The position numbers and the translations under genes were made by a program. From the NCBI GenBank assembly GCA_017434855.1, contig JAFRUA010000067.1, forward strand, positions 1,618 through 65,617: 64,000 bases of DNA, read 5' to 3'. This DNA comes from Clostridia bacterium (GTDB lineage: Bacteria; Bacillota; Clostridia; Oscillospirales; Acutalibacteraceae). Every line of letters starts with the position of its first letter. The first letter of the stretch is position 1. Below the pieces are notes generated by a model. It had not been told where the DNA came from. It saw only the letters and a list, made by a program, of their open reading frames with translations, and ran no database searches. This document shows, piece after piece, positions 1 through 64,000 of the stretch.

Positions 1-2
1 GG

Positions 3-1631
3 ACTGGTGCAACGGTCTATGCGATCGGCATGGATATGTTCAACGACGCGGCAGCGAAAAGCTCCATCACGGGCTTTGCAACCGCTGATCCGTATTTTTA
101 CGGCGGCAATGTTGCCAACGCATTCTTCACCTACGGACAGGAAGCGCTTGAGGATGTGCTCGGCATCATCAAAAAGAGCATGTACAGCATCTATCCGTCC
201 GGAACGCTGACCGATCAGATCGGCCCGGATTTTGAACTGATCACCGATGCACAGCACCCGATCACGATCGGTGACGCTGTGTTTGCCGATGCCGGCGCGC
301 GTGCCGCAGGCTACAACGCGGACACTGCGACGTTCACCTGGGAAACGACGGAGCTGTCGGAACAGACCTACAGCTTTTATGTGAAGCCCAAAGAGCTGAA
401 AGCCGGCGCCTTCCTGACCAATGCGGACGCCGAAATCGACGGGGAACCGACCACCGGCGCAACGCTGCAGTATTATGCCGTTTCGGTCTTGGATAACACG
501 CCTGTGATGGCAGACACCCTGACGGAGATCCAACTGCCGTCCCCGGAGATCACCATGCGTCGTCCGTATCAGGTGCGGTATGTGTACGTCGGCGACGTTC
601 CGGCAGAAGCGGAATCGATGCTGCCGGCGCAGGAGAGCTATTTTAACGGCGACGATGTGGAAGTGGCGCCGTCGCTGCCCACGCTGAACGGCTTTGCGTT
701 TTCCGGCTGGAGCAATGAAGAAGGCGCCGCCACGCTGACCGACGACGGAAAGATGCCGGCGTCTGACGTGGTCTTTCTCGGGTCCTGGGTGCCCGCCGCC
801 ACCTATACCGTACATTATCAATATGAGGGTCCCATCATTCCCGCAGACGCGCAGGCGCTGCTGCCCGGGTCGGAATACCACTGCGCCGGTGAAAATGTGG
901 AGATCGCGCAGGATCCGTCGGTCAACGATTATGTGTTCTCCGGGTGGAAATACAAAGCGAATTCTCCACATCTGGTGAATGACACGACGATGCCGGCCGA
1001 CGACGTCACACTTGTCGGCGAATGGATTTCTGTCCAGACCTATCCGGTCCGCTATGAATTTGTGGGTGACGTTCCTGCCGGCGCGGCGGATTTGCTGCCC
1101 GCGTCAGAGCAGCATCACGGGGGCGACCATGTGACGCCCGCGGCTTACCCATCGCTGAAGGGCTATACGTTCAAGGGCTGGAAGCTGGTTGACGCCGAAG
1201 AGATCTGCACCGAGTTCACCATGCCCGAAAACGAAGTGGTCCTTGTTGGCTCGTTTGAAAGAATCGTTTATACGGGCACGCGCAGAATCGTGTTCTATGC
1301 GCCCGACAGGGTGGCGTTCCAGATCGAGGGCCTCGGTTACATCATCGACAGCGAAACACTCACGTTTGACGCAAACAAGACGGTGCGTTTCAAGCCCATC
1401 TCAGACTACGGCGATTTCACGTCTTTGGTTTATATCAATGAAGAATTCGTCACGCCGGACGAAAACGGATGGTACACTATTGATCCCGGCCCCGAGTATG
1501 TCTTTGTCTCGGTCTCACCCGGATATGTCAATGAAGAAACAGGAAAGAGCTATTCCTTGTGGGAGATGCTTTACAATTTCGTGCGGACACTTTTCAAAGC
1601 CATCAAAAAATTCTTTACGGAGAAAGCCTGA
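3..1631 (+). CDS. Secreted/surface repeat protein, 5'-truncated by the window edge. Carries SHIRT-like repeats and an aromatic amphipathic C-terminal tail.
   Basis: The frame is open from nt 3 with no stop upstream of the listed ATG at 30, so the gene probably begins outside the window. It has three ~75-aa repeats of the form Y.V.Y.(F/Y)(V/E)G..P.....LLP......G..V......(G/D)(F/Y).F.GW......MP...V.LVG.W. It ends in LWEMLYNFVRTLFKAIKKFFTEKA. Confidence 0.7.
   Translation, partial: TGATVYAIGMDMFNDAAAKSSITGFATADPYFYGGNVANAFFTYGQEALEDVLGIIKKSMYSIYPSGTLTDQIGPDFELITDAQHPITIGDAVFADAGARAAGYNADTATFTWETTELSEQTYSFYVKPKELKAGAFLTNADAEIDGEPTTGATLQYYAVSVLDNTPVMADTLTEIQLPSPEITMRRPYQVRYVYVGDVPAEAESMLPAQESYFNGDDVEVAPSLPTLNGFAFSGWSNEEGAATLTDDGKMPASDVVFLGSWVPAATYTVHYQYEGPIIPADAQALLPGSEYHCAGENVEIAQDPSVNDYVFSGWKYKANSPHLVNDTTMPADDVTLVGEWISVQTYPVRYEFVGDVPAGAADLLPASEQHHGGDHVTPAAYPSLKGYTFKGWKLVDAEEICTEFTMPENEVVLVGSFERIVYTGTRRIVFYAPDRVAFQIEGLGYIIDSETLTFDANKTVRFKPISDYGDFTSLVYINEEFVTPDENGWYTIDPGPEYVFVSVSPGYVNEETGKSYSLWEMLYNFVRTLFKAIKKFFTEKA
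566..1260 (+). repeat. Three tandem SHIRT-like / Listeria-Bacteroides-type coding repeats
   Basis: The three units begin YQVRYVYVGDVPAEAESMLPA...GFAFSGW, YTVHYQYEGPIIPADAQALLPG...YVFSGWKY and YPVRYEFVGDVPAGAADLLPA...GYTFKGWK. Family assignment is from memory of the SHIRT consensus (Y.V.Y.FV...LP......G..V.P.....G..F.GW). Confidence 0.55.
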
Positions 1632-1730
1632 TTTTCCCGGGAAAAGGCAGCCGCAAAAAGCTGCATAAGAATAAAAGATGCGCATGCAATGGATCATACA
1701 AAAAGCTCATAACTGATCTGTGCATTCGAC

Positions 1731-1784
1731 AAACCTCCTTGCATTTGGTACAATCAAACGACCAAATTCAAGGAGGTTTTCTTT
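1731..1784 (+). terminator. Strong hairpin followed by a T-rich tract. Likely intrinsic terminator of the first gene.
   Basis: AAACCTCCTTG(C)ATTTGGT (1731-1749) pairs with ACCAAAT(T)CAAGGAGGTTT (1761-1779). That is 11+7 bp with one mismatch and an 11-nt loop, followed by TTTTCTTT. Confidence 0.55.
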
Positions 1785-1980
1785 ATAAAAAAGCACATTT
1801 ACAATGAACAAAACGGGTTACACGATACACTTCACGGCGACGTCTATCTGCCGGAATGGGCGGTGTTGAAGGATGAGCATCTGCCCATCGGTAAAATTCG
1901 GCAGGATGCGCCGGATATATCGAAAGGAGCAGTTCCCGGCCCACCATAACCGGATAGTTTGGCAGGACACGCTTCGCCCA
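1785..1980 (+). pseudogene. Remnant of a TnpV-like (transposon-associated) gene. It has lost its start codon, is frameshifted and is 3'-truncated.
   Basis: Frame 3 reads (I)KKHIYNEQNGLHDTLHGDVYLPEWAVLKDEHLPIGK. After one extra A in GGTAAAATTC the +1 frame continues FGRMRRIYRKEQFPAHHNRIVWQDTL. This fits the TnpV N-terminal pattern GD.YLP......E..PIG..G..R..Y.KE..P as I recall it. ATA sits where ATG is expected, 8 nt after AAGGAGG. The 3' end runs into the kinase gene on the other strand. Confidence 0.35.
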
Positions 1981-1982
1981 GT

Positions 1983-3356
1983 TTATAATTCTGTTTCGTT
2001 CAGCAGCACCGACGCGGTGAACACGCCGTTTTCAAACAAAAACGAGCAGGCGCCTTCATAACGCGCTGCAATGCTGCGCACGGAGGCAATGCCGATGCCG
2101 TCGCCTTTGTGCTTGGTGGAGCGGAAGGTGCCGTCCTCGCGCACCTGCGGTTCGGTGCCGCAGCTGTTCTCAATGATGATCGCCAGTGCGGTGCCGCCGC
2201 CCGGCAATTTTTTTGTGCTTCCGGTGATGCGGATAAACGCGCCGGATTCCACATACGCGCAGGCTTCCATCGCGTTTTCCAAAAGGTTGCCGAGCAGCAC
2301 GGTCAGGTCTGCTTTTTCCACAAACAACAGCGCGGGAATGTCCAGCTTGGCGGTATAATCGACGCCCTTTGCCGCTGCCTGATCTGCAAAATACGAGATC
2401 ATGGCGTTGCACGTTTCGTTGTCGCAATATGCCAGCGGGTGCTCCAGCGATTCCAGACTCGGATAACCGGCAAGCAGCTCGTCCAGCGCATGGTAATCTT
2501 CGTTTTCACGGATACTTTTTAACAGGATGATGTGGTGGCGCAGGTCATGGCGCGTTTGCCGCACCTCGTCGATCCGCTGCTGCAGATTGCTGTACTGCAT
2601 TTTTTGAATGGACAGGGCGTGGTTTTCCGCCTGAAGCTGCACATTGCGCTGCTGCAGCGCAACAAGCCGGATGATGAGCCGATAGATCAGAATGGAGCCA
2701 AGATCGACCAGCAGCAGATACCCGGTACTCAGCGGGTCGAGCGCGGTTTCCAGCGTGGATTTGCCGGAGGTGTAAAAGTGCTGGGTCCATATCAGATAGA
2801 ACACAGCGGGGATCAGCCAGAGGTAGCGCCACATATAGCCGGGGGAGGAAGTGTCGGCGCTTTTGACGGGAGCTTCAGGGTCGGAAGCGATGTCTTTGAA
2901 GATCAAAAGATAAAACACCGGAAGCAGAATACACAGAACGGCGAACATCATCAGCGCATAGGTCCAGTGATAAAGAAGCTGCGCCGAATCGCCGAACAGC
3001 AGCCCCTCCAGACATTTTGCCACCATGATCACAAGGTTGCCGAGGTTCATCAGCACCAGCACCGTGAAGACCAGCTTGCCCACCGGTTCGCGGATGGCAA
3101 GGAAGATGAATGCAATGTAGAGCAGCGAAAACGCAATGTCAAACAATGGGTTCCCCGGCGTTTGAGAAAACAGCCGCCATGCGGTGCCCGTGGTGATCAG
3201 CACCGTCACCAGCGCCAGCAGGGAAAATGTCGCCGGCTTTCCAAAGCGCCAGCGTTTCCGAAAAGAGAACAGCACAAGAACCATATAGGGGAACGAATTG
3301 AGAAAAGCGTAAAGCAGCGTTTCCCAAACATAAAACGGCGCGTCTGCAGTGGGCAT
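1983..3356 (-). CDS. Membrane sensor histidine kinase, AgrC-like (GHKL/HATPase_c_5 type), partner of a LytTR regulator
   Basis: The N-terminal half is polytopic and hydrophobic. It has a phospho-His region (RQTRHDLRHHIILLKS) and an ATPase region (LLGNLLENAMEA ... IIIENSC ... KGDGIGIASVRSIAARY). The start is set at the second Met (MPTADAPF), which follows AAGGAGG by 8 nt. The ORF track starts 24 nt earlier at 3380. Confidence 0.85.
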   Translation of the reverse strand: MPTADAPFYVWETLLYAFLNSFPYMVLVLFSFRKRWRFGKPATFSLLALVTVLITTGTAWRLFSQTPGNPLFDIAFSLLYIAFIFLAIREPVGKLVFTVLVLMNLGNLVIMVAKCLEGLLFGDSAQLLYHWTYALMMFAVLCILLPVFYLLIFKDIASDPEAPVKSADTSSPGYMWRYLWLIPAVFYLIWTQHFYTSGKSTLETALDPLSTGYLLLVDLGSILIYRLIIRLVALQQRNVQLQAENHALSIQKMQYSNLQQRIDEVRQTRHDLRHHIILLKSIRENEDYHALDELLAGYPSLESLEHPLAYCDNETCNAMISYFADQAAAKGVDYTAKLDIPALLFVEKADLTVLLGNLLENAMEACAYVESGAFIRITGSTKKLPGGGTALAIIIENSCGTEPQVREDGTFRSTKHKGDGIGIASVRSIAARYEGACSFLFENGVFTASVLLNETEL

Positions 3357-3671
3357 TCGCAGCACCTCCTTCGGAATCATGGATTTATTCTAATGGAAAG
3401 GCCATATAAAATCAAGGTGTTTTGTGAAAATTGCTTCGCAAAAAAAGCACTGAAAAAAATTCGTGCATAAAAACCGACTTTTGGTGCACGATTTGACACA
3501 AACGGAAATTTTTATGATATAGTTAAAAAAAATCCAAAAAGGGGTTGACAAGTCGATGCAGGTCTGCGATACATGTATGTATGTATGTATTCTTATGCAT
3601 ATAAATAGACGCTCGCAGGCAGCATTGAGACACAGACAATCTCTGCCCTTTTTGCAAGCAATTTGAAATTC

Positions 3672-3720
3672 CAACCGTAACGCGGAGGCGAACTCTGCGC
3701 TGCGGTTGCTTTTTGTTTTT
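3672..3720 (+). terminator. Terminator-like hairpin (possible attenuator) in the leader of the response-regulator gene
   Basis: CAACCGTAACGC (3672-3683) pairs with GCGCTGCGGTTG (3697-3708) over 12 positions with one mismatch and one G-U pair. The loop is 13 nt and is followed by CTTTTTGTTTTT. Confidence 0.4.
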
Positions 3721-3762
3721 GGATAAAACCAAAGAACAGTAAACCGTAACGGAGGTGGAACG

Positions 3763-4464
3763 ATGCGCGTCGGGATTTGCGACGATAACGCGGCGGACGC
3801 GAAAAAAATCGCGTTTGCCCTGGAAGACGTCAGCGCCGATTTGGAGCTCGTCTGCTATGACACCGGCGCCGCGCTGCTGGATGCGGTCAAGGGCGGCGCT
3901 GTCTTTGATCTTGTGTTCCTCGATATTTTTCTGGCGCGGGAAAACGGCATGGAGCTTGCCGAAGCGCTGCGGCAGATCAGTCCCGACACCGACCTGGTTT
4001 TCAGCACGACCAGCCGCGATTTCGCAGTGGAGGCCTTTCGGGTGCAGGCTGCGGATTATCTGGTCAAGCCCTACGCGGAGCGCGACGTGGTGAACGCCTT
4101 TGCGCGGGTCGTTATGAAGCGGAAGAACCAAAAGCCGGACGGCGTGCTTTTGCAAGTGGGCAGGGAGCTGCGATTTTTCCGGCCGGATGAAATCGTCCGC
4201 ATCGAGAGCGACCGGCACTATACCCGCCTGCTTGCCGCAAACGGCACAGAGACGCGGCTGCATCTGAACTACTCCGAGGTTGTTTCCCGCTTCCCGAAAA
4301 CGTTTTTGGAGCTGCGCCGCGGCATCACCGTCAACATGGCATTCATCGGCGGAATCAAGGGCAATCTTGTCACGCTGACGGACGGGAGCACCTGCAACAT
4401 TCCGAAATCCAAGCTCGACCGTGTGGTCGGCAGCTACACGCGCTATGTGACCGGCGCGAGATAA
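3763..4464 (+). CDS. LytTR-family response regulator (REC + LytTR DNA-binding domain)
   Basis: The receiver domain shows ICDDN ... DLVFLDIF ... DYLVKP. The C-terminal LytTR-like region shows IVRIESDRHYTRLL...LNYSEV. GGAGG lies 8 nt upstream of the ATG. Confidence 0.9.
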   Translation: MRVGICDDNAADAKKIAFALEDVSADLELVCYDTGAALLDAVKGGAVFDLVFLDIFLARENGMELAEALRQISPDTDLVFSTTSRDFAVEAFRVQAADYLVKPYAERDVVNAFARVVMKRKNQKPDGVLLQVGRELRFFRPDEIVRIESDRHYTRLLAANGTETRLHLNYSEVVSRFPKTFLELRRGITVNMAFIGGIKGNLVTLTDGSTCNIPKSKLDRVVGSYTRYVTGAR

Positions 4465-4498
4465 ACTTGTTTATTTATTTTCTGAAGGAGGATCACAT

Positions 4499-7400
4499 AT
4501 GAAACGAAAAATCAGACGATCGATCAGCATCCTGCTGGCGCTGCTCATGTTTGCCGGTGTGCTGCCAATTTCGGTTTCCGCAGAGGCCGCCGACACAAAC
4601 GTCGGCACCACCTTTAACTTCGGGACCTATCCGCAAACGCTGGTGACAAGCCGCTGGAAGATCGACCGGCTCCGAAACTGCAGCGGCGTTCGCGACGGGC
4701 TGGAATTCTACTTTGGCACGGGATCGCTTTCAGACGGCGAAATGAAGCCCATCGTCAAGGGATATTACTATGATTTTTTTGACGACGGAAAAAAGTACCG
4801 CGCCGTCTGGATGTCTGAATTTGCCCCGGCGTATACCGGCTTCCCCCGCGATCCGGAAAAGACGGAGGTGGTCTCCGGGTTTCAAACGAACGAGCTCTAC
4901 TTTTTTGAATATACGCCTTTGACCTGGCGCGTTGTGCAGTCGGATAGCAACGGGTCGCTTTGCATGTGTGAAAACGTGATTGACACGTCGGCGTTCCAAA
5001 ACGTCGTTTATCGGCGGCAGGACGGTGTCTCATATATCGATAAGAACTCCAACCTTCTGGCAAACAGCTATGTCGATTCCAACATATTAGGGAATCTTAT
5101 GACTCGGTTTTGGTTGACAGCATTCACAGAAGGCCAAAGAAACGCCCTGCGCCCTGCTCCGGAGGGATTTGGTTTTGTATCGCCGGACAGGATCTTCCTG
5201 CCGACCGCCGCAGTGGTCAAAAACTGCTATGACAGCGACGGCGCAAGAAGAGCGTACAGCACCGAATATGCAAGGTATTTCGGTGCCGAATCCGTCAGCG
5301 CGTATTGGCTCAGCACACCGGGTGAGGAATCGTCCCTTGCCCGCTATGTGAGCAAGCTGGGCGGCGCAGAGAATTCCGCCCATGTGACCAAAGCCACCTA
5401 CGGTGTGCGCCCGATGATTTATCTGTCCGATCCGTCAGACGATACGGCTATTTCAGCGTCGCTGTTTTCTTCCGTTGGGCACGAGAGCAGGCACTGCTAT
5501 TACAACGACGCCTCCTATTGGACTTGGGCGAGTGATTACACAAGCGCACGTGCGGAATTCCGTTGTGTCAACGGAGATGATTCCTTTTACGTGACCGACA
5601 CCGCGCCGCGGTGTGTCACAGTCTCACACCAGAGCTGCTCCACCGACGAAGTGATCAAATATCGGGCGACGGTGGAATTCCAAGGCGTGAAACATTCCGA
5701 CGATTCCGTACCGATCATCTTGCGGCCGGCCACCGGCGCGCACATCTTTACCGGGGACCCGACATGGGAATGGGCGAAGAACAAGAGCGGGGCGACCGCG
5801 ACGTTCATATGCTCCGTTTGCAATCAACCGTTCACCTTCACCGACTGCAATCCGCAGCAGCGGATCATCGACGAATTCCTGTTTTACGAGGCAACGGTTT
5901 CCGTGAACGGACAAACATACACGTCTTATTCGAGCTCTGTCGGCGATATTCTGTTTGGTACCTATCCGCAGACCCGCGTGACTGATTCCACCACTCTGGC
6001 CGCGCTGGACGCCTTTGTCGGTTCAAGCACCTTCGCTTCCAGAGGATTTGCATGGAAGGATTATGAGTATTACCGCAACAACCAGAAGGTTGAAAAAATG
6101 ATGGAGTTTGCGGACTTTTTCTATGGCGGCCAGAAATACAGGGCCGTCAGGATCAACAGCAACCGGGATCCGTTTTCTGACACAGAGCCTGCGCCGAGCG
6201 CGTCCACGCAGCTTCGTTTCGGCTACAATGCCGGCGAAACCTATTATTTCCTTTATGAACCGATCCCCTGGCACATTGTTGAAGCGAGCGACGGCTCTAA
6301 TTATATCGTGTCTGCGATCATGCTGGACGCGCAGCCGTTTACCAATACCCGCTACGTCGAAACCAATGAGTCATATTCCGACAGCGGCTGCGGCACCTAT
6401 GCCAGCAACTTTGCGCATTCCAGCCTTCGTTCCTGGCTCAACGATTCCTTCTATAACACCGCGTTCAGCGAAGCCCAGAAAGAGAACATCCGCGACGACG
6501 TTGCGGTGGACAACGACAGCGCATTTGAGGGAATGTACAACGCTGAATCGACGACAGACCAGATCTATTTGATGTCTGCACAAGAGGTGCAGGCGCACAG
6601 CGGAACCATTTCCTTCGTCGCGCCGATGACGGATTATGTCAAATGCCAGGGAATCAGCAACAACCGTATCAGTTTTGGCGGTGACCCCGAAACATGCGCG
6701 CTCTGGAGATTGCGTACACCGTATGATTCAAAGACCATGATGTCGGTCGATATGAACGGCGCGCTTTATACGGAGTTTCCGTATTATATGGGCGTTACGG
6801 ACAACGGCGGCATCTGCCCCGCTTGCCGGCTGGAAAATCTGGCGATTGACACCGAAGTCTCCGATGTGCTGTATTCTTCCGGTACCACCTGTCAGCACAA
6901 TTACATCGAAAACTGGACATGGGCGACGGATCACAGCAGCGCTGCGTTCACGCTGACCTGCACGGCTTGCGGCTATACGAAAACGAAGACGGACGACCAT
7001 CCGCAAACTGTGACCGTGTCGCAGCCGACCTGCAGAGACAATGGTGTTATCAAATACACCGCGACGGTCACCCTGAACGGAAAAACCTATACGACGCAAA
7101 GTGACCCGGTCGAGATTCCCGATTCCGCAAGCGGACTGCACACGGTCAGCGGTGCGCCGCGCTGGACGTGGGCAGCGGATTACAGCAGCGCCGAGGCGGT
7201 GTTCACCTGCGTTGTCTGCAACACGATCTTTACACGGACAGACATTTCGCCGCGCATCAACCTGATCCAACCCGCCACCGCCACACAGAACAAGGTGGTC
7301 ACCTATTCGGCGGAGGTCAGCTATTTGGACGTCACATATACGACAGAAAGCGAAGAGGTCACGGTCGATTGCTCCGCGCTCGGCCACAGCTTCGTGAACT

Positions 7401-8740
7401 ATGTCTATAACGGTGACGCGACCTGCACCGCCGACGGCACGGAAACCGCAACGTGCAGCCGCTGCGGCGAGGCAACAGATATCCGGACCGCAGCCGGCAC
7501 TGCGGGGCATGTGTTTGAAGAATACGTTTACAACAACGACGCGACCTGCACCGCCGACGGGACAGAAACCGCAACGTGCAGCCGCTGCGGCGCGACCGAC
7601 ACGCGCACCAGGCAGGACACCGCCTCGGGCCACAGCTTTACAAATTATGTCTATAACGGAGACGCGACCTGCACCGCTGACGGTACCGAGACCGCTGTCT
7701 GTGACCGCTGCGATGTGGAAACCGATACCCGCGTGAAGGCCGGTACCGCGTTGGGCCACAGCTTCACGAACTATGTCTATAACGGTGACGCGACCTGCAC
7801 CGCCGACGGTACCGAGACCGCTGTCTGTGACAACTGCGGTCAGGTGACAAACAGCCGCGTTAAGGACGGCAGCGCACTCGGCCACAGCTTCACGGACTAT
7901 GAATACAACAACAACGCGACCTGCACGGCAGACGGCACCGAAACCGCCGTCTGTGACCGCTGCGGCAACGAGACCGACGAACGTGTCAAAGCGGGCACCG
8001 CGCTTGGCCACAGCTTTACGGAGTATGTGTATCAGCAGGATGCGACCTGCACTGCCGATGGCACCGAGACGGCCGTTTGTGACCGCTGCGGCGAAGTGAC
8101 CGACACACGCACCAGAGTGGGCAGCGCGCTTGGCCACAGCTTTGCAATTGCGGATTATGTTTATAACAATGACGCAACCTGCACCGAAGACGGCACCCAG
8201 ACGGCGGTCTGCGACCGCTGCGGCGACGCGACCGACACCTGTGTAAAGCCCGGCACCGCACTTGGCCACAGCTTTACAACCTATGTTTACAACGGCGACG
8301 CGACCTGCACGGCGGATGGCACCCGGACGGCGGTCTGTGACCGCTGCGGCAGCGCGACCGACACCAAAGACTGCCCGGGCACCGCGACTGGCCACAGTTA
8401 TGCGCTGCACGGCTGGAACTGGTCTGAGCATTATGACCGCGCAACCGCAAACTTTGTCTGCGCCGCCTGCGGCGATCAGCAAACGGTGACCGATGCCGCG
8501 CCCGTTGCGGTGCAGTTGAAGGCGGCCACGGAAACGGCGGATCAGGTTGTAAAGTATGTCGCGGTCGTTGTGTTTGAAGGGAAGACATACACCGGTGAAA
8601 CCGACCCGGTCACAGTTTCGGGCACCGTGATCCTTTGCCCGTGGGACCATGTGAACCATGGCAGCAGCTTTTTCGGAAAGCTTGTCCGGTTCTTCCACGG
8701 CATCCTTTACTTCTTTACGCATCTGCAGGCGCAGTTTTAA
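4499..8740 (+). CDS. Large secreted modular protein (1413 aa). Order of parts: signal peptide, 2x FGTYPQT-type domain (DUF6273-like), 5x W.W...C..C modules, 8x tandem H/C3 repeats, aromatic C-terminal tail.
   Basis: Signal peptide is MKRKIRRSISILLALLMFAGVLPISVSAEA. A duplicated large domain begins F(N/L)FGTYPQT at about aa 38 and 483. The repeats are described separately below. Strong SD (GAAGGAGG). Only 34 nt separate it from the regulator gene. Confidence 0.85.
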   Translation: MKRKIRRSISILLALLMFAGVLPISVSAEAADTNVGTTFNFGTYPQTLVTSRWKIDRLRNCSGVRDGLEFYFGTGSLSDGEMKPIVKGYYYDFFDDGKKYRAVWMSEFAPAYTGFPRDPEKTEVVSGFQTNELYFFEYTPLTWRVVQSDSNGSLCMCENVIDTSAFQNVVYRRQDGVSYIDKNSNLLANSYVDSNILGNLMTRFWLTAFTEGQRNALRPAPEGFGFVSPDRIFLPTAAVVKNCYDSDGARRAYSTEYARYFGAESVSAYWLSTPGEESSLARYVSKLGGAENSAHVTKATYGVRPMIYLSDPSDDTAISASLFSSVGHESRHCYYNDASYWTWASDYTSARAEFRCVNGDDSFYVTDTAPRCVTVSHQSCSTDEVIKYRATVEFQGVKHSDDSVPIILRPATGAHIFTGDPTWEWAKNKSGATATFICSVCNQPFTFTDCNPQQRIIDEFLFYEATVSVNGQTYTSYSSSVGDILFGTYPQTRVTDSTTLAALDAFVGSSTFASRGFAWKDYEYYRNNQKVEKMMEFADFFYGGQKYRAVRINSNRDPFSDTEPAPSASTQLRFGYNAGETYYFLYEPIPWHIVEASDGSNYIVSAIMLDAQPFTNTRYVETNESYSDSGCGTYASNFAHSSLRSWLNDSFYNTAFSEAQKENIRDDVAVDNDSAFEGMYNAESTTDQIYLMSAQEVQAHSGTISFVAPMTDYVKCQGISNNRISFGGDPETCALWRLRTPYDSKTMMSVDMNGALYTEFPYYMGVTDNGGICPACRLENLAIDTEVSDVLYSSGTTCQHNYIENWTWATDHSSAAFTLTCTACGYTKTKTDDHPQTVTVSQPTCRDNGVIKYTATVTLNGKTYTTQSDPVEIPDSASGLHTVSGAPRWTWAADYSSAEAVFTCVVCNTIFTRTDISPRINLIQPATATQNKVVTYSAEVSYLDVTYTTESEEVTVDCSALGHSFVNYVYNGDATCTADGTETATCSRCGEATDIRTAAGTAGHVFEEYVYNNDATCTADGTETATCSRCGATDTRTRQDTASGHSFTNYVYNGDATCTADGTETAVCDRCDVETDTRVKAGTALGHSFTNYVYNGDATCTADGTETAVCDNCGQVTNSRVKDGSALGHSFTDYEYNNNATCTADGTETAVCDRCGNETDERVKAGTALGHSFTEYVYQQDATCTADGTETAVCDRCGEVTDTRTRVGSALGHSFAIADYVYNNDATCTEDGTQTAVCDRCGDATDTCVKPGTALGHSFTTYVYNGDATCTADGTRTAVCDRCGSATDTKDCPGTATGHSYALHGWNWSEHYDRATANFVCAACGDQQTVTDAAPVAVQLKAATETADQVVKYVAVVVFEGKTYTGETDPVTVSGTVILCPWDHVNHGSSFFGKLVRFFHGILYFFTHLQAQF
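7382..8389 (+). repeat. Eight tandem in-frame coding repeats of 41-44 aa (123-132 bp)
   Basis: Unit consensus is GHSFTNYVYNGDATCTADGTETAVCDRCG.(V/A)TD.R.K.GTAL. The H-x12-C-x9-C-x2-C spacing is conserved in all units except unit 7, which has H-x14-C. Long stretches are identical at DNA level between units, for example GACGCGACCTGCACCGCCGACGG. Confidence 0.95.
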
Positions 8741-8906
8741 GGCAACACCGCACAAATGCGGCCGCACGCCTTGCTTGATCTTTGTTCCGTCATATTGCAC
8801 AGCTTTTCCTTGCCAACCGACAGGTTGCCTGCGTCAAATCTATGCAATCTGACAAAAAAATCTGCTACGCAATCCGCATGCCCGAATTGTGCGGTGTTGC
8901 CTTAAA
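8736..8906. repeat. Perfect 20-bp inverted repeat (arms 8736-8755 and 8887-8906) enclosing a 131-bp spacer
   Basis: The left arm is TTTAAGGCAACACCGCACAA and includes the TAA stop of the 1413-aa gene. The right arm, TTGTGCGGTGTTGCCTTAAA, is its exact reverse complement and ends 55 nt before the ATG of the 3479-aa gene. Confidence 0.95.
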
Positions 8907-8961
8907 CGCAGATAAACTTTGAGCATTCATCATCCGGCTTTGCTGAGGGAGGTACATATAT

Positions 8962-11900
8962 ATGAAAAAAGCAACGAAACAAATCGTCGCGGTCCTTATG
9001 ACGCTCATCATGCTGTTCACCGCCTGCCCTGTGTCGGCCTTCGCGTCGCTGCTGGAAAACGACCCGGCGGTGAACCGACAGATTTTGCAAGCGTTGACCG
9101 AGATCGCGGACAACGAAGACACGGCGCGGGAATACTATAACATTCTGCAGCAATACGGTCTGCTTGACGAGGACGGCAACGCCGTTGAAAACTGGTCTGT
9201 CACGATGCGTGGGGAAGACGTCACGCTGGAGGAAATCCGCGCGCTGCTTGCCGGAGACTATGACCCGCAGGAGCTGGTCTGGGTGGACGGTACGCCAATC
9301 ACGCTTGAAAACCTGAACACGATTTTGCAGATCGAGGATTATGTCTCCTATGTCAAAGAGACCTATTTCACCGCGCATGAATGGACAGAGGCGCAGAAAG
9401 AATCCGCCAGGAGCCTTGCGAACCAGATCAACAACGGGGGCATCACACTGACCAGTACCGGTGCGCCGGTGATCGGCTCATCCGGAAACAGCCAAACGGC
9501 GCGTGTGAGCGTGGAAGAAATCGAACGGAACGATGAAACAAGGGTCGTGACCTTTGTGGCAACCCTGCTGAACGCGGCGGAAAATCAGGAAGCCTCCTTT
9601 GAATGGATCGCCGTTTCCGGCAGCCGCCCGGTCATCGGCGGGACCCAGAGCGCAACGGTCCGACTTACAAGTTCACAGCCGAGCGCGACCTTCTGCGTAA
9701 AATACGACGCTATTCCTTACGACGGCGACAACCGGATTATGGCCTGCGGCGATTACGCAACGACGTTTTTCGTCTGCTGCCGGAACATCCGAAACGCGCT
9801 GTTCATGAACGAAAAATCGACGCAGGTCTTTTGCGTATACAATCCGGGATCGGTGCTGAACGATCAAATTCTCACAAAAGAAGCGCTGACAAACACGACG
9901 ATTTTCTGCAGTGGAAACACGGAATTTAGTTTTGAAAACAACCCCGCCTTTATGGCAGGCATTCGCTGGGGAATTCTCACGCATGTTGACACGAATTACA
10001 GCTATATTGGCGGCAGTGGTGACATATGGTTATACGGCTGGAACGAAAGCGCCGGCGATATCGCCAAACGAGACGCAGACGGGAACATAATCGCTTGGGG
10101 CGATTGGGGTAGGTACGACAGAAATTTCCGTGAATCGTTGTCAGGTTACTGGGATACCCATGAGGACGGAGACGTATGGGCTTGTAAGACGGTGCGATAT
10201 GAACTCACGGATTATCCCACAAAAAAGGGACTCATGGAAAAAACGGTGATCGGTTCCGGTTCTTTCACATGTTATCCCTCTCTTTCTTCAGCGTCATACA
10301 GCGGAATTGCGTCCTGTTACTATACGCTCAATGACACAAAAATACCGTCCCTTGCGGCCGACAACACCTACAGCGTTCCGGCGGGCAGCTACTCGGTCGG
10401 CGAGGTGATCCCCATCACCGTTCGCTTTTCGGAGCCGGTGCAGCCGAACGCCACGCTGGAGGTCAACGGTCAAACGATCAAGGCAGCAGAGCTGTCGCCA
10501 AGCAACGTGATGACTTTCCCGTATACTGTGCCGGAGCTGACGGCCGGGACGCTGACGATCGGCAGGGTGACGTTTGAAGACATCGTCGGCAACCAACCGG
10601 AGACAGACACATATCTTTCCGGCCATGATGGCCAGACCGTGACGCCGAGCGGTGTCACGCTCACCGGGCCGATCAAAAGCCACGCTTTCACCGGCATGGA
10701 GGCTGCCATTGATACCACCGACCCCCAGAATTCAAAGATGACGGTCAGCGTCCATGTGCTGGGCCTGGACGATGTGCGCGGACACGAGAGCGAATATGTG
10801 GATGATGCGAGCCACACAACGACGGCCACGATCGTTGACAACATGACCAACTGGCTGACAGCTTCTGAAAATGTGGATGTTGTCAACGGCACCTGGGTCT
10901 GGAAAAACGTCAAGATCCAGGTCGACGGGCAGACAGCACCCGTGACCTTTACGCCCCGACCGGGACAAGCCGAAACCGTGGTCGGCCAAACGCTGACGGC
11001 GACGTTCGACCTGCCGAAAAACACAGACAACGAACCGAGCGACTGCGTTGCGGAGCTGCTCGTTGACGATGCGCTTGTGATCGGCATGTATGCGCTGGTA
11101 CAGCTTGAACCGGTCAAGTATATTACAGACGCCGACATGCAAAAGCTCACCCTGACCGTCACGCCGCCCAGCGGAAGGGACTTTGTCTATAACGAAGACA
11201 GCGCTGCGCTCTTTTCGCAGGATTATGATGTGATCCGGGCGGAGTATCAGTTCAAGAACACCGGGCCATTCACCTATGACGCGCCAGAAGATCTGGTCTG
11301 GGAAAGCAGCGACCCGAGCGTCGCAGACATCTCACAGGTGCATAATGGCAAGATCGGTCGCATCGGATATGTGGAACCCACCGGCAAGGCGGGAACGGTC
11401 AAGTTTATCCTGAAAGCGACCAACGGCAACGTGCCCGGAAAAGAGGTCTGTTTTGAAACGGTGCCGCTGCGTTTTGCCGTCAGCGATTCGCCCTATCTCA
11501 AAATGCATAACGAAACGGTCCTGACCCGCGACCAGCAGGAACTCAAGCTTTATTGGGACAGCAACCTGATCACAAAGAACGGCGGCGCGGATACCGTGTT
11601 CACCGTAACCGTGACGCGCGACGGCGCCTCCGCGCCGGAATTCACCAAGACCGTTACCGGGAACGCAGACAACTATGTTTCCAGCGTCCTGATCGATGCG
11701 GGCAGCCTGCGCTATCTGTATGAGGATGGCACCAGCAATGAATTCACCGCCAGGGTCACCGCCACTCTGGCCGGGAAGGAATACAAGGCGTCCGTAAAAA
11801 TCGTGCTTGAGCCGCAGCCGGCAAAAGTCACCCTTGCGCCGCTGGACGACTATTTCATTCTGGATTCGGCCGCGCCGGTTCAGCTGAGCTGGGAGATCAC

Positions 11901-14900
11901 TGACTTTGACCAGCATGAATCCGCCGCGTCCGTGGAGCTTTATCAGGTGCTGATTACCAGGGGCAACGACAGCGTGTGCTGCCTGACCGACGTCAGTGCA
12001 TTGACGTCGACCGGTGACGGAAGCTTCACCGGAAGTTATATGCTGGATGCGAATGCGCTGCATGTGGCGCTTGACCCCAGCGATCCCTACAGTTACCGCG
12101 ACGTGTATACCATCACCGTTCAGGTCAAGAACGGCACAGACAGCACCTGGAGCTATGATTCCTGCATTCTGTATGTCTACAGTGCCGACACGCTGAAGCT
12201 GTGGATCAACGGCGCAGCACCTGAGGTCGATCCGGAAACCGGCGCGCTGCTCATGTCGAACCGTTCCGCGATCGCGGAAATGTATCGCACACAGGGTCAG
12301 GACGCCATCATTGCCCTGAAACGCGACATCAAGCTGCGCGAGGTCGTCTCTGCCAACTATGGCGACTATGCCTGGAGCGAGCTGGCGGACCAGATCGCGT
12401 GGGCCTCCAGCGACAACAGTGTTGCAACCATCAATTATCAGCAGGGCTCGATGTATGACGACATCCGCAACTATGCTTACACGACCTATACGCCCGCCAC
12501 GGAGTTTGCACTCTCGGGCCTTTCAGACGGAGAGACCACCATTACGGCAACGCATGCGCGGACCGGTATGCGCGCGGATCAGGACGTGAAGGTGGAAACG
12601 CTGACGGATCAGCTCTATCTGTTCCAGTGCTATCCGCAGGTCAAAACCACGCTGTCTTATACGAATGGCGACGGTCAGGAAAAAACACTTGACACCGACA
12701 ACAACGGCGCCGCCGCGATCTATGAAGAAAGCGGCATTGCCGGCGACGTCTATTGCCGCAGCGTCGGTGAAGACGGCTATACCTATCTTGGAACCTTCAT
12801 GAAGGATTCCATCGAATCCGGCGAGCGGGATTCCACCAAGCTGAACCTGTATCCCTGCAACAACCTGAACCTGCGCCGTGCCGCGTATGCCTATCTATAT
12901 ATCAAGAATCCGGACGGCACGCCGTACACAGGCAAAATCGTGTTGCGCGGCGGCGTATTTGTCAATGATGTTTACAGGAAGACTGCGCAGTTTTCGCTGA
13001 ACAGCTCCGGGCTGGTTGACAAAAGCGGTGAAATCGACCAGATCGTCGATCTGGGACATAACGAGGATGGCAGCGTAAAAACAGACGGAAAGCTCGAAAT
13101 CATCATGGACCAGACGCAGTGGGGGCTGGAAGGCAACCAGATTAAGGTGGGCGACGACGTCACGTATCTGTTCCTGATCAAGCAAGAGGGCAGCACGGCC
13201 TATTATCCCATCTTTGCGGCGATCGATTTGATGGCGGATACCGATGCTTTTGTCGCCAGCGGAGAGGCGGCGGCGGTCTTCCGCAAAAATGAAAGCGCGG
13301 GCGCGCATCCCTTTGTCATTCAGCAGTTCTCCACCATCATGAACACGGAAAAGAATTACAGCAGCACCACTAGCGTTCTGGATCAAACGGGCAAGGTCGG
13401 CCCGAATGACGACATGCCGCGTGCCGACCTGACGACCATCGTTTTGTGGTGGGGTGAAGAAACCGACAAGGACAACCCGCAGAACAAGCTGCGGCTGCGC
13501 GTGAAAGACGATAATAAAATTGAGATCGCCAAGGATTATTCCACACAGGAAAATGAAACCTATGATTTCCTGGACGAGGTTGTGACGAGCTATACCGTTC
13601 AGTTGACCAATAAATCGCTGAAGGGCATTTTGGCTTCGCTTTGCAGCTGCAGCGTCTGTCTGGATTATTATAACGACGGCAAAACGCTGATCCGAACCCA
13701 GGAATTGCCCATGCAGCTTTGCAATCTGACAACAGCCGGCGAGGCCGAACGAAGCCAGGAGCTGCTGGATGAGCTGGGCCGCATGAGCGGCTCGACCGGC
13801 GCAAATCTCGACACGGATATGGATTTCGGCGATGATTTTGTGCGGATCATGTTTGACACCATTTCGATCGACTCCAAAACCAACGCGGTGATCAACGCCT
13901 TTGATCTGTTGATTTCTCCCACATCCGACCCGACCAAGTTCCTCGGCTTTATACGCATCCCATTCAACGATACTGCCAGCTCCGGCGTCTATCTGGACAG
14001 CGTCAAGCAAGCGGAATACAAAGACACGCCGATTCTGGAAGACTGCGCAAAGCTGGTGACCTTTGGCAAAAAGCTCGCCTGGCAGGGCATCAAAAATAAA
14101 GTCAGCGGCAAAGATTATTCCAAGCCTGCCGCCCCGGCCTCGACCGGTTCCAAGGTCAAAAAAGACTGGGACTGGAATGTCAGCGGCTACATGGAAACGC
14201 TCATTTACTTTGATTTCAATGCGCACAAGTGGAAAATGAAGGTGCTGGACGGTGGTTTTGGCGCGTCAATCGAAATCAGCGCCAGCAAGACCTTGAATTA
14301 TCAGGTGGGTCCGGTTCCCTGTTTCGTCACACTTTCCGCAGGCGGAAAGGCTGCGTTCAATTTTGACGCGCTCACAACAGCGTATCGCAAGAGTCATGTT
14401 GCGGGTGCAGAGGTCGAAACAGCAATGGAATATCTGACATCTTTGCGCCTGTCACTCTATCTCAGCCTGTTTGCGGGCGTTGGCATCGATTATTCCGTTG
14501 TGTCCTTTAAGCTCGGCATTTTCGGCAAGATCACGTTTACAGCGCTGTTTGACTGGCTGAACCGGCCGTATCTGTCAAAGAATAATGACGCTTATATGAT
14601 GGCCACCGGCAAACTCAATGATGAAAAGGCAAATCTTTCGGGGCAAAACTTCAAAATCGACGGCCAGATCGGACTGAAATTTGTCGTGAGCGTGATCGGC
14701 GTCAAGTATGAAAAGGTCCTGTATTCGCTGAATTTCAATTTGCTTGATAAATCCACAGGAAAGCAGAGCACGATCACCGAGCTTTGGAAAGCCAATCAAA
14801 GATACCTGAGTACCGTGATCGACAAGCTGGTCGGCAACGGTTCCGCCTCGCTCACATCCGTAAACGGCGAACAGGTGCTGTCGCTCAACCTTGCGCCGAC

Positions 14901-17900
14901 ACTGGAGTCGCGCGATTATCTGGAATACAGCGGCAGAGTGTGGGGTACAAGGAGGAACGGCATGCTGCGCAGGTCTGCCGCAACCGACGGCGTCAGCAAT
15001 CTGGAAAGCAACACCTATCCTTATGCCGACCCGGAAATAACGACCGACGGGCAGCTCATGGTGTATCTTTCCGATATGGAGAATACGGATGTGACCAAAA
15101 CCCGAGCGTGCTTTGCTCACATGGCGGATGGCAGCTACGTTCCCGACGGTGTGATTGATGACTGCGGTTGTGGTGATGAACATCTGACCGTTGACGGAAC
15201 CGGGGATTATGCCGTTGCCGCGTGGACCAGGAAAACGGCAAAAATCAATGCAGAGGCCGGTTCGGTTCTGACGGGCAATGAACAGATGATGCTGCTGAAC
15301 AACACGGATGTTTATGCCGCTGTGTATGACAAGACGCGCGGGCAGTGGCAGACAACTGCCCTGACAGCAGAAAACGGCGCGGAGCTTGCTCCAACGGTCG
15401 CAGTCAATGGGAAAAAGGCGATCGTTGCATGGCGAAATGTTTCATCCAGTGATCCGAACAGCCTGACGGAATTCGACTATAGAGATGTTGTTCAATACCG
15501 GATCTGGAACGGCGAAACATGGAGTGACACCGAGACCTTCTATAACGGAACCTCCGGCGCAATCAAGAGTGTTTCCGCCGCGATGATGGCGGACGGCACT
15601 GCTGCCGTGGCGTATACGCTGGACCTTGACGGAGAGGACGAGACGATTGACGACCGCGAGATCGTTTACGGCATTGTCGGTACCGACGGCAAAGAACTTC
15701 GCAATGTTCGCGCAACAAACAATGGCATTCTCGACGAGAATCCCCAGATCGCTGTTGTCAGCATGTCTGACGGCGCCGTTGACGAACGGTTCATTCTTGC
15801 ATGGTACACATCCGACAACGAAGATGCCGTTTCCGATTCTGCCCAGAACGACGATGCTTTTACGTTCGGCCAGCCGGATATTCGCTTCCTTGACATTGAC
15901 CGAGAGGGCATTGTCAGCACCTGTTTCCCGCACTCTGTCAGCCAGATGGCGTCTGAGTCCGGCGTGGGGATCAGCTCCGGTTTCCGGTTCGCGCGCGGCG
16001 CACATACGATCAATGACCTTTCCCTTGTCTGGCCGGAACGCATCGGCGAGTCGTCATCCGTGATCGGCACATGGAAGGGCAAGAACGTCATCTACACCTT
16101 TGCTGCGGACAATACCGGTCTTAAAAAAGACGCGGCGTCTGACGAGGAAACGCCGTTCACCTATGAAGTTGACAAGGACAAAGAAACAATGTCGCTTCAT
16201 TTCGTCTCCGGCGGCGAAAGCAGCACGATCAGTTATGCAATGTCGGACAACAACACGTTGGTTCTGACTTTTGCGGACGGCAAAACCGTGACCCTGACCC
16301 GCACCTCGCGTTCTGAAAAGGACGTGCTCAAGGCGGTCAGATTCTACTCGTTCGGGCAGACGGATGACACTGTTGGTGTGACGCATGAAATCACGGTTGC
16401 GGATATGCCGGATGCGACGCTGATCGATCATTTTGATGCCTGTTCGGTCGGTGATAGCGTTCGTGCGGTGCTTTTGGGGACCGTTTACGGCGAGAACGGC
16501 GAAACAGTAACAAATACCAGCCAGACGGTCAGCGGCGATACGGTTCAATATACCGTTCCGAAAGAGGTTTCGTATATGTATACCGCCCAGGAAACCTATA
16601 CCGACACGATCTCTGTTCCGATGGCGTATACAGATCTCAGCACGTTGAAGCGCGGGGCGGCCTCGCAGGTCCTGTTCAAGGTGGAAAACGACGGCATCCA
16701 TCCGATCACGTCGCTGCATTTGACGGTCGGCACACCGGGGGATGCGCAAGAGGCGACGATTGAAAATCTTCAAATCCTGCCCGGCGAGACTTATTCCGCA
16801 TGGTTCGATTATGTTGTTCCCGCTTCCGCAGTGGCGGATCCTGAATACACGGTGACAGCCACCTTTGATCAGGGAAATCATGAACAGACGCAGGCCGATG
16901 CTCAGGGTACGATCTATCTCAACTTCCCGAATCTTTCCATTGCGGGCCTGAGCATTGTCAGAGAAGAGGAAGGCGAACGCGACCTGCAGATTAAGCTGAG
17001 CAACAGTTATGATGCAAAGCTTGAGGGCAGCGGCCGCATTGTAAAGATCAGCTTCTGGTCTGACGCCACCTGTGAAACAAAAATCAGCGACCTGCAGGAT
17101 ATCGTAATCGATGACGATGAATCCCTTAAAATGATTGACGAGGGCGGTTATTGCCGTCAGGTCACCTTTGACGTGGAATCCTATATTAGAGGCGACAGCG
17201 AAACCGTGATGGAGCTGCCGGTGGGCGGCGTGCCGGTCTATGTTTTGGCTGAGGTGCTTGAACCGAGCGAGAATCACGACGGTACATACGTTGTTTTGGG
17301 CGACCCCGTCGCTTCTGACAACTGTGATTCCGTTGTCTGTGAAAACATCCACAGCCGCACGGGCCAGGACGTGATTCTTTCCAGCCTGTGTGACGTTGGT
17401 GCGCAGGGAACGACTGTCGCGACCGTGTTTATGCAAAATACCCGCATGAGTCCCGTGACCGGTCAGATGACGGTCCGCCTGCTGGACGAGGACGGAAACA
17501 CTCTTGAACAGAAGATTTATACCGGTGAAGACGGTGACGATCTGCTCACGCTGGCGGGGGAAGCAAAGCGTGTTGAAACCTTTGAATTCAACCATCGCGG
17601 CGCTTTTGTTGACGTGATCTATCAGGATATCACCGACGATGCGGATAATACAGAGCTGCTGGAGCTGTTTTCAAATGAGCTTGGCGTTTCGCTGGATGAC
17701 TTTGCGCTTCAGGAGGACGGGACCTATTCCGCTTCTGTCACAGTGGATGATGTGACGTCTGCAGTTTTGAAGGCGGTCACGCTGAGCAGCCGTTCCAACG
17801 CAAGCATCGATGTGAACGGTACTGCGGTGGCGGGCGGCAGCAGCGTGCTGAGCGGCAATTGTGTGCTCAACCCTGCCAGAAGCAATACGATCACCGTGAC

Positions 17901-19401
17901 CGTAACGGCCGAAAACGGCGACACGCGCAGTTATGTTCTGAATGTGATGAGCCGGAAGTCGATCGTGGTGAAAGCGAACGCTGCTGAAAAGATCTATGGA
18001 GAAGCGGACCCGGCGTTCACCTATACTGCGCAGGGGTTGGTCGACGGGGATACGATTTCCGTGACGTTTTCACGCGAACCGGGCGAAAATGTCGGTGCGT
18101 ATGATATTCTTGCCGAAATCATCCCGGGTGATAACTACATCGCGTCCTATGTCGGCGCAAAGCTCACTGTTCGGCCCAAAGAGATTTCCGTTGTTGCAAC
18201 GGCAAAAGCCAAGACTTACGGCAGCGCGGATCCGTCGCTGACCTATTCCGTGACGGGCCTTGTCGGCAAAGACAAGTTGACCGGTGCTCTGACCCGCCAA
18301 GCGGGTGAAACGGTTGGCAGATATGAAATTGAACAGGGGACGCTTGCCGCAAGCGACAACTACATTCTGAACTACACCGGTGATTATTTGACGATCGGCC
18401 CAAAAACGCTCACCGTTCGAGTGGATGCGCAAAGTAAGACGTTCGGTGATCCGGATCCCGAGCTGACATATACGGTTTCCGGCCTGATCGGTGATGATAC
18501 GCTTTCCGGCGCGCTGCAACGCGAAGCGGGTGAAAACGTCGGCAAATATGCGATCATGCTCGGCACGCTTTCCAATGAGAATTATGATATCGATTTCAGA
18601 GGCGCTGATTTGGTGATTGGCAAAAAAACGGTCACTGTGACGGCGGACGCGAAAGAAAAAATCTATGCTCAGGCTGAGCCGGAGCTGACATATACGATCA
18701 CCGGCCTGCTTGGCGATGATCAGCTTTCCGGCGCGTTGATCCGCGAAAGAGGGGAAAACGTCGGTACCTATGAGATCAGGCAGGGGGCGCTTTCGGACAA
18801 GAGCGGCAACTACGAGCTGACCTTTATCGGTGCAGACTTTACCATCACGCCGCTGGAGGTCATTGTGACAGCGGATACGCAGTCGAAGTTCTGTGCAGAG
18901 GTTGATCCTGCGCTGACCTATCGCGTGGAATATCCCGTGGAAGGAACTTCTTTGCCTGCCGGCACCGAGATCCCGGGCGCATTGGTCCGAACACCGGGCG
19001 AAGATGTTGGCGCTTATACGATTTCTCAAGGCACGCTTGGCAGCGAAAATTATGCGATGACCTTTGTCCCTGCCGAGCTTGTGATCAGCCACAGAATTCA
19101 AAAGGTGGATGCCGTGGAGGCAGGCTGCATAACCGACGGCAACAAAGCGTGTTTCCGCTGCCAAGGCTGCGGCAGACTGTTTGCCGACAGTGAAGCGGCA
19201 GAAGAGATTTCTGCAGACAGCGTCGTGATTCCCGCCCACGGCCATAAGGTTGAACACGGGATCTGTATCTATTGCGGCAAATACCGCTGCAGCTTCTGTG
19301 AAACCTATGAGGCAAAGAAGGATATCCCGGTGGTCGGCTGGATCTACGGTCTGGTGCATTACTTCGTTCACCTTGCCTCACATATCGGTTATCTGACCTG
19401 A
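8962..19401 (+). CDS. Giant secreted surface protein (3479 aa) with a signal peptide, Ig-like/Big_2-like segments, a beta-propeller-like region, a cadherin-like domain, 5 MBG repeats, a Cys/His knuckle and an aromatic C-terminal tail
   Basis: Signal peptide is MKKATKQIVAVLMTLIMLFTACPVSAFA. SD is GAGGGAGG. The C-terminal third has a cadherin-like segment (SIDVNGTAVAGGSS...TITVTVTAENGDTRSYVLNV) followed by MBG repeats. It ends HGICIYCGKYRCSFCETYEAKKDIPVVGWIYGLVHYFVHLASHIGYLT. Confidence 0.85.
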   Translation: MKKATKQIVAVLMTLIMLFTACPVSAFASLLENDPAVNRQILQALTEIADNEDTAREYYNILQQYGLLDEDGNAVENWSVTMRGEDVTLEEIRALLAGDYDPQELVWVDGTPITLENLNTILQIEDYVSYVKETYFTAHEWTEAQKESARSLANQINNGGITLTSTGAPVIGSSGNSQTARVSVEEIERNDETRVVTFVATLLNAAENQEASFEWIAVSGSRPVIGGTQSATVRLTSSQPSATFCVKYDAIPYDGDNRIMACGDYATTFFVCCRNIRNALFMNEKSTQVFCVYNPGSVLNDQILTKEALTNTTIFCSGNTEFSFENNPAFMAGIRWGILTHVDTNYSYIGGSGDIWLYGWNESAGDIAKRDADGNIIAWGDWGRYDRNFRESLSGYWDTHEDGDVWACKTVRYELTDYPTKKGLMEKTVIGSGSFTCYPSLSSASYSGIASCYYTLNDTKIPSLAADNTYSVPAGSYSVGEVIPITVRFSEPVQPNATLEVNGQTIKAAELSPSNVMTFPYTVPELTAGTLTIGRVTFEDIVGNQPETDTYLSGHDGQTVTPSGVTLTGPIKSHAFTGMEAAIDTTDPQNSKMTVSVHVLGLDDVRGHESEYVDDASHTTTATIVDNMTNWLTASENVDVVNGTWVWKNVKIQVDGQTAPVTFTPRPGQAETVVGQTLTATFDLPKNTDNEPSDCVAELLVDDALVIGMYALVQLEPVKYITDADMQKLTLTVTPPSGRDFVYNEDSAALFSQDYDVIRAEYQFKNTGPFTYDAPEDLVWESSDPSVADISQVHNGKIGRIGYVEPTGKAGTVKFILKATNGNVPGKEVCFETVPLRFAVSDSPYLKMHNETVLTRDQQELKLYWDSNLITKNGGADTVFTVTVTRDGASAPEFTKTVTGNADNYVSSVLIDAGSLRYLYEDGTSNEFTARVTATLAGKEYKASVKIVLEPQPAKVTLAPLDDYFILDSAAPVQLSWEITDFDQHESAASVELYQVLITRGNDSVCCLTDVSALTSTGDGSFTGSYMLDANALHVALDPSDPYSYRDVYTITVQVKNGTDSTWSYDSCILYVYSADTLKLWINGAAPEVDPETGALLMSNRSAIAEMYRTQGQDAIIALKRDIKLREVVSANYGDYAWSELADQIAWASSDNSVATINYQQGSMYDDIRNYAYTTYTPATEFALSGLSDGETTITATHARTGMRADQDVKVETLTDQLYLFQCYPQVKTTLSYTNGDGQEKTLDTDNNGAAAIYEESGIAGDVYCRSVGEDGYTYLGTFMKDSIESGERDSTKLNLYPCNNLNLRRAAYAYLYIKNPDGTPYTGKIVLRGGVFVNDVYRKTAQFSLNSSGLVDKSGEIDQIVDLGHNEDGSVKTDGKLEIIMDQTQWGLEGNQIKVGDDVTYLFLIKQEGSTAYYPIFAAIDLMADTDAFVASGEAAAVFRKNESAGAHPFVIQQFSTIMNTEKNYSSTTSVLDQTGKVGPNDDMPRADLTTIVLWWGEETDKDNPQNKLRLRVKDDNKIEIAKDYSTQENETYDFLDEVVTSYTVQLTNKSLKGILASLCSCSVCLDYYNDGKTLIRTQELPMQLCNLTTAGEAERSQELLDELGRMSGSTGANLDTDMDFGDDFVRIMFDTISIDSKTNAVINAFDLLISPTSDPTKFLGFIRIPFNDTASSGVYLDSVKQAEYKDTPILEDCAKLVTFGKKLAWQGIKNKVSGKDYSKPAAPASTGSKVKKDWDWNVSGYMETLIYFDFNAHKWKMKVLDGGFGASIEISASKTLNYQVGPVPCFVTLSAGGKAAFNFDALTTAYRKSHVAGAEVETAMEYLTSLRLSLYLSLFAGVGIDYSVVSFKLGIFGKITFTALFDWLNRPYLSKNNDAYMMATGKLNDEKANLSGQNFKIDGQIGLKFVVSVIGVKYEKVLYSLNFNLLDKSTGKQSTITELWKANQRYLSTVIDKLVGNGSASLTSVNGEQVLSLNLAPTLESRDYLEYSGRVWGTRRNGMLRRSAATDGVSNLESNTYPYADPEITTDGQLMVYLSDMENTDVTKTRACFAHMADGSYVPDGVIDDCGCGDEHLTVDGTGDYAVAAWTRKTAKINAEAGSVLTGNEQMMLLNNTDVYAAVYDKTRGQWQTTALTAENGAELAPTVAVNGKKAIVAWRNVSSSDPNSLTEFDYRDVVQYRIWNGETWSDTETFYNGTSGAIKSVSAAMMADGTAAVAYTLDLDGEDETIDDREIVYGIVGTDGKELRNVRATNNGILDENPQIAVVSMSDGAVDERFILAWYTSDNEDAVSDSAQNDDAFTFGQPDIRFLDIDREGIVSTCFPHSVSQMASESGVGISSGFRFARGAHTINDLSLVWPERIGESSSVIGTWKGKNVIYTFAADNTGLKKDAASDEETPFTYEVDKDKETMSLHFVSGGESSTISYAMSDNNTLVLTFADGKTVTLTRTSRSEKDVLKAVRFYSFGQTDDTVGVTHEITVADMPDATLIDHFDACSVGDSVRAVLLGTVYGENGETVTNTSQTVSGDTVQYTVPKEVSYMYTAQETYTDTISVPMAYTDLSTLKRGAASQVLFKVENDGIHPITSLHLTVGTPGDAQEATIENLQILPGETYSAWFDYVVPASAVADPEYTVTATFDQGNHEQTQADAQGTIYLNFPNLSIAGLSIVREEEGERDLQIKLSNSYDAKLEGSGRIVKISFWSDATCETKISDLQDIVIDDDESLKMIDEGGYCRQVTFDVESYIRGDSETVMELPVGGVPVYVLAEVLEPSENHDGTYVVLGDPVASDNCDSVVCENIHSRTGQDVILSSLCDVGAQGTTVATVFMQNTRMSPVTGQMTVRLLDEDGNTLEQKIYTGEDGDDLLTLAGEAKRVETFEFNHRGAFVDVIYQDITDDADNTELLELFSNELGVSLDDFALQEDGTYSASVTVDDVTSAVLKAVTLSSRSNASIDVNGTAVAGGSSVLSGNCVLNPARSNTITVTVTAENGDTRSYVLNVMSRKSIVVKANAAEKIYGEADPAFTYTAQGLVDGDTISVTFSREPGENVGAYDILAEIIPGDNYIASYVGAKLTVRPKEISVVATAKAKTYGSADPSLTYSVTGLVGKDKLTGALTRQAGETVGRYEIEQGTLAASDNYILNYTGDYLTIGPKTLTVRVDAQSKTFGDPDPELTYTVSGLIGDDTLSGALQREAGENVGKYAIMLGTLSNENYDIDFRGADLVIGKKTVTVTADAKEKIYAQAEPELTYTITGLLGDDQLSGALIRERGENVGTYEIRQGALSDKSGNYELTFIGADFTITPLEVIVTADTQSKFCAEVDPALTYRVEYPVEGTSLPAGTEIPGALVRTPGEDVGAYTISQGTLGSENYAMTFVPAELVISHRIQKVDAVEAGCITDGNKACFRCQGCGRLFADSEAAEEISADSVVIPAHGHKVEHGICIYCGKYRCSFCETYEAKKDIPVVGWIYGLVHYFVHLASHIGYLT
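17956..19086 (+). repeat. Five tandem MBG-type (YGxxDP) ~75-aa coding repeats
   Basis: The units carry K(I/T)YG(E/S)ADP(A/S)(F/L)TY...GLV(G/D).D......(R/Q)(E/Q)(P/A)GE.VG.Y.I......NY......G..L(T/V)I.P(K). Confidence 0.8.
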
Positions 19402-19435
19402 GACTGCACTTTAAAGAAAAGGAGGAACAAAAAAC

Positions 19436-20356
19436 ATGAGTTCTTTAAAAACGGTATCCAAAAGAGGGATCGCCGTTCTGCTGGTTCTTGCGTTTCTCTT
19501 TTCTGCAAGCATCACGTCCTTTGCGACAAACGGCTTTCGTTATGTGCACGATCCCCGTGACAACGCCAAAGCAATGGCGGATATCGTTGAGGACGAAGCC
19601 GCGATCTACGGCTTTCGTCCCAGCGAAACGGGCAGCCTGAAAATGTATGCCGATGCGGATTGGTCGGACCCTGCGGTTGTGGCGCAGGGTCGCGCCGATC
19701 GCATTGCGTATCACGAAAGCATCCGCTCGATGTATGTGATGCTGCAGGATATGCAGGCGCAGGGCAAAAGCACAGAGGAAATTGCCCGCGCGGTCAGCAA
19801 CCGCAGAAACGAGATCCGGCTTGAAGCATATGCAAACGATCCGGAAGGCCTTGCAGAGCTGAAGGAACGCAATCTTGAAAAATATGGGCATGAGGAAGGC
19901 CCGCTGCCGGAGGAGCTTTATGAGAAATACGGCTCCTGGGAGCGTGTGATGGAAAAATCTTTCAGCACAAATTCCGGCATGGACGCCTGCCTCGGGCTGT
20001 ATGACGATTATTATTTCCTCTATGTCGCGCTGGGCGACGTCCCGGCAGACGTCACGATCACACTGCCGCAAACTGTGACGTGCAGTTACAAACGAACGGT
20101 CCCTGTTTTACCGACGATCGAAACCAATGCAGTCAATTATACCGTGACATATGAAGTTGACGATCCGAAGATTGCATCGGTTGATGAAAGCGGCATGGTC
20201 ACCGGCCTGCGGCTTGGCAAAACGGCTGTGCGCTGCGTTGTCACAGACGCAAGCGGCACCCGGCATGTTTCCGCTCCCTGCAGGGTTCTGGTGCAAAGCC
20301 GACTTTGTCAATGGTTCAATCAGTTCATCATGTTCCTGAAGCACCTGTTTAAATGA
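19436..20356 (+). CDS. Secreted protein (306 aa) with a helical N-domain of unknown function, a Big_2-type Ig-like domain and an aromatic C-terminal tail
   Basis: Signal peptide is MSSLKTVSKRGIAVLLVLAFLFSASITSFA. The Big_2-like segment is VTYEVDDPKIASVDESGMVTGLRLGKTAVRCVVTDASG. It ends SRLCQWFNQFIMFLKHLFK. AAGGAGG lies upstream, and the gene starts 34 nt after the giant gene. Confidence 0.8.
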   Translation: MSSLKTVSKRGIAVLLVLAFLFSASITSFATNGFRYVHDPRDNAKAMADIVEDEAAIYGFRPSETGSLKMYADADWSDPAVVAQGRADRIAYHESIRSMYVMLQDMQAQGKSTEEIARAVSNRRNEIRLEAYANDPEGLAELKERNLEKYGHEEGPLPEELYEKYGSWERVMEKSFSTNSGMDACLGLYDDYYFLYVALGDVPADVTITLPQTVTCSYKRTVPVLPTIETNAVNYTVTYEVDDPKIASVDESGMVTGLRLGKTAVRCVVTDASGTRHVSAPCRVLVQSRLCQWFNQFIMFLKHLFK

Positions 20357-20452
20357 TGGAACGAAAAATGTACAGCCCCGCAGTGCGTCTTTCTGCAGAG
20401 CAGTACGTTTTGCGGCGTTATTACGCAGCCGAAAGATGATCTGAAAAATCAC

Positions 20453-20480
20453 TTGCAAATCACCGCAAGTGTGATATTAT
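20453..20480 (+). promoter_or_regulatory. Candidate sigma-A promoter of the membrane protein-MATE-NRPS operon
   Basis: TTGCAA (20453-20458), a 16-nt spacer, then TGaTATTAT. This is an extended -10, with the hexamer at 20475-20480. Confidence 0.45.
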
Positions 20481-20536
20481 AAAAAAATGAAAACACAGGG
20501 GCTCTCTCTTTTGACGAAATGATCGATGTTTTCAAC

Positions 20537-20573
20537 CTTTGCTGCAGGCAGACAATCCCTCCCTGCAGCAAAG
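20537..20573 (+). promoter_or_regulatory. Perfect 12-bp stem hairpin inside the ~180-nt leader of the NRPS operon
   Basis: CTTTGCTGCAGG (20537-20548) pairs with CCTGCAGCAAAG (20562-20573) around a 13-nt loop. No U-tract follows, so it is not a classical terminator. Confidence 0.5.
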
Positions 20574-20658
20574 TCCGTTGGTGTGCACCGATGAATCCGG
20601 GTGCTTGAATCGCAGCGGATGGATCGGCAGGTATCAAAAAACATAGGAGTGTGAAACG

Positions 20659-21120
20659 ATGCACAGAGAAGCGTTTGAAGAATCTGCCGGCACACCTTTT
20701 GGCGAACGGCCGCAAAAGGAACAATCGCCGCCGAAACAAAGGGAACGAAGAATACGCGGCATTTATATTCCCGCAATTTCGGTTGTCGGGGTCTTTTTCG
20801 TGTGTTCTTTTCTCAACTTCGTGCTGAAAAACATTCCGCTCACGGCGCCTTATGCCTTTTTCAGTCTGCTTGCCGCGCTCCCGTCGTGCAGCATTGTGCT
20901 GACGGTTTTTTCCTTCATCTGGTGGAATCGGGTATTGCAGGCTGCAAGTATTTCGGCGCTGATTTGGTCGGTCGGGTTTTGTATTGTACGGGTGCTTTCG
21001 TTCTTTTGGCCGGATACGGTTGAAAAGGGCGGCGTCTATGTGTCCTGCCTGCTGCTGCAGATAATCAATGTGCTGGTGTTCCTCTTTGTATATTCTTTAA
21101 AAAAGAGCCGCAGCGCATAA
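20659..21120 (+). CDS. Small polytopic membrane protein (153 aa, about 4 TM) with a basic N-terminus. Function unknown.
   Basis: AGGAG lies 9 nt upstream of the ATG. Hydrophobic segments include ISVVGVFFVCSFLNFVL, YAFFSLLAALPSCSIVLTVFSFIWW, ISALIWSVGFCIVRVLSFFW and VSCLLLQIINVLVFLFVY. Confidence 0.55.
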   Translation: MHREAFEESAGTPFGERPQKEQSPPKQRERRIRGIYIPAISVVGVFFVCSFLNFVLKNIPLTAPYAFFSLLAALPSCSIVLTVFSFIWWNRVLQAASISALIWSVGFCIVRVLSFFWPDTVEKGGVYVSCLLLQIINVLVFLFVYSLKKSRSA

Positions 21121-21163
21121 AACATACATGAATCATCTTTCTTGCCGTGAAAGGAGATCTTTC

Positions 21164-22492
21164 TTGGACTATTTACATGACTCGCATCGTTCCATGTTTG
21201 CAAAGCTGCTGCCCTCTGCCATCGGCGCAATGCTGAGTGAGACAGTGGCTTCATTGGCGGATACGATCATTCTCAGCCATTATCTCGGGCCGGATATGCT
21301 GTCTACGGTCAGCATCTGTATGCCGATCTATATGTTTGTGAATACGCTGTCGATGCTGATCGTGTCCGGCGGCGCAACGCTGTTTGCGCAATATCTCGGG
21401 CGTGATGACAAGCAGGAGGCGCAGCGTTTCTATACCTGCAGCATTGTGCTGATGACCTTGAGCGGCGCTGTGCTGACGGCCGTCGGTCTGTTGTTCACAA
21501 GGCCGATCATCTCGGCGCTGGGCGCGTCAGGCGAGATTCTGGAGCCGACCGTTCAGTATGCGCGGGTGCTGTTTGCGTTCATGATCCCGCTGTCGCTGTA
21601 TCAGCAATTGATGGTTTATGTCAGGTTTGACGGTGCGCCGATCCTTTCGCTTGCATCCACGATCATTTGCGCCGTAGTGAACCTTGTGCTGGACGTGCTG
21701 TTTGTGGGGCCGCTTGGCTGGGGTGCGTCCGGCGCCGCGCTGGCGACCTGCCTTGCCTATACGGTCGCCATGCTCATCAACGCGATCCATCTGCTGCAAA
21801 AAAACAACGGCCTGATTCTTCGCCGCGGCAGCCTGACCAAGGCAAGGGTCACGCGCCTGTTGAAAACCGGCGTGCCGCTGTCTGTGACGCAGCTCGGGAT
21901 GTCTGTCGGCACGTCGCTGTTCAATATCCGCATCATGAGCGTCGGCGGCGCGATGGTTCTGGACGTTTACGGGGTCATCACGCAGCTTTCCGTCATTGCC
22001 ATGGCGCTGTATGAAGGTGTTGCGCAGGCGTGCCAGCCGATCCTTGCCGCCCGCTTTGGCGCGGAGGACCGAAAGCGCATCAGTCAGACCATGCGCTATG
22101 GGTTTATGCTGGAGATCATTGCCATGTGCGGTGCGTTTGCGGCCTATATTTTCGGGGCCGGCTTTGTTGCGGATTTGTTTTCTATGCAAGAGGCCGCGCT
22201 CAGGGCCGAGGCGATCGGGGCGATTCGCATTTATGCGTTGTCTTTGCTGTTCACCGGGATCAATACGATCATTGTCTATTATTATCAGGTACAGGAAAAG
22301 GAACTCCGCGCCACCGGGATCACGCTGCTGTCCGGCACTGTGCTGCCGGTGCTGTCCCTGTACATACTGACGGCAATCTTCCGCGTGTCCGGCATCTGGT
22401 GGTGCTATTTGATTGCACAGGGTCTGACGCTGATCATCAGCCTTCTGCTTTATTCGCGTGACAGGCACCCGACTGTAAAAAGCAATATTTGA
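21164..22492 (+). CDS. MATE-family efflux transporter
   Basis: 12-TM hydrophobic profile with a typical MATE N-terminus (FAKLLPSAIGAMLSETVASLADTIILSHYLG). The start is placed at the in-frame TTG at 21164, 7 nt after AAGGAG. The ATG at 21128 has no SD. Confidence 0.8.
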   Translation: MDYLHDSHRSMFAKLLPSAIGAMLSETVASLADTIILSHYLGPDMLSTVSICMPIYMFVNTLSMLIVSGGATLFAQYLGRDDKQEAQRFYTCSIVLMTLSGAVLTAVGLLFTRPIISALGASGEILEPTVQYARVLFAFMIPLSLYQQLMVYVRFDGAPILSLASTIICAVVNLVLDVLFVGPLGWGASGAALATCLAYTVAMLINAIHLLQKNNGLILRRGSLTKARVTRLLKTGVPLSVTQLGMSVGTSLFNIRIMSVGGAMVLDVYGVITQLSVIAMALYEGVAQACQPILAARFGAEDRKRISQTMRYGFMLEIIAMCGAFAAYIFGAGFVADLFSMQEAALRAEAIGAIRIYALSLLFTGINTIIVYYYQVQEKELRATGITLLSGTVLPVLSLYILTAIFRVSGIWWCYLIAQGLTLIISLLLYSRDRHPTVKSNI

Positions 22493-22505
22493 AAGGAGAT
22501 TGGAA

Positions 22506-23100
22506 ATGAACGATGCGCTTATCATGACTTGGTGGGAAGAACACTTTTCTGGGCTGGAAATTGATTCCTGCCTTGCCGTTGATTTTCCGGACAACGAAAA
22601 CGGCGGCCCGTTTGCATCCTTGCGAGAGGATGACCTCGACGTCTGTGAGGATACGATTGCCGCAGCCTTTGCCTATACGCTTGCAAAGTTCACCGCGCAG
22701 AACGAGAGCCTGTTCTGGATACAGGAGGACGGGCTCTGTTCTCCGTTTTATATTTCTTTTGACGAGGATGCGCCGACGCAGGACTTTTTGCGCAAGGTCT
22801 CGGCGCTGCGTCAAAGCGCAGCAGAGCATCCTCTGACCGACGCCGATGCGCTTGCGCAGGCGCTTGATCTTCACCGGGATCTGTTCCTTTCCTTTGACAA
22901 AAGCTTTCTTCCGGCAGAATCGGGTGAAGCGCGGCTGTGTCTGCAGGTTTTGCCGGGCGAACTGCGCTTTTTCTATCGGGAAAACCTGTTTCATGCGGAG
23001 AATATGCGCCGCTTCTTAAAGGCGACGGCGCAGGTTGCACGGCAGCTGACAGAATACAAAAAGCTCAAAGACCTTTGCCTGGTCAGCGAAGATGACCTGA
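22506..23100 (+). other. NRPS N-terminal ~200-aa region resembling only the C-terminal half of a condensation domain (no HHxxxDG)
   Basis: No His motif is present before the first A domain. Boundaries are approximate. Confidence 0.4.
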
Positions 23101-26100
23101 AAACGCTGGAATCATTCCCGTACCGCAAGGTGCAGCCATCCGCACAGAGTGTGACGCAAATCCTTGCGCGCGCCTTTTCACGGTATCCGGATCATACCGC
23201 TGTTGTTTATGAAAACGAAACGTTTTCATATGCACAGCTTGACCGTGTGAGCAATGCGATCGCCGCAAAGATCGCCTCTTTGGGCATCGGAAAAGGCTGC
23301 GTTGTTTCCACGCTCCTTCCCCGCTGCAAGTGGATGCCCGCAGTTGCGATTGCTGTGCTCAAGACCGGCGCGGCCTATCAGCCGCTGGACCCCCAGTATC
23401 CGCCGGAGCGACTGAATTTCATGGTGCAGGACAGTGCTGCGGCGTTGGTGATCGCAGACCGGTCCCTGAAAGATTTGCTGTCGGAATACCGGGGACCGTT
23501 CCTGTTTACCGATGAAATTGACGCTTTGCCCGCTGCCGCGCCGCTGAACCGCAAAATCACGCCGGATGACCCGTTCATTTTGCTCTATACCTCCGGAACG
23601 ACCGGAACCCCGAAGGGCGTGATCCTGAGCCACGGCAACCTTGTCAGCTTTATCGACTGGTATGTGCCGAAATTTCATCTGACCGCCGAAAGCCGCAGCG
23701 CCGCCTATGCCAGCTTCGGCTTTGACGCAAACATGATGGATACCTATCCGATCCTTTCCTGCGGCGGGCAGATGCACATTCTTTCCGACGCGGTTCGCTT
23801 TGACCTGCGTGCTATGAACCGCTATTTTAACGAAAACGCCATCACGCACAGCTTTATGACCACCCAGGTGGGCCGCCAGTTTGCCTTGATGACAGACTGC
23901 AAATCGCTGAGGGTGATCTCCATGGGCGGAGAAACGCTGGTTCCGTTTGACCCGCCCCGGGATAAAGAAGTCTACAACGTCTACGGTCCCACGGAGTGCA
24001 CCATCCTTTCCACTGCCTATCAGATGCGCAGCGGAAGCCGGCGGCTGCCCATCGGCACGCCGGCCGACAATATGCGGCTGTATGTGGCGGATCAGTTTCA
24101 GCGTCTGCTGCCCATCGGCGCCATGGGCGAATTGCTGATCGCCGGCACACAGGTGGGGCTCGGGTATCTGAACCGGCCGGAAAAGACCGCAGAGGTTTTT
24201 GTCAAAAATCCCTATACCGACGACCCCGAAATTGCGCGCGTCTATCGCTCCGGCGACATCGTCCGCTGGGGCTATGACGGAAATGTGGAATTTGTTGGCC
24301 GCAGAGACGGCCAGGTCAAGATTCGCGGCTTTCGCATCGAACTGACAGAGGTGGAGGGCGTGCTGCGTGAATACCCCGGGATCAAAGACGTGACGGTGAT
24401 CGCCAGAAGCGCGCCGACCGGCGGCAAGATGATCTGCGCCTATGTGGTGTCGGACGATGCTGTGGATATTCCCGCGCTGGAACAATTCATTCTGGACCGC
24501 AAGCCGCCGTATATGGTGCCTGCCGTAACCATGCAAATCGACAAAATTCCGCTGAATGTCAACAGCAAGGTGGATAAGCGCGCCCTGCCGGAGCCGACGT
24601 TTGCTTCGGATGAGGATGCACAGGCCGGCCCGCGCGTCAGAACCGCGCTGGAAGAACTGCTCTATGAAGTGATTTCGCCCGTCATCGGCGCAGCGGATTT
24701 CCCGATCGATGAAAAGCTGGACCGCATGGGCCTGACCAGCATTTCCGCGCTGATGCTTGCGGTGGAGATCGAAGACCGGTTTGGCTACAGTCCGGATGTG
24801 GACGTGCTCGGAAACAGCAGCCTTTTGGAGATCGAGAACGCGCTGGTTGCGCATTTTATGCGCGCACCCGACGCGCAAGCGCATGCGGAACCCGCCGAGG
24901 GACCCTATCCGCTGGCACAAACCCAGCTCGGCATTTATTCTGCCTGCAAAATCGACCCGGAGAACGACGCATATGAGCTGCCGTTCCTGTTTAAACTGTC
25001 GCGGAATACCGATGCTGCGCGGTTGTGTGCGGCGCTGGAACAGACGATTGCCGCCCATGACACCGTGAATTGCCGCATTGCGCCTGACCGGCAGCATACC
25101 GCGGTGATGATCCCCACGGCACGGGACTTCCGCGCTGCCGTGTCGGATGTGACCGAAGCACAGCTCAAAGCAGAACTGGCCGCGCGCCCGAAAATTGATT
25201 TTGAAAACGGGCCGCTGTATGACGCGAGGGTCTATCGCACAGAAGATGCGATCTATCTTTACATCAATTTCCACCATATTATCTTTGACGGCACCTCTTT
25301 GGCGGTGTTTATGGAGGACCTGGAAACAGCCTTTCAGGGCGGGGCACTGGCGCCTGAAAAGTATTCTGCGTTTGATCTTTCACTTGATGAACGCAAGGCG
25401 CGGGAAAGCGACGCCTGGCAGACCGCAAAGGACTATTATGACAGCGTTTTTGCCGGGCTGGACGTCAACAGTCTGCCGGAGCCGGATTTTGCCGGCAAAG
25501 AAGCGCCGGATGTGCACGCGCAAAAGGTCCTGCTGGGCGACGGTTTTCCGAAAAAGGTGCAGGCGATGTGCGAGCGTCTGCATGTGACGGAAAACGCGTT
25601 CTTTACCTTTGCGTTTGCCTATACATTGGCGCGGGTCTCCGGGCAGGAGGAAGCGCTGTTCTGCAACATTTACAACGGCCGCACCGACCCGCGCACGTTC
25701 CACACGGTCGGCATGCTGGTCAAGACCTATCCGTTTTATATCTCCTTCAGCGGCAATGACGCGCCCGCGGATAAGATCTGCGAAACAGCGGGCAGAATCC
25801 GTGATTTGACCGGCAACGATCTGTATTCTTTTGCGGAAGTCAGCCGCGCCTACAATATCAAACCGGACATTCTGTTTGCGTATCAGGGCAGCGCGTTCAA
25901 TGAATTCACCGTTGCCGGGCAGCGCAGCGCCGCGTTGCCGCAGGGGCTTGCCGACGTGCAGGCGCCGCTGTCGGTGGACGTATTTCTGGAGGATGACGCC
26001 TATTCCCTGAATGCGGAGTATTTCAGCGACCGCTACACCGCTGAAATGATCGTTTCACTGCTGGAGCTGTTTGCACAGACTGCAAAGCAGCTGTTGACGG

Positions 26101-29100
26101 CGGACCGCCTGGATGCGGTTGACCTGATGCACGGCAGCGCGCAAACGCTGCTGGACACTGTCAACGATACCGATTGGCCGGTGGCGTATGCCCCGGTGCA
26201 TTGCCTGCTGGAAAAGAGCGCCGAAAAGTATCCGCAGCGGCTTGCGGTGGTGACGCAGACAGAACGGCTGACCTATGCGCAGCTCAATGAAAGTGCAAAC
26301 CGTGTGGGTCACGCGCTGATCGACGCGGGCGTGGAGCCCGGCCAGATCGTTGCACTGATGCTGCCGCGGTACGCCGGGGTCTATATCGTGCGCCAGGGCA
26401 TTCTGAAATCCGGCGGCGCGTTCCTTTCCATCGCGCCGGACTATCCGGATGACCGGGTACAGGTCATGATCGAAGATTCCGGCGCAAAGGTTTTGATCGT
26501 CACCGATCAGGTGCTGTCTGAGCGCAGGGCGTTTTTGGATCGTCTGAAATGCAGCGTTGTCACGGTGGACACGCTTTTGACGGATGCACGCACAGACAAC
26601 CCCGGTGTGTTCGTGGCGCCGGACGCGCTGGCTTATACCATTTTTACCTCCGGTTCCACCGGAAAGCCGAAGGGCGTGCTGCTGACCCAGCGCAACCTGG
26701 TCAACTTTGTCAATTCCAACCCGAAGAATCCGGAAATTCTGGGGTACACCGAGCGCGGGCATGTGTCTTTGGCACTGGCGGCCATCACCTTTGACGTGTC
26801 GATCATGGAAGAATTCATTCCGCTGTCTGCCGGTATGACCATCTGTATGGCGACGGAGGAAGAGATCCACAACCCCATCGCGCTTGCAAAGCTGATGACA
26901 GAGAACGGCGTTGACATGATGACCTGCACGCCCTCGTTCCTGACCAACTGCATCGGGCTGCCTGCCATGCGCGCAGCGCTTCGGAACGTGGTCTCCTATG
27001 ACTTTGGAGCAGAAGCCTTCCCGGGGTCGCTGTATGAAAAGGTCCGGGCGGTCAACCCGGATGCATACATCATGAACGGTTACGGCCCCACAGAGGCGAC
27101 CGTCAGCTGCACGATGGACGTTGTTGCAACGCCGGACTTTATCACCATCGGGAAACCCGCAAGCAATGTCAAAGCCTTTGTGCTGGACGGCATGGACCGC
27201 AAGCTGCCGCCGCTGATTCCCGGCGAGCTGGTGATCGCAGGCGCCGGTGTGGGCAGGGGATATATCGGCAGACCCGATTTGACTGCGGAAAAGTTCATTA
27301 CAATTGACAATCTGCCCGCTTATCGCACCGGCGACGTTGCGGCGTGGACTGCCGACGGCAGGCTGCGCTTCCGCGGCAGGGCCGACGACCAGGTCAAGCT
27401 GCGCGGCCTGCGCGTGGAGCTGGGCGAGATTGAAAACGCGATCAACGCCGTTGACGGCGTGCTGACCAGTGTTGTCATCATGACCGGCGAAGACAGCAAC
27501 AAGTTCCTGGCGGGCTATTATACTGCAGCCAAAGCCTTGCCGCCCGAGGAGGTCAGGGCGCAGATCAGTCGCAAGCTGACAGCTTATATGGTGCCGGGCG
27601 TTTTGACGCAGTTGGATGAAATGCCGCTGACGCAGAACGGCAAGATCGACAAGAAAAAGCTGCCGAAGGTGACTTATGTTCCGGATGCGGCAGACTATGT
27701 TGCCCCCGCCAATGAAGCCGAACGGGATTTCTGCGGCTGGTTTGCAGAGCTTTTGAATCTGGACAAGGTCAGCGCGACCGGCAACTTCTTTGAGCTGGGC
27801 GGCACCTCTTTGTCGGCCGCCATCATCGCGATCAATGCCGAAGAAAAGGGATATCCGATCGTCTATGCCGATGTGTTCAAAGCGCAAACGCCGCGTGAGC
27901 TTGCGGCGCTGGCAACCGGAGCGACGTCGCCGGAAAGCGAAGCGTCTGACCGCAGCGCGTATGAAGTCGATGATTCGACCCTTGCGCTTGCGCACAATAT
28001 CTGCGACGAGCTGCCGGGGCTGACGCGCGCTTCCGTCGGGAATCTGCTGCTGACCGGTGCGTCAGGCTTTCTCGGCATTCATGTGCTGCGCGAATATTTG
28101 ACGCAGTCAGACGGCACGCTGTATTGCCTGCTGCGCGGCAAAGACCCCCAGCAGCGCCTGAAACGGCTGTATTTCTACTATTTCGGTGAGCCGCTGGAAC
28201 CCTATTTTGAAAACGGACGTATCAAGATCCTGAACGGAGACATCACAGACAACGATTCGCTAAAGGCTGCCGAAGAGATCCCCTTTGACACGCTGATCAA
28301 CTGTGCGGCGCTGGTCAAGCACTTTGTAAAGGATGACAGTCTGGAGCGCATCAACGTGCAGGGCGTGCGCAACCTGATCGATCTGTGCAAACGTACCGGA
28401 AAGCGCCTGATCCAGACCTCCACCGTCAGTGTGGCCGGCGAGGGGGTTGACGGCACACCGCCCAGAGATTGGACCATCACAGAGAACAGACTGTATCACG
28501 GCCAACTGCTTGACAACGCTTATGCACTGAGCAAATACCGAGCGGAGCTTGCGGTGCTTGAGGCGATTGCAGACGGTCTGGACGCAAAGATCATGCGCCT
28601 GGGCAATCTGATGGGCAGGCATTCCGACGGGGAATTCCAGGTGAATTTCCGCAGCAATGCGTTTATCCGTTCACTTGCAAGCTACAAAGCGATCGGCGCC
28701 GTGCCCTATTCGTTGATGAATACCGTTACGGACTTTTCCGAGATCGACATGACGGCCCGCGCCATCCTTTTGCTTGCGGGCACGGACCCGAAATTCACGG
28801 TGTTCCACCCGATGAACAACCACACCGTGACCTTTGCCGATATCGTCTATTCCATGCGGGAATACGGGTTCGATATCGAAACGGTGGAGGATGCGGCGTT
28901 TGCAGAGCGGATGGCGAACGCCGGCGAGGCTTCCGGCGCGCTGATCGCCTATCGCAGCAGAGAGGGTGAAGAGCGGCGCTATGAGCTGGGGGCGTCCTGC
29001 GAATTCACGGCCGCCGCACTGTATCGGCTCGGCTTCAAATGGCCGGTATCCGGTGAAAAGTACATCGTCAGTATGCTGAAGGCGCTGGCGGAATTGAATA

Positions 29101-29114
29101 TGTTTGAAGAATAA
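22506..29114 (+). CDS. Dimodular non-ribosomal peptide synthetase with domain order (C-like)-A-T-C-A-T-R and a terminal thioester reductase
   Basis: Module 1 A motifs are LYTSGTTGTPKGV, YRSGDIVRW and GRRDGQVKIRGFRIEL. Module 2 A motifs are FTSGSTGKPKGVLL, YRTGDVAAW and GRADDQVKLRGLRVEL. Carrier serines lie in DRMGLTSIS and ELGGTSLS. The condensation motif is HHIIFDGTS. The reductase shows LLTGASGFLG and YALSKYRAE. The ATG at 22506 follows AAAGGAG by 7 nt. Confidence 0.95.
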   Translation: MNDALIMTWWEEHFSGLEIDSCLAVDFPDNENGGPFASLREDDLDVCEDTIAAAFAYTLAKFTAQNESLFWIQEDGLCSPFYISFDEDAPTQDFLRKVSALRQSAAEHPLTDADALAQALDLHRDLFLSFDKSFLPAESGEARLCLQVLPGELRFFYRENLFHAENMRRFLKATAQVARQLTEYKKLKDLCLVSEDDLKTLESFPYRKVQPSAQSVTQILARAFSRYPDHTAVVYENETFSYAQLDRVSNAIAAKIASLGIGKGCVVSTLLPRCKWMPAVAIAVLKTGAAYQPLDPQYPPERLNFMVQDSAAALVIADRSLKDLLSEYRGPFLFTDEIDALPAAAPLNRKITPDDPFILLYTSGTTGTPKGVILSHGNLVSFIDWYVPKFHLTAESRSAAYASFGFDANMMDTYPILSCGGQMHILSDAVRFDLRAMNRYFNENAITHSFMTTQVGRQFALMTDCKSLRVISMGGETLVPFDPPRDKEVYNVYGPTECTILSTAYQMRSGSRRLPIGTPADNMRLYVADQFQRLLPIGAMGELLIAGTQVGLGYLNRPEKTAEVFVKNPYTDDPEIARVYRSGDIVRWGYDGNVEFVGRRDGQVKIRGFRIELTEVEGVLREYPGIKDVTVIARSAPTGGKMICAYVVSDDAVDIPALEQFILDRKPPYMVPAVTMQIDKIPLNVNSKVDKRALPEPTFASDEDAQAGPRVRTALEELLYEVISPVIGAADFPIDEKLDRMGLTSISALMLAVEIEDRFGYSPDVDVLGNSSLLEIENALVAHFMRAPDAQAHAEPAEGPYPLAQTQLGIYSACKIDPENDAYELPFLFKLSRNTDAARLCAALEQTIAAHDTVNCRIAPDRQHTAVMIPTARDFRAAVSDVTEAQLKAELAARPKIDFENGPLYDARVYRTEDAIYLYINFHHIIFDGTSLAVFMEDLETAFQGGALAPEKYSAFDLSLDERKARESDAWQTAKDYYDSVFAGLDVNSLPEPDFAGKEAPDVHAQKVLLGDGFPKKVQAMCERLHVTENAFFTFAFAYTLARVSGQEEALFCNIYNGRTDPRTFHTVGMLVKTYPFYISFSGNDAPADKICETAGRIRDLTGNDLYSFAEVSRAYNIKPDILFAYQGSAFNEFTVAGQRSAALPQGLADVQAPLSVDVFLEDDAYSLNAEYFSDRYTAEMIVSLLELFAQTAKQLLTADRLDAVDLMHGSAQTLLDTVNDTDWPVAYAPVHCLLEKSAEKYPQRLAVVTQTERLTYAQLNESANRVGHALIDAGVEPGQIVALMLPRYAGVYIVRQGILKSGGAFLSIAPDYPDDRVQVMIEDSGAKVLIVTDQVLSERRAFLDRLKCSVVTVDTLLTDARTDNPGVFVAPDALAYTIFTSGSTGKPKGVLLTQRNLVNFVNSNPKNPEILGYTERGHVSLALAAITFDVSIMEEFIPLSAGMTICMATEEEIHNPIALAKLMTENGVDMMTCTPSFLTNCIGLPAMRAALRNVVSYDFGAEAFPGSLYEKVRAVNPDAYIMNGYGPTEATVSCTMDVVATPDFITIGKPASNVKAFVLDGMDRKLPPLIPGELVIAGAGVGRGYIGRPDLTAEKFITIDNLPAYRTGDVAAWTADGRLRFRGRADDQVKLRGLRVELGEIENAINAVDGVLTSVVIMTGEDSNKFLAGYYTAAKALPPEEVRAQISRKLTAYMVPGVLTQLDEMPLTQNGKIDKKKLPKVTYVPDAADYVAPANEAERDFCGWFAELLNLDKVSATGNFFELGGTSLSAAIIAINAEEKGYPIVYADVFKAQTPRELAALATGATSPESEASDRSAYEVDDSTLALAHNICDELPGLTRASVGNLLLTGASGFLGIHVLREYLTQSDGTLYCLLRGKDPQQRLKRLYFYYFGEPLEPYFENGRIKILNGDITDNDSLKAAEEIPFDTLINCAALVKHFVKDDSLERINVQGVRNLIDLCKRTGKRLIQTSTVSVAGEGVDGTPPRDWTITENRLYHGQLLDNAYALSKYRAELAVLEAIADGLDAKIMRLGNLMGRHSDGEFQVNFRSNAFIRSLASYKAIGAVPYSLMNTVTDFSEIDMTARAILLLAGTDPKFTVFHPMNNHTVTFADIVYSMREYGFDIETVEDAAFAERMANAGEASGALIAYRSREGEERRYELGASCEFTAAALYRLGFKWPVSGEKYIVSMLKALAELNMFEE
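23150..24590 (+). other. NRPS adenylation domain 1 (approximate bounds)
   Basis: Core motifs A3 (about 23583), A7/A8 and A10 (NSKVDKRALP). Confidence 0.85.
24640..24860 (+). other. NRPS thiolation (PCP) domain 1 (approximate bounds)
   Basis: LDRMGLTSISALMLAVEIEDRFG; the putative Ppant Ser is in GLTS. Confidence 0.75.
24900..26130 (+). other. NRPS condensation domain (approximate bounds)
   Basis: YPLAQTQLGIY at the start; active-site HHIIFDG is encoded at 25271-25291. Confidence 0.85.
26195..27665 (+). other. NRPS adenylation domain 2 (approximate bounds)
   Basis: FTSGSTGKPKGV is encoded near 26645. NGYGPTE, YRTGDVAAW and NGKIDKKKLP are also present. Confidence 0.85.
27708..27915 (+). other. 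NRPS thiolation (PCP) domain 2 (approximate bounds)
   Basis: NFFELGGTSLSAAIIA. Confidence 0.8.
28035..29111 (+). other. NRPS terminal NAD(P)H-dependent thioester reductase (R/TD) domain
   Basis: Rossmann motif is TGASGFLGIHVL, SDR catalytic motif is YALSK, and it occupies the terminal position after the PCP. Confidence 0.85.
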
Positions 29115-29180
29115 ACCCAAACGAAACGCCTGTGTCTGCGGTGCGCAGATGGCTGTGTGCCGCAGACGAAGAAAAGAAGC

Positions 29181-31205
29181 ATGAAGAAAAAAGAATCAAA
29201 GAAAAAATACCCGTTTCTGCTGAAGTCATGCGGCGTGATCTTTTTGATTTTTCTTGCGGTGAGTATCATCAGCAGCGTTTACACGCGCAGGGAATATCTG
29301 GAGATCCACATTGATGAAGTGGAAAAAAATACGGAAATGCTGAATCATTATGCCGCAGAACGATTGACGTCTTATCGGTCGCTGCCGGTGCTGATCGATG
29401 CATGGGAACGTGATCTGGAGGTTTACAGCAGTGCGTTCATGGCGCAGCTGCAGTCTTCCGCGTGGGTCAACCAGCTTGATCTGCCGGAGGTGACGGCAGA
29501 GCGGGTGGCCGCGATGAAAAATAGCGACCAAAGGGCCTTTGGCTATGTTTGTTATACAAGGATCGCATACGGCTTTGATCTGATGTACAATTCCTTCCGG
29601 CCGACGGCGCTGTATTGCGTGAAAATGGTTGGCGGCAGCCCGGCGTATTTGTTCTGGAGCGACAATAATTCCGAAAACAATTATATGATCCCGACGGTGC
29701 CGCATGAGATCGGCTGGGATGACCGACCGGCGCTGAATGAGATCTATGCATCCGCATCGCCTGATTGCGTGATGATCAAGGGAGAATCGAGCGTCACAGG
29801 TGAAGATCAGATGCTTGTGTATACGCCGATCGTGGAGAACGGGACGGTTTTGTGCGTCATTGTCTGCGCAAAGGACTGGGTCGAGGTTGAAAACGATATC
29901 AGTCACAGCGCATTCAAGATCGCCGTTGTCAATGTGCTTTTGCTGTTTTTGCTGACGCTGATCGTGGTGGCCTTTGTCTATCGCTATGAGCGGGAAAAGC
30001 TGAGAATCGCCGCCGAACAGCAAAAAACACAGGCGGAAATGGCGATCGCCGCAAAGATTCAGTCGGATCAGATGCCGGACCCCGCACGCGAGTTTTCCGC
30101 GCAAAAGGGCATTGACATTTCCGGCTTTATCAAACCCGCGCGGGATATCGGCGGCGACTTTTTCGATTGTTTTATGATCGATGACAGTCATACTGCGATT
30201 GTGATCGCCGACGTTTCAGACAAGGGAATTCCTGCCGCGCTGTTTATGATGCTGACAAAAACATTGATCAAAAGCGAACTGATGCAGGGCAGCTCCCCGG
30301 CAGAGGCGCTTAACCGTATCAACAGACAAGTGTCTGAACAGAATGCGCAGGGCATGTTTGTGACGATCTGGCTTGCCGTTGTCAACCTGCTGACCGGGGC
30401 GTGCAGCGTTGTGAACGCCGGGCACGAAAACCCGTTTGTCAAGCCGGCGGGCGGCGCATGGAATGAGCTGCGATATCATCACGCCCTTGCTGTGGGAATC
30501 ACGCCGAAGACCGTTTATACGGATCACAAGTACACCCTGAACCCCGGCGACAGCATCTTTGTCTATACCGACGGCGTCACGGATGCCGTCAACAGCCAGC
30601 ACCGGCGTTACGGCTGCGAAAGGTTAAAAGCTGCGCTGAACGGCTGTGCCGTTTCCGGCGCCGAATCGTTGGTCCGCTTGGTCCGGGAGGATGTGTCCGC
30701 CTTCTTTGCCGGCGAAGAGCAGTTTGACGACATCACGATGCTGTGCGTTCGCTTTCTCGGCTTCAGCTCCATCACGGTGGCAGCGCAGAACGGCAGCATG
30801 AACGCGGTCAATGCGTTTGTGCTGTCAAAGGCAGAAACGTTTGGCGCGTCAAAACAGGCGCTCAAAGAGATTCGCCTGTCTGTGGAGGAAATCTTCGGGA
30901 ATATCGTCGATTATGCCTATGGCGAAGGAAGCGGAACCGTTGCGGTGGAAGTTATGCCGGACGAGCGAACAAAGGTGTTTTCCGTTGTGTTCCGCGACAG
31001 CGGCGCGCCGTTTGACCCCACCGCAAGGGAATCGCCGGATCTGACGCAGCAGAACGTCGGCGGTTTGGGCATTTATCTTGCAAAAAAGATGATGGATGAA
31101 CTTGAATACGAATACAAAGACGGGCACAACGTCTTGACGATGCGAAAAAAACTTTGCAGCGATGCTTCATTTAAGGAGGAACCAAAATGCTTAACACAAG
31201 AATGA
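29181..31205 (+). CDS. Membrane sensor fusing a PP2C/SpoIIE-type phosphatase to an RsbW/SpoIIAB-like anti-sigma kinase (HATPase) domain
   Basis: It has an N-terminal TM helix, a ~220-aa extracytoplasmic region and a second TM helix (FKIAVVNVLLLFLLTLIVVAFVY). The phosphatase domain shows GGDFFDCFMIDDSHTAIVIADVSDKGIPAALFM ... VYTDGVTDA. The C-terminal part shows EEIFGNIVDYAY ... VFRDSGAPFDP ... GGLGIYLAKKMMDELEYEY. A GTG at 29157 is an alternative start. Confidence 0.8.
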   Translation: MKKKESKKKYPFLLKSCGVIFLIFLAVSIISSVYTRREYLEIHIDEVEKNTEMLNHYAAERLTSYRSLPVLIDAWERDLEVYSSAFMAQLQSSAWVNQLDLPEVTAERVAAMKNSDQRAFGYVCYTRIAYGFDLMYNSFRPTALYCVKMVGGSPAYLFWSDNNSENNYMIPTVPHEIGWDDRPALNEIYASASPDCVMIKGESSVTGEDQMLVYTPIVENGTVLCVIVCAKDWVEVENDISHSAFKIAVVNVLLLFLLTLIVVAFVYRYEREKLRIAAEQQKTQAEMAIAAKIQSDQMPDPAREFSAQKGIDISGFIKPARDIGGDFFDCFMIDDSHTAIVIADVSDKGIPAALFMMLTKTLIKSELMQGSSPAEALNRINRQVSEQNAQGMFVTIWLAVVNLLTGACSVVNAGHENPFVKPAGGAWNELRYHHALAVGITPKTVYTDHKYTLNPGDSIFVYTDGVTDAVNSQHRRYGCERLKAALNGCAVSGAESLVRLVREDVSAFFAGEEQFDDITMLCVRFLGFSSITVAAQNGSMNAVNAFVLSKAETFGASKQALKEIRLSVEEIFGNIVDYAYGEGSGTVAVEVMPDERTKVFSVVFRDSGAPFDPTARESPDLTQQNVGGLGIYLAKKMMDELEYEYKDGHNVLTMRKKLCSDASFKEEPKCLTQE

Positions 31206-31492
31206 ACAAAACAGACGAAACGCTTACCTTCTATCTGGAGGGTGATCTGGACAGAATCACTTCGGCCGATTTTGAAAAGGAAATCTTTGCGTGCCTGTCA
31301 GACGTCACAGAGCTGGTGATCGATCTGGAACAGCTTGAGTATATTTCATCTGCAGGCCTGCGTTCGTTCGTCAAGCTCCAGAAGCAGATGGATAAGCAGG
31401 GCACCATGCGGCTGGTCCATGTGAAGCCAGGCGTTTTTGAGATCTTTGATCTGGGCGGATTCACGGACTATCTGACGATCGAAGCGGACTAA
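31187..31492 (+). CDS. STAS-domain anti-sigma-factor antagonist (SpoIIAA/RsbV-like)
   Basis: 101 aa with LEYISSAGLRSFV, which contains the conserved phosphorylatable Ser context. AGGAGG lies 7 nt upstream. It overlaps the upstream gene by 19 nt. Confidence 0.85.
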   Translation: MLNTRMNKTDETLTFYLEGDLDRITSADFEKEIFACLSDVTELVIDLEQLEYISSAGLRSFVKLQKQMDKQGTMRLVHVKPGVFEIFDLGGFTDYLTIEAD

Positions 31493-31675
31493 ACGCAATC
31501 GCTGAAACGGTTGAAGAACGGTGAATGTTTCGGTGCCTTCAGACGCAGAAAACATGGACTGTTGCATTTCGATGAAGACGGTGTTTTCTTCGCCTGAAGG
31601 CTGTACAAAATACGCCGAAGGAGAAAAAAGAAAAACAAAGATCGGGTATGGGTGCAGCCCATCCAAAGGAACCAT

Positions 31676-31713
31676 AAAATCAGGACGCAGAATGTTCTCT
31701 ACGTCCTGATTTT
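31676..31713 (+). terminator. Intrinsic terminator
   Basis: AAAATCAGGACG pairs with CGTCCTGATTTT as a 12-bp stem around a 14-nt loop. The T-run is part of the 3' arm and continues as TTTTGATC. Confidence 0.7.
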
Positions 31714-31830
31714 GATCTATCTGTTGTTATTTTTCTTTTTGCTCTTCGCGAAATGCAACAGCCCCCATCAGATGAGCGGAGCTGCAAATAAATGTGGTTG
31801 AACCGGTCATCGTCCCTGATGGGACAAAAC

Positions 31831-31855
31831 AAACCGCCGACAGCATCGGCGGTTT
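31831..31855 (-). terminator. Intrinsic terminator of the DUF853/HerA-like gene
   Basis: AAACCGCCGA-cagca-TCGGCGGTTT forms a 10-bp stem. On the minus strand it is followed by GTTTTGT. Confidence 0.65.
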
Positions 31856-31870
31856 TGATTGTGCGTGTTC

Positions 31871-33439
31871 TTATCGTTTCAGCGTCCCGAACAGGCCGCG
31901 GACCAGTTGTTTGCCCACCTCGCGGCCGATGGTGTTCATGGCAGAAGAGGTGGCCTTGCCCATCAAGGTGCCGGAACTGCGCGAAGAGCTGCTGCGGCTC
32001 CTTTGCTTTTGCGCGCGTGCGCGTTCCTTGGCGCGCTCCTCGGCGGCCCTGGCCTTTTCTTCGGCCAGCCGTTGCTTTTCGGCCAGCTGTCGCTCTTTTT
32101 CCTCCTGCTTCTGACGGGCAAGCTCTTCCGCTTCACGGGCGGCCTCCTCGGCCTGCGCGGTCAGAATCTCATACGCCGACTCGCGGTCAAACGCCTCGGA
32201 ATACTTTTGCAGCAGCGGCGACGTGGCAAGCACCGTGCCGATCACGGCAGGTTCCACGGCGTTCATCGAGCTTTTGGGCGGCAGAATGTTTGCACGCTGC
32301 ACCACGCCGGGGATGCCCTTTTCATCCAGGACCGACACCAGTGCTTCGCCCGTGGCAAGCTCCTGCAGCACAGTTTCGGTGTCAAACGCGTCGTTGACGC
32401 GGAACGAACGGGCGGCGGCGCGGATGGCCTTTTGCTCGTTGGGCGTATAAGCACGCAGGGCATGCTGCACACGGTTGCCGATCTGTGCCAGCACGCTTTC
32501 CGGAATGTCCATCGGATTCTGAGTGATGAACCAGACCGAAACGCCCTTGGAACGGATCAGGCGCACGACCTGCTCCACTTTTTCAAGCAGGGCCTTCGGC
32601 GCGTCCTTGAAGAGCAGATGCGCCTCGTCAAAGAAGAACGCGATCTTCGGCTTGTCCAGATCGCCGGCTTCCGGCAGCAGTTCATACAGCTCCGTCAGCA
32701 TCCACAAAAGGAAGGTGCTGTACAGCAGGGGATGCTGAAACAGCTCGGCGCATTCCAAAATGTTCATCACGCCGCGGCCGTCCTGCCCCCAGTCAAACCA
32801 GTCTGCAATGTCCAGCGCGGGTTCGCCGAAAAAGATGTCGCCGCCCTCATCCTCCAGCATCAAAAGCGCGCGCTGAATGGTTCCGATCGACTGCGGCGAA
32901 ATATTGCCGTAACGGATCTTGTATTCGGCCGCGTTGTCCGCCGCAAACTGCAGCATAGCGCGCAGGTCTTTGAGATCAAGCAGCAGCAGACCGTTGTCGT
33001 CCGCAATGCGGAACACGATGCGCAGCACGCCGCTTTGCGTGTCGTTGAGGTTCAGCAGCCGCGCCAGCAGCTCCGGCCCCATGTCGGAGATCGTGGTACG
33101 CACCGGGTGGCCCAGTTTGCCGTAGACGTCAAAGAACCGCACCGGGAACGACGTGTAGTTGAAATTCTCGATCCCCATGGTGTCGATGGAGCGGCGGATG
33201 TGTTTGTTTTCGCTGCCGGGCAGACACATGCCGGATACGTCGCCCTTGATGTCCGCAATAAAGACGGGCACGCCCATTTCGCTGAACGATTCCGCCACAA
33301 CTTTGAGCGTGACGGTTTTGCCGGTACCGGTGGCGCCGGCGATCAGTCCGTGGCGGTTGGCCATCTTCGGCTCAAGATAAACGCGTTCGGTGCCGGTGGC
33401 AAGCCAGATTTTGCCGTTTTCTTCTGTAAACATAAGCAT
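31871..33439 (-). CDS. HerA-like / DUF853 (YjgR-type) P-loop NTPase with a coiled-coil, Ser-rich C-terminal tail
   Basis: The Walker A motif is GATGTGKT, inside MANRHGLIAGATGTGKTVTLKV; a Walker B-like motif is FFFDEAHLLF. The C-terminus is QAEEAAREAEELARQKQEEKERQLAEKQRLAEEKARAAEERAKERA.... Confidence 0.8.
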   Translation of the reverse strand: MLMFTEENGKIWLATGTERVYLEPKMANRHGLIAGATGTGKTVTLKVVAESFSEMGVPVFIADIKGDVSGMCLPGSENKHIRRSIDTMGIENFNYTSFPVRFFDVYGKLGHPVRTTISDMGPELLARLLNLNDTQSGVLRIVFRIADDNGLLLLDLKDLRAMLQFAADNAAEYKIRYGNISPQSIGTIQRALLMLEDEGGDIFFGEPALDIADWFDWGQDGRGVMNILECAELFQHPLLYSTFLLWMLTELYELLPEAGDLDKPKIAFFFDEAHLLFKDAPKALLEKVEQVVRLIRSKGVSVWFITQNPMDIPESVLAQIGNRVQHALRAYTPNEQKAIRAAARSFRVNDAFDTETVLQELATGEALVSVLDEKGIPGVVQRANILPPKSSMNAVEPAVIGTVLATSPLLQKYSEAFDRESAYEILTAQAEEAAREAEELARQKQEEKERQLAEKQRLAEEKARAAEERAKERARAQKQRSRSSSSRSSGTLMGKATSSAMNTIGREVGKQLVRGLFGTLKR

Positions 33440-33549
33440 GGATCTCCTTCATTGATAGTTCGATTCTATTATACCGACCGACACGAAGAATGTCAAGACG
33501 GAAGTTGCCGGTTGTGTGCGCGTTCAGGATTAGAAATCCGAAAAAAGGC

Positions 33550-33577
33550 TTGCTTTCTTTTTTGTTTTTGCTATAAT
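33550..33577 (+). promoter_or_regulatory. Candidate sigma-A promoter
   Basis: TTGCTT, a 16-nt spacer, then TATAAT (33572-33577), 34 nt upstream of the ATG at 33611. Confidence 0.5.
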
Positions 33578-33610
33578 AGAAGAGGATACTTGACCGAAGA
33601 GGGGGACCAC

Positions 33611-34693
33611 ATGATGCAGTTTCCGCAATTCAAAGCGCCGGATTTTGACCGCGAACCGTTTTGCAGCGCGCCAAACGTCACAACAGAGCCGGCCGGCGAC
33701 GGCTATCTGCCGGAGCAGTTTTATGCCACCACCATCTATCCGGAATACTTCAAAATCGACGGCGAATGGAAAATGCTGCGCCAGAGCCGTATGGACTGTG
33801 CCGTCGTGATCAAAGACGGCGTTCCGGTCGTGACCGAGCCGCGGCGGGTCAAAGCCGGCGACCAGGTGGTTGTGGGCCGAACAGACGACGGCTCCGGCGG
33901 CGTTTATGTGCATGCGAACTGCTTCGTGCAGCCGGAAGAGACGTCCAGCACATCGGCGTTTGCCTTTCGCACGGGGCAATCGCGCGAAACCTCGTTTTCC
34001 CGCGACTACGATCAACTGTATGAGGTGCTGCGCCACGACCGCGACCACGGCTATATCGTGTGGGTGCTTGGCCCGGCGTGCGTGTTTGACAACGACAGCC
34101 GCACCGCCATGGCCGGCCTGATCCGCAGGGGCTATTGCGATTGCCTGTTTGCAGGCAACGCGCTTGCGACCCATGACCTGGAGGCCGCGCTGTTCCACAC
34201 CGGGCTCGGGCAGGACATCTATACCAAAAAGCTGATCGAAAACGGGCATTATCATCATCTGCATACAATCAACCTGGTGCGTAAAGCCGGCTCCATCGAG
34301 CGGTTTTTGCAGACGTACGACCTGCACACGGGCGTGATGCACGCGCTGCTGGAATGTAAAAAACCGTTTGTGCTTGCCGGGTCCATTCGCGACGACGGCC
34401 CGCTGCCGGAGGTGATCCCCAACGTCTATGAGGCGCAGAACGCCATGCGCGAGCACACCCGCAAGGCGACGACGGTGATCTGCCTTGCGACCCAACTGCA
34501 CACGATCGCCACGGGAAACATGACGCCCTCTTATTGCGAAACAAACGGCGTCATCCGCCCGGTCTATATTTATTCGGTGGATATCTCCGAATTCGCCGTC
34601 AACAAGCTGCACGACCGCGGGTCTCTGTCTGTCAAGGGCTTTGTGACAAACATCCAGGATTTCCTGGTGCATCTTGAGCGCAATCTCGCTTAA
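33611..34693 (+). CDS. LOR/SDH-conserved-region (TIGR00300-like) protein. A possible ornithine cyclodeaminase-type enzyme, but the assignment is tentative.
   Basis: The real start is MMQFPQFKAPDFD after GAGGGGGAC. The upstream 1.7 kb of the listed 944-aa ORF is antisense to the HerA-like gene. Motifs VWVLGPACVFD and LAGSIRDDGPLPEVI are recalled from this family. Confidence 0.45.
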   Translation: MMQFPQFKAPDFDREPFCSAPNVTTEPAGDGYLPEQFYATTIYPEYFKIDGEWKMLRQSRMDCAVVIKDGVPVVTEPRRVKAGDQVVVGRTDDGSGGVYVHANCFVQPEETSSTSAFAFRTGQSRETSFSRDYDQLYEVLRHDRDHGYIVWVLGPACVFDNDSRTAMAGLIRRGYCDCLFAGNALATHDLEAALFHTGLGQDIYTKKLIENGHYHHLHTINLVRKAGSIERFLQTYDLHTGVMHALLECKKPFVLAGSIRDDGPLPEVIPNVYEAQNAMREHTRKATTVICLATQLHTIATGNMTPSYCETNGVIRPVYIYSVDISEFAVNKLHDRGSLSVKGFVTNIQDFLVHLERNLA

Positions 34694-34705
34694 TGTCCCA
34701 ATCAT

Positions 34706-34741
34706 AAAAAGGCATCTGTCAGATCACAGGTGCCTTTTTTT
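34706..34741. terminator. Bidirectional terminator between convergent genes
   Basis: AAAAAGGCATCTGT-cagatc-ACAGGTGCCTTTTTTT. Confidence 0.75.
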
Positions 34742-34757
34742 CTGTGGTTGGTTCGCT

Positions 34758-35567
34758 TTATTGCAGCGCATACGTTGCGACATACGTTGTATCCGCATCG
34801 CACGCAAGGCCCGGGTCCTCAATCCGAAAGTCCGCCGCCATGCCGCAAGCCTGCGCCGCCAGCGCAAAGTGGCACAGTGCAATGCCGAGGTCGATCTTTT
34901 GAACATCCCAGCCGTCATTGCTGTGCGCTTTGTTTTTCTTTTCGTAAAAATGCACGTTGTCGCCGCAGACCACTGCGCGCCACGGCTGCTTGTTGACCGC
35001 AGACGGCGCAAGACGCACAGCCTGCAGCGCGTCGTGCAGCCTGCCAGCCGCTTCAACCGAAAGCGGGTTGTCAAACGACGTATCAAAAAACAATGTTGAA
35101 AAGGGGAGACGGCTGTCCGCTTTCACGCCTTTGCGCATCACCGTTTCGCGCAGCGACATCTTTTTGGCACAGTAACCCAGCGGGCTGACGCAGGGCATGA
35201 CCTCGCCGTCTTTCAGACCGACCGCGGTTTCAAATGCTTTGCGGTCCATGGTGCCGGCAATCCAGGTGGTGCCCACGCCGATGGACGCGGCGTACAGTAC
35301 GATGCGCTCAAAGGAATAGCCGAACGCTTCTTCGGCAAAGGGAACGCGCTGCATTGTGCCGGCGAGAAACGTGTCTGCACCGACGATCACCGGGCTGGAA
35401 AGGCCAGTCGTTTTTGTGTCAAGCAGCTTCCACGCAATGGGAAGACGGTACGGATTGCTTGCCGTGTTTGCAAAATCCAGAATCTTTTCGGCGTCCTGCA
35501 CGCGCAATGGCGTGCCGTCAAAGGTGCGCACGCTGCGTCTGCCGCGGATCACATCAAGGATGTCCAT
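34758..35567 (-). CDS. Nitroreductase-family protein
   Basis: It starts at MDILDVIRGRRSVRTFDG, the typical nitroreductase N-terminus. The 105 codons listed upstream of this are Arg/Gly-rich, overlap the next gene and are rejected. Confidence 0.8.
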   Translation of the reverse strand: MDILDVIRGRRSVRTFDGTPLRVQDAEKILDFANTASNPYRLPIAWKLLDTKTTGLSSPVIVGADTFLAGTMQRVPFAEEAFGYSFERIVLYAASIGVGTTWIAGTMDRKAFETAVGLKDGEVMPCVSPLGYCAKKMSLRETVMRKGVKADSRLPFSTLFFDTSFDNPLSVEAAGRLHDALQAVRLAPSAVNKQPWRAVVCGDNVHFYEKKNKAHSNDGWDVQKIDLGIALCHFALAAQACGMAADFRIEDPGLACDADTTYVATYALQ

Positions 35568-35578
35568 ACCGAACCCCC

Positions 35579-36424
35579 TCAGTGCCGAAGAAACTGGCTG
35601 CGGATCACAGCCAGCACATGAAAGAACCGACCGTAAAGATTGACCATCAAGGTAAATGCGCCGGTGCCGCGCGCGTCCCTGCCCGGCGTGGTGATCACGG
35701 GCTGTGTTCCGGTGCCGAGACCGTTGTCGAACAGTGTCTGCAAAACGACCTGCGCGATCTTTTCGTTGCCTGCCGCGCTGGGGTGGATGTGATCCTCGGC
35801 AAAGTCGCGGTCGGAATCGGTCAGCGCGCTTGCCACGTCCGCGACCAGGATTTCGCCGGGATGATTCTGTGCATATGCCCAAATCTTTGCGTTGATGCGG
35901 TCGGCGCCGTTTTGATAAACATCGCCCACATACCCGGTCTGCGGGTTGTAGATCGTCTGCAGGACGATGGCGGTGTGCGGGTTCAGCTCATGAATTCGGG
36001 AAACGATGGTTCCGAGGTCCTCTTCAAAACCGGCGGCGATCTTGTCAAACCGGGCATAGTCCGCCTTGACGATGCCGTCATACATCAGCGCGCTGAGATT
36101 GCCCAGCAAAAAGTTGTTGCCGCCGATGGAAATGTTGATGATGTCTGCACCGGTGATGGCCTGCTTCACGGTCTTTTCTTCCATGCGCCGCAGCAGATTG
36201 TCGGTGGTGTGGCCCGGAATGGCGTAGTTTTCATATGCATATTTGTTAGTGTCGGCCACGATCTTTCCGTAAACGGCCGCTTTGGGGTTTGACAGGCCGG
36301 AGCCGTATGCGATGGAATCGCCGAGCACAACATAGCGCGGCTGCGCTTCTGCGCCGGCGAACACGCTCAGCGCGGCAAACAGCATCACAATGCACAGGAT
36401 AACGGATATAATTTTTTGCTTCAT
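35579..36424 (-). CDS. Secreted SGNH/GDSL-family hydrolase (lipase/esterase)
   Basis: Signal peptide is MKQKIISVILCIVMLFAALSVFAGA. Block I is VVLGDSIAYGSG and block V is DHIHPSAAGNEKIA. Confidence 0.85.
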   Translation of the reverse strand: MKQKIISVILCIVMLFAALSVFAGAEAQPRYVVLGDSIAYGSGLSNPKAAVYGKIVADTNKYAYENYAIPGHTTDNLLRRMEEKTVKQAITGADIINISIGGNNFLLGNLSALMYDGIVKADYARFDKIAAGFEEDLGTIVSRIHELNPHTAIVLQTIYNPQTGYVGDVYQNGADRINAKIWAYAQNHPGEILVADVASALTDSDRDFAEDHIHPSAAGNEKIAQVVLQTLFDNGLGTGTQPVITTPGRDARGTGAFTLMVNLYGRFFHVLAVIRSQFLRH

Positions 36425-36525
36425 CGGTAGCCCTCCTTAAAATTTATATTGTTATTATAGGATTTCTTTTGGATGCTGTCAATCGGTTCATGGAATTATA
36501 AAATATATTTTTAAGAAATATGTTC

Positions 36526-36554
36526 TTGACATCCTGAAAAAAACCGCTTATTAT
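36526..36554 (+). promoter_or_regulatory. Candidate sigma-A promoter
   Basis: TTGACA (36526-36531), a 17-nt spacer, then TATTAT (36549-36554). Confidence 0.55.
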
Positions 36555-36613
36555 TAAGAAGGATCAACAACCGTACAGCATATTTATTCTTAAATGAGAT
36601 GGAGGATCAGCAA

Positions 36614-37738
36614 ATGAAATCGTATGACATTGCGGCCTATGTCTGGCCGTCATATACAGGAAAAGAACCGCGCGCCCGCCAGTTCTGGGAGCAGGGGATC
36701 GGTGAATGGCAGTCGGTCCTGAGCGCCGAAGCGCGGGTGGAAGGGCAGCGATTGCCGCGCAAACCGCTGTGGGGCACCGTGGATGAAGCCGATCCGGCCG
36801 TCATGGAGTTCCAGATCAAAGAGGCGCTGCGCCACGGGGTCAATGTGTTTATTTATGACTGGTACTGGTATGACCGCCGCCCGTTTCTGGAGCAGTGCCT
36901 GGACGACGGCTTTTTGGGTGCGCCGAACAACACGGACATGCAGTTTTATCTGATGTGGGCCAACCACGACGCCGGCTACACCTGGGATAAGCGCCAGTCC
37001 GGCCTGGACGAGATCATCTGGTTCGGTTCCCAGCCGCGCGAAGAATTTGACCGGGTGTGCCGCCGCGTGATCGACCGGTATTTCAAACGCCCGAATTATT
37101 ACAAGATCAACGGCTGCCCGGTGTTCATGATCTATGAAATGTCAAACCTCGTCAGGGGGCTCGGCGGCATTGACAAGGCGCGGCAGGCGCTGGATGATTT
37201 TCGCAGACTGACGGTGGACGCGGGCTTTCCGGGTCTGCATCTCCAGGCGACAATTTATTCCGAACACGCCGTCAACGTCAGCGGTGTGGATTCCGCACGC
37301 ACCGGGTCCACAAAAGACATGGTCGAACTGCTCGGCTTTGACTCTGTGACCCATTACCAGTTCTGTCATTTTGTAGACTGCAACCGGGATTATCTCGACA
37401 TCCTGCCGGACGTGCAGGCGGAATGGGACCGCATCCGCGCCGATTACAACGTGCCGTATTATCCGCACATGACCATCGGCTGGGACAACAACCCGCGCCA
37501 TCATTTTCTGACCTGGCCGATCATGAGAAACAACACGCCGGAAAACTTCAAAAAAGGTCTGCAAATGGCCAAAGACTTTGCCGATAAATATAACGACGTG
37601 CCGCTGATCACGATCAATTCCTGGAACGAATGGACCGAGATGAGCTATCTGGAGCCGGACGACGTTTTCGGCTACGGCTATCTGGAAGCGGTGCGCGACG
37701 TCTTTGGCTGTGCGGCGCCGCAGTCTGACCGGTCATGA
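36614..37738 (+). CDS. WbsX-like / GH99-like glycoside hydrolase family protein
   Basis: MKSYDIAAYVWPSYTG...FWEQGIGEWQSV... is typical of the Glyco_tran_WbsX family. The ATG at 36614 lies 8 nt after GGAGG. Confidence 0.65.
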   Translation: MKSYDIAAYVWPSYTGKEPRARQFWEQGIGEWQSVLSAEARVEGQRLPRKPLWGTVDEADPAVMEFQIKEALRHGVNVFIYDWYWYDRRPFLEQCLDDGFLGAPNNTDMQFYLMWANHDAGYTWDKRQSGLDEIIWFGSQPREEFDRVCRRVIDRYFKRPNYYKINGCPVFMIYEMSNLVRGLGGIDKARQALDDFRRLTVDAGFPGLHLQATIYSEHAVNVSGVDSARTGSTKDMVELLGFDSVTHYQFCHFVDCNRDYLDILPDVQAEWDRIRADYNVPYYPHMTIGWDNNPRHHFLTWPIMRNNTPENFKKGLQMAKDFADKYNDVPLITINSWNEWTEMSYLEPDDVFGYGYLEAVRDVFGCAAPQSDRS

Positions 37739-37809
37739 CGGCCGGCCTTTCCGGCGGCGAATCACTTTGCGCCCCGTCAGATCAACCCAATTCAAAAGGA
37801 GGAAGCACT

Positions 37810-38703
37810 GTGTTTAAAAAAATCATTGCGTTCTTTATGGCGTTTTTCCTTGCCGTCAGCGCGTTCTTTTCCGGCCTGTTTCAAAAGAAGCCTGCGCCGG
37901 AGCCCTTTGACCTTGCCTATGGGTCTGCCGAACGGCAGGTGCTGGACATTGAGCTGCCGGACAAGCAGGGCGCCGTCAGTCTGGTGCTGTTTATCCATGG
38001 CGGCGGATGGATCGCCGGCAGCAAAGAGCTCTATCGCGAAAATCTGCAGCTCTGGGCCAAAAACGGCTATGCCGCCGCCGCGATCAATTACCGCTATCTG
38101 TCGGACACGGTCAAAATGACCGATCTGCTGGACGACATCGACGCCGCGCTGGCCGCGATCAAATCCTATGCGGCGGATCGCGGGCAAACCATCCGCAAGG
38201 CGCTTTTGACCGGCGCGTCTGCCGGCGGGCACCTTTCGCTGCTGTATGCCTATGCGCGCAAAGACACCGCACCCATCACACCGGCCTGTGTGGTCAGCTA
38301 TTGCGGTGTGATGGACCTTGCCTCGCCGCAGTTCATTGAAGAGAACGGCCTCGGAGACCTCGGCGTGATGGTTGACTGGATGCGCAAAGCGTCCGGCGTT
38401 GCGCTCACCAAGGCCGAGTATGAGGCAAAAAGCGGCAACTATGACGCATACATGGCCGCCCTGCGAGAAATCTCTCCGCTGACCTATGCGTCGTCTGCCG
38501 TGCCCACGGTCATTGCCCACGGCGAAGAAGACAATGTTGCGCCCTTTGCAGATGCGGTGCGCATGGATGCGGCGCTGACAGACGCCGGCGTGCCGCATGA
38601 ATTCATCGTCTATCCGCACTCCGGCCACGGGCTTGAGGATGCAGACAGCGGCGTTCGTACCAACGAAGCGTTTGTGCAGTACGCCCTGACATATCTGAAA
38701 TAA
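37810..38703 (+). CDS. Membrane-anchored or secreted alpha/beta hydrolase (esterase, HSL-like HGGG type)
   Basis: Oxyanion motif is FIHGGGWIAGS and the nucleophile elbow is GASAGGHL. HGEEDNVAPF and a C-terminal His are also present. The GTG start lies 7 nt after AAAGGAGGA. Confidence 0.8.
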   Translation: MFKKIIAFFMAFFLAVSAFFSGLFQKKPAPEPFDLAYGSAERQVLDIELPDKQGAVSLVLFIHGGGWIAGSKELYRENLQLWAKNGYAAAAINYRYLSDTVKMTDLLDDIDAALAAIKSYAADRGQTIRKALLTGASAGGHLSLLYAYARKDTAPITPACVVSYCGVMDLASPQFIEENGLGDLGVMVDWMRKASGVALTKAEYEAKSGNYDAYMAALREISPLTYASSAVPTVIAHGEEDNVAPFADAVRMDAALTDAGVPHEFIVYPHSGHGLEDADSGVRTNEAFVQYALTYLK

Positions 38704-38748
38704 AACACCTGCGGTTTATCAGGAACAGGAAGAAACAGGAGGTCAAAA

Positions 38749-40146
38749 ATGAAAGTTCTGGTTTTAAACGGTTCCCCGGCGGGGGACGACAGCATCACGC
38801 TTTTTACGGTCAAATACATTGAACGGTTTTTCCCGTCCTGTACGTTTGAGGTGCTGCATGTCGGTAAATTCATTAAAAAAATGGAGCGTGATTTTTCGGA
38901 AAGCGCCGAAGCGCTGCAAAACGCCGACCTGATTTTATTCAGCTATCCCGTCTATACGTTCCTGGTACCGGCGCAATTGCACCGCTTTGTGGAGCTGATG
39001 AAGGAACAGGGCATTGATCTCAGCGGCAAATATGCCACCCAGATCAGCACATCCAAGCATTTTTACGACATGACCGCCCACCGTTTTCTGGAAGAGAACT
39101 GCTATGATCTGGGGCTGCGGTATCTGCGCGGCCTGTCGGCGGATATGGACGACCTTTTGACCGAAACGGGCCGCAAGCAGGCGCTGGACTTTTTCAGCCG
39201 TGTGGTCTGGTCGGTGGAGCACGGCCTGTTTGAATGCCCGCCGCAGACGCCGGCGGCGCTTGCATCGGTGCCGCTGCGGGAACAGGACGTGCAGCCCGTA
39301 TGCAAAAAAAAGACCGGCAAGGTCGTGATCGTGACGGACTACGGCACAGACCCGGCCGCCGCCGCGCCGCTGCAGGCCATGGTGGAGCGGTTTCGCGCAT
39401 TGCTGCCGTTTGACAGCGCGGTCGTTGACCTGCAGCAGTTTCCGTTCAAGGGCGGGTGCATCGGCTGTTTCAACTGCGCCGCCACGGGCAAGTGCTTTTA
39501 CAAAGACGGCTTTGACGATTATCTGCGGTCCAACATTCAGGATTCCGAAGCAATCGTCTATGCCTATACGATCAAGGATCACTCCATGGGCTATCGGATG
39601 AAGCTGTATGACGACCGCCAGTTCTGCAACGGGCACCGCACGGTGACCATGGGCAAGCCGGTCGGCTATCTGGTGCACGGCGATCTTTCGCAAGAGGCAA
39701 ACCTGCGCCTGCTGATGGAAGCGCGCGCCCAGGTGGGCGGCAACTTTCTTTCGGGCATCGCCTGCGACACGGCAGACCCGGACCGCGAAATTGAACAGCT
39801 TGCGCTGCAGCTGACCTATGCCGTGACGCATCACTATGAAGAACCGCAGAACTTTTACGGCGTGGGCGGACTGAAAATTTTCCGCGATCTGATCTATCAG
39901 ATGCAGGGACTGATGAAAGCCGACCACAAGTTCTATAAAGAACACGGCTTTTATGATTTTCCGCAAAAGCGCAAGGGCCGCATCATCGGCATGTATGCTG
40001 TGGGCGCGCTGATGCAAAACAAAACCCTGCAGAAAAAGGCCGGCGGCAAAATGACCGAAGGCATGACGATGCCGTATCACAAGGTGCTGGACCGCGCGCC
40101 GGCGCCGAAAGCGGCAGAAAAGAAAGAACCTGTCAAAATCAAATGA
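38749..40146 (+). CDS. Flavodoxin-like-fold NAD(P)H-dependent oxidoreductase family protein (duplicated fold with a Cys cluster)
   Basis: The N-terminus is MKVLVLNGSPAGDDS...ADLILFSYPVY. A second half begins KVVIVTDYG and carries GGCIGCFNCAATGKC. Confidence 0.6.
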   Translation: MKVLVLNGSPAGDDSITLFTVKYIERFFPSCTFEVLHVGKFIKKMERDFSESAEALQNADLILFSYPVYTFLVPAQLHRFVELMKEQGIDLSGKYATQISTSKHFYDMTAHRFLEENCYDLGLRYLRGLSADMDDLLTETGRKQALDFFSRVVWSVEHGLFECPPQTPAALASVPLREQDVQPVCKKKTGKVVIVTDYGTDPAAAAPLQAMVERFRALLPFDSAVVDLQQFPFKGGCIGCFNCAATGKCFYKDGFDDYLRSNIQDSEAIVYAYTIKDHSMGYRMKLYDDRQFCNGHRTVTMGKPVGYLVHGDLSQEANLRLLMEARAQVGGNFLSGIACDTADPDREIEQLALQLTYAVTHHYEEPQNFYGVGGLKIFRDLIYQMQGLMKADHKFYKEHGFYDFPQKRKGRIIGMYAVGALMQNKTLQKKAGGKMTEGMTMPYHKVLDRAPAPKAAEKKEPVKIK

Positions 40147-40158
40147 TCAAAATGATAC

Positions 40159-40199
40159 AGCCGGGGCATTCTCAAACGAGTGCTCCGGCTGCTTGTTTT
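40159..40199. terminator. Hairpin terminator between convergent genes
   Basis: AGCCGGGGCA pairs with TGCTCCGGCT over about 10 bp, followed by GCTTGTTTTA. Confidence 0.5.
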
Positions 40200-40209
40200 A
40201 TGGCTTTTT

Positions 40210-40650
40210 TCATTCAGACAACACCGTGATCGTGTCGCCGGCCCTGACGGTGCCGCCGGTGATCACGCGGGCAAAGACGCCCTCCTTCGGCATGATGCAC
40301 TGGCCCACCAGCTGGCGGATGGCGCAGCCGTCGTGGCACTCCTTGCCAATCTGAGAGATCTCGATGACCGCCCGGTCGCCCAGGCGCAGCCGGGTGCCGA
40401 CCGGCAGGGTGTGCAGCGTGATGCCCTCGGTCGTGATGTTTTCGGCAAACATGCCGTGGCACAGCCCGTCGGTGCGCATGCCTTTGGCTTTTTCTATGCT
40501 CTCTTTTGCAAGCAGACTGACCTGCCGGTGCCATTTGCCGGCGTGGGCGTCGCCCTCAAAGCCGAAATCTACGATCAGGTTTCCTTCTGTGATCGTGGTT
40601 TTCGGCGTACCCTTTTTTTCACTGATGTTGATGGAAAGGATCGTTGCCAT
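40210..40650 (-). CDS. MOSC-domain protein
   Basis: 146 aa: SINISEKKGTPK...FEGDAHAG...RQVSLL...ENITTEG...GTRLRLG.AVIEISQIGKECH. Confidence 0.85.
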   Translation of the reverse strand: MATILSINISEKKGTPKTTITEGNLIVDFGFEGDAHAGKWHRQVSLLAKESIEKAKGMRTDGLCHGMFAENITTEGITLHTLPVGTRLRLGDRAVIEISQIGKECHDGCAIRQLVGQCIMPKEGVFARVITGGTVRAGDTITVLSE

Positions 40651-40652
40651 GC

Positions 40653-41591
40653 TCAGCCTCCTGTTCTGTTGAGTCCGTGGGTGGTCGTGCCGCCGCCGAA
40701 ATCGTGTCCGGCGGGTTTGGCCTGAATGATTTCACGAATGCGTGCGGTGAGTGCCGCCGGGTCATCTTTATATGCCAAAAGATCATAGCTGTCGTCAAAC
40801 GCCAGACAGGGCTTGACGCTGCCGTCAGACAACAGGCGCACGCGGCTGCATCGGTCGCAGAATTTGTGGCTGACCGGGCTGATCAGGCCAATTCGCCCGC
40901 GAAAGCCGTCGGCCGTATAGTAGCGCGCCGTGGCGGTTTCCTGCGTTTCAAGCTGCCGCAAAAACGGAAAGCGCCGCAGTAACTCGTCGCCGGTGACGCG
41001 TTTGTCATTGTCTTCTCCAACGCTGGAAAACGGCATCAGCTCAATGAACCGCACGTCGATCGGGCTGTCCTTGGCCAACGCAATCAGGTCGCCTGCGCCC
41101 GCGTCGTTGACGCCTTTCATCAGCACGGCGTTGATCTTGATGGCAGACAGACCATCGCACTGCGCCGCGTCGATGCCGCGCAGCACTCTGTCCAGCACGT
41201 CGGCGCCGGTCAGGTGGCGATAGGTGCTGCCGTCGGTGCTGTCCAGACTGATGTTGACACTGCTCAGCCCCGCATCGACCAACGGTTTTGCAAACTGTTC
41301 CAGCAGCACGCCGTTGGTCGTCAGGGCAACCGTTTCGATGCCCGGAATGCTTTTGACGCCGCGCACGATGTCGCACACGTCTGCACGCACCAGCGGCTCG
41401 CCCCCGGTGACGCGCACCTTTTTGATGCCGCAGCGGGCAAAGGCATGCACAAGCGCAATGATTGTTTTGGCTGAAAGCTCCTGTTCTTTTTTGTCGCAGT
41501 CTGCTTTTCCGCAATAGATACAGTTCAGATTGCAGCGCGTTGTGACCGACACGCGCAGATAGTCGATCTCACGCCCGAAGTTATCTTTCAT
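40653..41591 (-). CDS. moaA: GTP 3',8-cyclase MoaA (radical SAM)
   Basis: YLRVSVTTRCNLNCIYCG contains the CxxxCxxC motif. The C-terminal region shows FCDRCSRVRLLSDGSVKPCL. The start is set at MKDNFGREIDYL. It overlaps moaC by 11 nt. Confidence 0.9.
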   Translation of the reverse strand: MKDNFGREIDYLRVSVTTRCNLNCIYCGKADCDKKEQELSAKTIIALVHAFARCGIKKVRVTGGEPLVRADVCDIVRGVKSIPGIETVALTTNGVLLEQFAKPLVDAGLSSVNISLDSTDGSTYRHLTGADVLDRVLRGIDAAQCDGLSAIKINAVLMKGVNDAGAGDLIALAKDSPIDVRFIELMPFSSVGEDNDKRVTGDELLRRFPFLRQLETQETATARYYTADGFRGRIGLISPVSHKFCDRCSRVRLLSDGSVKPCLAFDDSYDLLAYKDDPAALTARIREIIQAKPAGHDFGGGTTTHGLNRTGG

Positions 41592-42048
41592 GTTTGAAAT
41601 CACTCTTTCCGCCGGTCTTTTCCAGCAGCTTGATCTCTTCAATGACCATGCCGCGGTCGATCGCCTTGCACATGTCATAGATCGTCAGCGCCGCCACGCT
41701 TGCCGCCGTCAGCACCTCCATCTCGATGCCGGTTTTATAGCTGCATTTGGCGGTTGACAGAATGGCCAGCGTGGTTTCCGATTCCCGTTCAAAGGCGATG
41801 TCGATCTTGTCGATCGGGATGTTGTGGCACAGGGGGATCAGCTCGGCCGTGCGTTTGCCGCCCATGATCCCGGCGATCCGCGCCGCGGCCAGGCCGTCGC
41901 CCTTTTTGAGCTGCGAGGTCAGCAGCGCCTGCAGCGTTTCCTCCTGCATCCTGATTTTTGCACAGGCGCGTGCCGTGCGCACGGTGACGCGCTTTTCACC
42001 GATATCGACCATGTTCGCTTCGCCGTTTTCATTCAGATGGGTCAACAT
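41581..42048 (-). CDS. moaC: Cyclic pyranopterin monophosphate synthase MoaC
   Basis: MLTHLNENGEANMVDIGEK..T.R.A.A ... KGD.L..ARIAGIMGGKRT.ELIPLCH ... TGIEMEVLTA. Confidence 0.9.
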   Translation of the reverse strand: MLTHLNENGEANMVDIGEKRVTVRTARACAKIRMQEETLQALLTSQLKKGDGLAAARIAGIMGGKRTAELIPLCHNIPIDKIDIAFERESETTLAILSTAKCSYKTGIEMEVLTAASVAALTIYDMCKAIDRGMVIEEIKLLEKTGGKSDFKHER

Positions 42049-42052
42049 GAGA

Positions 42053-43933
42053 TCACTCCTCGATCAGATAACCGCCCATGGCCTGCAGCCGCTGTTTGCA
42101 TGCGTCAGAACGCAGAACGTCAAAAAACGCACGAACCATCGGGTCGTCAAGATATTGTTCATCCACCAGGAATTCATACGTTTCCATACAGATGGGGATG
42201 AAGTCCAGATCATAGATCTTTGCGGCGGACAGAATGCCAAGTCCGGTGTCGGCGTTGCCGGCGGCAATCAGCGCGGCCACGGCCGTGTGGGTGAATTCCT
42301 CGTTGTCGTAGCCGTCGATCTGCTGCGGCGTCAGGCCGTTCTGTTCCAGAAGATAGTCGCACAGGATGCGTGTGCCGGCGCCGCGCTGGCGGTTGACATA
42401 GCGCACGCGCGCCACGTCTGCAAACGAGCCGATGCCGCAGGGGTTGCCTTTTTTGACCATGAGGCCCTGCACACGGCCGACGCCCCTGACCGTGACGGCC
42501 CCGCCGTTCGGAAAGTATTTTTCAACATAGCTTTTGTTGTATTCGCCCGTTGCGGCGTCCAGCAGATGGATGCCGCCCAGGTGCGCAAGGCCGCTGCCGA
42601 CCGCGCGGATGGCGCCCATGCTGCCCACATGGGTGGAGCACACGCGAAACCCGGCGCCGCTTTGCCTGAGCAGATCGGCCACCTCGTCGATCAGCGGGTC
42701 GTGGCTGCCGGTGACGATCAAGGTACGTTCCAGCTCCTGTAAAGGACGCAGCAGGCGCACGGGCACGGTGTCGCCCGCTTCATAACCTTCACAGTTTTGC
42801 GGCACGACCAGAATGCCGTCCGCTTTGGTAAAGCTGCTGATGACGCCCGCGCCGCGCGAAAGGGGAGAAGCCGACCACACGCCGCCGATTTTGCCGAGAC
42901 TGACGCGCACATATTCCTGATATTTCAGGGAAGAGACCAGCTTTTTGGAAAGCACGGCATCCACCGTGTTCCATGCGGGCGTTGCCAGACCGCGGCTTTG
43001 ATACACAAGGTCGCGCACGATCTCGTCCATGATGACGATGGCAGAGACCGGGTACCCCGGCAGACCGACGACGGGTTTGCCGTTTGCTTCGCCAAGGACG
43101 GCGGGCTTGCCCGGCTTGATCGCGATGCCGTGGACCAGAACCGTGCCGAGCTCGGCGATGATGTCTGCGGTATAATCGTCCCGCCCGGCAGAGGAGCCGG
43201 CGGAAACCAGCACGATGTCGCAGCGATCCAGAGCTTCTGTTACTGCGGCGCGGATGCGGTCCTTTTTGTCCGGCGTGATGGGAAAGACTTCAACGTTTGC
43301 GCCCCAGCCCTCCAGCATGCCGCGAAAGACGGTGGAGTTGAATTCGATGATGTCGCCGGGTTTCGGGTCGCTTGTGGGCGCCACGATCTCATCCCCGGTG
43401 GGAATGACGCCGACAACGGGGGCGCGCAGAACCTCGGTTTTTGTGACGCCGCCGGCCAGAAGCGCACCGCACAGCGCCGGGGTCAGCACCGTGCCGGACG
43501 GGGCAATCATGTCGCCCATGCAAAGGTCTTCGCCCACCTGACGCACGTTTTGCCACGGGTGCACGGCGGCAATGATCTCATAACAGCCGTCCGCCGCGTC
43601 AATGAGGTCCTCCACCATGATGACCGCGTCGGTGCCTTCCGGCAGGGGATCGCCGGTGTCGACCACGGTGTAATCGTCCGGCGTCAGCGTCACGGGGGTG
43701 CGCTCGCTTGCGCCGAAGGTGACGCTCGCTTTGACCGCAACGCCGTCCATGGCGCTGGCATTGTAATGCGGGGCGCAGATGTGCGCATAGACCGCGTGCT
43801 GCAGCGTGCGAGCGCAGGCGGTCTGCACCGCGACGGTTTCGCCTGTCGGTGCAAAGCCCGCAGCCGTCAGATGCGCGAAATAGCGCGATTTTGCCTGCGC
43901 CGGCGGCAGGTTTTCAAGATAACGATGTTCCAT
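42053..43933 (-). CDS. moeA: MoeA-type molybdopterin molybdo/tungsto-transferase fused to a C-terminal PBP-like (ModE/periplasmic-binding-type) domain
   Basis: The MoeA N, MoCF and C domains show SAMDGVAV, GVIPTGDEI and VSAGSSAGRDDY. An additional ~230-aa segment follows (LIVTGSHDPLIDE...GIHLLD...RQRGAGTR...). Confidence 0.8.
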   Translation of the reverse strand: MEHRYLENLPPAQAKSRYFAHLTAAGFAPTGETVAVQTACARTLQHAVYAHICAPHYNASAMDGVAVKASVTFGASERTPVTLTPDDYTVVDTGDPLPEGTDAVIMVEDLIDAADGCYEIIAAVHPWQNVRQVGEDLCMGDMIAPSGTVLTPALCGALLAGGVTKTEVLRAPVVGVIPTGDEIVAPTSDPKPGDIIEFNSTVFRGMLEGWGANVEVFPITPDKKDRIRAAVTEALDRCDIVLVSAGSSAGRDDYTADIIAELGTVLVHGIAIKPGKPAVLGEANGKPVVGLPGYPVSAIVIMDEIVRDLVYQSRGLATPAWNTVDAVLSKKLVSSLKYQEYVRVSLGKIGGVWSASPLSRGAGVISSFTKADGILVVPQNCEGYEAGDTVPVRLLRPLQELERTLIVTGSHDPLIDEVADLLRQSGAGFRVCSTHVGSMGAIRAVGSGLAHLGGIHLLDAATGEYNKSYVEKYFPNGGAVTVRGVGRVQGLMVKKGNPCGIGSFADVARVRYVNRQRGAGTRILCDYLLEQNGLTPQQIDGYDNEEFTHTAVAALIAAGNADTGLGILSAAKIYDLDFIPICMETYEFLVDEQYLDDPMVRAFFDVLRSDACKQRLQAMGGYLIEE

Positions 43934-43935
43934 AG

Positions 43936-45132
43936 CTACACCTCGTAAAGGTCAATTTCGGCGCCTTTGGCAAGACCCTCCGCGTCGCGGGGGATGCGCA
44001 GAAAGCCGTCTGCCTGCGTCAGCACAGAGATCACGCCCGATTTGGTGTGCAGCGGCAGGACCGTGCCGTCCGCGCGGCGCCGCACGCAAAGATATTCTTC
44101 CCGCCCGTGGTTGGACGGAATATTGACGGCAAGCGTGCCTTTGGACGCCGGGCGATCCTCCGGCAGCGAAAGCATGGCCCGCAGCCCTTCGCATACGATC
44201 AGCCGAAAGACAAAGTATGCCGCCAGCGGGTGCCCCGGCAGACCGAAGACGGGCTTGCCCTTTGCCATGGCAAAGATGGTCGGTTTGCCGGGCTTCATGG
44301 CGATGCCGTGAAAGAATACCTTGCCCAGCGTGTCCAGAATGTCCACCGTCAGATCACGGACCCCGGCGGAGGACCCGCCGGAGATCAGAACCGCGTCCGC
44401 CTTGTCCAGGCAGGAGCGCACGGCGGCTTCGATTTGTTCACGGTCATCGGGCACCGCGCCGTATTGCACCACGCGGCAGCCGAACCGCTGCGCCGCTGCG
44501 GCAAGCAAAAACGTGTTGACGTCGCGCATCTGGCCGGCCGTTGGCGTGCCGGTCACGATTTCGTCCCCGGTGGAGATCACCGCAACGGTCGGGGGCACAA
44601 ACACGGGCACGTCGTATACGCCCAGCGCAGCCAGCACGCCGGTTTCAGGAATGCCGATGCGCGTTCCTTTTTGCAGTACGCAATCACCTTTGGCCACGTC
44701 GTCGCCGCGCCGGGTGACATTGGCGCCGGGTGAAACGCCGGCATAGACCAGGCACAGCCCGTTTGCATCGTCGGTGTGCTCCACCATCACGGCGGCGTCG
44801 GCGCCCGCAGGCAGCATGCCGCCGGTGGAAATTTTTGCGCACTGGCCGCGCCGCAGCGCAAACTGCGGGGCTTTGCCCATGGCGATCTCTCCGACGATCT
44901 CCAGCTCTGCCGGAATCGCCGCGCCCGCGCCGAAGGTGTCTGCCGCGCAGACCGCATAGCCGTCCACCGTGGTCCGGTCAAACGGCGGAATGTCTTCATT
45001 GGAAACGACGTCCTGCGACAGAACGCGGTTCAACGCGCTGTTCAGCGCAGCCGTTTCGGTTTTCGGAACGACGGAACGCAGCTGTTCGCGCACGCAGGCG
45101 ACCGCCTGATCTTTTGTGATGACTTGCAGCAT
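43936..45132 (-). CDS. moeA: MoeA-type molybdopterin molybdenum/tungsten transferase (stand-alone paralogue)
   Basis: FDRTTVDGYAV, VAVISTGDEIV, LISGGSSAGVRD and GIAMKPGKP. Confidence 0.85.
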   Translation of the reverse strand: MLQVITKDQAVACVREQLRSVVPKTETAALNSALNRVLSQDVVSNEDIPPFDRTTVDGYAVCAADTFGAGAAIPAELEIVGEIAMGKAPQFALRRGQCAKISTGGMLPAGADAAVMVEHTDDANGLCLVYAGVSPGANVTRRGDDVAKGDCVLQKGTRIGIPETGVLAALGVYDVPVFVPPTVAVISTGDEIVTGTPTAGQMRDVNTFLLAAAAQRFGCRVVQYGAVPDDREQIEAAVRSCLDKADAVLISGGSSAGVRDLTVDILDTLGKVFFHGIAMKPGKPTIFAMAKGKPVFGLPGHPLAAYFVFRLIVCEGLRAMLSLPEDRPASKGTLAVNIPSNHGREEYLCVRRRADGTVLPLHTKSGVISVLTQADGFLRIPRDAEGLAKGAEIDLYEV

Positions 45133-45789
45133 TCAGATCCTCCACCCCGCAATGAATTGTTTGGCCCAGTCCGATTCCGGCGCGCGCAGAATCGTCTGCG
45201 GGCCGCCGTCGGCTTCAATTGTTCCGCCGTTCAGAATGATGAGCCGGTTTGCGGTGTTCAGGGCAACGGCGGGGGTGTGTGTGCTCAAAACCATCGTGCA
45301 ACCGGTTGCTTCACGATAGCGGCGCAGCACGCCCAGGAGCAGCTCGGTTCCGGCAGCGTCGCAAGCACTGGTCGGCTCGTCAAGCAGCAGCAGACTGCAC
45401 GGGCGCACCAGCAATCGGCAAAGCGCCATCCGCTGCAGCTCCCCGCCGGAAAGTGACGCGGCTTTTTTGTCTTTGAGGTGCAGCAGATCGGTTTCTTCCA
45501 GCAGCCGCAGCGCCTCGCCGCGTTTTTTATGCGTGCCGAGCAGGATATTGTGCAGCACGGTGCCGCGGAACGCATAGGGCTTTTGCGGCAGATACAGCAC
45601 CGGCGCGGCGGCCTTTACGCTGCCCTCGGTGGATTTCAGCCGGCCGGCCAGGATGCGCAGCAGGGTGGTCTTTCCGCAGCCGTTGGGGCCGACGAGCGCC
45701 AGCGTTTCGCCCTGCGGCACCGTGAGCGTGTCAATCTCCAGCACGGTCCGGTCGCGATAGGTCTTTTTCACATGGCTCAGTTCAATCAT
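45133..45789 (-). CDS. tupC: ABC transporter ATP-binding protein (tungstate/molybdate type, TupC-like)
   Basis: Walker A is GPNGCGKTT, the signature is LSGGELQR and Walker B is LLLLDEPTS. The start is MIELSHVKKTY, overlapping the permease gene by 8 nt. Confidence 0.75.
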   Translation of the reverse strand: MIELSHVKKTYRDRTVLEIDTLTVPQGETLALVGPNGCGKTTLLRILAGRLKSTEGSVKAAAPVLYLPQKPYAFRGTVLHNILLGTHKKRGEALRLLEETDLLHLKDKKAASLSGGELQRMALCRLLVRPCSLLLLDEPTSACDAAGTELLLGVLRRYREATGCTMVLSTHTPAVALNTANRLIILNGGTIEADGGPQTILRAPESDWAKQFIAGWRI

Positions 45790-46471
45790 CGCGCGCCTCC
45801 CTGACCGTCCACGACGCCGCGACGTTGACAACGAACGCGACCAGAAGCAGTACGATGCCGAGCGCCAGCGCAAAATGAAACTTGCCTTTGTTCGTTTCAA
45901 GCATGATGGCCGTGGTCATGACGCGCGTTTTCCACTGGATGTTGCCGCCGACGATGCTGACCGCGCCGACCTCTGCAATGGAGCGGCCGAACGCGTTAAG
46001 GACCACCGACAGCAGCGACGCGCGGTTCTCTGACAAACAAAGGAACAGAACCCTCCCGCGGGAGAGCCCCATTCCTTTTGCGGTTTCAATGGTGTGTTTT
46101 GTCGCCGTCTCCATATAGGACGAAGAAAGCCCGATGACGACCGGCGTGATCAAAAGACACTGCGCAACCACCATCACATCCACGGTAAACAGCAGATTCA
46201 GCCGTCCGAACGGCCCGTAATGCGTAAAAAGCATATACACAATCAGCCCTGCCACCACCGGCGGCAAGCCCATGAGCGTGTGGATCAGTTTTTTAAGAAC
46301 GCCTTTTCCGGGAAACCGGTGCGTGCCGAGCAGCGTGCCCAGCGGCAGTCCGATCAGGCAGGAGATCGTTGTGCTGAAAAACGACATGCGCAGCGTGACG
46401 CCCAAAATCTGCAGCAGCTCCGGGTCGCGGGAAAGCAACAGTTCAAACGCCTTGCGAAAGCTTTCTTCCAT
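45782..46471 (-). CDS. tupB: ABC transporter permease (TupB-like)
   Basis: 229 aa, 5-6 TM, with a binding-protein-dependent transport-system inner-membrane signature region. Confidence 0.75.
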   Translation of the reverse strand: MEESFRKAFELLLSRDPELLQILGVTLRMSFFSTTISCLIGLPLGTLLGTHRFPGKGVLKKLIHTLMGLPPVVAGLIVYMLFTHYGPFGRLNLLFTVDVMVVAQCLLITPVVIGLSSSYMETATKHTIETAKGMGLSRGRVLFLCLSENRASLLSVVLNAFGRSIAEVGAVSIVGGNIQWKTRVMTTAIMLETNKGKFHFALALGIVLLLVAFVVNVAASWTVREARDD

Positions 46472-46476
46472 GCGGT

Positions 46477-47394
46477 TTATTCTTCAAGCAGATAAAACAG
46501 GGAAACGCCGTATTCATCCTGGCCGTACTTCGCGATCAGCTCGCTCGCTTCGTCCGACAGCATCCACTCGATCAGCGCGTTTGCGCCCTCGGTGTTGAGC
46601 CCGTCGATCTTTTCCGGGTTGACGGCGATCAGGGAATAGGTGTTCTTCATATCGTCGCCTTTTTCAAGCAGCAGGTCCAGGTTCAGGTCTTTCTGCATCG
46701 ACAGGAAGGTTGCCTTGTCCGTCATGCAGTAGGCCTGCATTTCGTTGGCCATGCTCAGGCAGGCGCCCATGCCCTGGCCGGCGCTGATGTACCAGGAATC
46801 CGCAGCGGCGTCGGGCGCGTTGTCGCCCCAGATCTTCAGCTCCGCCTTATGCGTGCCGCTGTCGTCGCCGCGCGAGATAAACTTGCTTTCGGATTCGCGG
46901 ATCTTTGCAAACGCTTCCGCAGCGTTTTCGCAGTCCTTGATGCCGGCCGGGTCATCCTTCGGGCCGACGATGACAAAGAAGTTATACATGAACGGCAGGC
47001 GCTCCACACCGTAGCCGTTCTCAATGAATTCCTCTTCCGACGCCTTTGCATGGACAAGAATCAGGTCGGCGTTGCCGTCCACAGCTTTTTGGATCGCGGC
47101 GCCGGTGCCGGCGGACTGCACTTCGACCTTGTAGCCGGTTTCCTTCTCAAACACGGGCAGCAGATACGGCAGCAGACCGGAGTCGTTGACGCTGGTGGTT
47201 GTGGACATGCGGATGGTGGTGTTGCTGACGGCGGGCTTTGACGCATCCTGTGCATCGTCAGACGGAACTTCGCTTGCGGGGTTGTCTTGTGATTGTGCCG
47301 TGTCGTTGGAAGCGGTGTCGTCTGTCTTTTTGCCGCAGGCCGCAAACGAGACGACCATCAGCAGCGCCATGAGGATTGCCAGAAGTTTTTTCAT
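46477..47394 (-). CDS. tupA: Tungstate-binding lipoprotein, TupA-like
   Basis: The lipobox is MKKLLAILMALLMVVSFAACG. STTTSVNDSGLL contains the TTTS motif characteristic of TupA-type tungstate binders. AAAGGAG lies 9 nt upstream of the ATG at 47394. Confidence 0.75.
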   Translation of the reverse strand: MKKLLAILMALLMVVSFAACGKKTDDTASNDTAQSQDNPASEVPSDDAQDASKPAVSNTTIRMSTTTSVNDSGLLPYLLPVFEKETGYKVEVQSAGTGAAIQKAVDGNADLILVHAKASEEEFIENGYGVERLPFMYNFFVIVGPKDDPAGIKDCENAAEAFAKIRESESKFISRGDDSGTHKAELKIWGDNAPDAAADSWYISAGQGMGACLSMANEMQAYCMTDKATFLSMQKDLNLDLLLEKGDDMKNTYSLIAVNPEKIDGLNTEGANALIEWMLSDEASELIAKYGQDEYGVSLFYLLEE

Positions 47395-47435
47395 GATCCA
47401 TATCTCCTTTTCAAACACGGAAGGCGGGTCCGTTT

Positions 47436-47552
47436 CCAAACGTCGCCCTATCGCCGGAGGATACATTGTGCATCCCGTGGATTTTCGGCGGTCGGCCCGG
47501 GAGGCATGCGCTGTGCGTTTAGCATCCGGGGCTCGGAAGGATCACGCTGAAT
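47436..47552 (-). promoter_or_regulatory. Candidate Moco/Tuco (molybdenum/tungsten cofactor) riboswitch in the tupA operon leader
   Basis: The minus-strand RNA reads UCCUUCCGAGCCCCGGAUGC...GCAUGCCUCCCGGGCCGACCGCCGAAAAUCCACGGGAUGCACAAUGUAUCCUCCGGCG. It contains the CCGAGCC, GCCUCCC and CCUCCGG blocks and nested stems that I recall from the Moco RNA motif. Position and gene context fit. Confidence 0.55.
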
Positions 47553-47676
47553 CATCAGCGATTTAAGTGTATCACACTTTTGACGAAATGAAAAGATGTT
47601 TTTGTCAATTTTTGGCTTTTTTTCTAAAAGCAATCGCTGACAGATGACAAATATTTCTAAATAATTGTATTTATAC

Positions 47677-47705
47677 TTGAAAAAGTTGTAAAGATTGTGT
47701 ATTAT
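47677..47705 (+). promoter_or_regulatory. Candidate sigma-A promoter of the mog-thiF-aor operon
   Basis: TTGAAA (47677-47682), a 17-nt spacer ending in TG, then TATTAT (47700-47705). Confidence 0.55.
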
Positions 47706-47719
47706 ATATATAAGAGGTG

Positions 47720-48220
47720 ATGCGTGTGAAATTCGGCGTTCTTTGTGTCAGTGACCGCTGCAGCGCGGGCATTTGCGAGGATCAGAGCGGCAAGGCCATT
47801 CTGGACCTGATCGCGCCGCTGGCGGATGCGTCGGTCTATCGTCTGGTTCCGGATGACCGGGCGGCGATCGAAACGGCGCTGTGCGATCTTGCGGACGTGG
47901 AACACGCCGACGTCATCCTGACCACGGGCGGCACCGGCTTTGCCCCGCGCGACGTGACGCCGGAGGCAACGCTGGCGGTGATCGACCGCGCAGCACCCGG
48001 GATCGCCGAGGCTGTTCGGCTCAAGAGCCTTGCCATCACGCCCAACGCCATGCTGTCGCGCGCAGTCAGCGGCATCCGCGGAAAGACGCTCATCATCAAC
48101 CTGCCCGGCAGCCCGAAGGCGGTCAGGGAATCGCTGGCCGTTGTGCTGCCCGTGCTGCCCCACGCGGTGGAAACGCTGGCCGGCAACACGCAGAACTGCG
48201 GAGGGAATTACGGCAAATGA
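47720..48220 (+). CDS. mog: MogA/MoaB-family molybdopterin adenylyltransferase
   Basis: FGVLCVSDR ... ILTTGGTGFAPRDVTPEA ... PGSPKAV. The start is ambiguous among GTG 47717, ATG 47720 and GTG 47726. Confidence 0.85.
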   Translation: MRVKFGVLCVSDRCSAGICEDQSGKAILDLIAPLADASVYRLVPDDRAAIETALCDLADVEHADVILTTGGTGFAPRDVTPEATLAVIDRAAPGIAEAVRLKSLAITPNAMLSRAVSGIRGKTLIINLPGSPKAVRESLAVVLPVLPHAVETLAGNTQNCGGNYGK

Positions 48221-48885
48221 ACGAAAAAGCGCAAGTGCAGGGCTATGATATTTCGGCCAACAGCGCGGCGGTCATCGGCTGCGGCGGACTCGGGACCAAC
48301 GTCGCGGTGCATCTGGCCGGGGCCGGGATCGGAAAGCTGTGGCTGTGTGATTTTGACACGGTGCAGACGCGCAACCTCAACCGGCAGTTCTTCTATACGC
48401 CGCAGGACGTCGGGAATGCGAAGTGTTTGCTGCTGGCAGAACGGCTGCGCGCCTTTTCACCCGAGACAGAGATCACGCCGGTGCAAAAGCGGATTTTGTC
48501 CCCGAAGGACCTGGACTTTGCAAGGGATGCCGAGCTGGTGATTCTGGCGGTGGACAACATTGACGCGCGCAAGGTGACTGCCGGCTGGTGTGAACAAACC
48601 GGCAAGCCCGCGGTCAACGGCGGGGTAGACGGCGCTTACGGCACGGCCTATCTTTTCGTACCGGGCAAAACCGCGTCGCTGGAAAGCGCCGGCGCGCTGG
48701 CAGTGCCGAAAACCAAACCGCAGTCGCAAAGCCCGGTCGTCGGAATCATCGGCGCATTGGAAGCAAAGCTTGCCGTGGATTACTTTTTGAACAACACCGC
48801 GTCGCAGGGCGTGCTGCTCTGCTTCGACGGGTTGGAAATACAGAAACTACCCTTGAAATACGGAAAAGGAGCTGATGCAACTTGA
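48217..48885 (+). CDS. ThiF/MoeB/HesA-family E1-like adenylyltransferase
   Basis: AAVIGCGGLGTNVAVHLAGAGIGKLWLCDFDTVQTRNLNRQFFY. There is an ATGA start/stop overlap with mog. The listed ORF start at 47881 is an out-of-gene extension. Confidence 0.8.
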   Translation: MNEKAQVQGYDISANSAAVIGCGGLGTNVAVHLAGAGIGKLWLCDFDTVQTRNLNRQFFYTPQDVGNAKCLLLAERLRAFSPETEITPVQKRILSPKDLDFARDAELVILAVDNIDARKVTAGWCEQTGKPAVNGGVDGAYGTAYLFVPGKTASLESAGALAVPKTKPQSQSPVVGIIGALEAKLAVDYFLNNTASQGVLLCFDGLEIQKLPLKYGKGADAT

Positions 48886-50822
48886 CCCAGTTAAAAGGCT
48901 ATATGGGGCGGGTGCTGTTCATTGACCTGAGCACGCGCACCTTCCGCGATTTCCCGTGGACGGACGCCGACCGCAAGCGCACGCTCGGCGGCAAGATCAT
49001 GGCGGCAGACATCCTGCTCAAGCACATCACGCCGCACATGAAGGCGTTTGATGAGGACAACTGGCTGGTGATCACCACCGGCCCGCTGACCGGTACCGGC
49101 TGCCCGAACACCTCGCGCTTCAACATTTCCACGATCTCTCCGCTGACGGGCATCCTCACGTCGTCCAACTGCGGCGGCGACTTTGGCCTGACGCTCAAGC
49201 GTGCGGGCTTTGACGCGGCGATCATCAGCGGAAAATCCGAAACCCCGGTGCAAGTCCACATCACGCAGGACAACGTGGAATTCCTGGACGCATCCGCGCT
49301 TTGGGGCACCATGACCGGCGAAGCGCAGGAAAAGCTCAAGCAGTACCCCGGACGGCTTGTGATCGGCCCGGCAGGGGAGCACAAGGTGCTGTATGCCTGC
49401 GTGTTTTCCAACGACCGCACGGCGGGGCGCGGCGGCGTGGGCGCCGTCTTCGGCTCCAAAAACCTGAAAGCCGTCACCGCGTTCGGTACCAAACTGCCGC
49501 AGGTCTATGACAAGGAAGCGCTGCAAAAGCTGAACGTCAAATGGATTCACACCTTGCAGAACCATCCGCTGACCGGTCGTCAGCTCCCGAAGCTCGGAAC
49601 GGCGGGGCTGGTCGCGCCGATGCAGGCGCACTCCATCCTGGCGACAAAGAATTTTTCCGCCGGGCGGTTCGACAATTTTGAAATGGTCTCCGGCGAAGAG
49701 CTGGCAGAGCACCATCTGGTCTCCAACGCCGCGTGCACGACCTGCGTCATTCGCTGCGCCCGCATGTGCAAGGTGGACGACAAGATCGTCAAGGGGCCGG
49801 AGCTGGAAACGCTCGGTCTGCTCGGCCCGAACATTCTGAACGACGACATTGAAAAGATCCTCAAATGGAACTATGAGCTTGACGAGCTCGGTATGGATGC
49901 GATCTCCTGCGCCGGGTCGGTGGCGTTCGCAATGGAGCTGGCCGAAAAGGGCGTGCACGACTTCGGCATCCACTTCGGCGAGACGGACAATCTGTCGCAA
50001 ATGTTCCACGACATTGCGTACCGCGAAGGGGAGGGGAACTACATCGCCGACGGCAGCAAGCGCATGAGCGACATCTTCGGCGGCAAGGAATATGCCATCC
50101 ACGCCAAGGGCATGGAGCTCGCGGCCTATGAACCGCGCCACGCGGTCGGCCACGGGCTGGGCTACGCCACGGCGAACCGCGGCGGCTGCCACCTGAACGC
50201 GGGCTACATGGTCGTGCTGGAGGGCCTGGGTCTGGACGTCGATTCCCTGACCCACCACGGCAAGGCCGCCATCGCCATCATGCTGCAAAATCTGATGGAG
50301 GCGGTCTCCGGCTGCGGAAGCTGCCTGTTCACCAGCTACGCGGTCTTTCCGGGCTTTCTGGTCGACAAGCCGAACTGGCTCGTGACCAGAATCATCCTTG
50401 CGGTGTTCCCGTACGTCGGCCCGGTGGTCAACCTGCTGTCGCACTTCACCAAGGTTGCCAAGATCCCGCTGCCGCTGCTGCCGCACATCAAGGCGGTGCA
50501 CTATGCCACCGGGATGCACACAAGCGTGGCCTCCATGCTGACCTGGGGCGCCTACGGCTACAACGCCGAGCGCATTTCCAACGTTATTCTTGGCCAGAAG
50601 GCAGACGCCGACAGGCTGCCGAAGCGCCTGACCGACGTGCCGCAGGACCCGAACAACCCGCGCACCAAGGTGCCGCTGGACAAGATGCGCAAGGTCTATT
50701 ACCGCGGGCGCGGCTGGAAGCACGGCATCCCGACCTATCACCGGCTCAAGACGCTGGGGATCGTACTGGACAAAAAGTATTATGACGACGCCGTGGCACG
50801 CGCCATGCGCAAAGACGATTGA
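48882..50822 (+). CDS. aor: Tungsten-dependent aldehyde:ferredoxin oxidoreductase (AOR family)
   Basis: GYMGRVLFIDLS, GGKIMAADIL, RTAGRGGVGAVFGSKNLKA and CxxCxxxC (CTTCVIRCARMC). The TTG start lies 9 nt after AAAAGGAG and overlaps the thiF-like stop. Confidence 0.9.
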   Translation: MTQLKGYMGRVLFIDLSTRTFRDFPWTDADRKRTLGGKIMAADILLKHITPHMKAFDEDNWLVITTGPLTGTGCPNTSRFNISTISPLTGILTSSNCGGDFGLTLKRAGFDAAIISGKSETPVQVHITQDNVEFLDASALWGTMTGEAQEKLKQYPGRLVIGPAGEHKVLYACVFSNDRTAGRGGVGAVFGSKNLKAVTAFGTKLPQVYDKEALQKLNVKWIHTLQNHPLTGRQLPKLGTAGLVAPMQAHSILATKNFSAGRFDNFEMVSGEELAEHHLVSNAACTTCVIRCARMCKVDDKIVKGPELETLGLLGPNILNDDIEKILKWNYELDELGMDAISCAGSVAFAMELAEKGVHDFGIHFGETDNLSQMFHDIAYREGEGNYIADGSKRMSDIFGGKEYAIHAKGMELAAYEPRHAVGHGLGYATANRGGCHLNAGYMVVLEGLGLDVDSLTHHGKAAIAIMLQNLMEAVSGCGSCLFTSYAVFPGFLVDKPNWLVTRIILAVFPYVGPVVNLLSHFTKVAKIPLPLLPHIKAVHYATGMHTSVASMLTWGAYGYNAERISNVILGQKADADRLPKRLTDVPQDPNNPRTKVPLDKMRKVYYRGRGWKHGIPTYHRLKTLGIVLDKKYYDDAVARAMRKDD

Positions 50823-50834
50823 GGAGGGGCGGAT

Positions 50835-51122
50835 ATGGCAAAGGTCACAGTCAAACTGTTTGGCGTGCTGCGGATGGACACCCATCTTGCAAAAGAGGCG
50901 CTGGACATTGAAAAGGTCGATGATCTGTTCGTTTCACTCAATGAACGGGTCGATGCAGTTTATGCCGAAAACAAAAAGAGCAATCCGAATCTGCAGCACC
51001 CGGAGCCGCTGGCGTTCAAGCACACGGTGATGTTCGTCAACGGGGAGCCCTGCAAAAATAAAAATCATGCGCTTGCCGACGGCGACGAGATCTGGCTGCT
51101 GTCGCCCGCATCCGGCGGTTAA
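50835..51122 (+). CDS. MoaD/ThiS-family sulfur-carrier protein
   Basis: 95 aa with a beta-grasp-like profile and a C-terminal ...GDEIWLLSPASGG (di-glycine end). Confidence 0.75.
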   Translation: MAKVTVKLFGVLRMDTHLAKEALDIEKVDDLFVSLNERVDAVYAENKKSNPNLQHPEPLAFKHTVMFVNGEPCKNKNHALADGDEIWLLSPASGG

Positions 51123-51133
51123 GGAGGGGTATC

Positions 51134-51514
51134 ATGGCATTTCAACTGAACAAAGAGCAGTGTGTCGGCTGCGGCGCGTGCGCCTATATTTGCCTGTATC
51201 ATGCGATCTCGCCGGTGGATGATATCCGCACCTGCTACGCGATCGACGACAAGGTCTGCGTGGAATGCGGCCAGTGCAGCCTCATCTGCCCCAACAGCGC
51301 CATCAGCGCACCCGAGGGCTGGAAAAAGATCAGGCGGGTGACGATCGACGCCGAAAAGTGTAAGGGGTGCTCGCTGTGCCGCCGGGTCTGCGCGGCGGAC
51401 GCGCCGTTCGGCGTGATGAAGCAGCCGTTTGAGATCGACCAGAGCAAGTGCTTCCAATGCGGCGCCTGCGCCCAAAAGTGCCGCTTTGACGCGATCAACG
51501 TGGAATACGAATAA
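51134..51514 (+). CDS. 4Fe-4S dicluster-domain ferredoxin (four CxxCxxCxxxC(P) motifs)
   Basis: CVGCGACAYIC, CVECGQCSLICP, CKGCSLCRRVC and CFQCGACAQKC. Confidence 0.9.
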   Translation: MAFQLNKEQCVGCGACAYICLYHAISPVDDIRTCYAIDDKVCVECGQCSLICPNSAISAPEGWKKIRRVTIDAEKCKGCSLCRRVCAADAPFGVMKQPFEIDQSKCFQCGACAQKCRFDAINVEYE

Positions 51515-51536
51515 ACAAAACAGAACCGAAAAAGGA

Positions 51537-51567
51537 AGAGTGCAGTTTTGACGCTGCACTCTTTTTG
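51537..51567. terminator. Terminator between convergent operons
   Basis: AGAGTGCAG-ttttgacg-CTGCACTCT followed by TTTTG. Confidence 0.7.
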
Positions 51568-51576
51568 ATGTGCGGC

Positions 51577-53319
51577 TCAGTCTTCGATCGCCGCTTTCAT
51601 GGTGTTGCTTTGTTTGATCCTTTGATAGATATCGTCAGAGAATTTCTTTTCCCGGTCATAGGTATACAGGCCGTTCTGCTCCTGCTCGATGTCATAAAGC
51701 TGCGTATAGCAGAAGCCGAGCATCCGGTCGTTGCCAAGCAGCGCCTCGGTCAGCGCGCAGTACCGGTCGGCAAATTCCTGCGGTGTTTTGACGTCGACGC
51801 CGTAGCCCCAGGATTTGATACTGTCGTCGCCGGCCCATTTGATGCCGCCGTATTCGCTCATAAAGACCGGCTCGCCGCCATAATGCTGGCGGCCCTGATT
51901 GATCTCTATGTGGTCATGCAGCACGCCTTCGGTCATCAGGCGGTCATAGTTTTGTTTGAACCGCGCGGGGTCGCAGTCATAGTCGTGGACATCGTAAATG
52001 TCGGTCTTGACATGATAATTGCCGCTGGTGTCGATGCACGGGCGCGTGGGGTCAAAGTCCCTGGTGAAGTCAAACACCGTGGACAGCAGCGGGTCATACT
52101 GCCTGCGGCGGTGATAGTCCCACGTTTCGTTGAACGGACACCAGCCGATGATGGCCGGGTGGTTGCAGTCACGCCGCAGTGCTTCGCGCCATTCGCCGAG
52201 GAAAATCGGCACGCTTTCCGGGCTGGAAATGTCCAGACCCCAGTTGGGCGCTTCGCCCCAGACCAGATAGCCCAGCCGGTCGCAGTGATACAAAAACCGC
52301 GGCTCAAACACCTTTTGGTGCAGCCGTGCGCCGTTGAAGCCCAGCGCCATGCAGTCGATGACGTCTTGCGCAAGACGCCCGTCGGTCGGCGCGGTATAGA
52401 TGCCGTCGCGATAAAAGCCCTGATCCAGGACCAGCCGCTGAAACACGCTTTTGCCGTTCAAAAGGAAGCGGTACCCGTCCAGCCGCACGTCGCGCAGGCC
52501 GAAATAGCTGTTCACCACGTCGTCGCCGAAGCGCAGCGTCAGGTCATACAGCCGGCCGCGGCCGACCTCCCAAAGGTGCGTTTCAGACAGTTTGATCTCA
52601 TAGTGCCGGCAGCCGGCCGCGTTCGTCTGTGATGCGCAGCCCATCGCCTTGCCCGCATAAAACGCTTCGCAGCTGAAATTGCCGCTGCCGCAAAAATCCG
52701 CCATCACGGTGACCCTGCCGTTTGCCGCGTCAGGGAAAATGCGAATGTGTTTGATGTAAGCCTGCGGGGTATATTCCAGCCACACGCTTTGCCAGATGCC
52801 GGTGGTACGCGTATAATCGCAGCCATGGCTTTGCTTTTTTTCGCTCTGCTTGCCGCGCATGACCATCGGGGCGCGGTTGTTGTCTTCACACAGAATGAAC
52901 ACCTCGTTGTCGCCGTCGGCAACCAGGTCGGTGATCTCAAACGCAAAGGACGTATAGCCGCCCCTGTGGCGCCCGGCAAGCCTTCCGTTGACCAGAACGG
53001 TGGTCAGGTGGTCTGCCGCGCCGACGTGCAAAAACACCCGGCGGCCCCGCGCGCGGACATGCACGGTCCTGCGGTACCACACGCGCTGCACAAAGCCGGT
53101 GTCGCCGATGCCGGACAGGCGGCTTTCCACACAGAAGGGGACGTTGATTTGATACGGATAACGGGCTGCCTTGCGCAGTGAAACGGCTGTGCTTTCATCT
53201 CTGGAAAAGCGAAAGCCGGGCGCGGTCGGTTCATAGCCGCAGTTCCACGGTCCGTTGAGACATTCCCAGTCGGTGCGTTCAAACTGCGGGTTCGGGTATT
53301 CTGCTCTGGGTCGGTCCAT
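51577..53319 (-). CDS. Glycoside hydrolase family 2 (beta-galactosidase/glucuronidase-like)
   Basis: The sugar-binding domain shows VLVNGRLAGRHRGGYTSFAFEITDLV, with GIWQSVWLE also present. The TIM barrel shows NGARLHQKVFEPRFLYHCDRLGYLVWGE, and the acid/base region is NHPAIIGWCPFNE. The start is at MDRPRAEYP, 7 nt after AAGGAGGG. Confidence 0.85.
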   Translation of the reverse strand: MDRPRAEYPNPQFERTDWECLNGPWNCGYEPTAPGFRFSRDESTAVSLRKAARYPYQINVPFCVESRLSGIGDTGFVQRVWYRRTVHVRARGRRVFLHVGAADHLTTVLVNGRLAGRHRGGYTSFAFEITDLVADGDNEVFILCEDNNRAPMVMRGKQSEKKQSHGCDYTRTTGIWQSVWLEYTPQAYIKHIRIFPDAANGRVTVMADFCGSGNFSCEAFYAGKAMGCASQTNAAGCRHYEIKLSETHLWEVGRGRLYDLTLRFGDDVVNSYFGLRDVRLDGYRFLLNGKSVFQRLVLDQGFYRDGIYTAPTDGRLAQDVIDCMALGFNGARLHQKVFEPRFLYHCDRLGYLVWGEAPNWGLDISSPESVPIFLGEWREALRRDCNHPAIIGWCPFNETWDYHRRRQYDPLLSTVFDFTRDFDPTRPCIDTSGNYHVKTDIYDVHDYDCDPARFKQNYDRLMTEGVLHDHIEINQGRQHYGGEPVFMSEYGGIKWAGDDSIKSWGYGVDVKTPQEFADRYCALTEALLGNDRMLGFCYTQLYDIEQEQNGLYTYDREKKFSDDIYQRIKQSNTMKAAIED

Positions 53320-53477
53320 AACAAAGCCCTCCTTGTGTTTTGGCGGCACTTGGCCGTAATTTTTATTATTATATCACATTTTTTTAAAAAATTTTTTGAA
53401 TAATTGTTAAAAAAGGCTTTTCTTTTTTTGCATTTTATACTATCATAGGATCATCATATCTTAGGAGACAATTCATT

Positions 53478-54833
53478 ATGGAAAAAAGAAGTACGTTTCA
53501 AGGAAAACTCGGATTTGTTCTGGCGGCGGCCGGCTCTGCGGTCGGACTGGGAAACCTGTGGCGGTTCCCGTATCTTGCGGCGCAATACGGCGGCGGCATG
53601 TTCCTGCTGGTCTATATCATTCTGGCCATCACTTTTGGCTTTGTTCTGATGGTGACCGAGATCGCCATCGGCCGCAAAACGCAGCTCAGCCCGATGAAAG
53701 CCTTTGGCGCTTTGAACAAAAAGTGGGGCTGGCTGGGCAAACTTGCAACGGTCGTGCCGGTCCTGATCTTTCCGTACTATTGCCTGATCGGCGGCTGGGT
53801 GACCAAGTATGCGTTTGTCATGGTGACCGGCAAGGCGGCCGAAGCAGCCGAAGACACCTTCTTCGGCAACTATGTGTCCGCCACGTTTGACCCGATCATT
53901 TGGTTTTTGATCTTTATCGTTGCAACCACGCTGGTCATTATTTTCGGCGTCAACCGCGGCATCGAAAAGCTGTCCCGCATTCTGATGCCGGCGCTGCTGT
54001 TGATCACGGTCGGGCTTTCGATCTTTGTTGTGACGCGCCCGGGCTCGCTGGAAGGCGTCAAATACTATCTGCTGCCGAACATCGAAAACCTGAGCGTCAA
54101 AACCTTTTTGGCGGCGCTGAGCCAGTTGTTTTATTCCATGTCGCTGGCCATGGGCATCATGATCACCTACGGGTCCTATTTTTCAAAAGAAGAGCACATT
54201 GAAAAGGCCACGCGCCAGATCGAAACCTTTGACACGGCGATCGCGCTGCTGGCCGGCCTGATGATCATTCCGGCGGTGTTTGTCTTTTCCGGCGGAGACA
54301 AGGCGGCGCTCAGTACCGGCCCGTCGCTGATGTTTGTCACGCTGCCAAAGGTGTTCAACAGCATGCCCGCGGGCAACTTCATCGGTGCGCTGTTCTTTTT
54401 CCTGGTACTGTTTGCCGCAATCACCAGCTCGGTGTCGATCATGGAAGCCATTGTTTCCGGTCTGCTTGATACCTTCAAGATCAGCCGGCTGAAGGCAACG
54501 GTCATCGTGATGGCCTACGGCATTGCGCTCGGCGTTGTCTGTTCGCTCGGTTTCGGCCTCTGGAGCGGCGTTGAATTCCCTGGCATCGGCGGCATCCTCG
54601 ATTTCCTGGACTTTGTTTCCAACAGCATTCTGCTGCCGCTGGTGGGCATGCTGACCTGCCTGATGATCGGCTTCTTTGTCAAGCCCGACCTCATCGTCAG
54701 CGAAGTGGAACTCAACGGCCCCTTCACAATGAAAAAGTTTTACAAGGTCATGGTGAAGTGGATCGCGCCGATCTTTATCCTCGCCATTCTTGTGACAAAC
54801 ATTCTGGGCGCGTTCGGCTTGATAAAGATTTGA
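53478..54833 (+). CDS. Sodium-dependent transporter, SNF (neurotransmitter:sodium symporter) family
   Basis: GFVLAAAGSAVGLGNLWRFPY and a 12-TM profile. Confidence 0.9.
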   Translation: MEKRSTFQGKLGFVLAAAGSAVGLGNLWRFPYLAAQYGGGMFLLVYIILAITFGFVLMVTEIAIGRKTQLSPMKAFGALNKKWGWLGKLATVVPVLIFPYYCLIGGWVTKYAFVMVTGKAAEAAEDTFFGNYVSATFDPIIWFLIFIVATTLVIIFGVNRGIEKLSRILMPALLLITVGLSIFVVTRPGSLEGVKYYLLPNIENLSVKTFLAALSQLFYSMSLAMGIMITYGSYFSKEEHIEKATRQIETFDTAIALLAGLMIIPAVFVFSGGDKAALSTGPSLMFVTLPKVFNSMPAGNFIGALFFFLVLFAAITSSVSIMEAIVSGLLDTFKISRLKATVIVMAYGIALGVVCSLGFGLWSGVEFPGIGGILDFLDFVSNSILLPLVGMLTCLMIGFFVKPDLIVSEVELNGPFTMKKFYKVMVKWIAPIFILAILVTNILGAFGLIKI

Positions 54834-54846
54834 CAGACAAAAAATT

Positions 54847-54878
54847 AAGCGTACCGGCCGGGTGTCGGTACGCTTTTT
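54847..54878. terminator. Intrinsic terminator
   Basis: AAGCGTACCG-gccgggtgt-CGGTACGCTT followed by TTTGC. Confidence 0.75.
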
Positions 54879-54895
54879 GCTTGGTCGTGTTTTGA

Positions 54896-55888
54896 TCAGG
54901 TTTCTTTTTTCCGGACGCCGCTCAAAATCGCCGCAAGGATTGCGCAGCCGACGCCCGCCACCGGCCAGACGATCCAGGTGCGGTCCCATTTGCCGAGGCC
55001 GAAGCTGACGGCAAGATAGATTGCCGTGACCGCCAGCCAATAGATGCCGAGGATGCGTTCGTTGCGTTCTTTGACCGATTTTTTGTCACGGGCATAGTCG
55101 TCTTCTTCCAGCAGTGTGGAATAGCTGCCCCAGATCATGCCGTCTTTCACCAGAAAAAACACGCCGCACGCCGCAACCAGCAAAAGCAGGCAGACCGAAA
55201 ACACCTGATACAGTTCGTTCTCTGTCAAAATCATGGCCAGGAACAGCGGGATGCTTGACAGCACGCACAGCACCACGCCGACCGTGACCGAAAGGGTGTG
55301 GCGGTTCTGACTGCGCGTCTGCTTTTCACGCACCATGCCGGTGACGCCGTACGCCGTTTCAAACGGTTCGCTTTGCAGATAGTCAAACGGTTTCAATCGC
55401 ATGCCGCACAGCACAAACAGCGCAACCGCCGCGCCGACCAGCAGCAAAAGGACGCAAAGCCCGATGCCGCCCGCCTGCTGTTCGGTCAGCGAAACGGCGC
55501 CGACGTCCTGTGCGCCGCCCAGGCCAAGCAAAAGAATGGGAGAGATGATGCAAAGCCACACGCCCAGCGCGATTTTTCCGGCCGCGGATTTTCTGGCGTC
55601 CAAAAAGGCGTTGGCCTCTTCCATGGACACGGTGCGCAAATGCGAGTCGCCTGTGCCGCCGGCAACAGGGGAGACCCCGTCTTCCAATGAAAGATCGTCT
55701 TTCAGCAGCGTGTCGGTGCTGACGCCGAACAGCTCGGAAAGCTGCAGGATGCGGTTCAGGTCAGGGATGGACTGCGCGCCCTCCCATTTGGAAACGGTCT
55801 GGCGGCTGACGTTCAGTTGGTTTGCAAGATCCTCCTGCGACCAGCCGTTCTTTTTTCTGAGTTGGATGAGTTTGTCTGCGAAAATCAT
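54896..55888 (-). CDS. XRE-family HTH transcriptional regulator with a C-terminal multi-TM domain
   Basis: MIFADKLIQLRKKNGWSQEDLANQLNVSRQTVSKWEGAQSIPDLNRILQLSELFGVSTDTLL is followed by about 5 hydrophobic helices. AAGGAGG lies 9 nt upstream. Confidence 0.85.
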   Translation of the reverse strand: MIFADKLIQLRKKNGWSQEDLANQLNVSRQTVSKWEGAQSIPDLNRILQLSELFGVSTDTLLKDDLSLEDGVSPVAGGTGDSHLRTVSMEEANAFLDARKSAAGKIALGVWLCIISPILLLGLGGAQDVGAVSLTEQQAGGIGLCVLLLLVGAAVALFVLCGMRLKPFDYLQSEPFETAYGVTGMVREKQTRSQNRHTLSVTVGVVLCVLSSIPLFLAMILTENELYQVFSVCLLLLVAACGVFFLVKDGMIWGSYSTLLEEDDYARDKKSVKERNERILGIYWLAVTAIYLAVSFGLGKWDRTWIVWPVAGVGCAILAAILSGVRKKET

Positions 55889-56050
55889 GGTCGAAGCCTC
55901 CTTTGTGTTCTGCGTCCATTCTATCGCAATATGGAAAAAACTGCAAGCAATTCGGCTTGTCAATTTGTCAACCGGCGGTTGCAAATCGCGTTTTCACGCT
56001 TTACATCGGCCGTTTTTTATAAAAAACTGCACAGGTGCAGGCGTGTTCGA

Positions 56051-56716
56051 TCAATAGCAATACTGCCGAATCCCGATGAAAAAGATCGTCAGGCCGATGT
56101 CGATGAACACATGAAAGATCGTGTGGAAGTATCGGTGCTTTTTGCCGGCGCCGTAAAGCACCGCCCCGATCAAAAGCGTGCCGCTGCCGCCGAGAAAGAA
56201 GAAAAACGCGCCGTGCGGCAGAATGGTGAACGCCTTTGCGCCGCAGACCGCACAGACCGCGCCGGTCCCGATGTACAGCGCCATCTGCAGCGCCTTGGTT
56301 TTTTCAAAGGCAGTCAAGGTCAGCACCAGGCCGCTGACCGCGCCCAACCAGCCGCAAACGCACATCACCATTGCGGGAACCCGGCCGGCCGTGGCAAGCA
56401 CCGCAGGCGCGCAGGCCGTGGCGGTACCGGCAACCGTAAAAAAGATCATGCAGTGGTCCAGCAGCCGCAGCAGCCGCTTTGCGTTTGACGGCTTTACGCC
56501 GTGATACAGCGCAGACGTCACAAACATGACCGTGGTGCCAAACAGATACAGCGCGGCGCAAACAATGCTGAACCGGTTGCCGCTTCGGATCGGCGGCAGC
56601 AGACAGTCCTTCACGATCCACGCGCTCAGGATCAGACCGGCCGCATGGGTCACGGTGTGCAAAACCTCTTCTGTTTTGGTATAAGGGACAAGGGGAATGT
56701 GATCCCATGTGCGCAT
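56051..56716 (-). CDS. Hemolysin-III / PAQR-family membrane protein
   Basis: 7-TM profile with HTVTHAAG, TSALYH and LDHCMIFFTVAGT. AAAGGAG lies 9 nt upstream of the ATG at 56716. Confidence 0.8.
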   Translation of the reverse strand: MRTWDHIPLVPYTKTEEVLHTVTHAAGLILSAWIVKDCLLPPIRSGNRFSIVCAALYLFGTTVMFVTSALYHGVKPSNAKRLLRLLDHCMIFFTVAGTATACAPAVLATAGRVPAMVMCVCGWLGAVSGLVLTLTAFEKTKALQMALYIGTGAVCAVCGAKAFTILPHGAFFFFLGGSGTLLIGAVLYGAGKKHRYFHTIFHVFIDIGLTIFFIGIRQYCY

Positions 56717-56782
56717 AATGAGCGCTCCTTTCAACGTCGGTCTGATGAAACAGTAACTTACCTTTCCAAATCCTGATTTCTC

Positions 56783-57031
56783 TTATTTTTCGTTTGCTTC
56801 TTTCAGTGCGATTTCAAGTTAGGCAATAAAATCAGCTTTACTTTGTGCGTATTGTGCCTCATGAATATTTGCGCCAACAGAGGTTCCTGCCCGTGCAAGC
56901 TGGTCGATCATGTATGCGCTTTTCGGCATTTTTATGTTGTCAACGAGATGAACAATGCTCTTTGCAAATTCAAAAGAAAGGTCAACAAGTTTATTGCCTG
57001 ACAAGATAATCACCTCAAGACTCAGTAGCAA
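56783..57031 (-). pseudogene. Four-helix-bundle (23S rRNA intervening-sequence protein family) gene, interrupted by a stop and 3'-truncated
   Basis: ...IDQLARAGTSVGANIHEAQYAQSKADFIA-TAA-LEIALKEANEK-TAA. The family signature (R.G.S.GANI.EA......DF..KL.IA.KE..ET.YWL) continues in frame across the first stop and is then cut off before the last helix. Confidence 0.6.
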
Positions 57032-57037
57032 CAGTCA

Positions 57038-57210
57038 ATGATATATCGCTGCGCGATTATGATATACGGCTTGCGCCGCATGATATATTGCGCCTTTGTC
57101 GCAATATGATATATCCGTTCCTTCATATGCCGCAGGCGTATATCATCGCACGAAGGGCTGTATCATCCCGAAGGGATATCACCCGTTCCGACAGGAACGG
57201 ATATCATTGC
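57038..57210. repeat. Array of 8-mers: four direct ATGATATA copies followed by four inverted copies (TATATCAT-like), bounded by CAATGATAT terminal inverted repeats
   Basis: Forward copies start at 57038, 57059, 57080 and 57106 (spacing 21, 21, 26 nt). Inverted copies lie near 57139, 57161, 57174 and 57200. GCAATATGATATATCCGTTCC (57100-57120) is the imperfect complement of GGAACGGATATCATTGC (57194-57210). Confidence 0.7.
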
Positions 57211-57251
57211 AAACCCCCTCCTTTGTCCGGTAGACAAAAGAGGGGGTTTGC
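57209..57251 (-). terminator. Strong hairpin downstream of the tRNA operon
   Basis: GCAAACCCCCTC.TTTGTC pairs with GACAAA.GAGGGGGTTTGC over about 18 bp around a 5-nt loop. No clear U-tract follows, so function as a terminator or processing site is inferred only from position. Confidence 0.45.
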
Positions 57252-57252
57252 A

Positions 57253-57327
57253 TGGCAGGGGTGGCAGGATTTGAACCTACGAATGCCACAGTCAAAGTGT
57301 GGTGCCTTACCCCTTGGCTACACCCCT
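57253..57327 (-). tRNA. tRNA-Gln (anticodon UUG), CCA encoded
   Basis: Hand-folded cloverleaf from AGGGGTGTAGCC...CCACA-CTTTGAC-TGTGG...GTAGGTTCAAATCCTGC-CACCCCT-G-CCA. Confidence 0.9.
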
Positions 57328-57340
57328 GCGTATAAAAAAA

Positions 57341-57418
57341 TGGGGTGGATAATCGGATTCGAACCGATGGCCTCCAGGGCCACAACCTGGCGCTCTAACC
57401 AACTGAGCTATACCCACC
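57341..57418 (-). tRNA. tRNA-His (anticodon GUG) with G-1, CCA encoded
   Basis: GGTGGGTATAGCTCAGTTGGTTAGAGCG-CCAGG-TTGTGGC-CCTGG...ATCGGTTCGAATCCGAT-TATCCAC-C-CCA. The extra 5' G pairs with C73. Confidence 0.9.
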
Positions 57419-57424
57419 ACATAT

Positions 57425-57501
57425 TGGCGCGGTTTAAGGGACTCGAACCCCCGGCCTACTGCTTAGAAGGCAGTTGCTCTATCCAGCTGAGCTAAAACCG
57501 C
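57425..57501 (-). tRNA. tRNA-Arg (anticodon UCU), CCA encoded
   Basis: GCGGTTTTAGCTCAGCTGGATAGAGCA-ACTGC-CTTCTAA-GCAGT...GGGGGTTCGAGTCCCTT...GCGCCA. Confidence 0.9.
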
Positions 57502-57510
57502 AATTGTCAC

Positions 57511-57584
57511 TGGAGCGGGTGATGGGAATCGAACCCACACGACCAGCTTGGAAGGCTGGGATTCTGCCATTGAACTACACCCGC
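57511..57584 (-). tRNA. tRNA-Gly (anticodon UCC), CCA encoded
   Basis: GCGGGTGTAGTTCAATGGCAGAAT-CCAGC-CTTCCAA-GCTGG...GTGGGTTCGATTCCCAT-CACCCGC-T-CCA. Confidence 0.9.
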
Positions 57585-57604
57585 AGATTTCTAACAGCTT
57601 GAAT

Positions 57605-57633
57605 ATTATACTGAAACGGCAGGGGAATGTCAA
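57605..57633 (-). promoter_or_regulatory. Consensus sigma-A promoter of the tRNA operon
   Basis: The minus strand reads TTGACA, a 17-nt spacer, then TATAAT, ending about 20 nt upstream of tRNA-Gly. Confidence 0.75.
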
Positions 57634-57838
57634 GGCCTTTTTGCAAAAAATTCAAGAAATCTTTTTTCGTTTCCAGTCGGATCCCATGTTTAAATTTTCG
57701 TTATCGGAAGATTGAATTTCCTGTTTTTATGAAGAAGTTCTTAAAAAATTCTTAAATCATAAAGAAACAATATTGACAGTTTCAGAAAACCGCATATAAT
57801 GAAAACCGCAATCAAAATGTGAAAAGAGGAGAACCGCC

Positions 57839-59020
57839 ATGTCAAAAGGCAGCAAAATCATCTGTACCCTTCTCGTCATCCTGCTGGTCTATTCCGCAGC
57901 GATCGGAACGATCTCTGCCCTCGGCCAGCTTGAGCTGAAAAAGACCGTTGAAGACAACAACACCGAGATGACGGAACGTCTGCGCAAGATCACCGATTCT
58001 TACGGGGAAGACCCCGGTACCGAGGACGATGTTTTGATCTGCGGCGAATATACCATCCGTTCCACCCGGCACATTTCCGACGCCTATCTGAGCGGCGACA
58101 CAAGCGCGCTGTCTGACCGCGACAAAGAGACGCTGGATATGGCAAAGGCCGTTCTGGATGAAATCATCACCGACGGTATGACCGATTTTGAAAAAGAAGA
58201 GGCCGCTTATCTTTGGCTGACAACAAAGCTTCATGCCGACACCGGGCTGCTTGACGTGATTCCGTCCACCGATGACGGCGCTGACAACCCCTACGGTGTG
58301 CTGAAAAATCACGATGCGGTCTGTGTCGGATATGCCACGACGATGCGTCTGTTCATGCAGATGCTCGGCATTGAATGCAAGGTCATCCATTCGTCAGATC
58401 TGATCCATTCCTGGAACCTGGTGAATCTTGACGGCGACTGGTACCATGTGGACTGCTACAGCGACGCTGAAGCGGGCAATTATGCCAACTTCAATATGGA
58501 CGACACCCGGGCGCGGTCCTCCCACGACTGGAACGCGGAGTTCTTCCCGGCGGCCAACGGCACGAAGTATTCCTATGCCGAGATGAACGCGGTGGAGATC
58601 AAAAACATCTATTCCATCCCGAAAGCGATCAAAAAGCTGCTTGAGAGCGAACAAAGCATCGGCTGCTATACCTTCAGGCAGAAGATTGGCCCGGACGATG
58701 AATCGGCTGCCGCGGCGATGATCAGCGGGATCACCGAGCGCGTTGACGGACTGAACGAAACCTCCATTGAATGCGTCTGGAGCAAGAACGCAGACGGTGA
58801 CTTTGTTCTGAGCGTCTATATCACGCGATACAATGAAGAGAATGAAACCGATGTGAATGAAGAGACGCAGGAAAAGATCGATCAGGCGATCGAAGATGCG
58901 CTCGGCGACTATATCTCTGAGCATCAGTACGACGATTCCGATGATTATTACTGGAGTTACAACGGAACCAATGCGTTTGAGGCTGCTGAGATTGCCACAA
59001 CAGCAGCGGTACTGCTGTAA
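57839..59020 (+). CDS. Membrane-anchored transglutaminase-like (Cys-His-Asp) domain protein
   Basis: The N-terminal TM helix is IICTLLVILLVYSAAIGTISAL. The core is HDAVCVGYATTMRLFMQMLGIECKVIHS...HSWNLVNLDGDWYHVD. Confidence 0.8.
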   Translation: MSKGSKIICTLLVILLVYSAAIGTISALGQLELKKTVEDNNTEMTERLRKITDSYGEDPGTEDDVLICGEYTIRSTRHISDAYLSGDTSALSDRDKETLDMAKAVLDEIITDGMTDFEKEEAAYLWLTTKLHADTGLLDVIPSTDDGADNPYGVLKNHDAVCVGYATTMRLFMQMLGIECKVIHSSDLIHSWNLVNLDGDWYHVDCYSDAEAGNYANFNMDDTRARSSHDWNAEFFPAANGTKYSYAEMNAVEIKNIYSIPKAIKKLLESEQSIGCYTFRQKIGPDDESAAAAMISGITERVDGLNETSIECVWSKNADGDFVLSVYITRYNEENETDVNEETQEKIDQAIEDALGDYISEHQYDDSDDYYWSYNGTNAFEAAEIATTAAVLL

Positions 59021-59033
59021 GTAAAAAAGGAGA

Positions 59034-59549
59034 ATGACCATGAAACGAATCAATGCGCTTGTGCTGTGCTTTCTGCTGTTTGCGATGATGTTTACCGGCT
59101 GCAAAAAAACAGGCGACGATCAGCAGGAACCCTCCGCAACGGTCAGTATGTATGATTTGTCAAAAGCAATGGAAGCCGCTGCGGGCTTTTCCGGTATGAA
59201 CTATCGCAGCAATTCCGACGACGCGCCGGAGGATGCGTTTTCCTACATCAGCAGCATGGACTATGAAAAAATCGCGGCATTCTTTGTGTCGTATGCGTCC
59301 AACAAGGAAAACCCGAACGCCGACGAGCTCTGCGTCATCGCCGTGAAGGATGTTTCCGACGTCGGCGAGGCAGAGGCGTCGCTGCGCCGGCATCAGGAAA
59401 AGCGCGTCAGCCAATACGCCAGCTATGCGCCGAAACAGGTCCCGAAGGCAGAGGGCGGCATCGTGTTTTCCGAAGGGCAGTATGCCGTGCTCATCATCAG
59501 CGACGACAACGCAACCGTCCGCCAGGCATTTCTTGACTTTGTGAGGTAA
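59034..59549 (+). CDS. DUF4358-like lipoprotein
   Basis: The lipobox is LLFAMMFTGC. Size and position immediately upstream of MBOAT + DHHW genes match a recurrent clostridial triad. Confidence 0.6.
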   Translation: MTMKRINALVLCFLLFAMMFTGCKKTGDDQQEPSATVSMYDLSKAMEAAAGFSGMNYRSNSDDAPEDAFSYISSMDYEKIAAFFVSYASNKENPNADELCVIAVKDVSDVGEAEASLRRHQEKRVSQYASYAPKQVPKAEGGIVFSEGQYAVLIISDDNATVRQAFLDFVR

Positions 59550-59552
59550 ACG

Positions 59553-60962
59553 ATGGTCTTCAGCAGTCCGATCTTTCTATGCGCGTTTTTGCCGCTTGTC
59601 CTTCTGCTGTACGCCGTGATTCCCGCACGATTCAGAAACTTCTTTTTGTTCGCGGCAAGCCTCTTGTTCTATGCATGGGGCGAGCCGCGATACATTCTGA
59701 TCATGCTGTTTTCAACGGTGTTTGACTACTGCAACGGCCTCGCGCTTGAAAAGCTCGATCAAAAAAATCAACCGGTGGCGCGCCGCATGGTGCTGATCCT
59801 TTCGGTCGCGGTCAATCTCGGTTTGATGGGCTTTTTCAAATACACCGATTTTTCGATTGAATCATTCAATCAACTGACGCACAGCAGCGTCGGGCTTTTG
59901 CATATCGCGCTGCCCATCGGCATCTCGTTTTATACGTTCCAGACGCTGTCTTATACCATCGACGTCTATCGCAAAAGGGTCAGCGCCCAGCACAACATCA
60001 TCGACTTCGGCATGTACATCAGCATGTTTCCGCAGCTCATCGCCGGGCCGATCGTGCGGTATGCCGACGTGGAAACGCAGCTCAAAGACAGACGCATCGA
60101 CATGGCGCAGGTCACGCGGGGCGTGTTCCGGTTTGCCGTCGGTCTGTGCAAAAAGGTGCTTTTGGCCAACCAGCTCGGCGCGTTGTGGGACGAGATCCGC
60201 GCAGCGGGCGGCGCGGTTCCGGCGGCGACGGCCTGGCTCGGCGCGCTGGCTTTTGCATTCCAGATCTACTTTGATTTTTCCGGCTACAGCGATATGGCCA
60301 TCGGCCTTGGCGCCATGTTCGGCTTCACGTTTCCGGAGAATTTCAATCATCCCTATGAAGCAAACAGCGTCACGGAGTTCTGGCGCAGATGGCACATCAC
60401 GCTGTCCACCTGGTTCCGCGAATATGTCTATATCCCGCTTGGCGGCAACCGAAAGGGGAAAGTGCGCCAGATTTTCAACCTGTTTGTCGTCTGGTTCCTG
60501 ACCGGTCTGTGGCACGGCGCCGGGGTCAACTTCATCCTCTGGGGGCTTTACTTCTTTGTTTTTCTGGTTCTGGAAAAGCTCTTTCTGCTGCGGGTGCTGC
60601 AGCGGATCCCGAAGCTTTTCGGTCATTTGTACGCGCTGTGCGTCGTGCTGCTTTCCTGGGTCATTTTTGCCTGCGACGAGCCGGCGCTTCTGCGCTGCTA
60701 TCTTCGTGCCTGCTTCGGACAAAACGGTCTGTGGAACGAAGAATCGCTGTATTATGCCGGCAGCTACGCCGTGCTGTTTGTGATCGCCGCGATTCTGAGC
60801 GTTTCGCTCGTCCCGAAGCTGCTGAAAAAGCTGTCTGACCGGATCGGGCGGCCGGCCGCGGTCACTGCGGTCAGGGGCGCTGCCTGCCTGGCGGCGGTGC
60901 TGCTGTGCCTTGCGTTCATCGTCGGCGACAGCTATAACCCGTTTTTGTACTTCAGATTTTAG
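59553..60962 (+). CDS. MBOAT-family membrane O-acyltransferase (AlgI/DltB-like)
   Basis: FWRRWHITLSTWFREYVYIPLGGNR contains the catalytic His region. The profile is polytopic. Confidence 0.9.
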   Translation: MVFSSPIFLCAFLPLVLLLYAVIPARFRNFFLFAASLLFYAWGEPRYILIMLFSTVFDYCNGLALEKLDQKNQPVARRMVLILSVAVNLGLMGFFKYTDFSIESFNQLTHSSVGLLHIALPIGISFYTFQTLSYTIDVYRKRVSAQHNIIDFGMYISMFPQLIAGPIVRYADVETQLKDRRIDMAQVTRGVFRFAVGLCKKVLLANQLGALWDEIRAAGGAVPAATAWLGALAFAFQIYFDFSGYSDMAIGLGAMFGFTFPENFNHPYEANSVTEFWRRWHITLSTWFREYVYIPLGGNRKGKVRQIFNLFVVWFLTGLWHGAGVNFILWGLYFFVFLVLEKLFLLRVLQRIPKLFGHLYALCVVLLSWVIFACDEPALLRCYLRACFGQNGLWNEESLYYAGSYAVLFVIAAILSVSLVPKLLKKLSDRIGRPAAVTAVRGAACLAAVLLCLAFIVGDSYNPFLYFRF

Positions 60963-60974
60963 GAGGGACGCGAT

Positions 60975-62063
60975 ATGAAATGGCTTGAACGCATCATTCC
61001 GGCGTGCTTCCTTCTGATCCTGCTGCTGTGCGGCACGGTCACGGTGCTGAAAGGGGACCGCGCCTTTTCGGATAACGAGAATCGCCCGCTCAAGACGCGG
61101 AGCACGATTTCCAGTCGTGCATCCGACGGTTCGTTTCAACGCGATCTGAACGAATATCTGTCGGACCAGTTTTTGCTGCGTGACGTCTGCACGGCTGCGC
61201 AAAGCCGGCTCAAACGTCTGACCGGGCGGCGCGACATCGGCGGCGCATATCTCGGAAAACAAAACCACCTGTTCCAGCGGATCACCGACCGGGACGTTGA
61301 TCCCGATCAGATCGCCGCGGACGCCAAACGCTATGCCAGGCTGCAGGAACGCACCGGGCTGCCGCTGACGGTACTGCCGGTCCCGTCGGCAGGGATCGCG
61401 CTGTCTGAGCTGTTGCCTGCGCACGCGCAGATGTATGACTATGACGGAATTCTATCGCTTTTACATACGGCCATGCCGCAGGCGACGGTGATCGACACTG
61501 CGCCGGTGCTGCGCGGCAGTTCGGCTTATTTCGGCAGCAATTCCTATTACCGGACGGATCATCACTGGACGACCGAAGGCGCCTATCTCGCATACTGCCG
61601 CCTGGTTTCCGAAAAGGGGAGAGAAGCGCCGCCGATGACGGATTTTTCACTGAAAACGGTGACGGCGGACTTTCGCGGGACCCAGGATTCCCGGGTGCTG
61701 GACCGCAGCATCCCGCCGGACACCATCAAGACGGTCGCGCTGCCGGACGGTGTGCGCGTGGTCGCGGACGGAAAAGAGATCCCGTTTTATAACGATGCGG
61801 CGCTGGAAACAAAAGACAAATACAGCGTTTTCCTTTCCGGAAACCACGGTGTTGTGGAGATCACCAATCCACAGAATCCCGACGGAAAAACGCTGCTGCT
61901 GATCAAGGATTCCTTTGCAAACTGCCTGGCGCCGTTTTTGATTTATGATTACGCAAGGATCGTGATGGTGGACGAGCGCTACTGCATGGACATGCCGGCC
62001 GAGCTTTGCGAACAGTATGGCGCAGACGAGCTGCTGGTGGTGAAGGAAGCGGCGTTCTTTTAA
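60975..62063 (+). CDS. DHHW-motif protein (AlgX/PatB-like partner of MBOAT)
   Basis: An N-terminal TM anchor and YYRTDHHWTTEGAYLAY. Confidence 0.85.
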   Translation: MKWLERIIPACFLLILLLCGTVTVLKGDRAFSDNENRPLKTRSTISSRASDGSFQRDLNEYLSDQFLLRDVCTAAQSRLKRLTGRRDIGGAYLGKQNHLFQRITDRDVDPDQIAADAKRYARLQERTGLPLTVLPVPSAGIALSELLPAHAQMYDYDGILSLLHTAMPQATVIDTAPVLRGSSAYFGSNSYYRTDHHWTTEGAYLAYCRLVSEKGREAPPMTDFSLKTVTADFRGTQDSRVLDRSIPPDTIKTVALPDGVRVVADGKEIPFYNDAALETKDKYSVFLSGNHGVVEITNPQNPDGKTLLLIKDSFANCLAPFLIYDYARIVMVDERYCMDMPAELCEQYGADELLVVKEAAFF

Positions 62064-62076
62064 TCAAAAGTATCAG

Positions 62077-62112
62077 ACCGGGCGGCCCATGGCAACCCGG
62101 TTTTGTTTTGTT
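62077..62112 (+). terminator. Intrinsic terminator
   Basis: ACCGGG-cggcccatggcaa-CCCGGT followed by TTTGTTTTGTT. Confidence 0.55.
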
Positions 62113-62219
62113 GAAAAAGATTGAAAAACGCGGCAAACTGTGCTAAAATAAAAAAAGATTCATTTCTCGCCGGATCGGTTCATATCCTTCTTGTGAAATC
62201 CATGTCACGGAGGGATCGT

Positions 62220-62957
62220 ATGAAATATCAGGTGATCCGGCTGCGGTCGGTGCTGCTGTCTGCCGCGCTGATCGGCGCGCTGTTTTTGTTTTGTCTGCTC
62301 GGCAACCGGATGATCCGCGTCGTCAGTACCCGGGCAGAGCCGGAAAACACGGCGGATGAAACCGGGCCGCTGATCATCATTGACGCCGGGCACGGCGGTG
62401 AGGACGGCGGCGCACAAACCGCAGACGGCATTCCGGAAAAGGACGTCAACCTGTCCGTGTCCGAAAAGCTGGAAGCGACGCTGAAAGCGCGCGGCTTTGA
62501 AACGCTGATGACGCGCACCGACGACACGCTGACGTATGACGAATCAAAAACCACGATGCGTGAGAAAAAAGTGAGCGATATCCATCACCGCGCGTCGTTG
62601 ATCGAGGCGCACCCGGGCTGTGTGGTGCTGAGCATCCACCAGAATTATTTTGAGGACACGCGCTGCACCGGAACGCAGGTCTTTTTTTCACCGAACCATG
62701 CCGGCAGCGAGGCGCTGGCAAACGCGATCCAGTCTGCGGTCGTGGCAGCGCTGCAGCCGGGCAACACCCGCGCCGTGAAGCAAAGCGGAAAAGAGATCTA
62801 TCTTTTGTATCACGCTGCGGTTCCGGCGGTGATGGTGGAATGCGGCTTTTTGTCAAACCCCGAAGAGGCCGCGCGCCTTTTGGATGAAACCTATCAAAGC
62901 GACCTGGCCGCCGCGATCGCGGACGGGCTGGAAGCATATCTGAACACACGATCTTAA
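62220..62957 (+). CDS. cwlD: N-acetylmuramoyl-L-alanine amidase (Amidase_3), CwlD-like
   Basis: The start MKYQVIRL follows GGAGGGA. There is a single N-terminal TM helix. Motifs are IIIDAGHGGEDGGA, LSIHQN and VMVECGFLSNPEEA. Confidence 0.75.
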   Translation: MKYQVIRLRSVLLSAALIGALFLFCLLGNRMIRVVSTRAEPENTADETGPLIIIDAGHGGEDGGAQTADGIPEKDVNLSVSEKLEATLKARGFETLMTRTDDTLTYDESKTTMREKKVSDIHHRASLIEAHPGCVVLSIHQNYFEDTRCTGTQVFFSPNHAGSEALANAIQSAVVAALQPGNTRAVKQSGKEIYLLYHAAVPAVMVECGFLSNPEEAARLLDETYQSDLAAAIADGLEAYLNTRS

Positions 62958-62977
62958 CATACGGGAAGTGAAACACG

Positions 62978-64000
62978 ATGGCGTCAAAAACCAAATCCGT
63001 CTTTGTTTGTGAAAACTGCGGCTGTGAATCCCCGAAATGGCTCGGAAAATGCCCATCCTGCGGCGAATGGAACACGATGCAGGAGGAAGTGCGCGTTACC
63101 CAGCCGGCGGCAGCGGCGCAAAAGCCGGCCAAACCAACCGCCGCGCTGCGGTCTTATCCGCTGTCGCAGATCAAGCCGGACACCGAGCTGCGCTACACCA
63201 CCGGCATGGAGGAGCTGGACCGCGTGCTGGGCGGCGGCATTGTCAAGGGCTCGCTGGTGCTGCTCAGCGGCGACCCGGGCATCGGCAAATCCACCATCCT
63301 TTTGCAGGTCTGCCGGGCGCTCGGCAGCGCGATGGACGTGCTGTATGTTTCCGGCGAGGAGTCTTATCACCAGATCAAGCTGCGCGCCGACCGGCTGGGC
63401 GTGACTGCGGCGGGCATCCGCCTGCTTTGCGAAACGGACGTGCAGGCGATCTGCGATCATATTTTGCAGCAAACGCCGGGGCTGGTCATCATCGACTCCA
63501 TCCAGACGATGAACCACACGGACCTGTCGTCGTCGCCGGGCAGCATCACCCAGGTGCGCGAAAGCACCAATCTTTTGATGCGCACCGCAAAGTCGCTGTC
63601 GATCCCGATCATCATTGTGGGCCATGTCAACAAGGACGGCAACATTGCCGGGCCCAAGGTGCTGGAACACATCGTGGATGCCGTTTTGTATTTTGAAGGG
63701 GAGCGCAACCTGTCGTTCCGCATTCTGCGTGCAGTCAAGAACCGCTACGGCTCCACCAACGAGATCGGCGTGTTTGAAATGACCGACTGCGGCCTGCAGG
63801 AGGTCAAGAACCCGTCGGAAGCACTGATCGCCGGCCGGCCGAAAAATACGCCCGGCACCTGCGTGGCCTGCGTGATGGAAGGGTCGCGCCCGCTTTTGGC
63901 AGAGATTCAGGGCCTTGTCACGCCGACAAGCTACGGCAACCCGCGCCGCATGAGCAACGGCTTTGACTATAACCGCATGGCGATGCTCATTGCGGTGCTG
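62978..64000 (+). CDS. radA: DNA repair protein RadA/Sms, 3'-truncated by the window edge
   Basis: My own translation gives MASKTKSVFVCENCGCESPKWLGKCPSCGEWNTM (zinc ribbon) ... GSLVLLSGDPGIGKSTILLQ (Walker A). The frame stays open to nt 64000. It is not in the ORF track because no stop lies in the window. Confidence 0.9.
   Translation, partial: MASKTKSVFVCENCGCESPKWLGKCPSCGEWNTMQEEVRVTQPAAAAQKPAKPTAALRSYPLSQIKPDTELRYTTGMEELDRVLGGGIVKGSLVLLSGDPGIGKSTILLQVCRALGSAMDVLYVSGEESYHQIKLRADRLGVTAAGIRLLCETDVQAICDHILQQTPGLVIIDSIQTMNHTDLSSSPGSITQVRESTNLLMRTAKSLSIPIIIVGHVNKDGNIAGPKVLEHIVDAVLYFEGERNLSFRILRAVKNRYGSTNEIGVFEMTDCGLQEVKNPSEALIAGRPKNTPGTCVACVMEGSRPLLAEIQGLVTPTSYGNPRRMSNGFDYNRMAMLIAVL

Follow-up and report, generated by a model that had tools for sequence, protein, structure and literature searches.

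The window analysed here, a 64,000-nucleotide stretch of DNA from an uncultured rumen Clostridia bacterium, carries on its forward (+) strand four neighbouring genes for secreted proteins, each ending in an aromatic amphipathic helix. Protein 1 (3..1631, the 3' part of the gene, 542 codons and a stop) is a VWA-like surface protein with InlB B-repeats (Flg_new). Cut by the window edge, it matches residues 407-948 of a full-length relative with 99% identity; this relative is P0196, a protein of 948 aa that starts with MKRFKRPLAFLLSAILCIGLLQLGAGA and in which a signal peptide is readable by inspection. The tail of protein 1, SLWEMLYNFVRTLFKAIKKFFTEKA (1554..1628), is an amphipathic helix that is rich in Lys and lacks a Cys/His cap; L052, L073 and L082 also have signal-peptide proteins with comparable K/R-rich tails. 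Protein 2 (4499..8740, 1413 aa), which is itself the cluster representative P0153, consists of a predicted signal peptide (MKRKIRRSISILLALLMFAGVLPISVSA, with cleavage before EA; 4499..4582), DUF6273, Cys-rich repeats and a tail that we term canonical. The repeats (GHSFTNYVYNGDATCTADGTETAVCDRCG, 7374..8365) form about eight tandem units of 126 nt (42 aa) that no Pfam model matches. In the tail module, LCPWDHVNHGSSFFGKLVRFFHGILYFFTHLQAQF (8633..8737), a Cys/Asp/His cap precedes an amphipathic helix bearing both conserved His residues; IVGFFHSILYFFAHLFGR is an example of a C-terminal peptide of this type.

Protein 3 (8962..19401, 3479 aa) combines a predicted signal peptide (MKKATKQIVAVLMTLIMLFTACPVSAFA, with cleavage before S; 8962..9045), a cadherin-like domain and five MBG_2 domains with a C-terminal module of 107 aa (19078..19398), in which a Cys-rich unit and a CxxC-x4-CxxC element are followed by the tail. 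This tail, VVGWIYGLVHYFVHLASHIGYLT (19330..19398), is a His- and aromatic-rich, weakly amphipathic helix. Protein 4 (19436..20356, 306 aa) comprises a predicted signal peptide (MSSLKTVSKRGIAVLLVLAFLFSASITSFA, with cleavage before T; 19436..19525), modelled by AlphaFold2 as a helix at residues 4-31, a conserved helical domain of about 200 aa that has no Pfam model, a Big_2 domain and the tail RLCQWFNQFIMFLKHLFK (20300..20353), for which AlphaFold2 gives a helix at residues 289-305 with pLDDT ~86. The earlier note on this DNA had quoted four tails and assigned signal peptides to the three visible N-termini. The tails are present in the sequence letter for letter as given there, with stops at 1631, 8740, 19401 and 20356, and the N-termini of proteins 2, 3 and 4, called by eye, are K/R-rich and hydrophobic with AxA-type sites, as expected from that assignment. 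Among the approximately 38 ORFs of the window, an aromatic amphipathic end is found only in these four proteins and, weakly, in ORF 3523-4263(-); it is absent from the window's lipoproteins and from its proteins with an N-terminal membrane anchor.

The amphipathic character proposed for the tails is readily apparent from helical wheels, on which the apolar and polar faces separate in all four cases, and AlphaFold2 helices in protein 4 and in another tail-bearing protein, P0068, are consistent with it. The hydrophobic moment (μH) supports the proposal for proteins 1, 2 and 4, whose tails lie above Eisenberg's surface-seeking boundary and, together with the canonical consensus, reach values of 0.48-0.74, at or above that boundary (0.74 for protein 1); the tail of protein 3, with 0.36 against a boundary of 0.42, does not follow. 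A membrane-spanning stop-transfer anchor is ruled out by hydrophobicity, since the tails are too polar: the best 19-residue Kyte-Doolittle mean is 0.3-1.3 and the summed Hessa energy +6 to +14 kcal/mol (~1.0 and ~+7.6 kcal/mol for the canonical helix), compared with 2.1-3.1 and -3.7 to +0.4 for real membrane anchors of homologous proteins. As had been noted before, none of the familiar anchors replaces such a span. The four proteins and their tails match no SLH, CWB2, GW/SH3, choline-binding, LysM, WxL or dockerin model in Pfam; the proteins show no match to PF00746 (Gram_pos_anchor) or another anchor and no LPXTG-like motif, and no tail matches an NCBIfam CTERM or sorting-signal model at E<=10.

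The tail of protein 2 belongs to a C-terminal module of approximately 35 residues, C-x2-[C/D]-x3-H...FWG[RK]IVxFFHSILYFFAHLFG[RK][RK]-COOH, defined from 147 tails and for which we found no existing name; the profile used for testing was built without window sequences. A search of 1.84 billion cluster representatives recovers the module in 155 protein clusters (50% identity) at E<=1e-3 and in 35 at E<=1e-10. Its position is strikingly constant: 149 of the 150 best matches fall within ~12 residues of the C-terminus, in 121 of 147 anchored tails the chain stops exactly 13 residues past the invariant His, and in 53 of 68 genomic copies the stop lies two codons past LFG. Ligand-like residues occupy positions C(-20), C/D(-17), H(-13), H(0) and H(+8). 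In the helix the His is conserved in 100% of tails, Leu in 97% and Phe in 86-95%. About four fifths of the tails or more keep the motif Cys and the cap His, the fourth position being C or D. Furthermore, a second CxxCG knuckle is located 9-14 residues upstream of many tails, as in a zinc ribbon. The residues preceding the tail are enriched in P/T/D/E (47% vs 28% in the protein body), and in the AlphaFold2 model of P0068 residues 206-229 form a disordered linker and residues 244-263 a helix, with only moderate confidence (pLDDT ~70) for the knuckle.

A crude rule assigns a signal peptide to 64 of the 91 full-length hosts; the remaining ones look like truncated gene calls. The host domains are unrelated to one another and adhesin-type, including BspA-type LRR, InlB B-repeat, DUF6273, beta-helix, C-type lectin, VWA, cleaved adhesin, Glug and peptidase M6. 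A scan with a degenerate DNA pattern gave at least ~72 true genomic copies, all in uncultured, mostly ruminant-derived MAGs of Clostridia, Ruminococcaceae, Oscillospiraceae or Lachnospiraceae, with at least 4-6 copies per MAG. The same pattern produced three chance matches and no true tail in viral contigs, which indicates that phages do not carry the module. It has no match among Pfam or NCBIfam models, a profile search of the PDB returned nothing significant (the top hit being an influenza M2 helix, E 1.4), and literature searches by sequence string and by keyword turned up nothing relevant. Consequently, the Cys/His-capped tail is apparently undescribed so far.

The earlier note had proposed that the four tails possibly share one anchoring or sorting signal, but the profile scores contradict a single common motif. 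Protein 2 is a clear family member: its tail scores 68.9 bits, with an E value of 1e-23 at Z=1 and of 1.9e-18 in a search of 822 window ORFs, its ligand-like positions read C, D, H, H, H and its end lies 13 residues past H(0). Proteins 1, 4 and 3 reach 4.8, 3.9 and -0.4 bits, which does not exceed the 5.4 bits of the E. coli PBP5 anchor, an unrelated sequence, and on these scores homology of their tails alone to the canonical family is rejected. Proteins 1 and 4, which have none of the canonical ligand-like residues, carry simpler amphipathic helices. Protein 3 retains CxxC and H(+8), with Y at position 0 and four additional residues. Its last 107 aa align through to the tail with L029 (tblastn E 1e-8) and L090 (E 7e-7); the score comes mostly from the upstream unit, and the alignments are collinear with canonical-tail C-termini. 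The tail alone is not significant against either tail profile, and as judged from this alignment it would be a collinear but diverged relative of the canonical module. When the C-termini of proteins 3 and 1 were joined into one query, no homologues were returned, and two scans of metagenome contigs with these C-termini revealed no relatives. A homologue search with an alignment of short tails, based on a word index ill-suited to 40-aa queries, yielded 15 candidates and one match.

A Cys/His cluster had also been described just before the tail in three of the proteins. This is meaningful for protein 2 only, where C-P-W-D-x3-H-G is part of the motif; the cluster of protein 3 belongs to its upstream Cys-rich module, and the Cys of RLCQW in protein 4 varies among orthologues and is ruled out as a conserved feature. 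Similarly, the domain content of the four proteins is largely unrelated by Pfam, as stated, except that proteins 2 and 3 have an unannotated Cys-rich module in common. Such tails are found on secreted proteins more often than chance would suggest: in a count drawing on 353 genes of the window and of related loci, amphipathic tails of the non-canonical kind, identified by our own criterion, are present in 6 of 89 proteins with a signal peptide vs 1 of 212 without one.

The position of the tails becomes informative when protein 4 is compared with its 120 best homologues, which have the same ~200-aa N-terminal domain and end in five different ways. About 55 orthologues keep Big_2 and an equivalent of the short amphipathic tail (consensus LLLWxxRxxxFxxxL); in seven, a Pro/Asp-rich linker leads into the canonical Cys/His tail; 20 end in a membrane span, at least 14 of them with an LPXTG-like P-x-T-G and a basic end (RRRK); four have SLH domains; and others end in nothing. 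This interchange supports the view that the tails occupy a cell-surface anchor slot. The canonical tail is strongly conserved and lies where related proteins have their surface anchors, and therefore a new mode of surface retention on a Gram-positive cell is most likely. The protein 4 orthologues lie in unrelated gene contexts, so that the four-gene cluster is not conserved.

Taking into account these data, the tails are best explained as C-terminal cell-retention modules whose amphipathic helix acts as an interfacial membrane tether, an interpretation drawn by analogy to which we assign about an even chance. It builds on a sequence family, a position, a distribution, an anchor interchange and physical properties that are all observed; membrane binding we infer from composition only, and metal binding and retention at the cell are likewise inferred. 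Each protein would be a Sec substrate that loses its signal peptide, after which the last 18-25 residues may fold into an aromatic amphipathic helix in the outer-leaflet interface of the cytoplasmic membrane, in the manner of PBP5, the remainder of the protein extending outward through the wall. The Pro/Thr/Asp/Glu-rich linker of the canonical family separates protein and tail. In protein 2 the C-x2-[C/D]-x3-H knuckle is expected to cap the helix FWG[RK]IVxFFHSILYFFAHLFG and, with the invariant helix His, would probably form a metal (Zn) site, the chain closing with a mostly basic pair of residues whose distance from the C-terminus is fixed. Protein 3 would use a diverged copy of this arrangement, and proteins 1 and 4 simpler, capless helices.

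The comparison with E. coli PBP5 (DacA), already suggested in the earlier note, is borne out by the physical properties. The PBP5 helix holds the exported enzyme on the outer face of the inner membrane, and deletion of the last 18 residues frees it (PMC2909392). Both systems involve Sec export with a cleaved signal peptide and an aromatic, His-containing amphipathic helix at the extreme C-terminus that does not span the membrane (the last 18-20 residues in PBP5). The PBP5 anchor (residues 378-403 of 6ntz_A) groups with the tails, its μH being 0.50 vs 0.48-0.74 and its Kyte-Doolittle value 0.33 vs 0.3-1.3, and local strings are alike (FFGKII...FHHWFG-COOH vs FFGKLV...FTHLQAQF-COOH and FWGRIV...AHLFGRR-COOH). 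Homology, however, is undetectable (5.4 bits). While a single enzyme family has the PBP5 helix, the canonical tail is mobile on many unrelated adhesin-type proteins of Gram-positive hosts with a thick wall; it is also longer and has a Cys/His cap, a fixed basic end and a low-complexity linker before it. Several observations argue against a simple tether. The motif-helix-basic layout with its fixed, mostly basic two-residue end resembles processed sorting signals, one interfacial helix is a weak hold on a protein of 3479 aa, and the protein 3 tail is under the amphipathic threshold.

The canonical helix is conserved far beyond what lipid binding needs, which, together with the Cys/His cap, points to protein or metal recognition. 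We put forward, as a tentative and rather less than probable reading, that the tail C-x2-[C/D]-x3-H...FFHSILYFFAHLFG[RK][RK]-COOH is what a new surface-display system of uncultured rumen Clostridia recognises, and hence more than a passive lipid-binding helix; at this same tentative level, an enzyme would act on it as a new sorting signal, or a receptor would bind it as a Zn-dependent docking tag. In the docking variant, which we consider unlikely, the tail would be a metal-stabilised docking or oligomerisation tag in which the knuckle (Cys/Asp/His) and the helix His bind Zn and the aromatic face binds a surface receptor, as dockerins bind cohesins, or bundles with other tails; it would possibly assemble the products of neighbouring genes into a single complex. 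The invariant helix His, the conserved motif Cys and cap His, the upstream CxxCG knuckle, a weak, sub-threshold zinc-ribbon match and the very high conservation on unrelated hosts are all in line with this model, as is the adjacency of four tail-bearing genes in the window, and strict anaerobiosis would permit reduced extracellular Cys. Dockerins of rumen and cellulolytic Clostridia, the same ecological group, are likewise small C-terminal tags that follow a linker and place diverse secreted proteins at the surface, with a metal dependence that for the canonical tail is proposed only; they are, however, ~70 aa long with Ca-binding EF-hand-like repeats, unlike the different ~35-aa sequence of the canonical tail, which has no dockerin Pfam match and for which no cohesin-like partner or other receptor candidate was found. 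The lack of conservation of the gene cluster, the absence of metal ligands from the tails of proteins 1 and 4 in the same position and the moderate AlphaFold2 confidence on the knuckle also weigh against docking.

In the sorting variant, which appears rather improbable, a dedicated candidate enzyme would read the Cys/His motif, cleave the tail and join the protein to wall or lipid, in the way that sortase acts on LPXTG and exosortase on PEP-CTERM, the helix and basic end pausing the protein in the membrane. The three-part layout (conserved motif, ~21-residue helix, mostly basic pair at a fixed distance) and the many paralogous, lineage-restricted substrates per genome are shared with PEP-CTERM/exosortase, GlyGly-CTERM/rhombosortase and PGF-CTERM/archaeosortase signals. 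The canonical tail also resembles LPXTG/sortase signals in its C-terminal position after a wall-spanning-type linker, its adhesin-type hosts, its several copies per genome and its basic end, and it directly takes the place of such signals in homologues of protein 4. Nevertheless, the helix is amphipathic and its hydrophobicity too low for a membrane span, the high conservation extends to the helix and not to the motif alone, the tails of proteins 1 and 4 are motif-free, and neither an LPXTG-like motif, a Gram_pos_anchor match nor an NCBIfam sorting-signal match is seen. In the neighbouring DNA (8-20 kb pieces) of ~70 tail genes and of the protein 4 orthologues no candidate sorting enzyme was found; around the tail genes, what recurs is further tail proteins, an MFS transporter and two families that Pfam does not cover. 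That the likeness of the four tails is a compositional coincidence with no common function, as the noise-level scores of proteins 1, 3 and 4 and the weak amphipathicity of protein 3 might suggest, is very improbable and largely refuted for proteins 2 and 4, given the 69-bit match of protein 2, the ~55 orthologues that keep the protein 4 tail, the rarity of such tails on proteins lacking a signal peptide, the collinearity of protein 3 with canonical-tail proteins and the placement of all four tails at the very end of exported proteins with no other anchor.

Surface retention in Gram-positive bacteria is catalogued under sortase signals, lipoproteins, membrane spans and wall-binding domains. In a 2018 review of monoderm surface display the word "amphipathic" is absent (PMC5817068). 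The canonical family occurs only in organisms that are represented by metagenome-assembled genomes alone, which likely explains why it has gone undescribed. A conserved, modular tail at the C-terminus of BspA-type LRR, InlB-repeat, lectin, VWA and protease hosts would add a class of anchor. It would allow surface proteins to be recognised in rumen metagenomes, where present annotation gives hypothetical or single-domain proteins, and would supply a short surface-display tag for anaerobic Firmicutes.

The window (G+C about 55%), which derives from the MAG of an uncultured Clostridia bacterium in a ruminant gut metagenome, carries four genes on the same strand, encoding protein 1 (3-1631, with the 5' end cut by the window edge), protein 2 (4499-8740, 1413 aa), protein 3 (8962-19401, 3479 aa) and protein 4 (19436-20356, 306 aa). 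The C-terminal sequences quoted in the earlier note match all four gene products exactly, and its description of differing domain content is largely borne out by Pfam, which gives separate extracellular-type domains for each: protein 1 has InlB B-repeat/Flg_new, protein 2 DUF6273, protein 3 five MBG_2 domains and a single cadherin-like one, and protein 4 Big_2. The signal peptides assigned to proteins 2-4 are typical when read by inspection (signal peptides were called by eye or regular expression). Protein 1 shares 99% identity with the last 542 residues of P0196, a database protein of 948 aa with a signal peptide at its start. Among the approximately 38 window ORFs, an aromatic amphipathic C-terminus stands out only in these four; the lipoproteins and N-terminally anchored proteins of the window were checked for such tails, and none was found. 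No Pfam or NCBIfam model covers any of the four tails, even in scans of the tails by themselves at E ≤ 10. The opposite strand between proteins 1 and 2 carries a 465-aa GHKL/AgrC-type sensor kinase and an adjoining 246-aa ORF without Pfam match (1983-4263, minus strand), which may be a regulatory pair. Immediately downstream of the surface-protein genes, a small non-ribosomal peptide locus (21128-29114, plus strand) comprises a MatE transporter followed by a 2204-aa NRPS-like protein with two AMP-binding, two carrier and one condensation domain and a terminal NAD-dependent reductase.

The proposal that the four tails share one motif is not upheld. Against a profile of 27 canonical tails, none from the window (the canonical tail being an approximately 35-aa, Cys/His-capped C-terminal module), protein 2 scores 68.9 bits (E 1.9e-18 against all 822 window ORFs), whereas proteins 1, 4 and 3 reach 4.8, 3.9 and -0.4 bits, compared with 5.4 bits for the unrelated E. 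coli PBP5 anchor. The last 107 residues of protein 3 are collinear with the C-termini of canonical-tail proteins at two related loci (L029, E 1e-8; L090, E 7e-7), placing RCSFCETYEAKKDIPVVGWIYGLVHYFVHL opposite LCPYCHTHHSGFIGSIVGFFHRIMYFFAHL; an upstream Cys-rich unit accounts for most of the score, and against either tail profile the tail by itself is non-significant. The protein 3 tail is probably a diverged canonical copy. Proteins 1 and 4 end in plain amphipathic helices without the Cys/His cap, and K/R-rich tails akin to theirs occur on other signal-peptide proteins of related MAGs (NFFQKIINFFKDLFAKIKAFFQNIGK in locus L073, NFFSRLWNHIRDFFARIAAFFRNLFRR in locus L052). Several of these K/R-rich tails have the terminal FFx[HN]LF in common with canonical tails, which suggests, but does not prove, a continuum between the two kinds. 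Since the loci of the enrichment census were picked for canonical tails, only its non-canonical counts are unbiased. Within protein 2, about eight tandem 42-aa Cys-rich repeats, GHSFTNYVYNGDATCTADGTETAVCDRCG, lack a Pfam model (7374-8365, plus strand); in protein 3, as in many canonical-tail proteins, the tail is immediately preceded by the same unit.

The PBP5/6 class provides known examples of amphipathic anchors at the C-terminus, and the tails resemble the PBP5 anchor physically. Proteins 1, 2 and 4 and the canonical consensus have 18-residue hydrophobic moments of 0.48-0.74, best 19-residue Kyte-Doolittle means of 0.3-1.0 and summed Hessa energies of +7.5 to +14 kcal/mol; the corresponding values are 0.50, 0.33 and +13.8 kcal/mol for the PBP5 anchor (verified as residues 378-403 of 6ntz_A), 0.36, 1.31 and +6.4 kcal/mol for protein 3, and 0.18-0.32, 2.1-3.1 and -3.7 to +0.4 kcal/mol for real membrane anchors of homologues. 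Eisenberg's surface-seeking boundary is reached or exceeded by the moments of proteins 1, 2 and 4 and the consensus; protein 3 falls short of its own, 0.42. On helical wheels, G, R/K, S, Y and H segregate to one face, and F, I, L and W occupy the other. AlphaFold2 predicts a terminal helix at residues 289-305 of protein 4 (pLDDT approximately 86) and, in the database protein P0068, a disordered linker (206-229) and, after it, a helix (244-263; pLDDT approximately 70). The PBP5 helix fastens an exported enzyme to the inner membrane on its outer face; deletion of 18 residues leads to release (PMC2909392).

The strongest argument that the tails hold proteins on the cell is that they interchange with three anchor types already established. 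Among the more than 1600 relatives of protein 4, the best 120, which have an approximately 200-aa N-terminal domain in common, were compared by their endings. About 55 of these 120 end in Big_2 plus a short amphipathic tail (e.g., SNLLLWLTRLVAFFKNLF); seven carry a Pro/Asp-rich linker and CPWDDTDHGASLWGRLIRLFHSILFFFARLFGGR, the module of the protein 2 tail; 20 have a membrane span with a basic end, 14 of them also with an LPXTG-like P-x-T-G-D motif; four bear SLH domains; and the remainder show other amphipathic ends or nothing. Within the 8-20 kb pieces examined, the neighbourhoods of protein 4 orthologues are unrelated. The N-terminal domain itself (19436-20050, plus strand; P0001-P0120 in the database set) is helical, lacks a Pfam model and contains many invariant positions, among them Y, H, W and a GMDACLGLYDDYY motif; it defines a large family (>1600 matches) with swappable C-terminal anchors. 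Many protein 4 orthologues and some canonical tails have a terminal or near-terminal Cys (...NLSQC, ...NLFSC, ...NTVC, ...GSRC; P0008, P0009, P0019, P0022, P0024, P0047, P0074-P0077 and others).

A search of 1.84 billion cluster representatives with a 41-position profile built from 11 tails found 155 proteins at E ≤ 1e-3 (35 at E ≤ 1e-10), with host lengths of 33 to 2162 aa; in 149 of the best 150 of the 155, no more than about 12 residues separate the match from the C-terminus. With the invariant His as anchor point (n = 147), the consensus is [L]-C-[KP]-[WY]-[C/D]-x-x-[D]-H-[GS]-x-[S]-F-W-[GQ]-[RK]-[IL]-[VI]-x-F-F-H-S-I-L-Y-F-F-A-H-L-F-G-[RKL]-[RKM]-COOH, and the C-terminus falls exactly 13 residues past this His in 121 of the 147 tails. 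One predicted C-terminal tryptic peptide is IVGFFHSILYFFAHLFGR. The P/T/D/E share is 47% in the segment upstream of the tail versus 28% in the protein body. By a crude rule, a signal peptide is present in 64 of 91 full-length members; the rest look like truncated or over-extended gene calls.

The best-supported reading of the tails is a non-covalent interfacial membrane tether at the outer leaflet: the helix would lie at the leaflet interface, with the remainder of the protein pointing outward and, in the canonical family, a Pro/Thr/Asp/Glu-rich linker between the two. Three features of the canonical family exceed the needs of lipid binding: the near-invariant helix residues; the conserved Cys, Cys-or-Asp position and two His with zinc-knuckle-like spacing (a putative metal site), often with a second CxxCG 9-14 residues upstream; and the fixed, mostly basic two-residue end. 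Because of this helix, Cys/His spacing and basic end, two alternatives stay alive, namely that the canonical tail is a processed sorting signal acted on by an enzyme, or a Zn-stabilised docking or oligomerisation tag. Near approximately 70 tail genes, no recurrent candidate partner gene was found within the 8-20 kb pieces, which is weak negative evidence.

In a scan of 185,579 species genomes, a degenerate DNA pattern encoding F-H-x-[IV]-x-Y-F-F-x-x-L-F-G matched at least 119 stretches. Among the matches listed, at least about 72 qualify as true tails, having a Cys/His motif upstream and a stop 0-5 codons past LFG (most often 2). All of them are in MAGs of uncultured Clostridia, Ruminococcaceae, Oscillospiraceae or Lachnospiraceae, at least 4-6 copies per MAG, and the gut of goat, cattle, buffalo, deer or reindeer is the main source; 47 listed matches in other phyla were rejected as tiny chance ORFs. 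Viral contigs yielded no true copy. At locus L100 (JAFRRP010000004.1, RGIG2737, minus strand), the canonical tail end FHSIVYFFAHLFGQR occurs in an ORF of 40 codons whose upstream sequence is unrelated; this is probably a tail gene that has decayed or suffered a frameshift.

Neither Pfam nor NCBIfam has a model that matches the canonical tails, no PDB chain matches their profile, and the string FFAHLFG was found in no paper. The top, non-significant PDB match (E 1.4) is 2ly0_A, an influenza A M2 segment including an interfacial amphipathic helix; this likeness is compositional only. Pfam-A, NCBIfam 20.0, the PDB and the searchable literature contain no modular, multi-copy tail of conserved sequence on Gram-positive adhesin-type proteins, and a broad review of monoderm surface display leaves amphipathic anchoring unmentioned (PMC5817068). 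The canonical tail stands a real, though less than even, chance of marking a new display system. Of the canonical family, the 61 members scanned carry BspA-type LRR (15), InlB B-repeat, DUF6273, beta-helix, C-type lectin, VWA, cleaved-adhesin, Glug, peptidase M6 and ubiquitin-like domains. Pfam ubiquitin/Rad60-SLD domains are present in three of these 61 full-length proteins (P0122-P0271 set, outside the window; best E 4e-31), and such members would be exported, tail-bearing ubiquitin-like proteins of rumen Clostridia.
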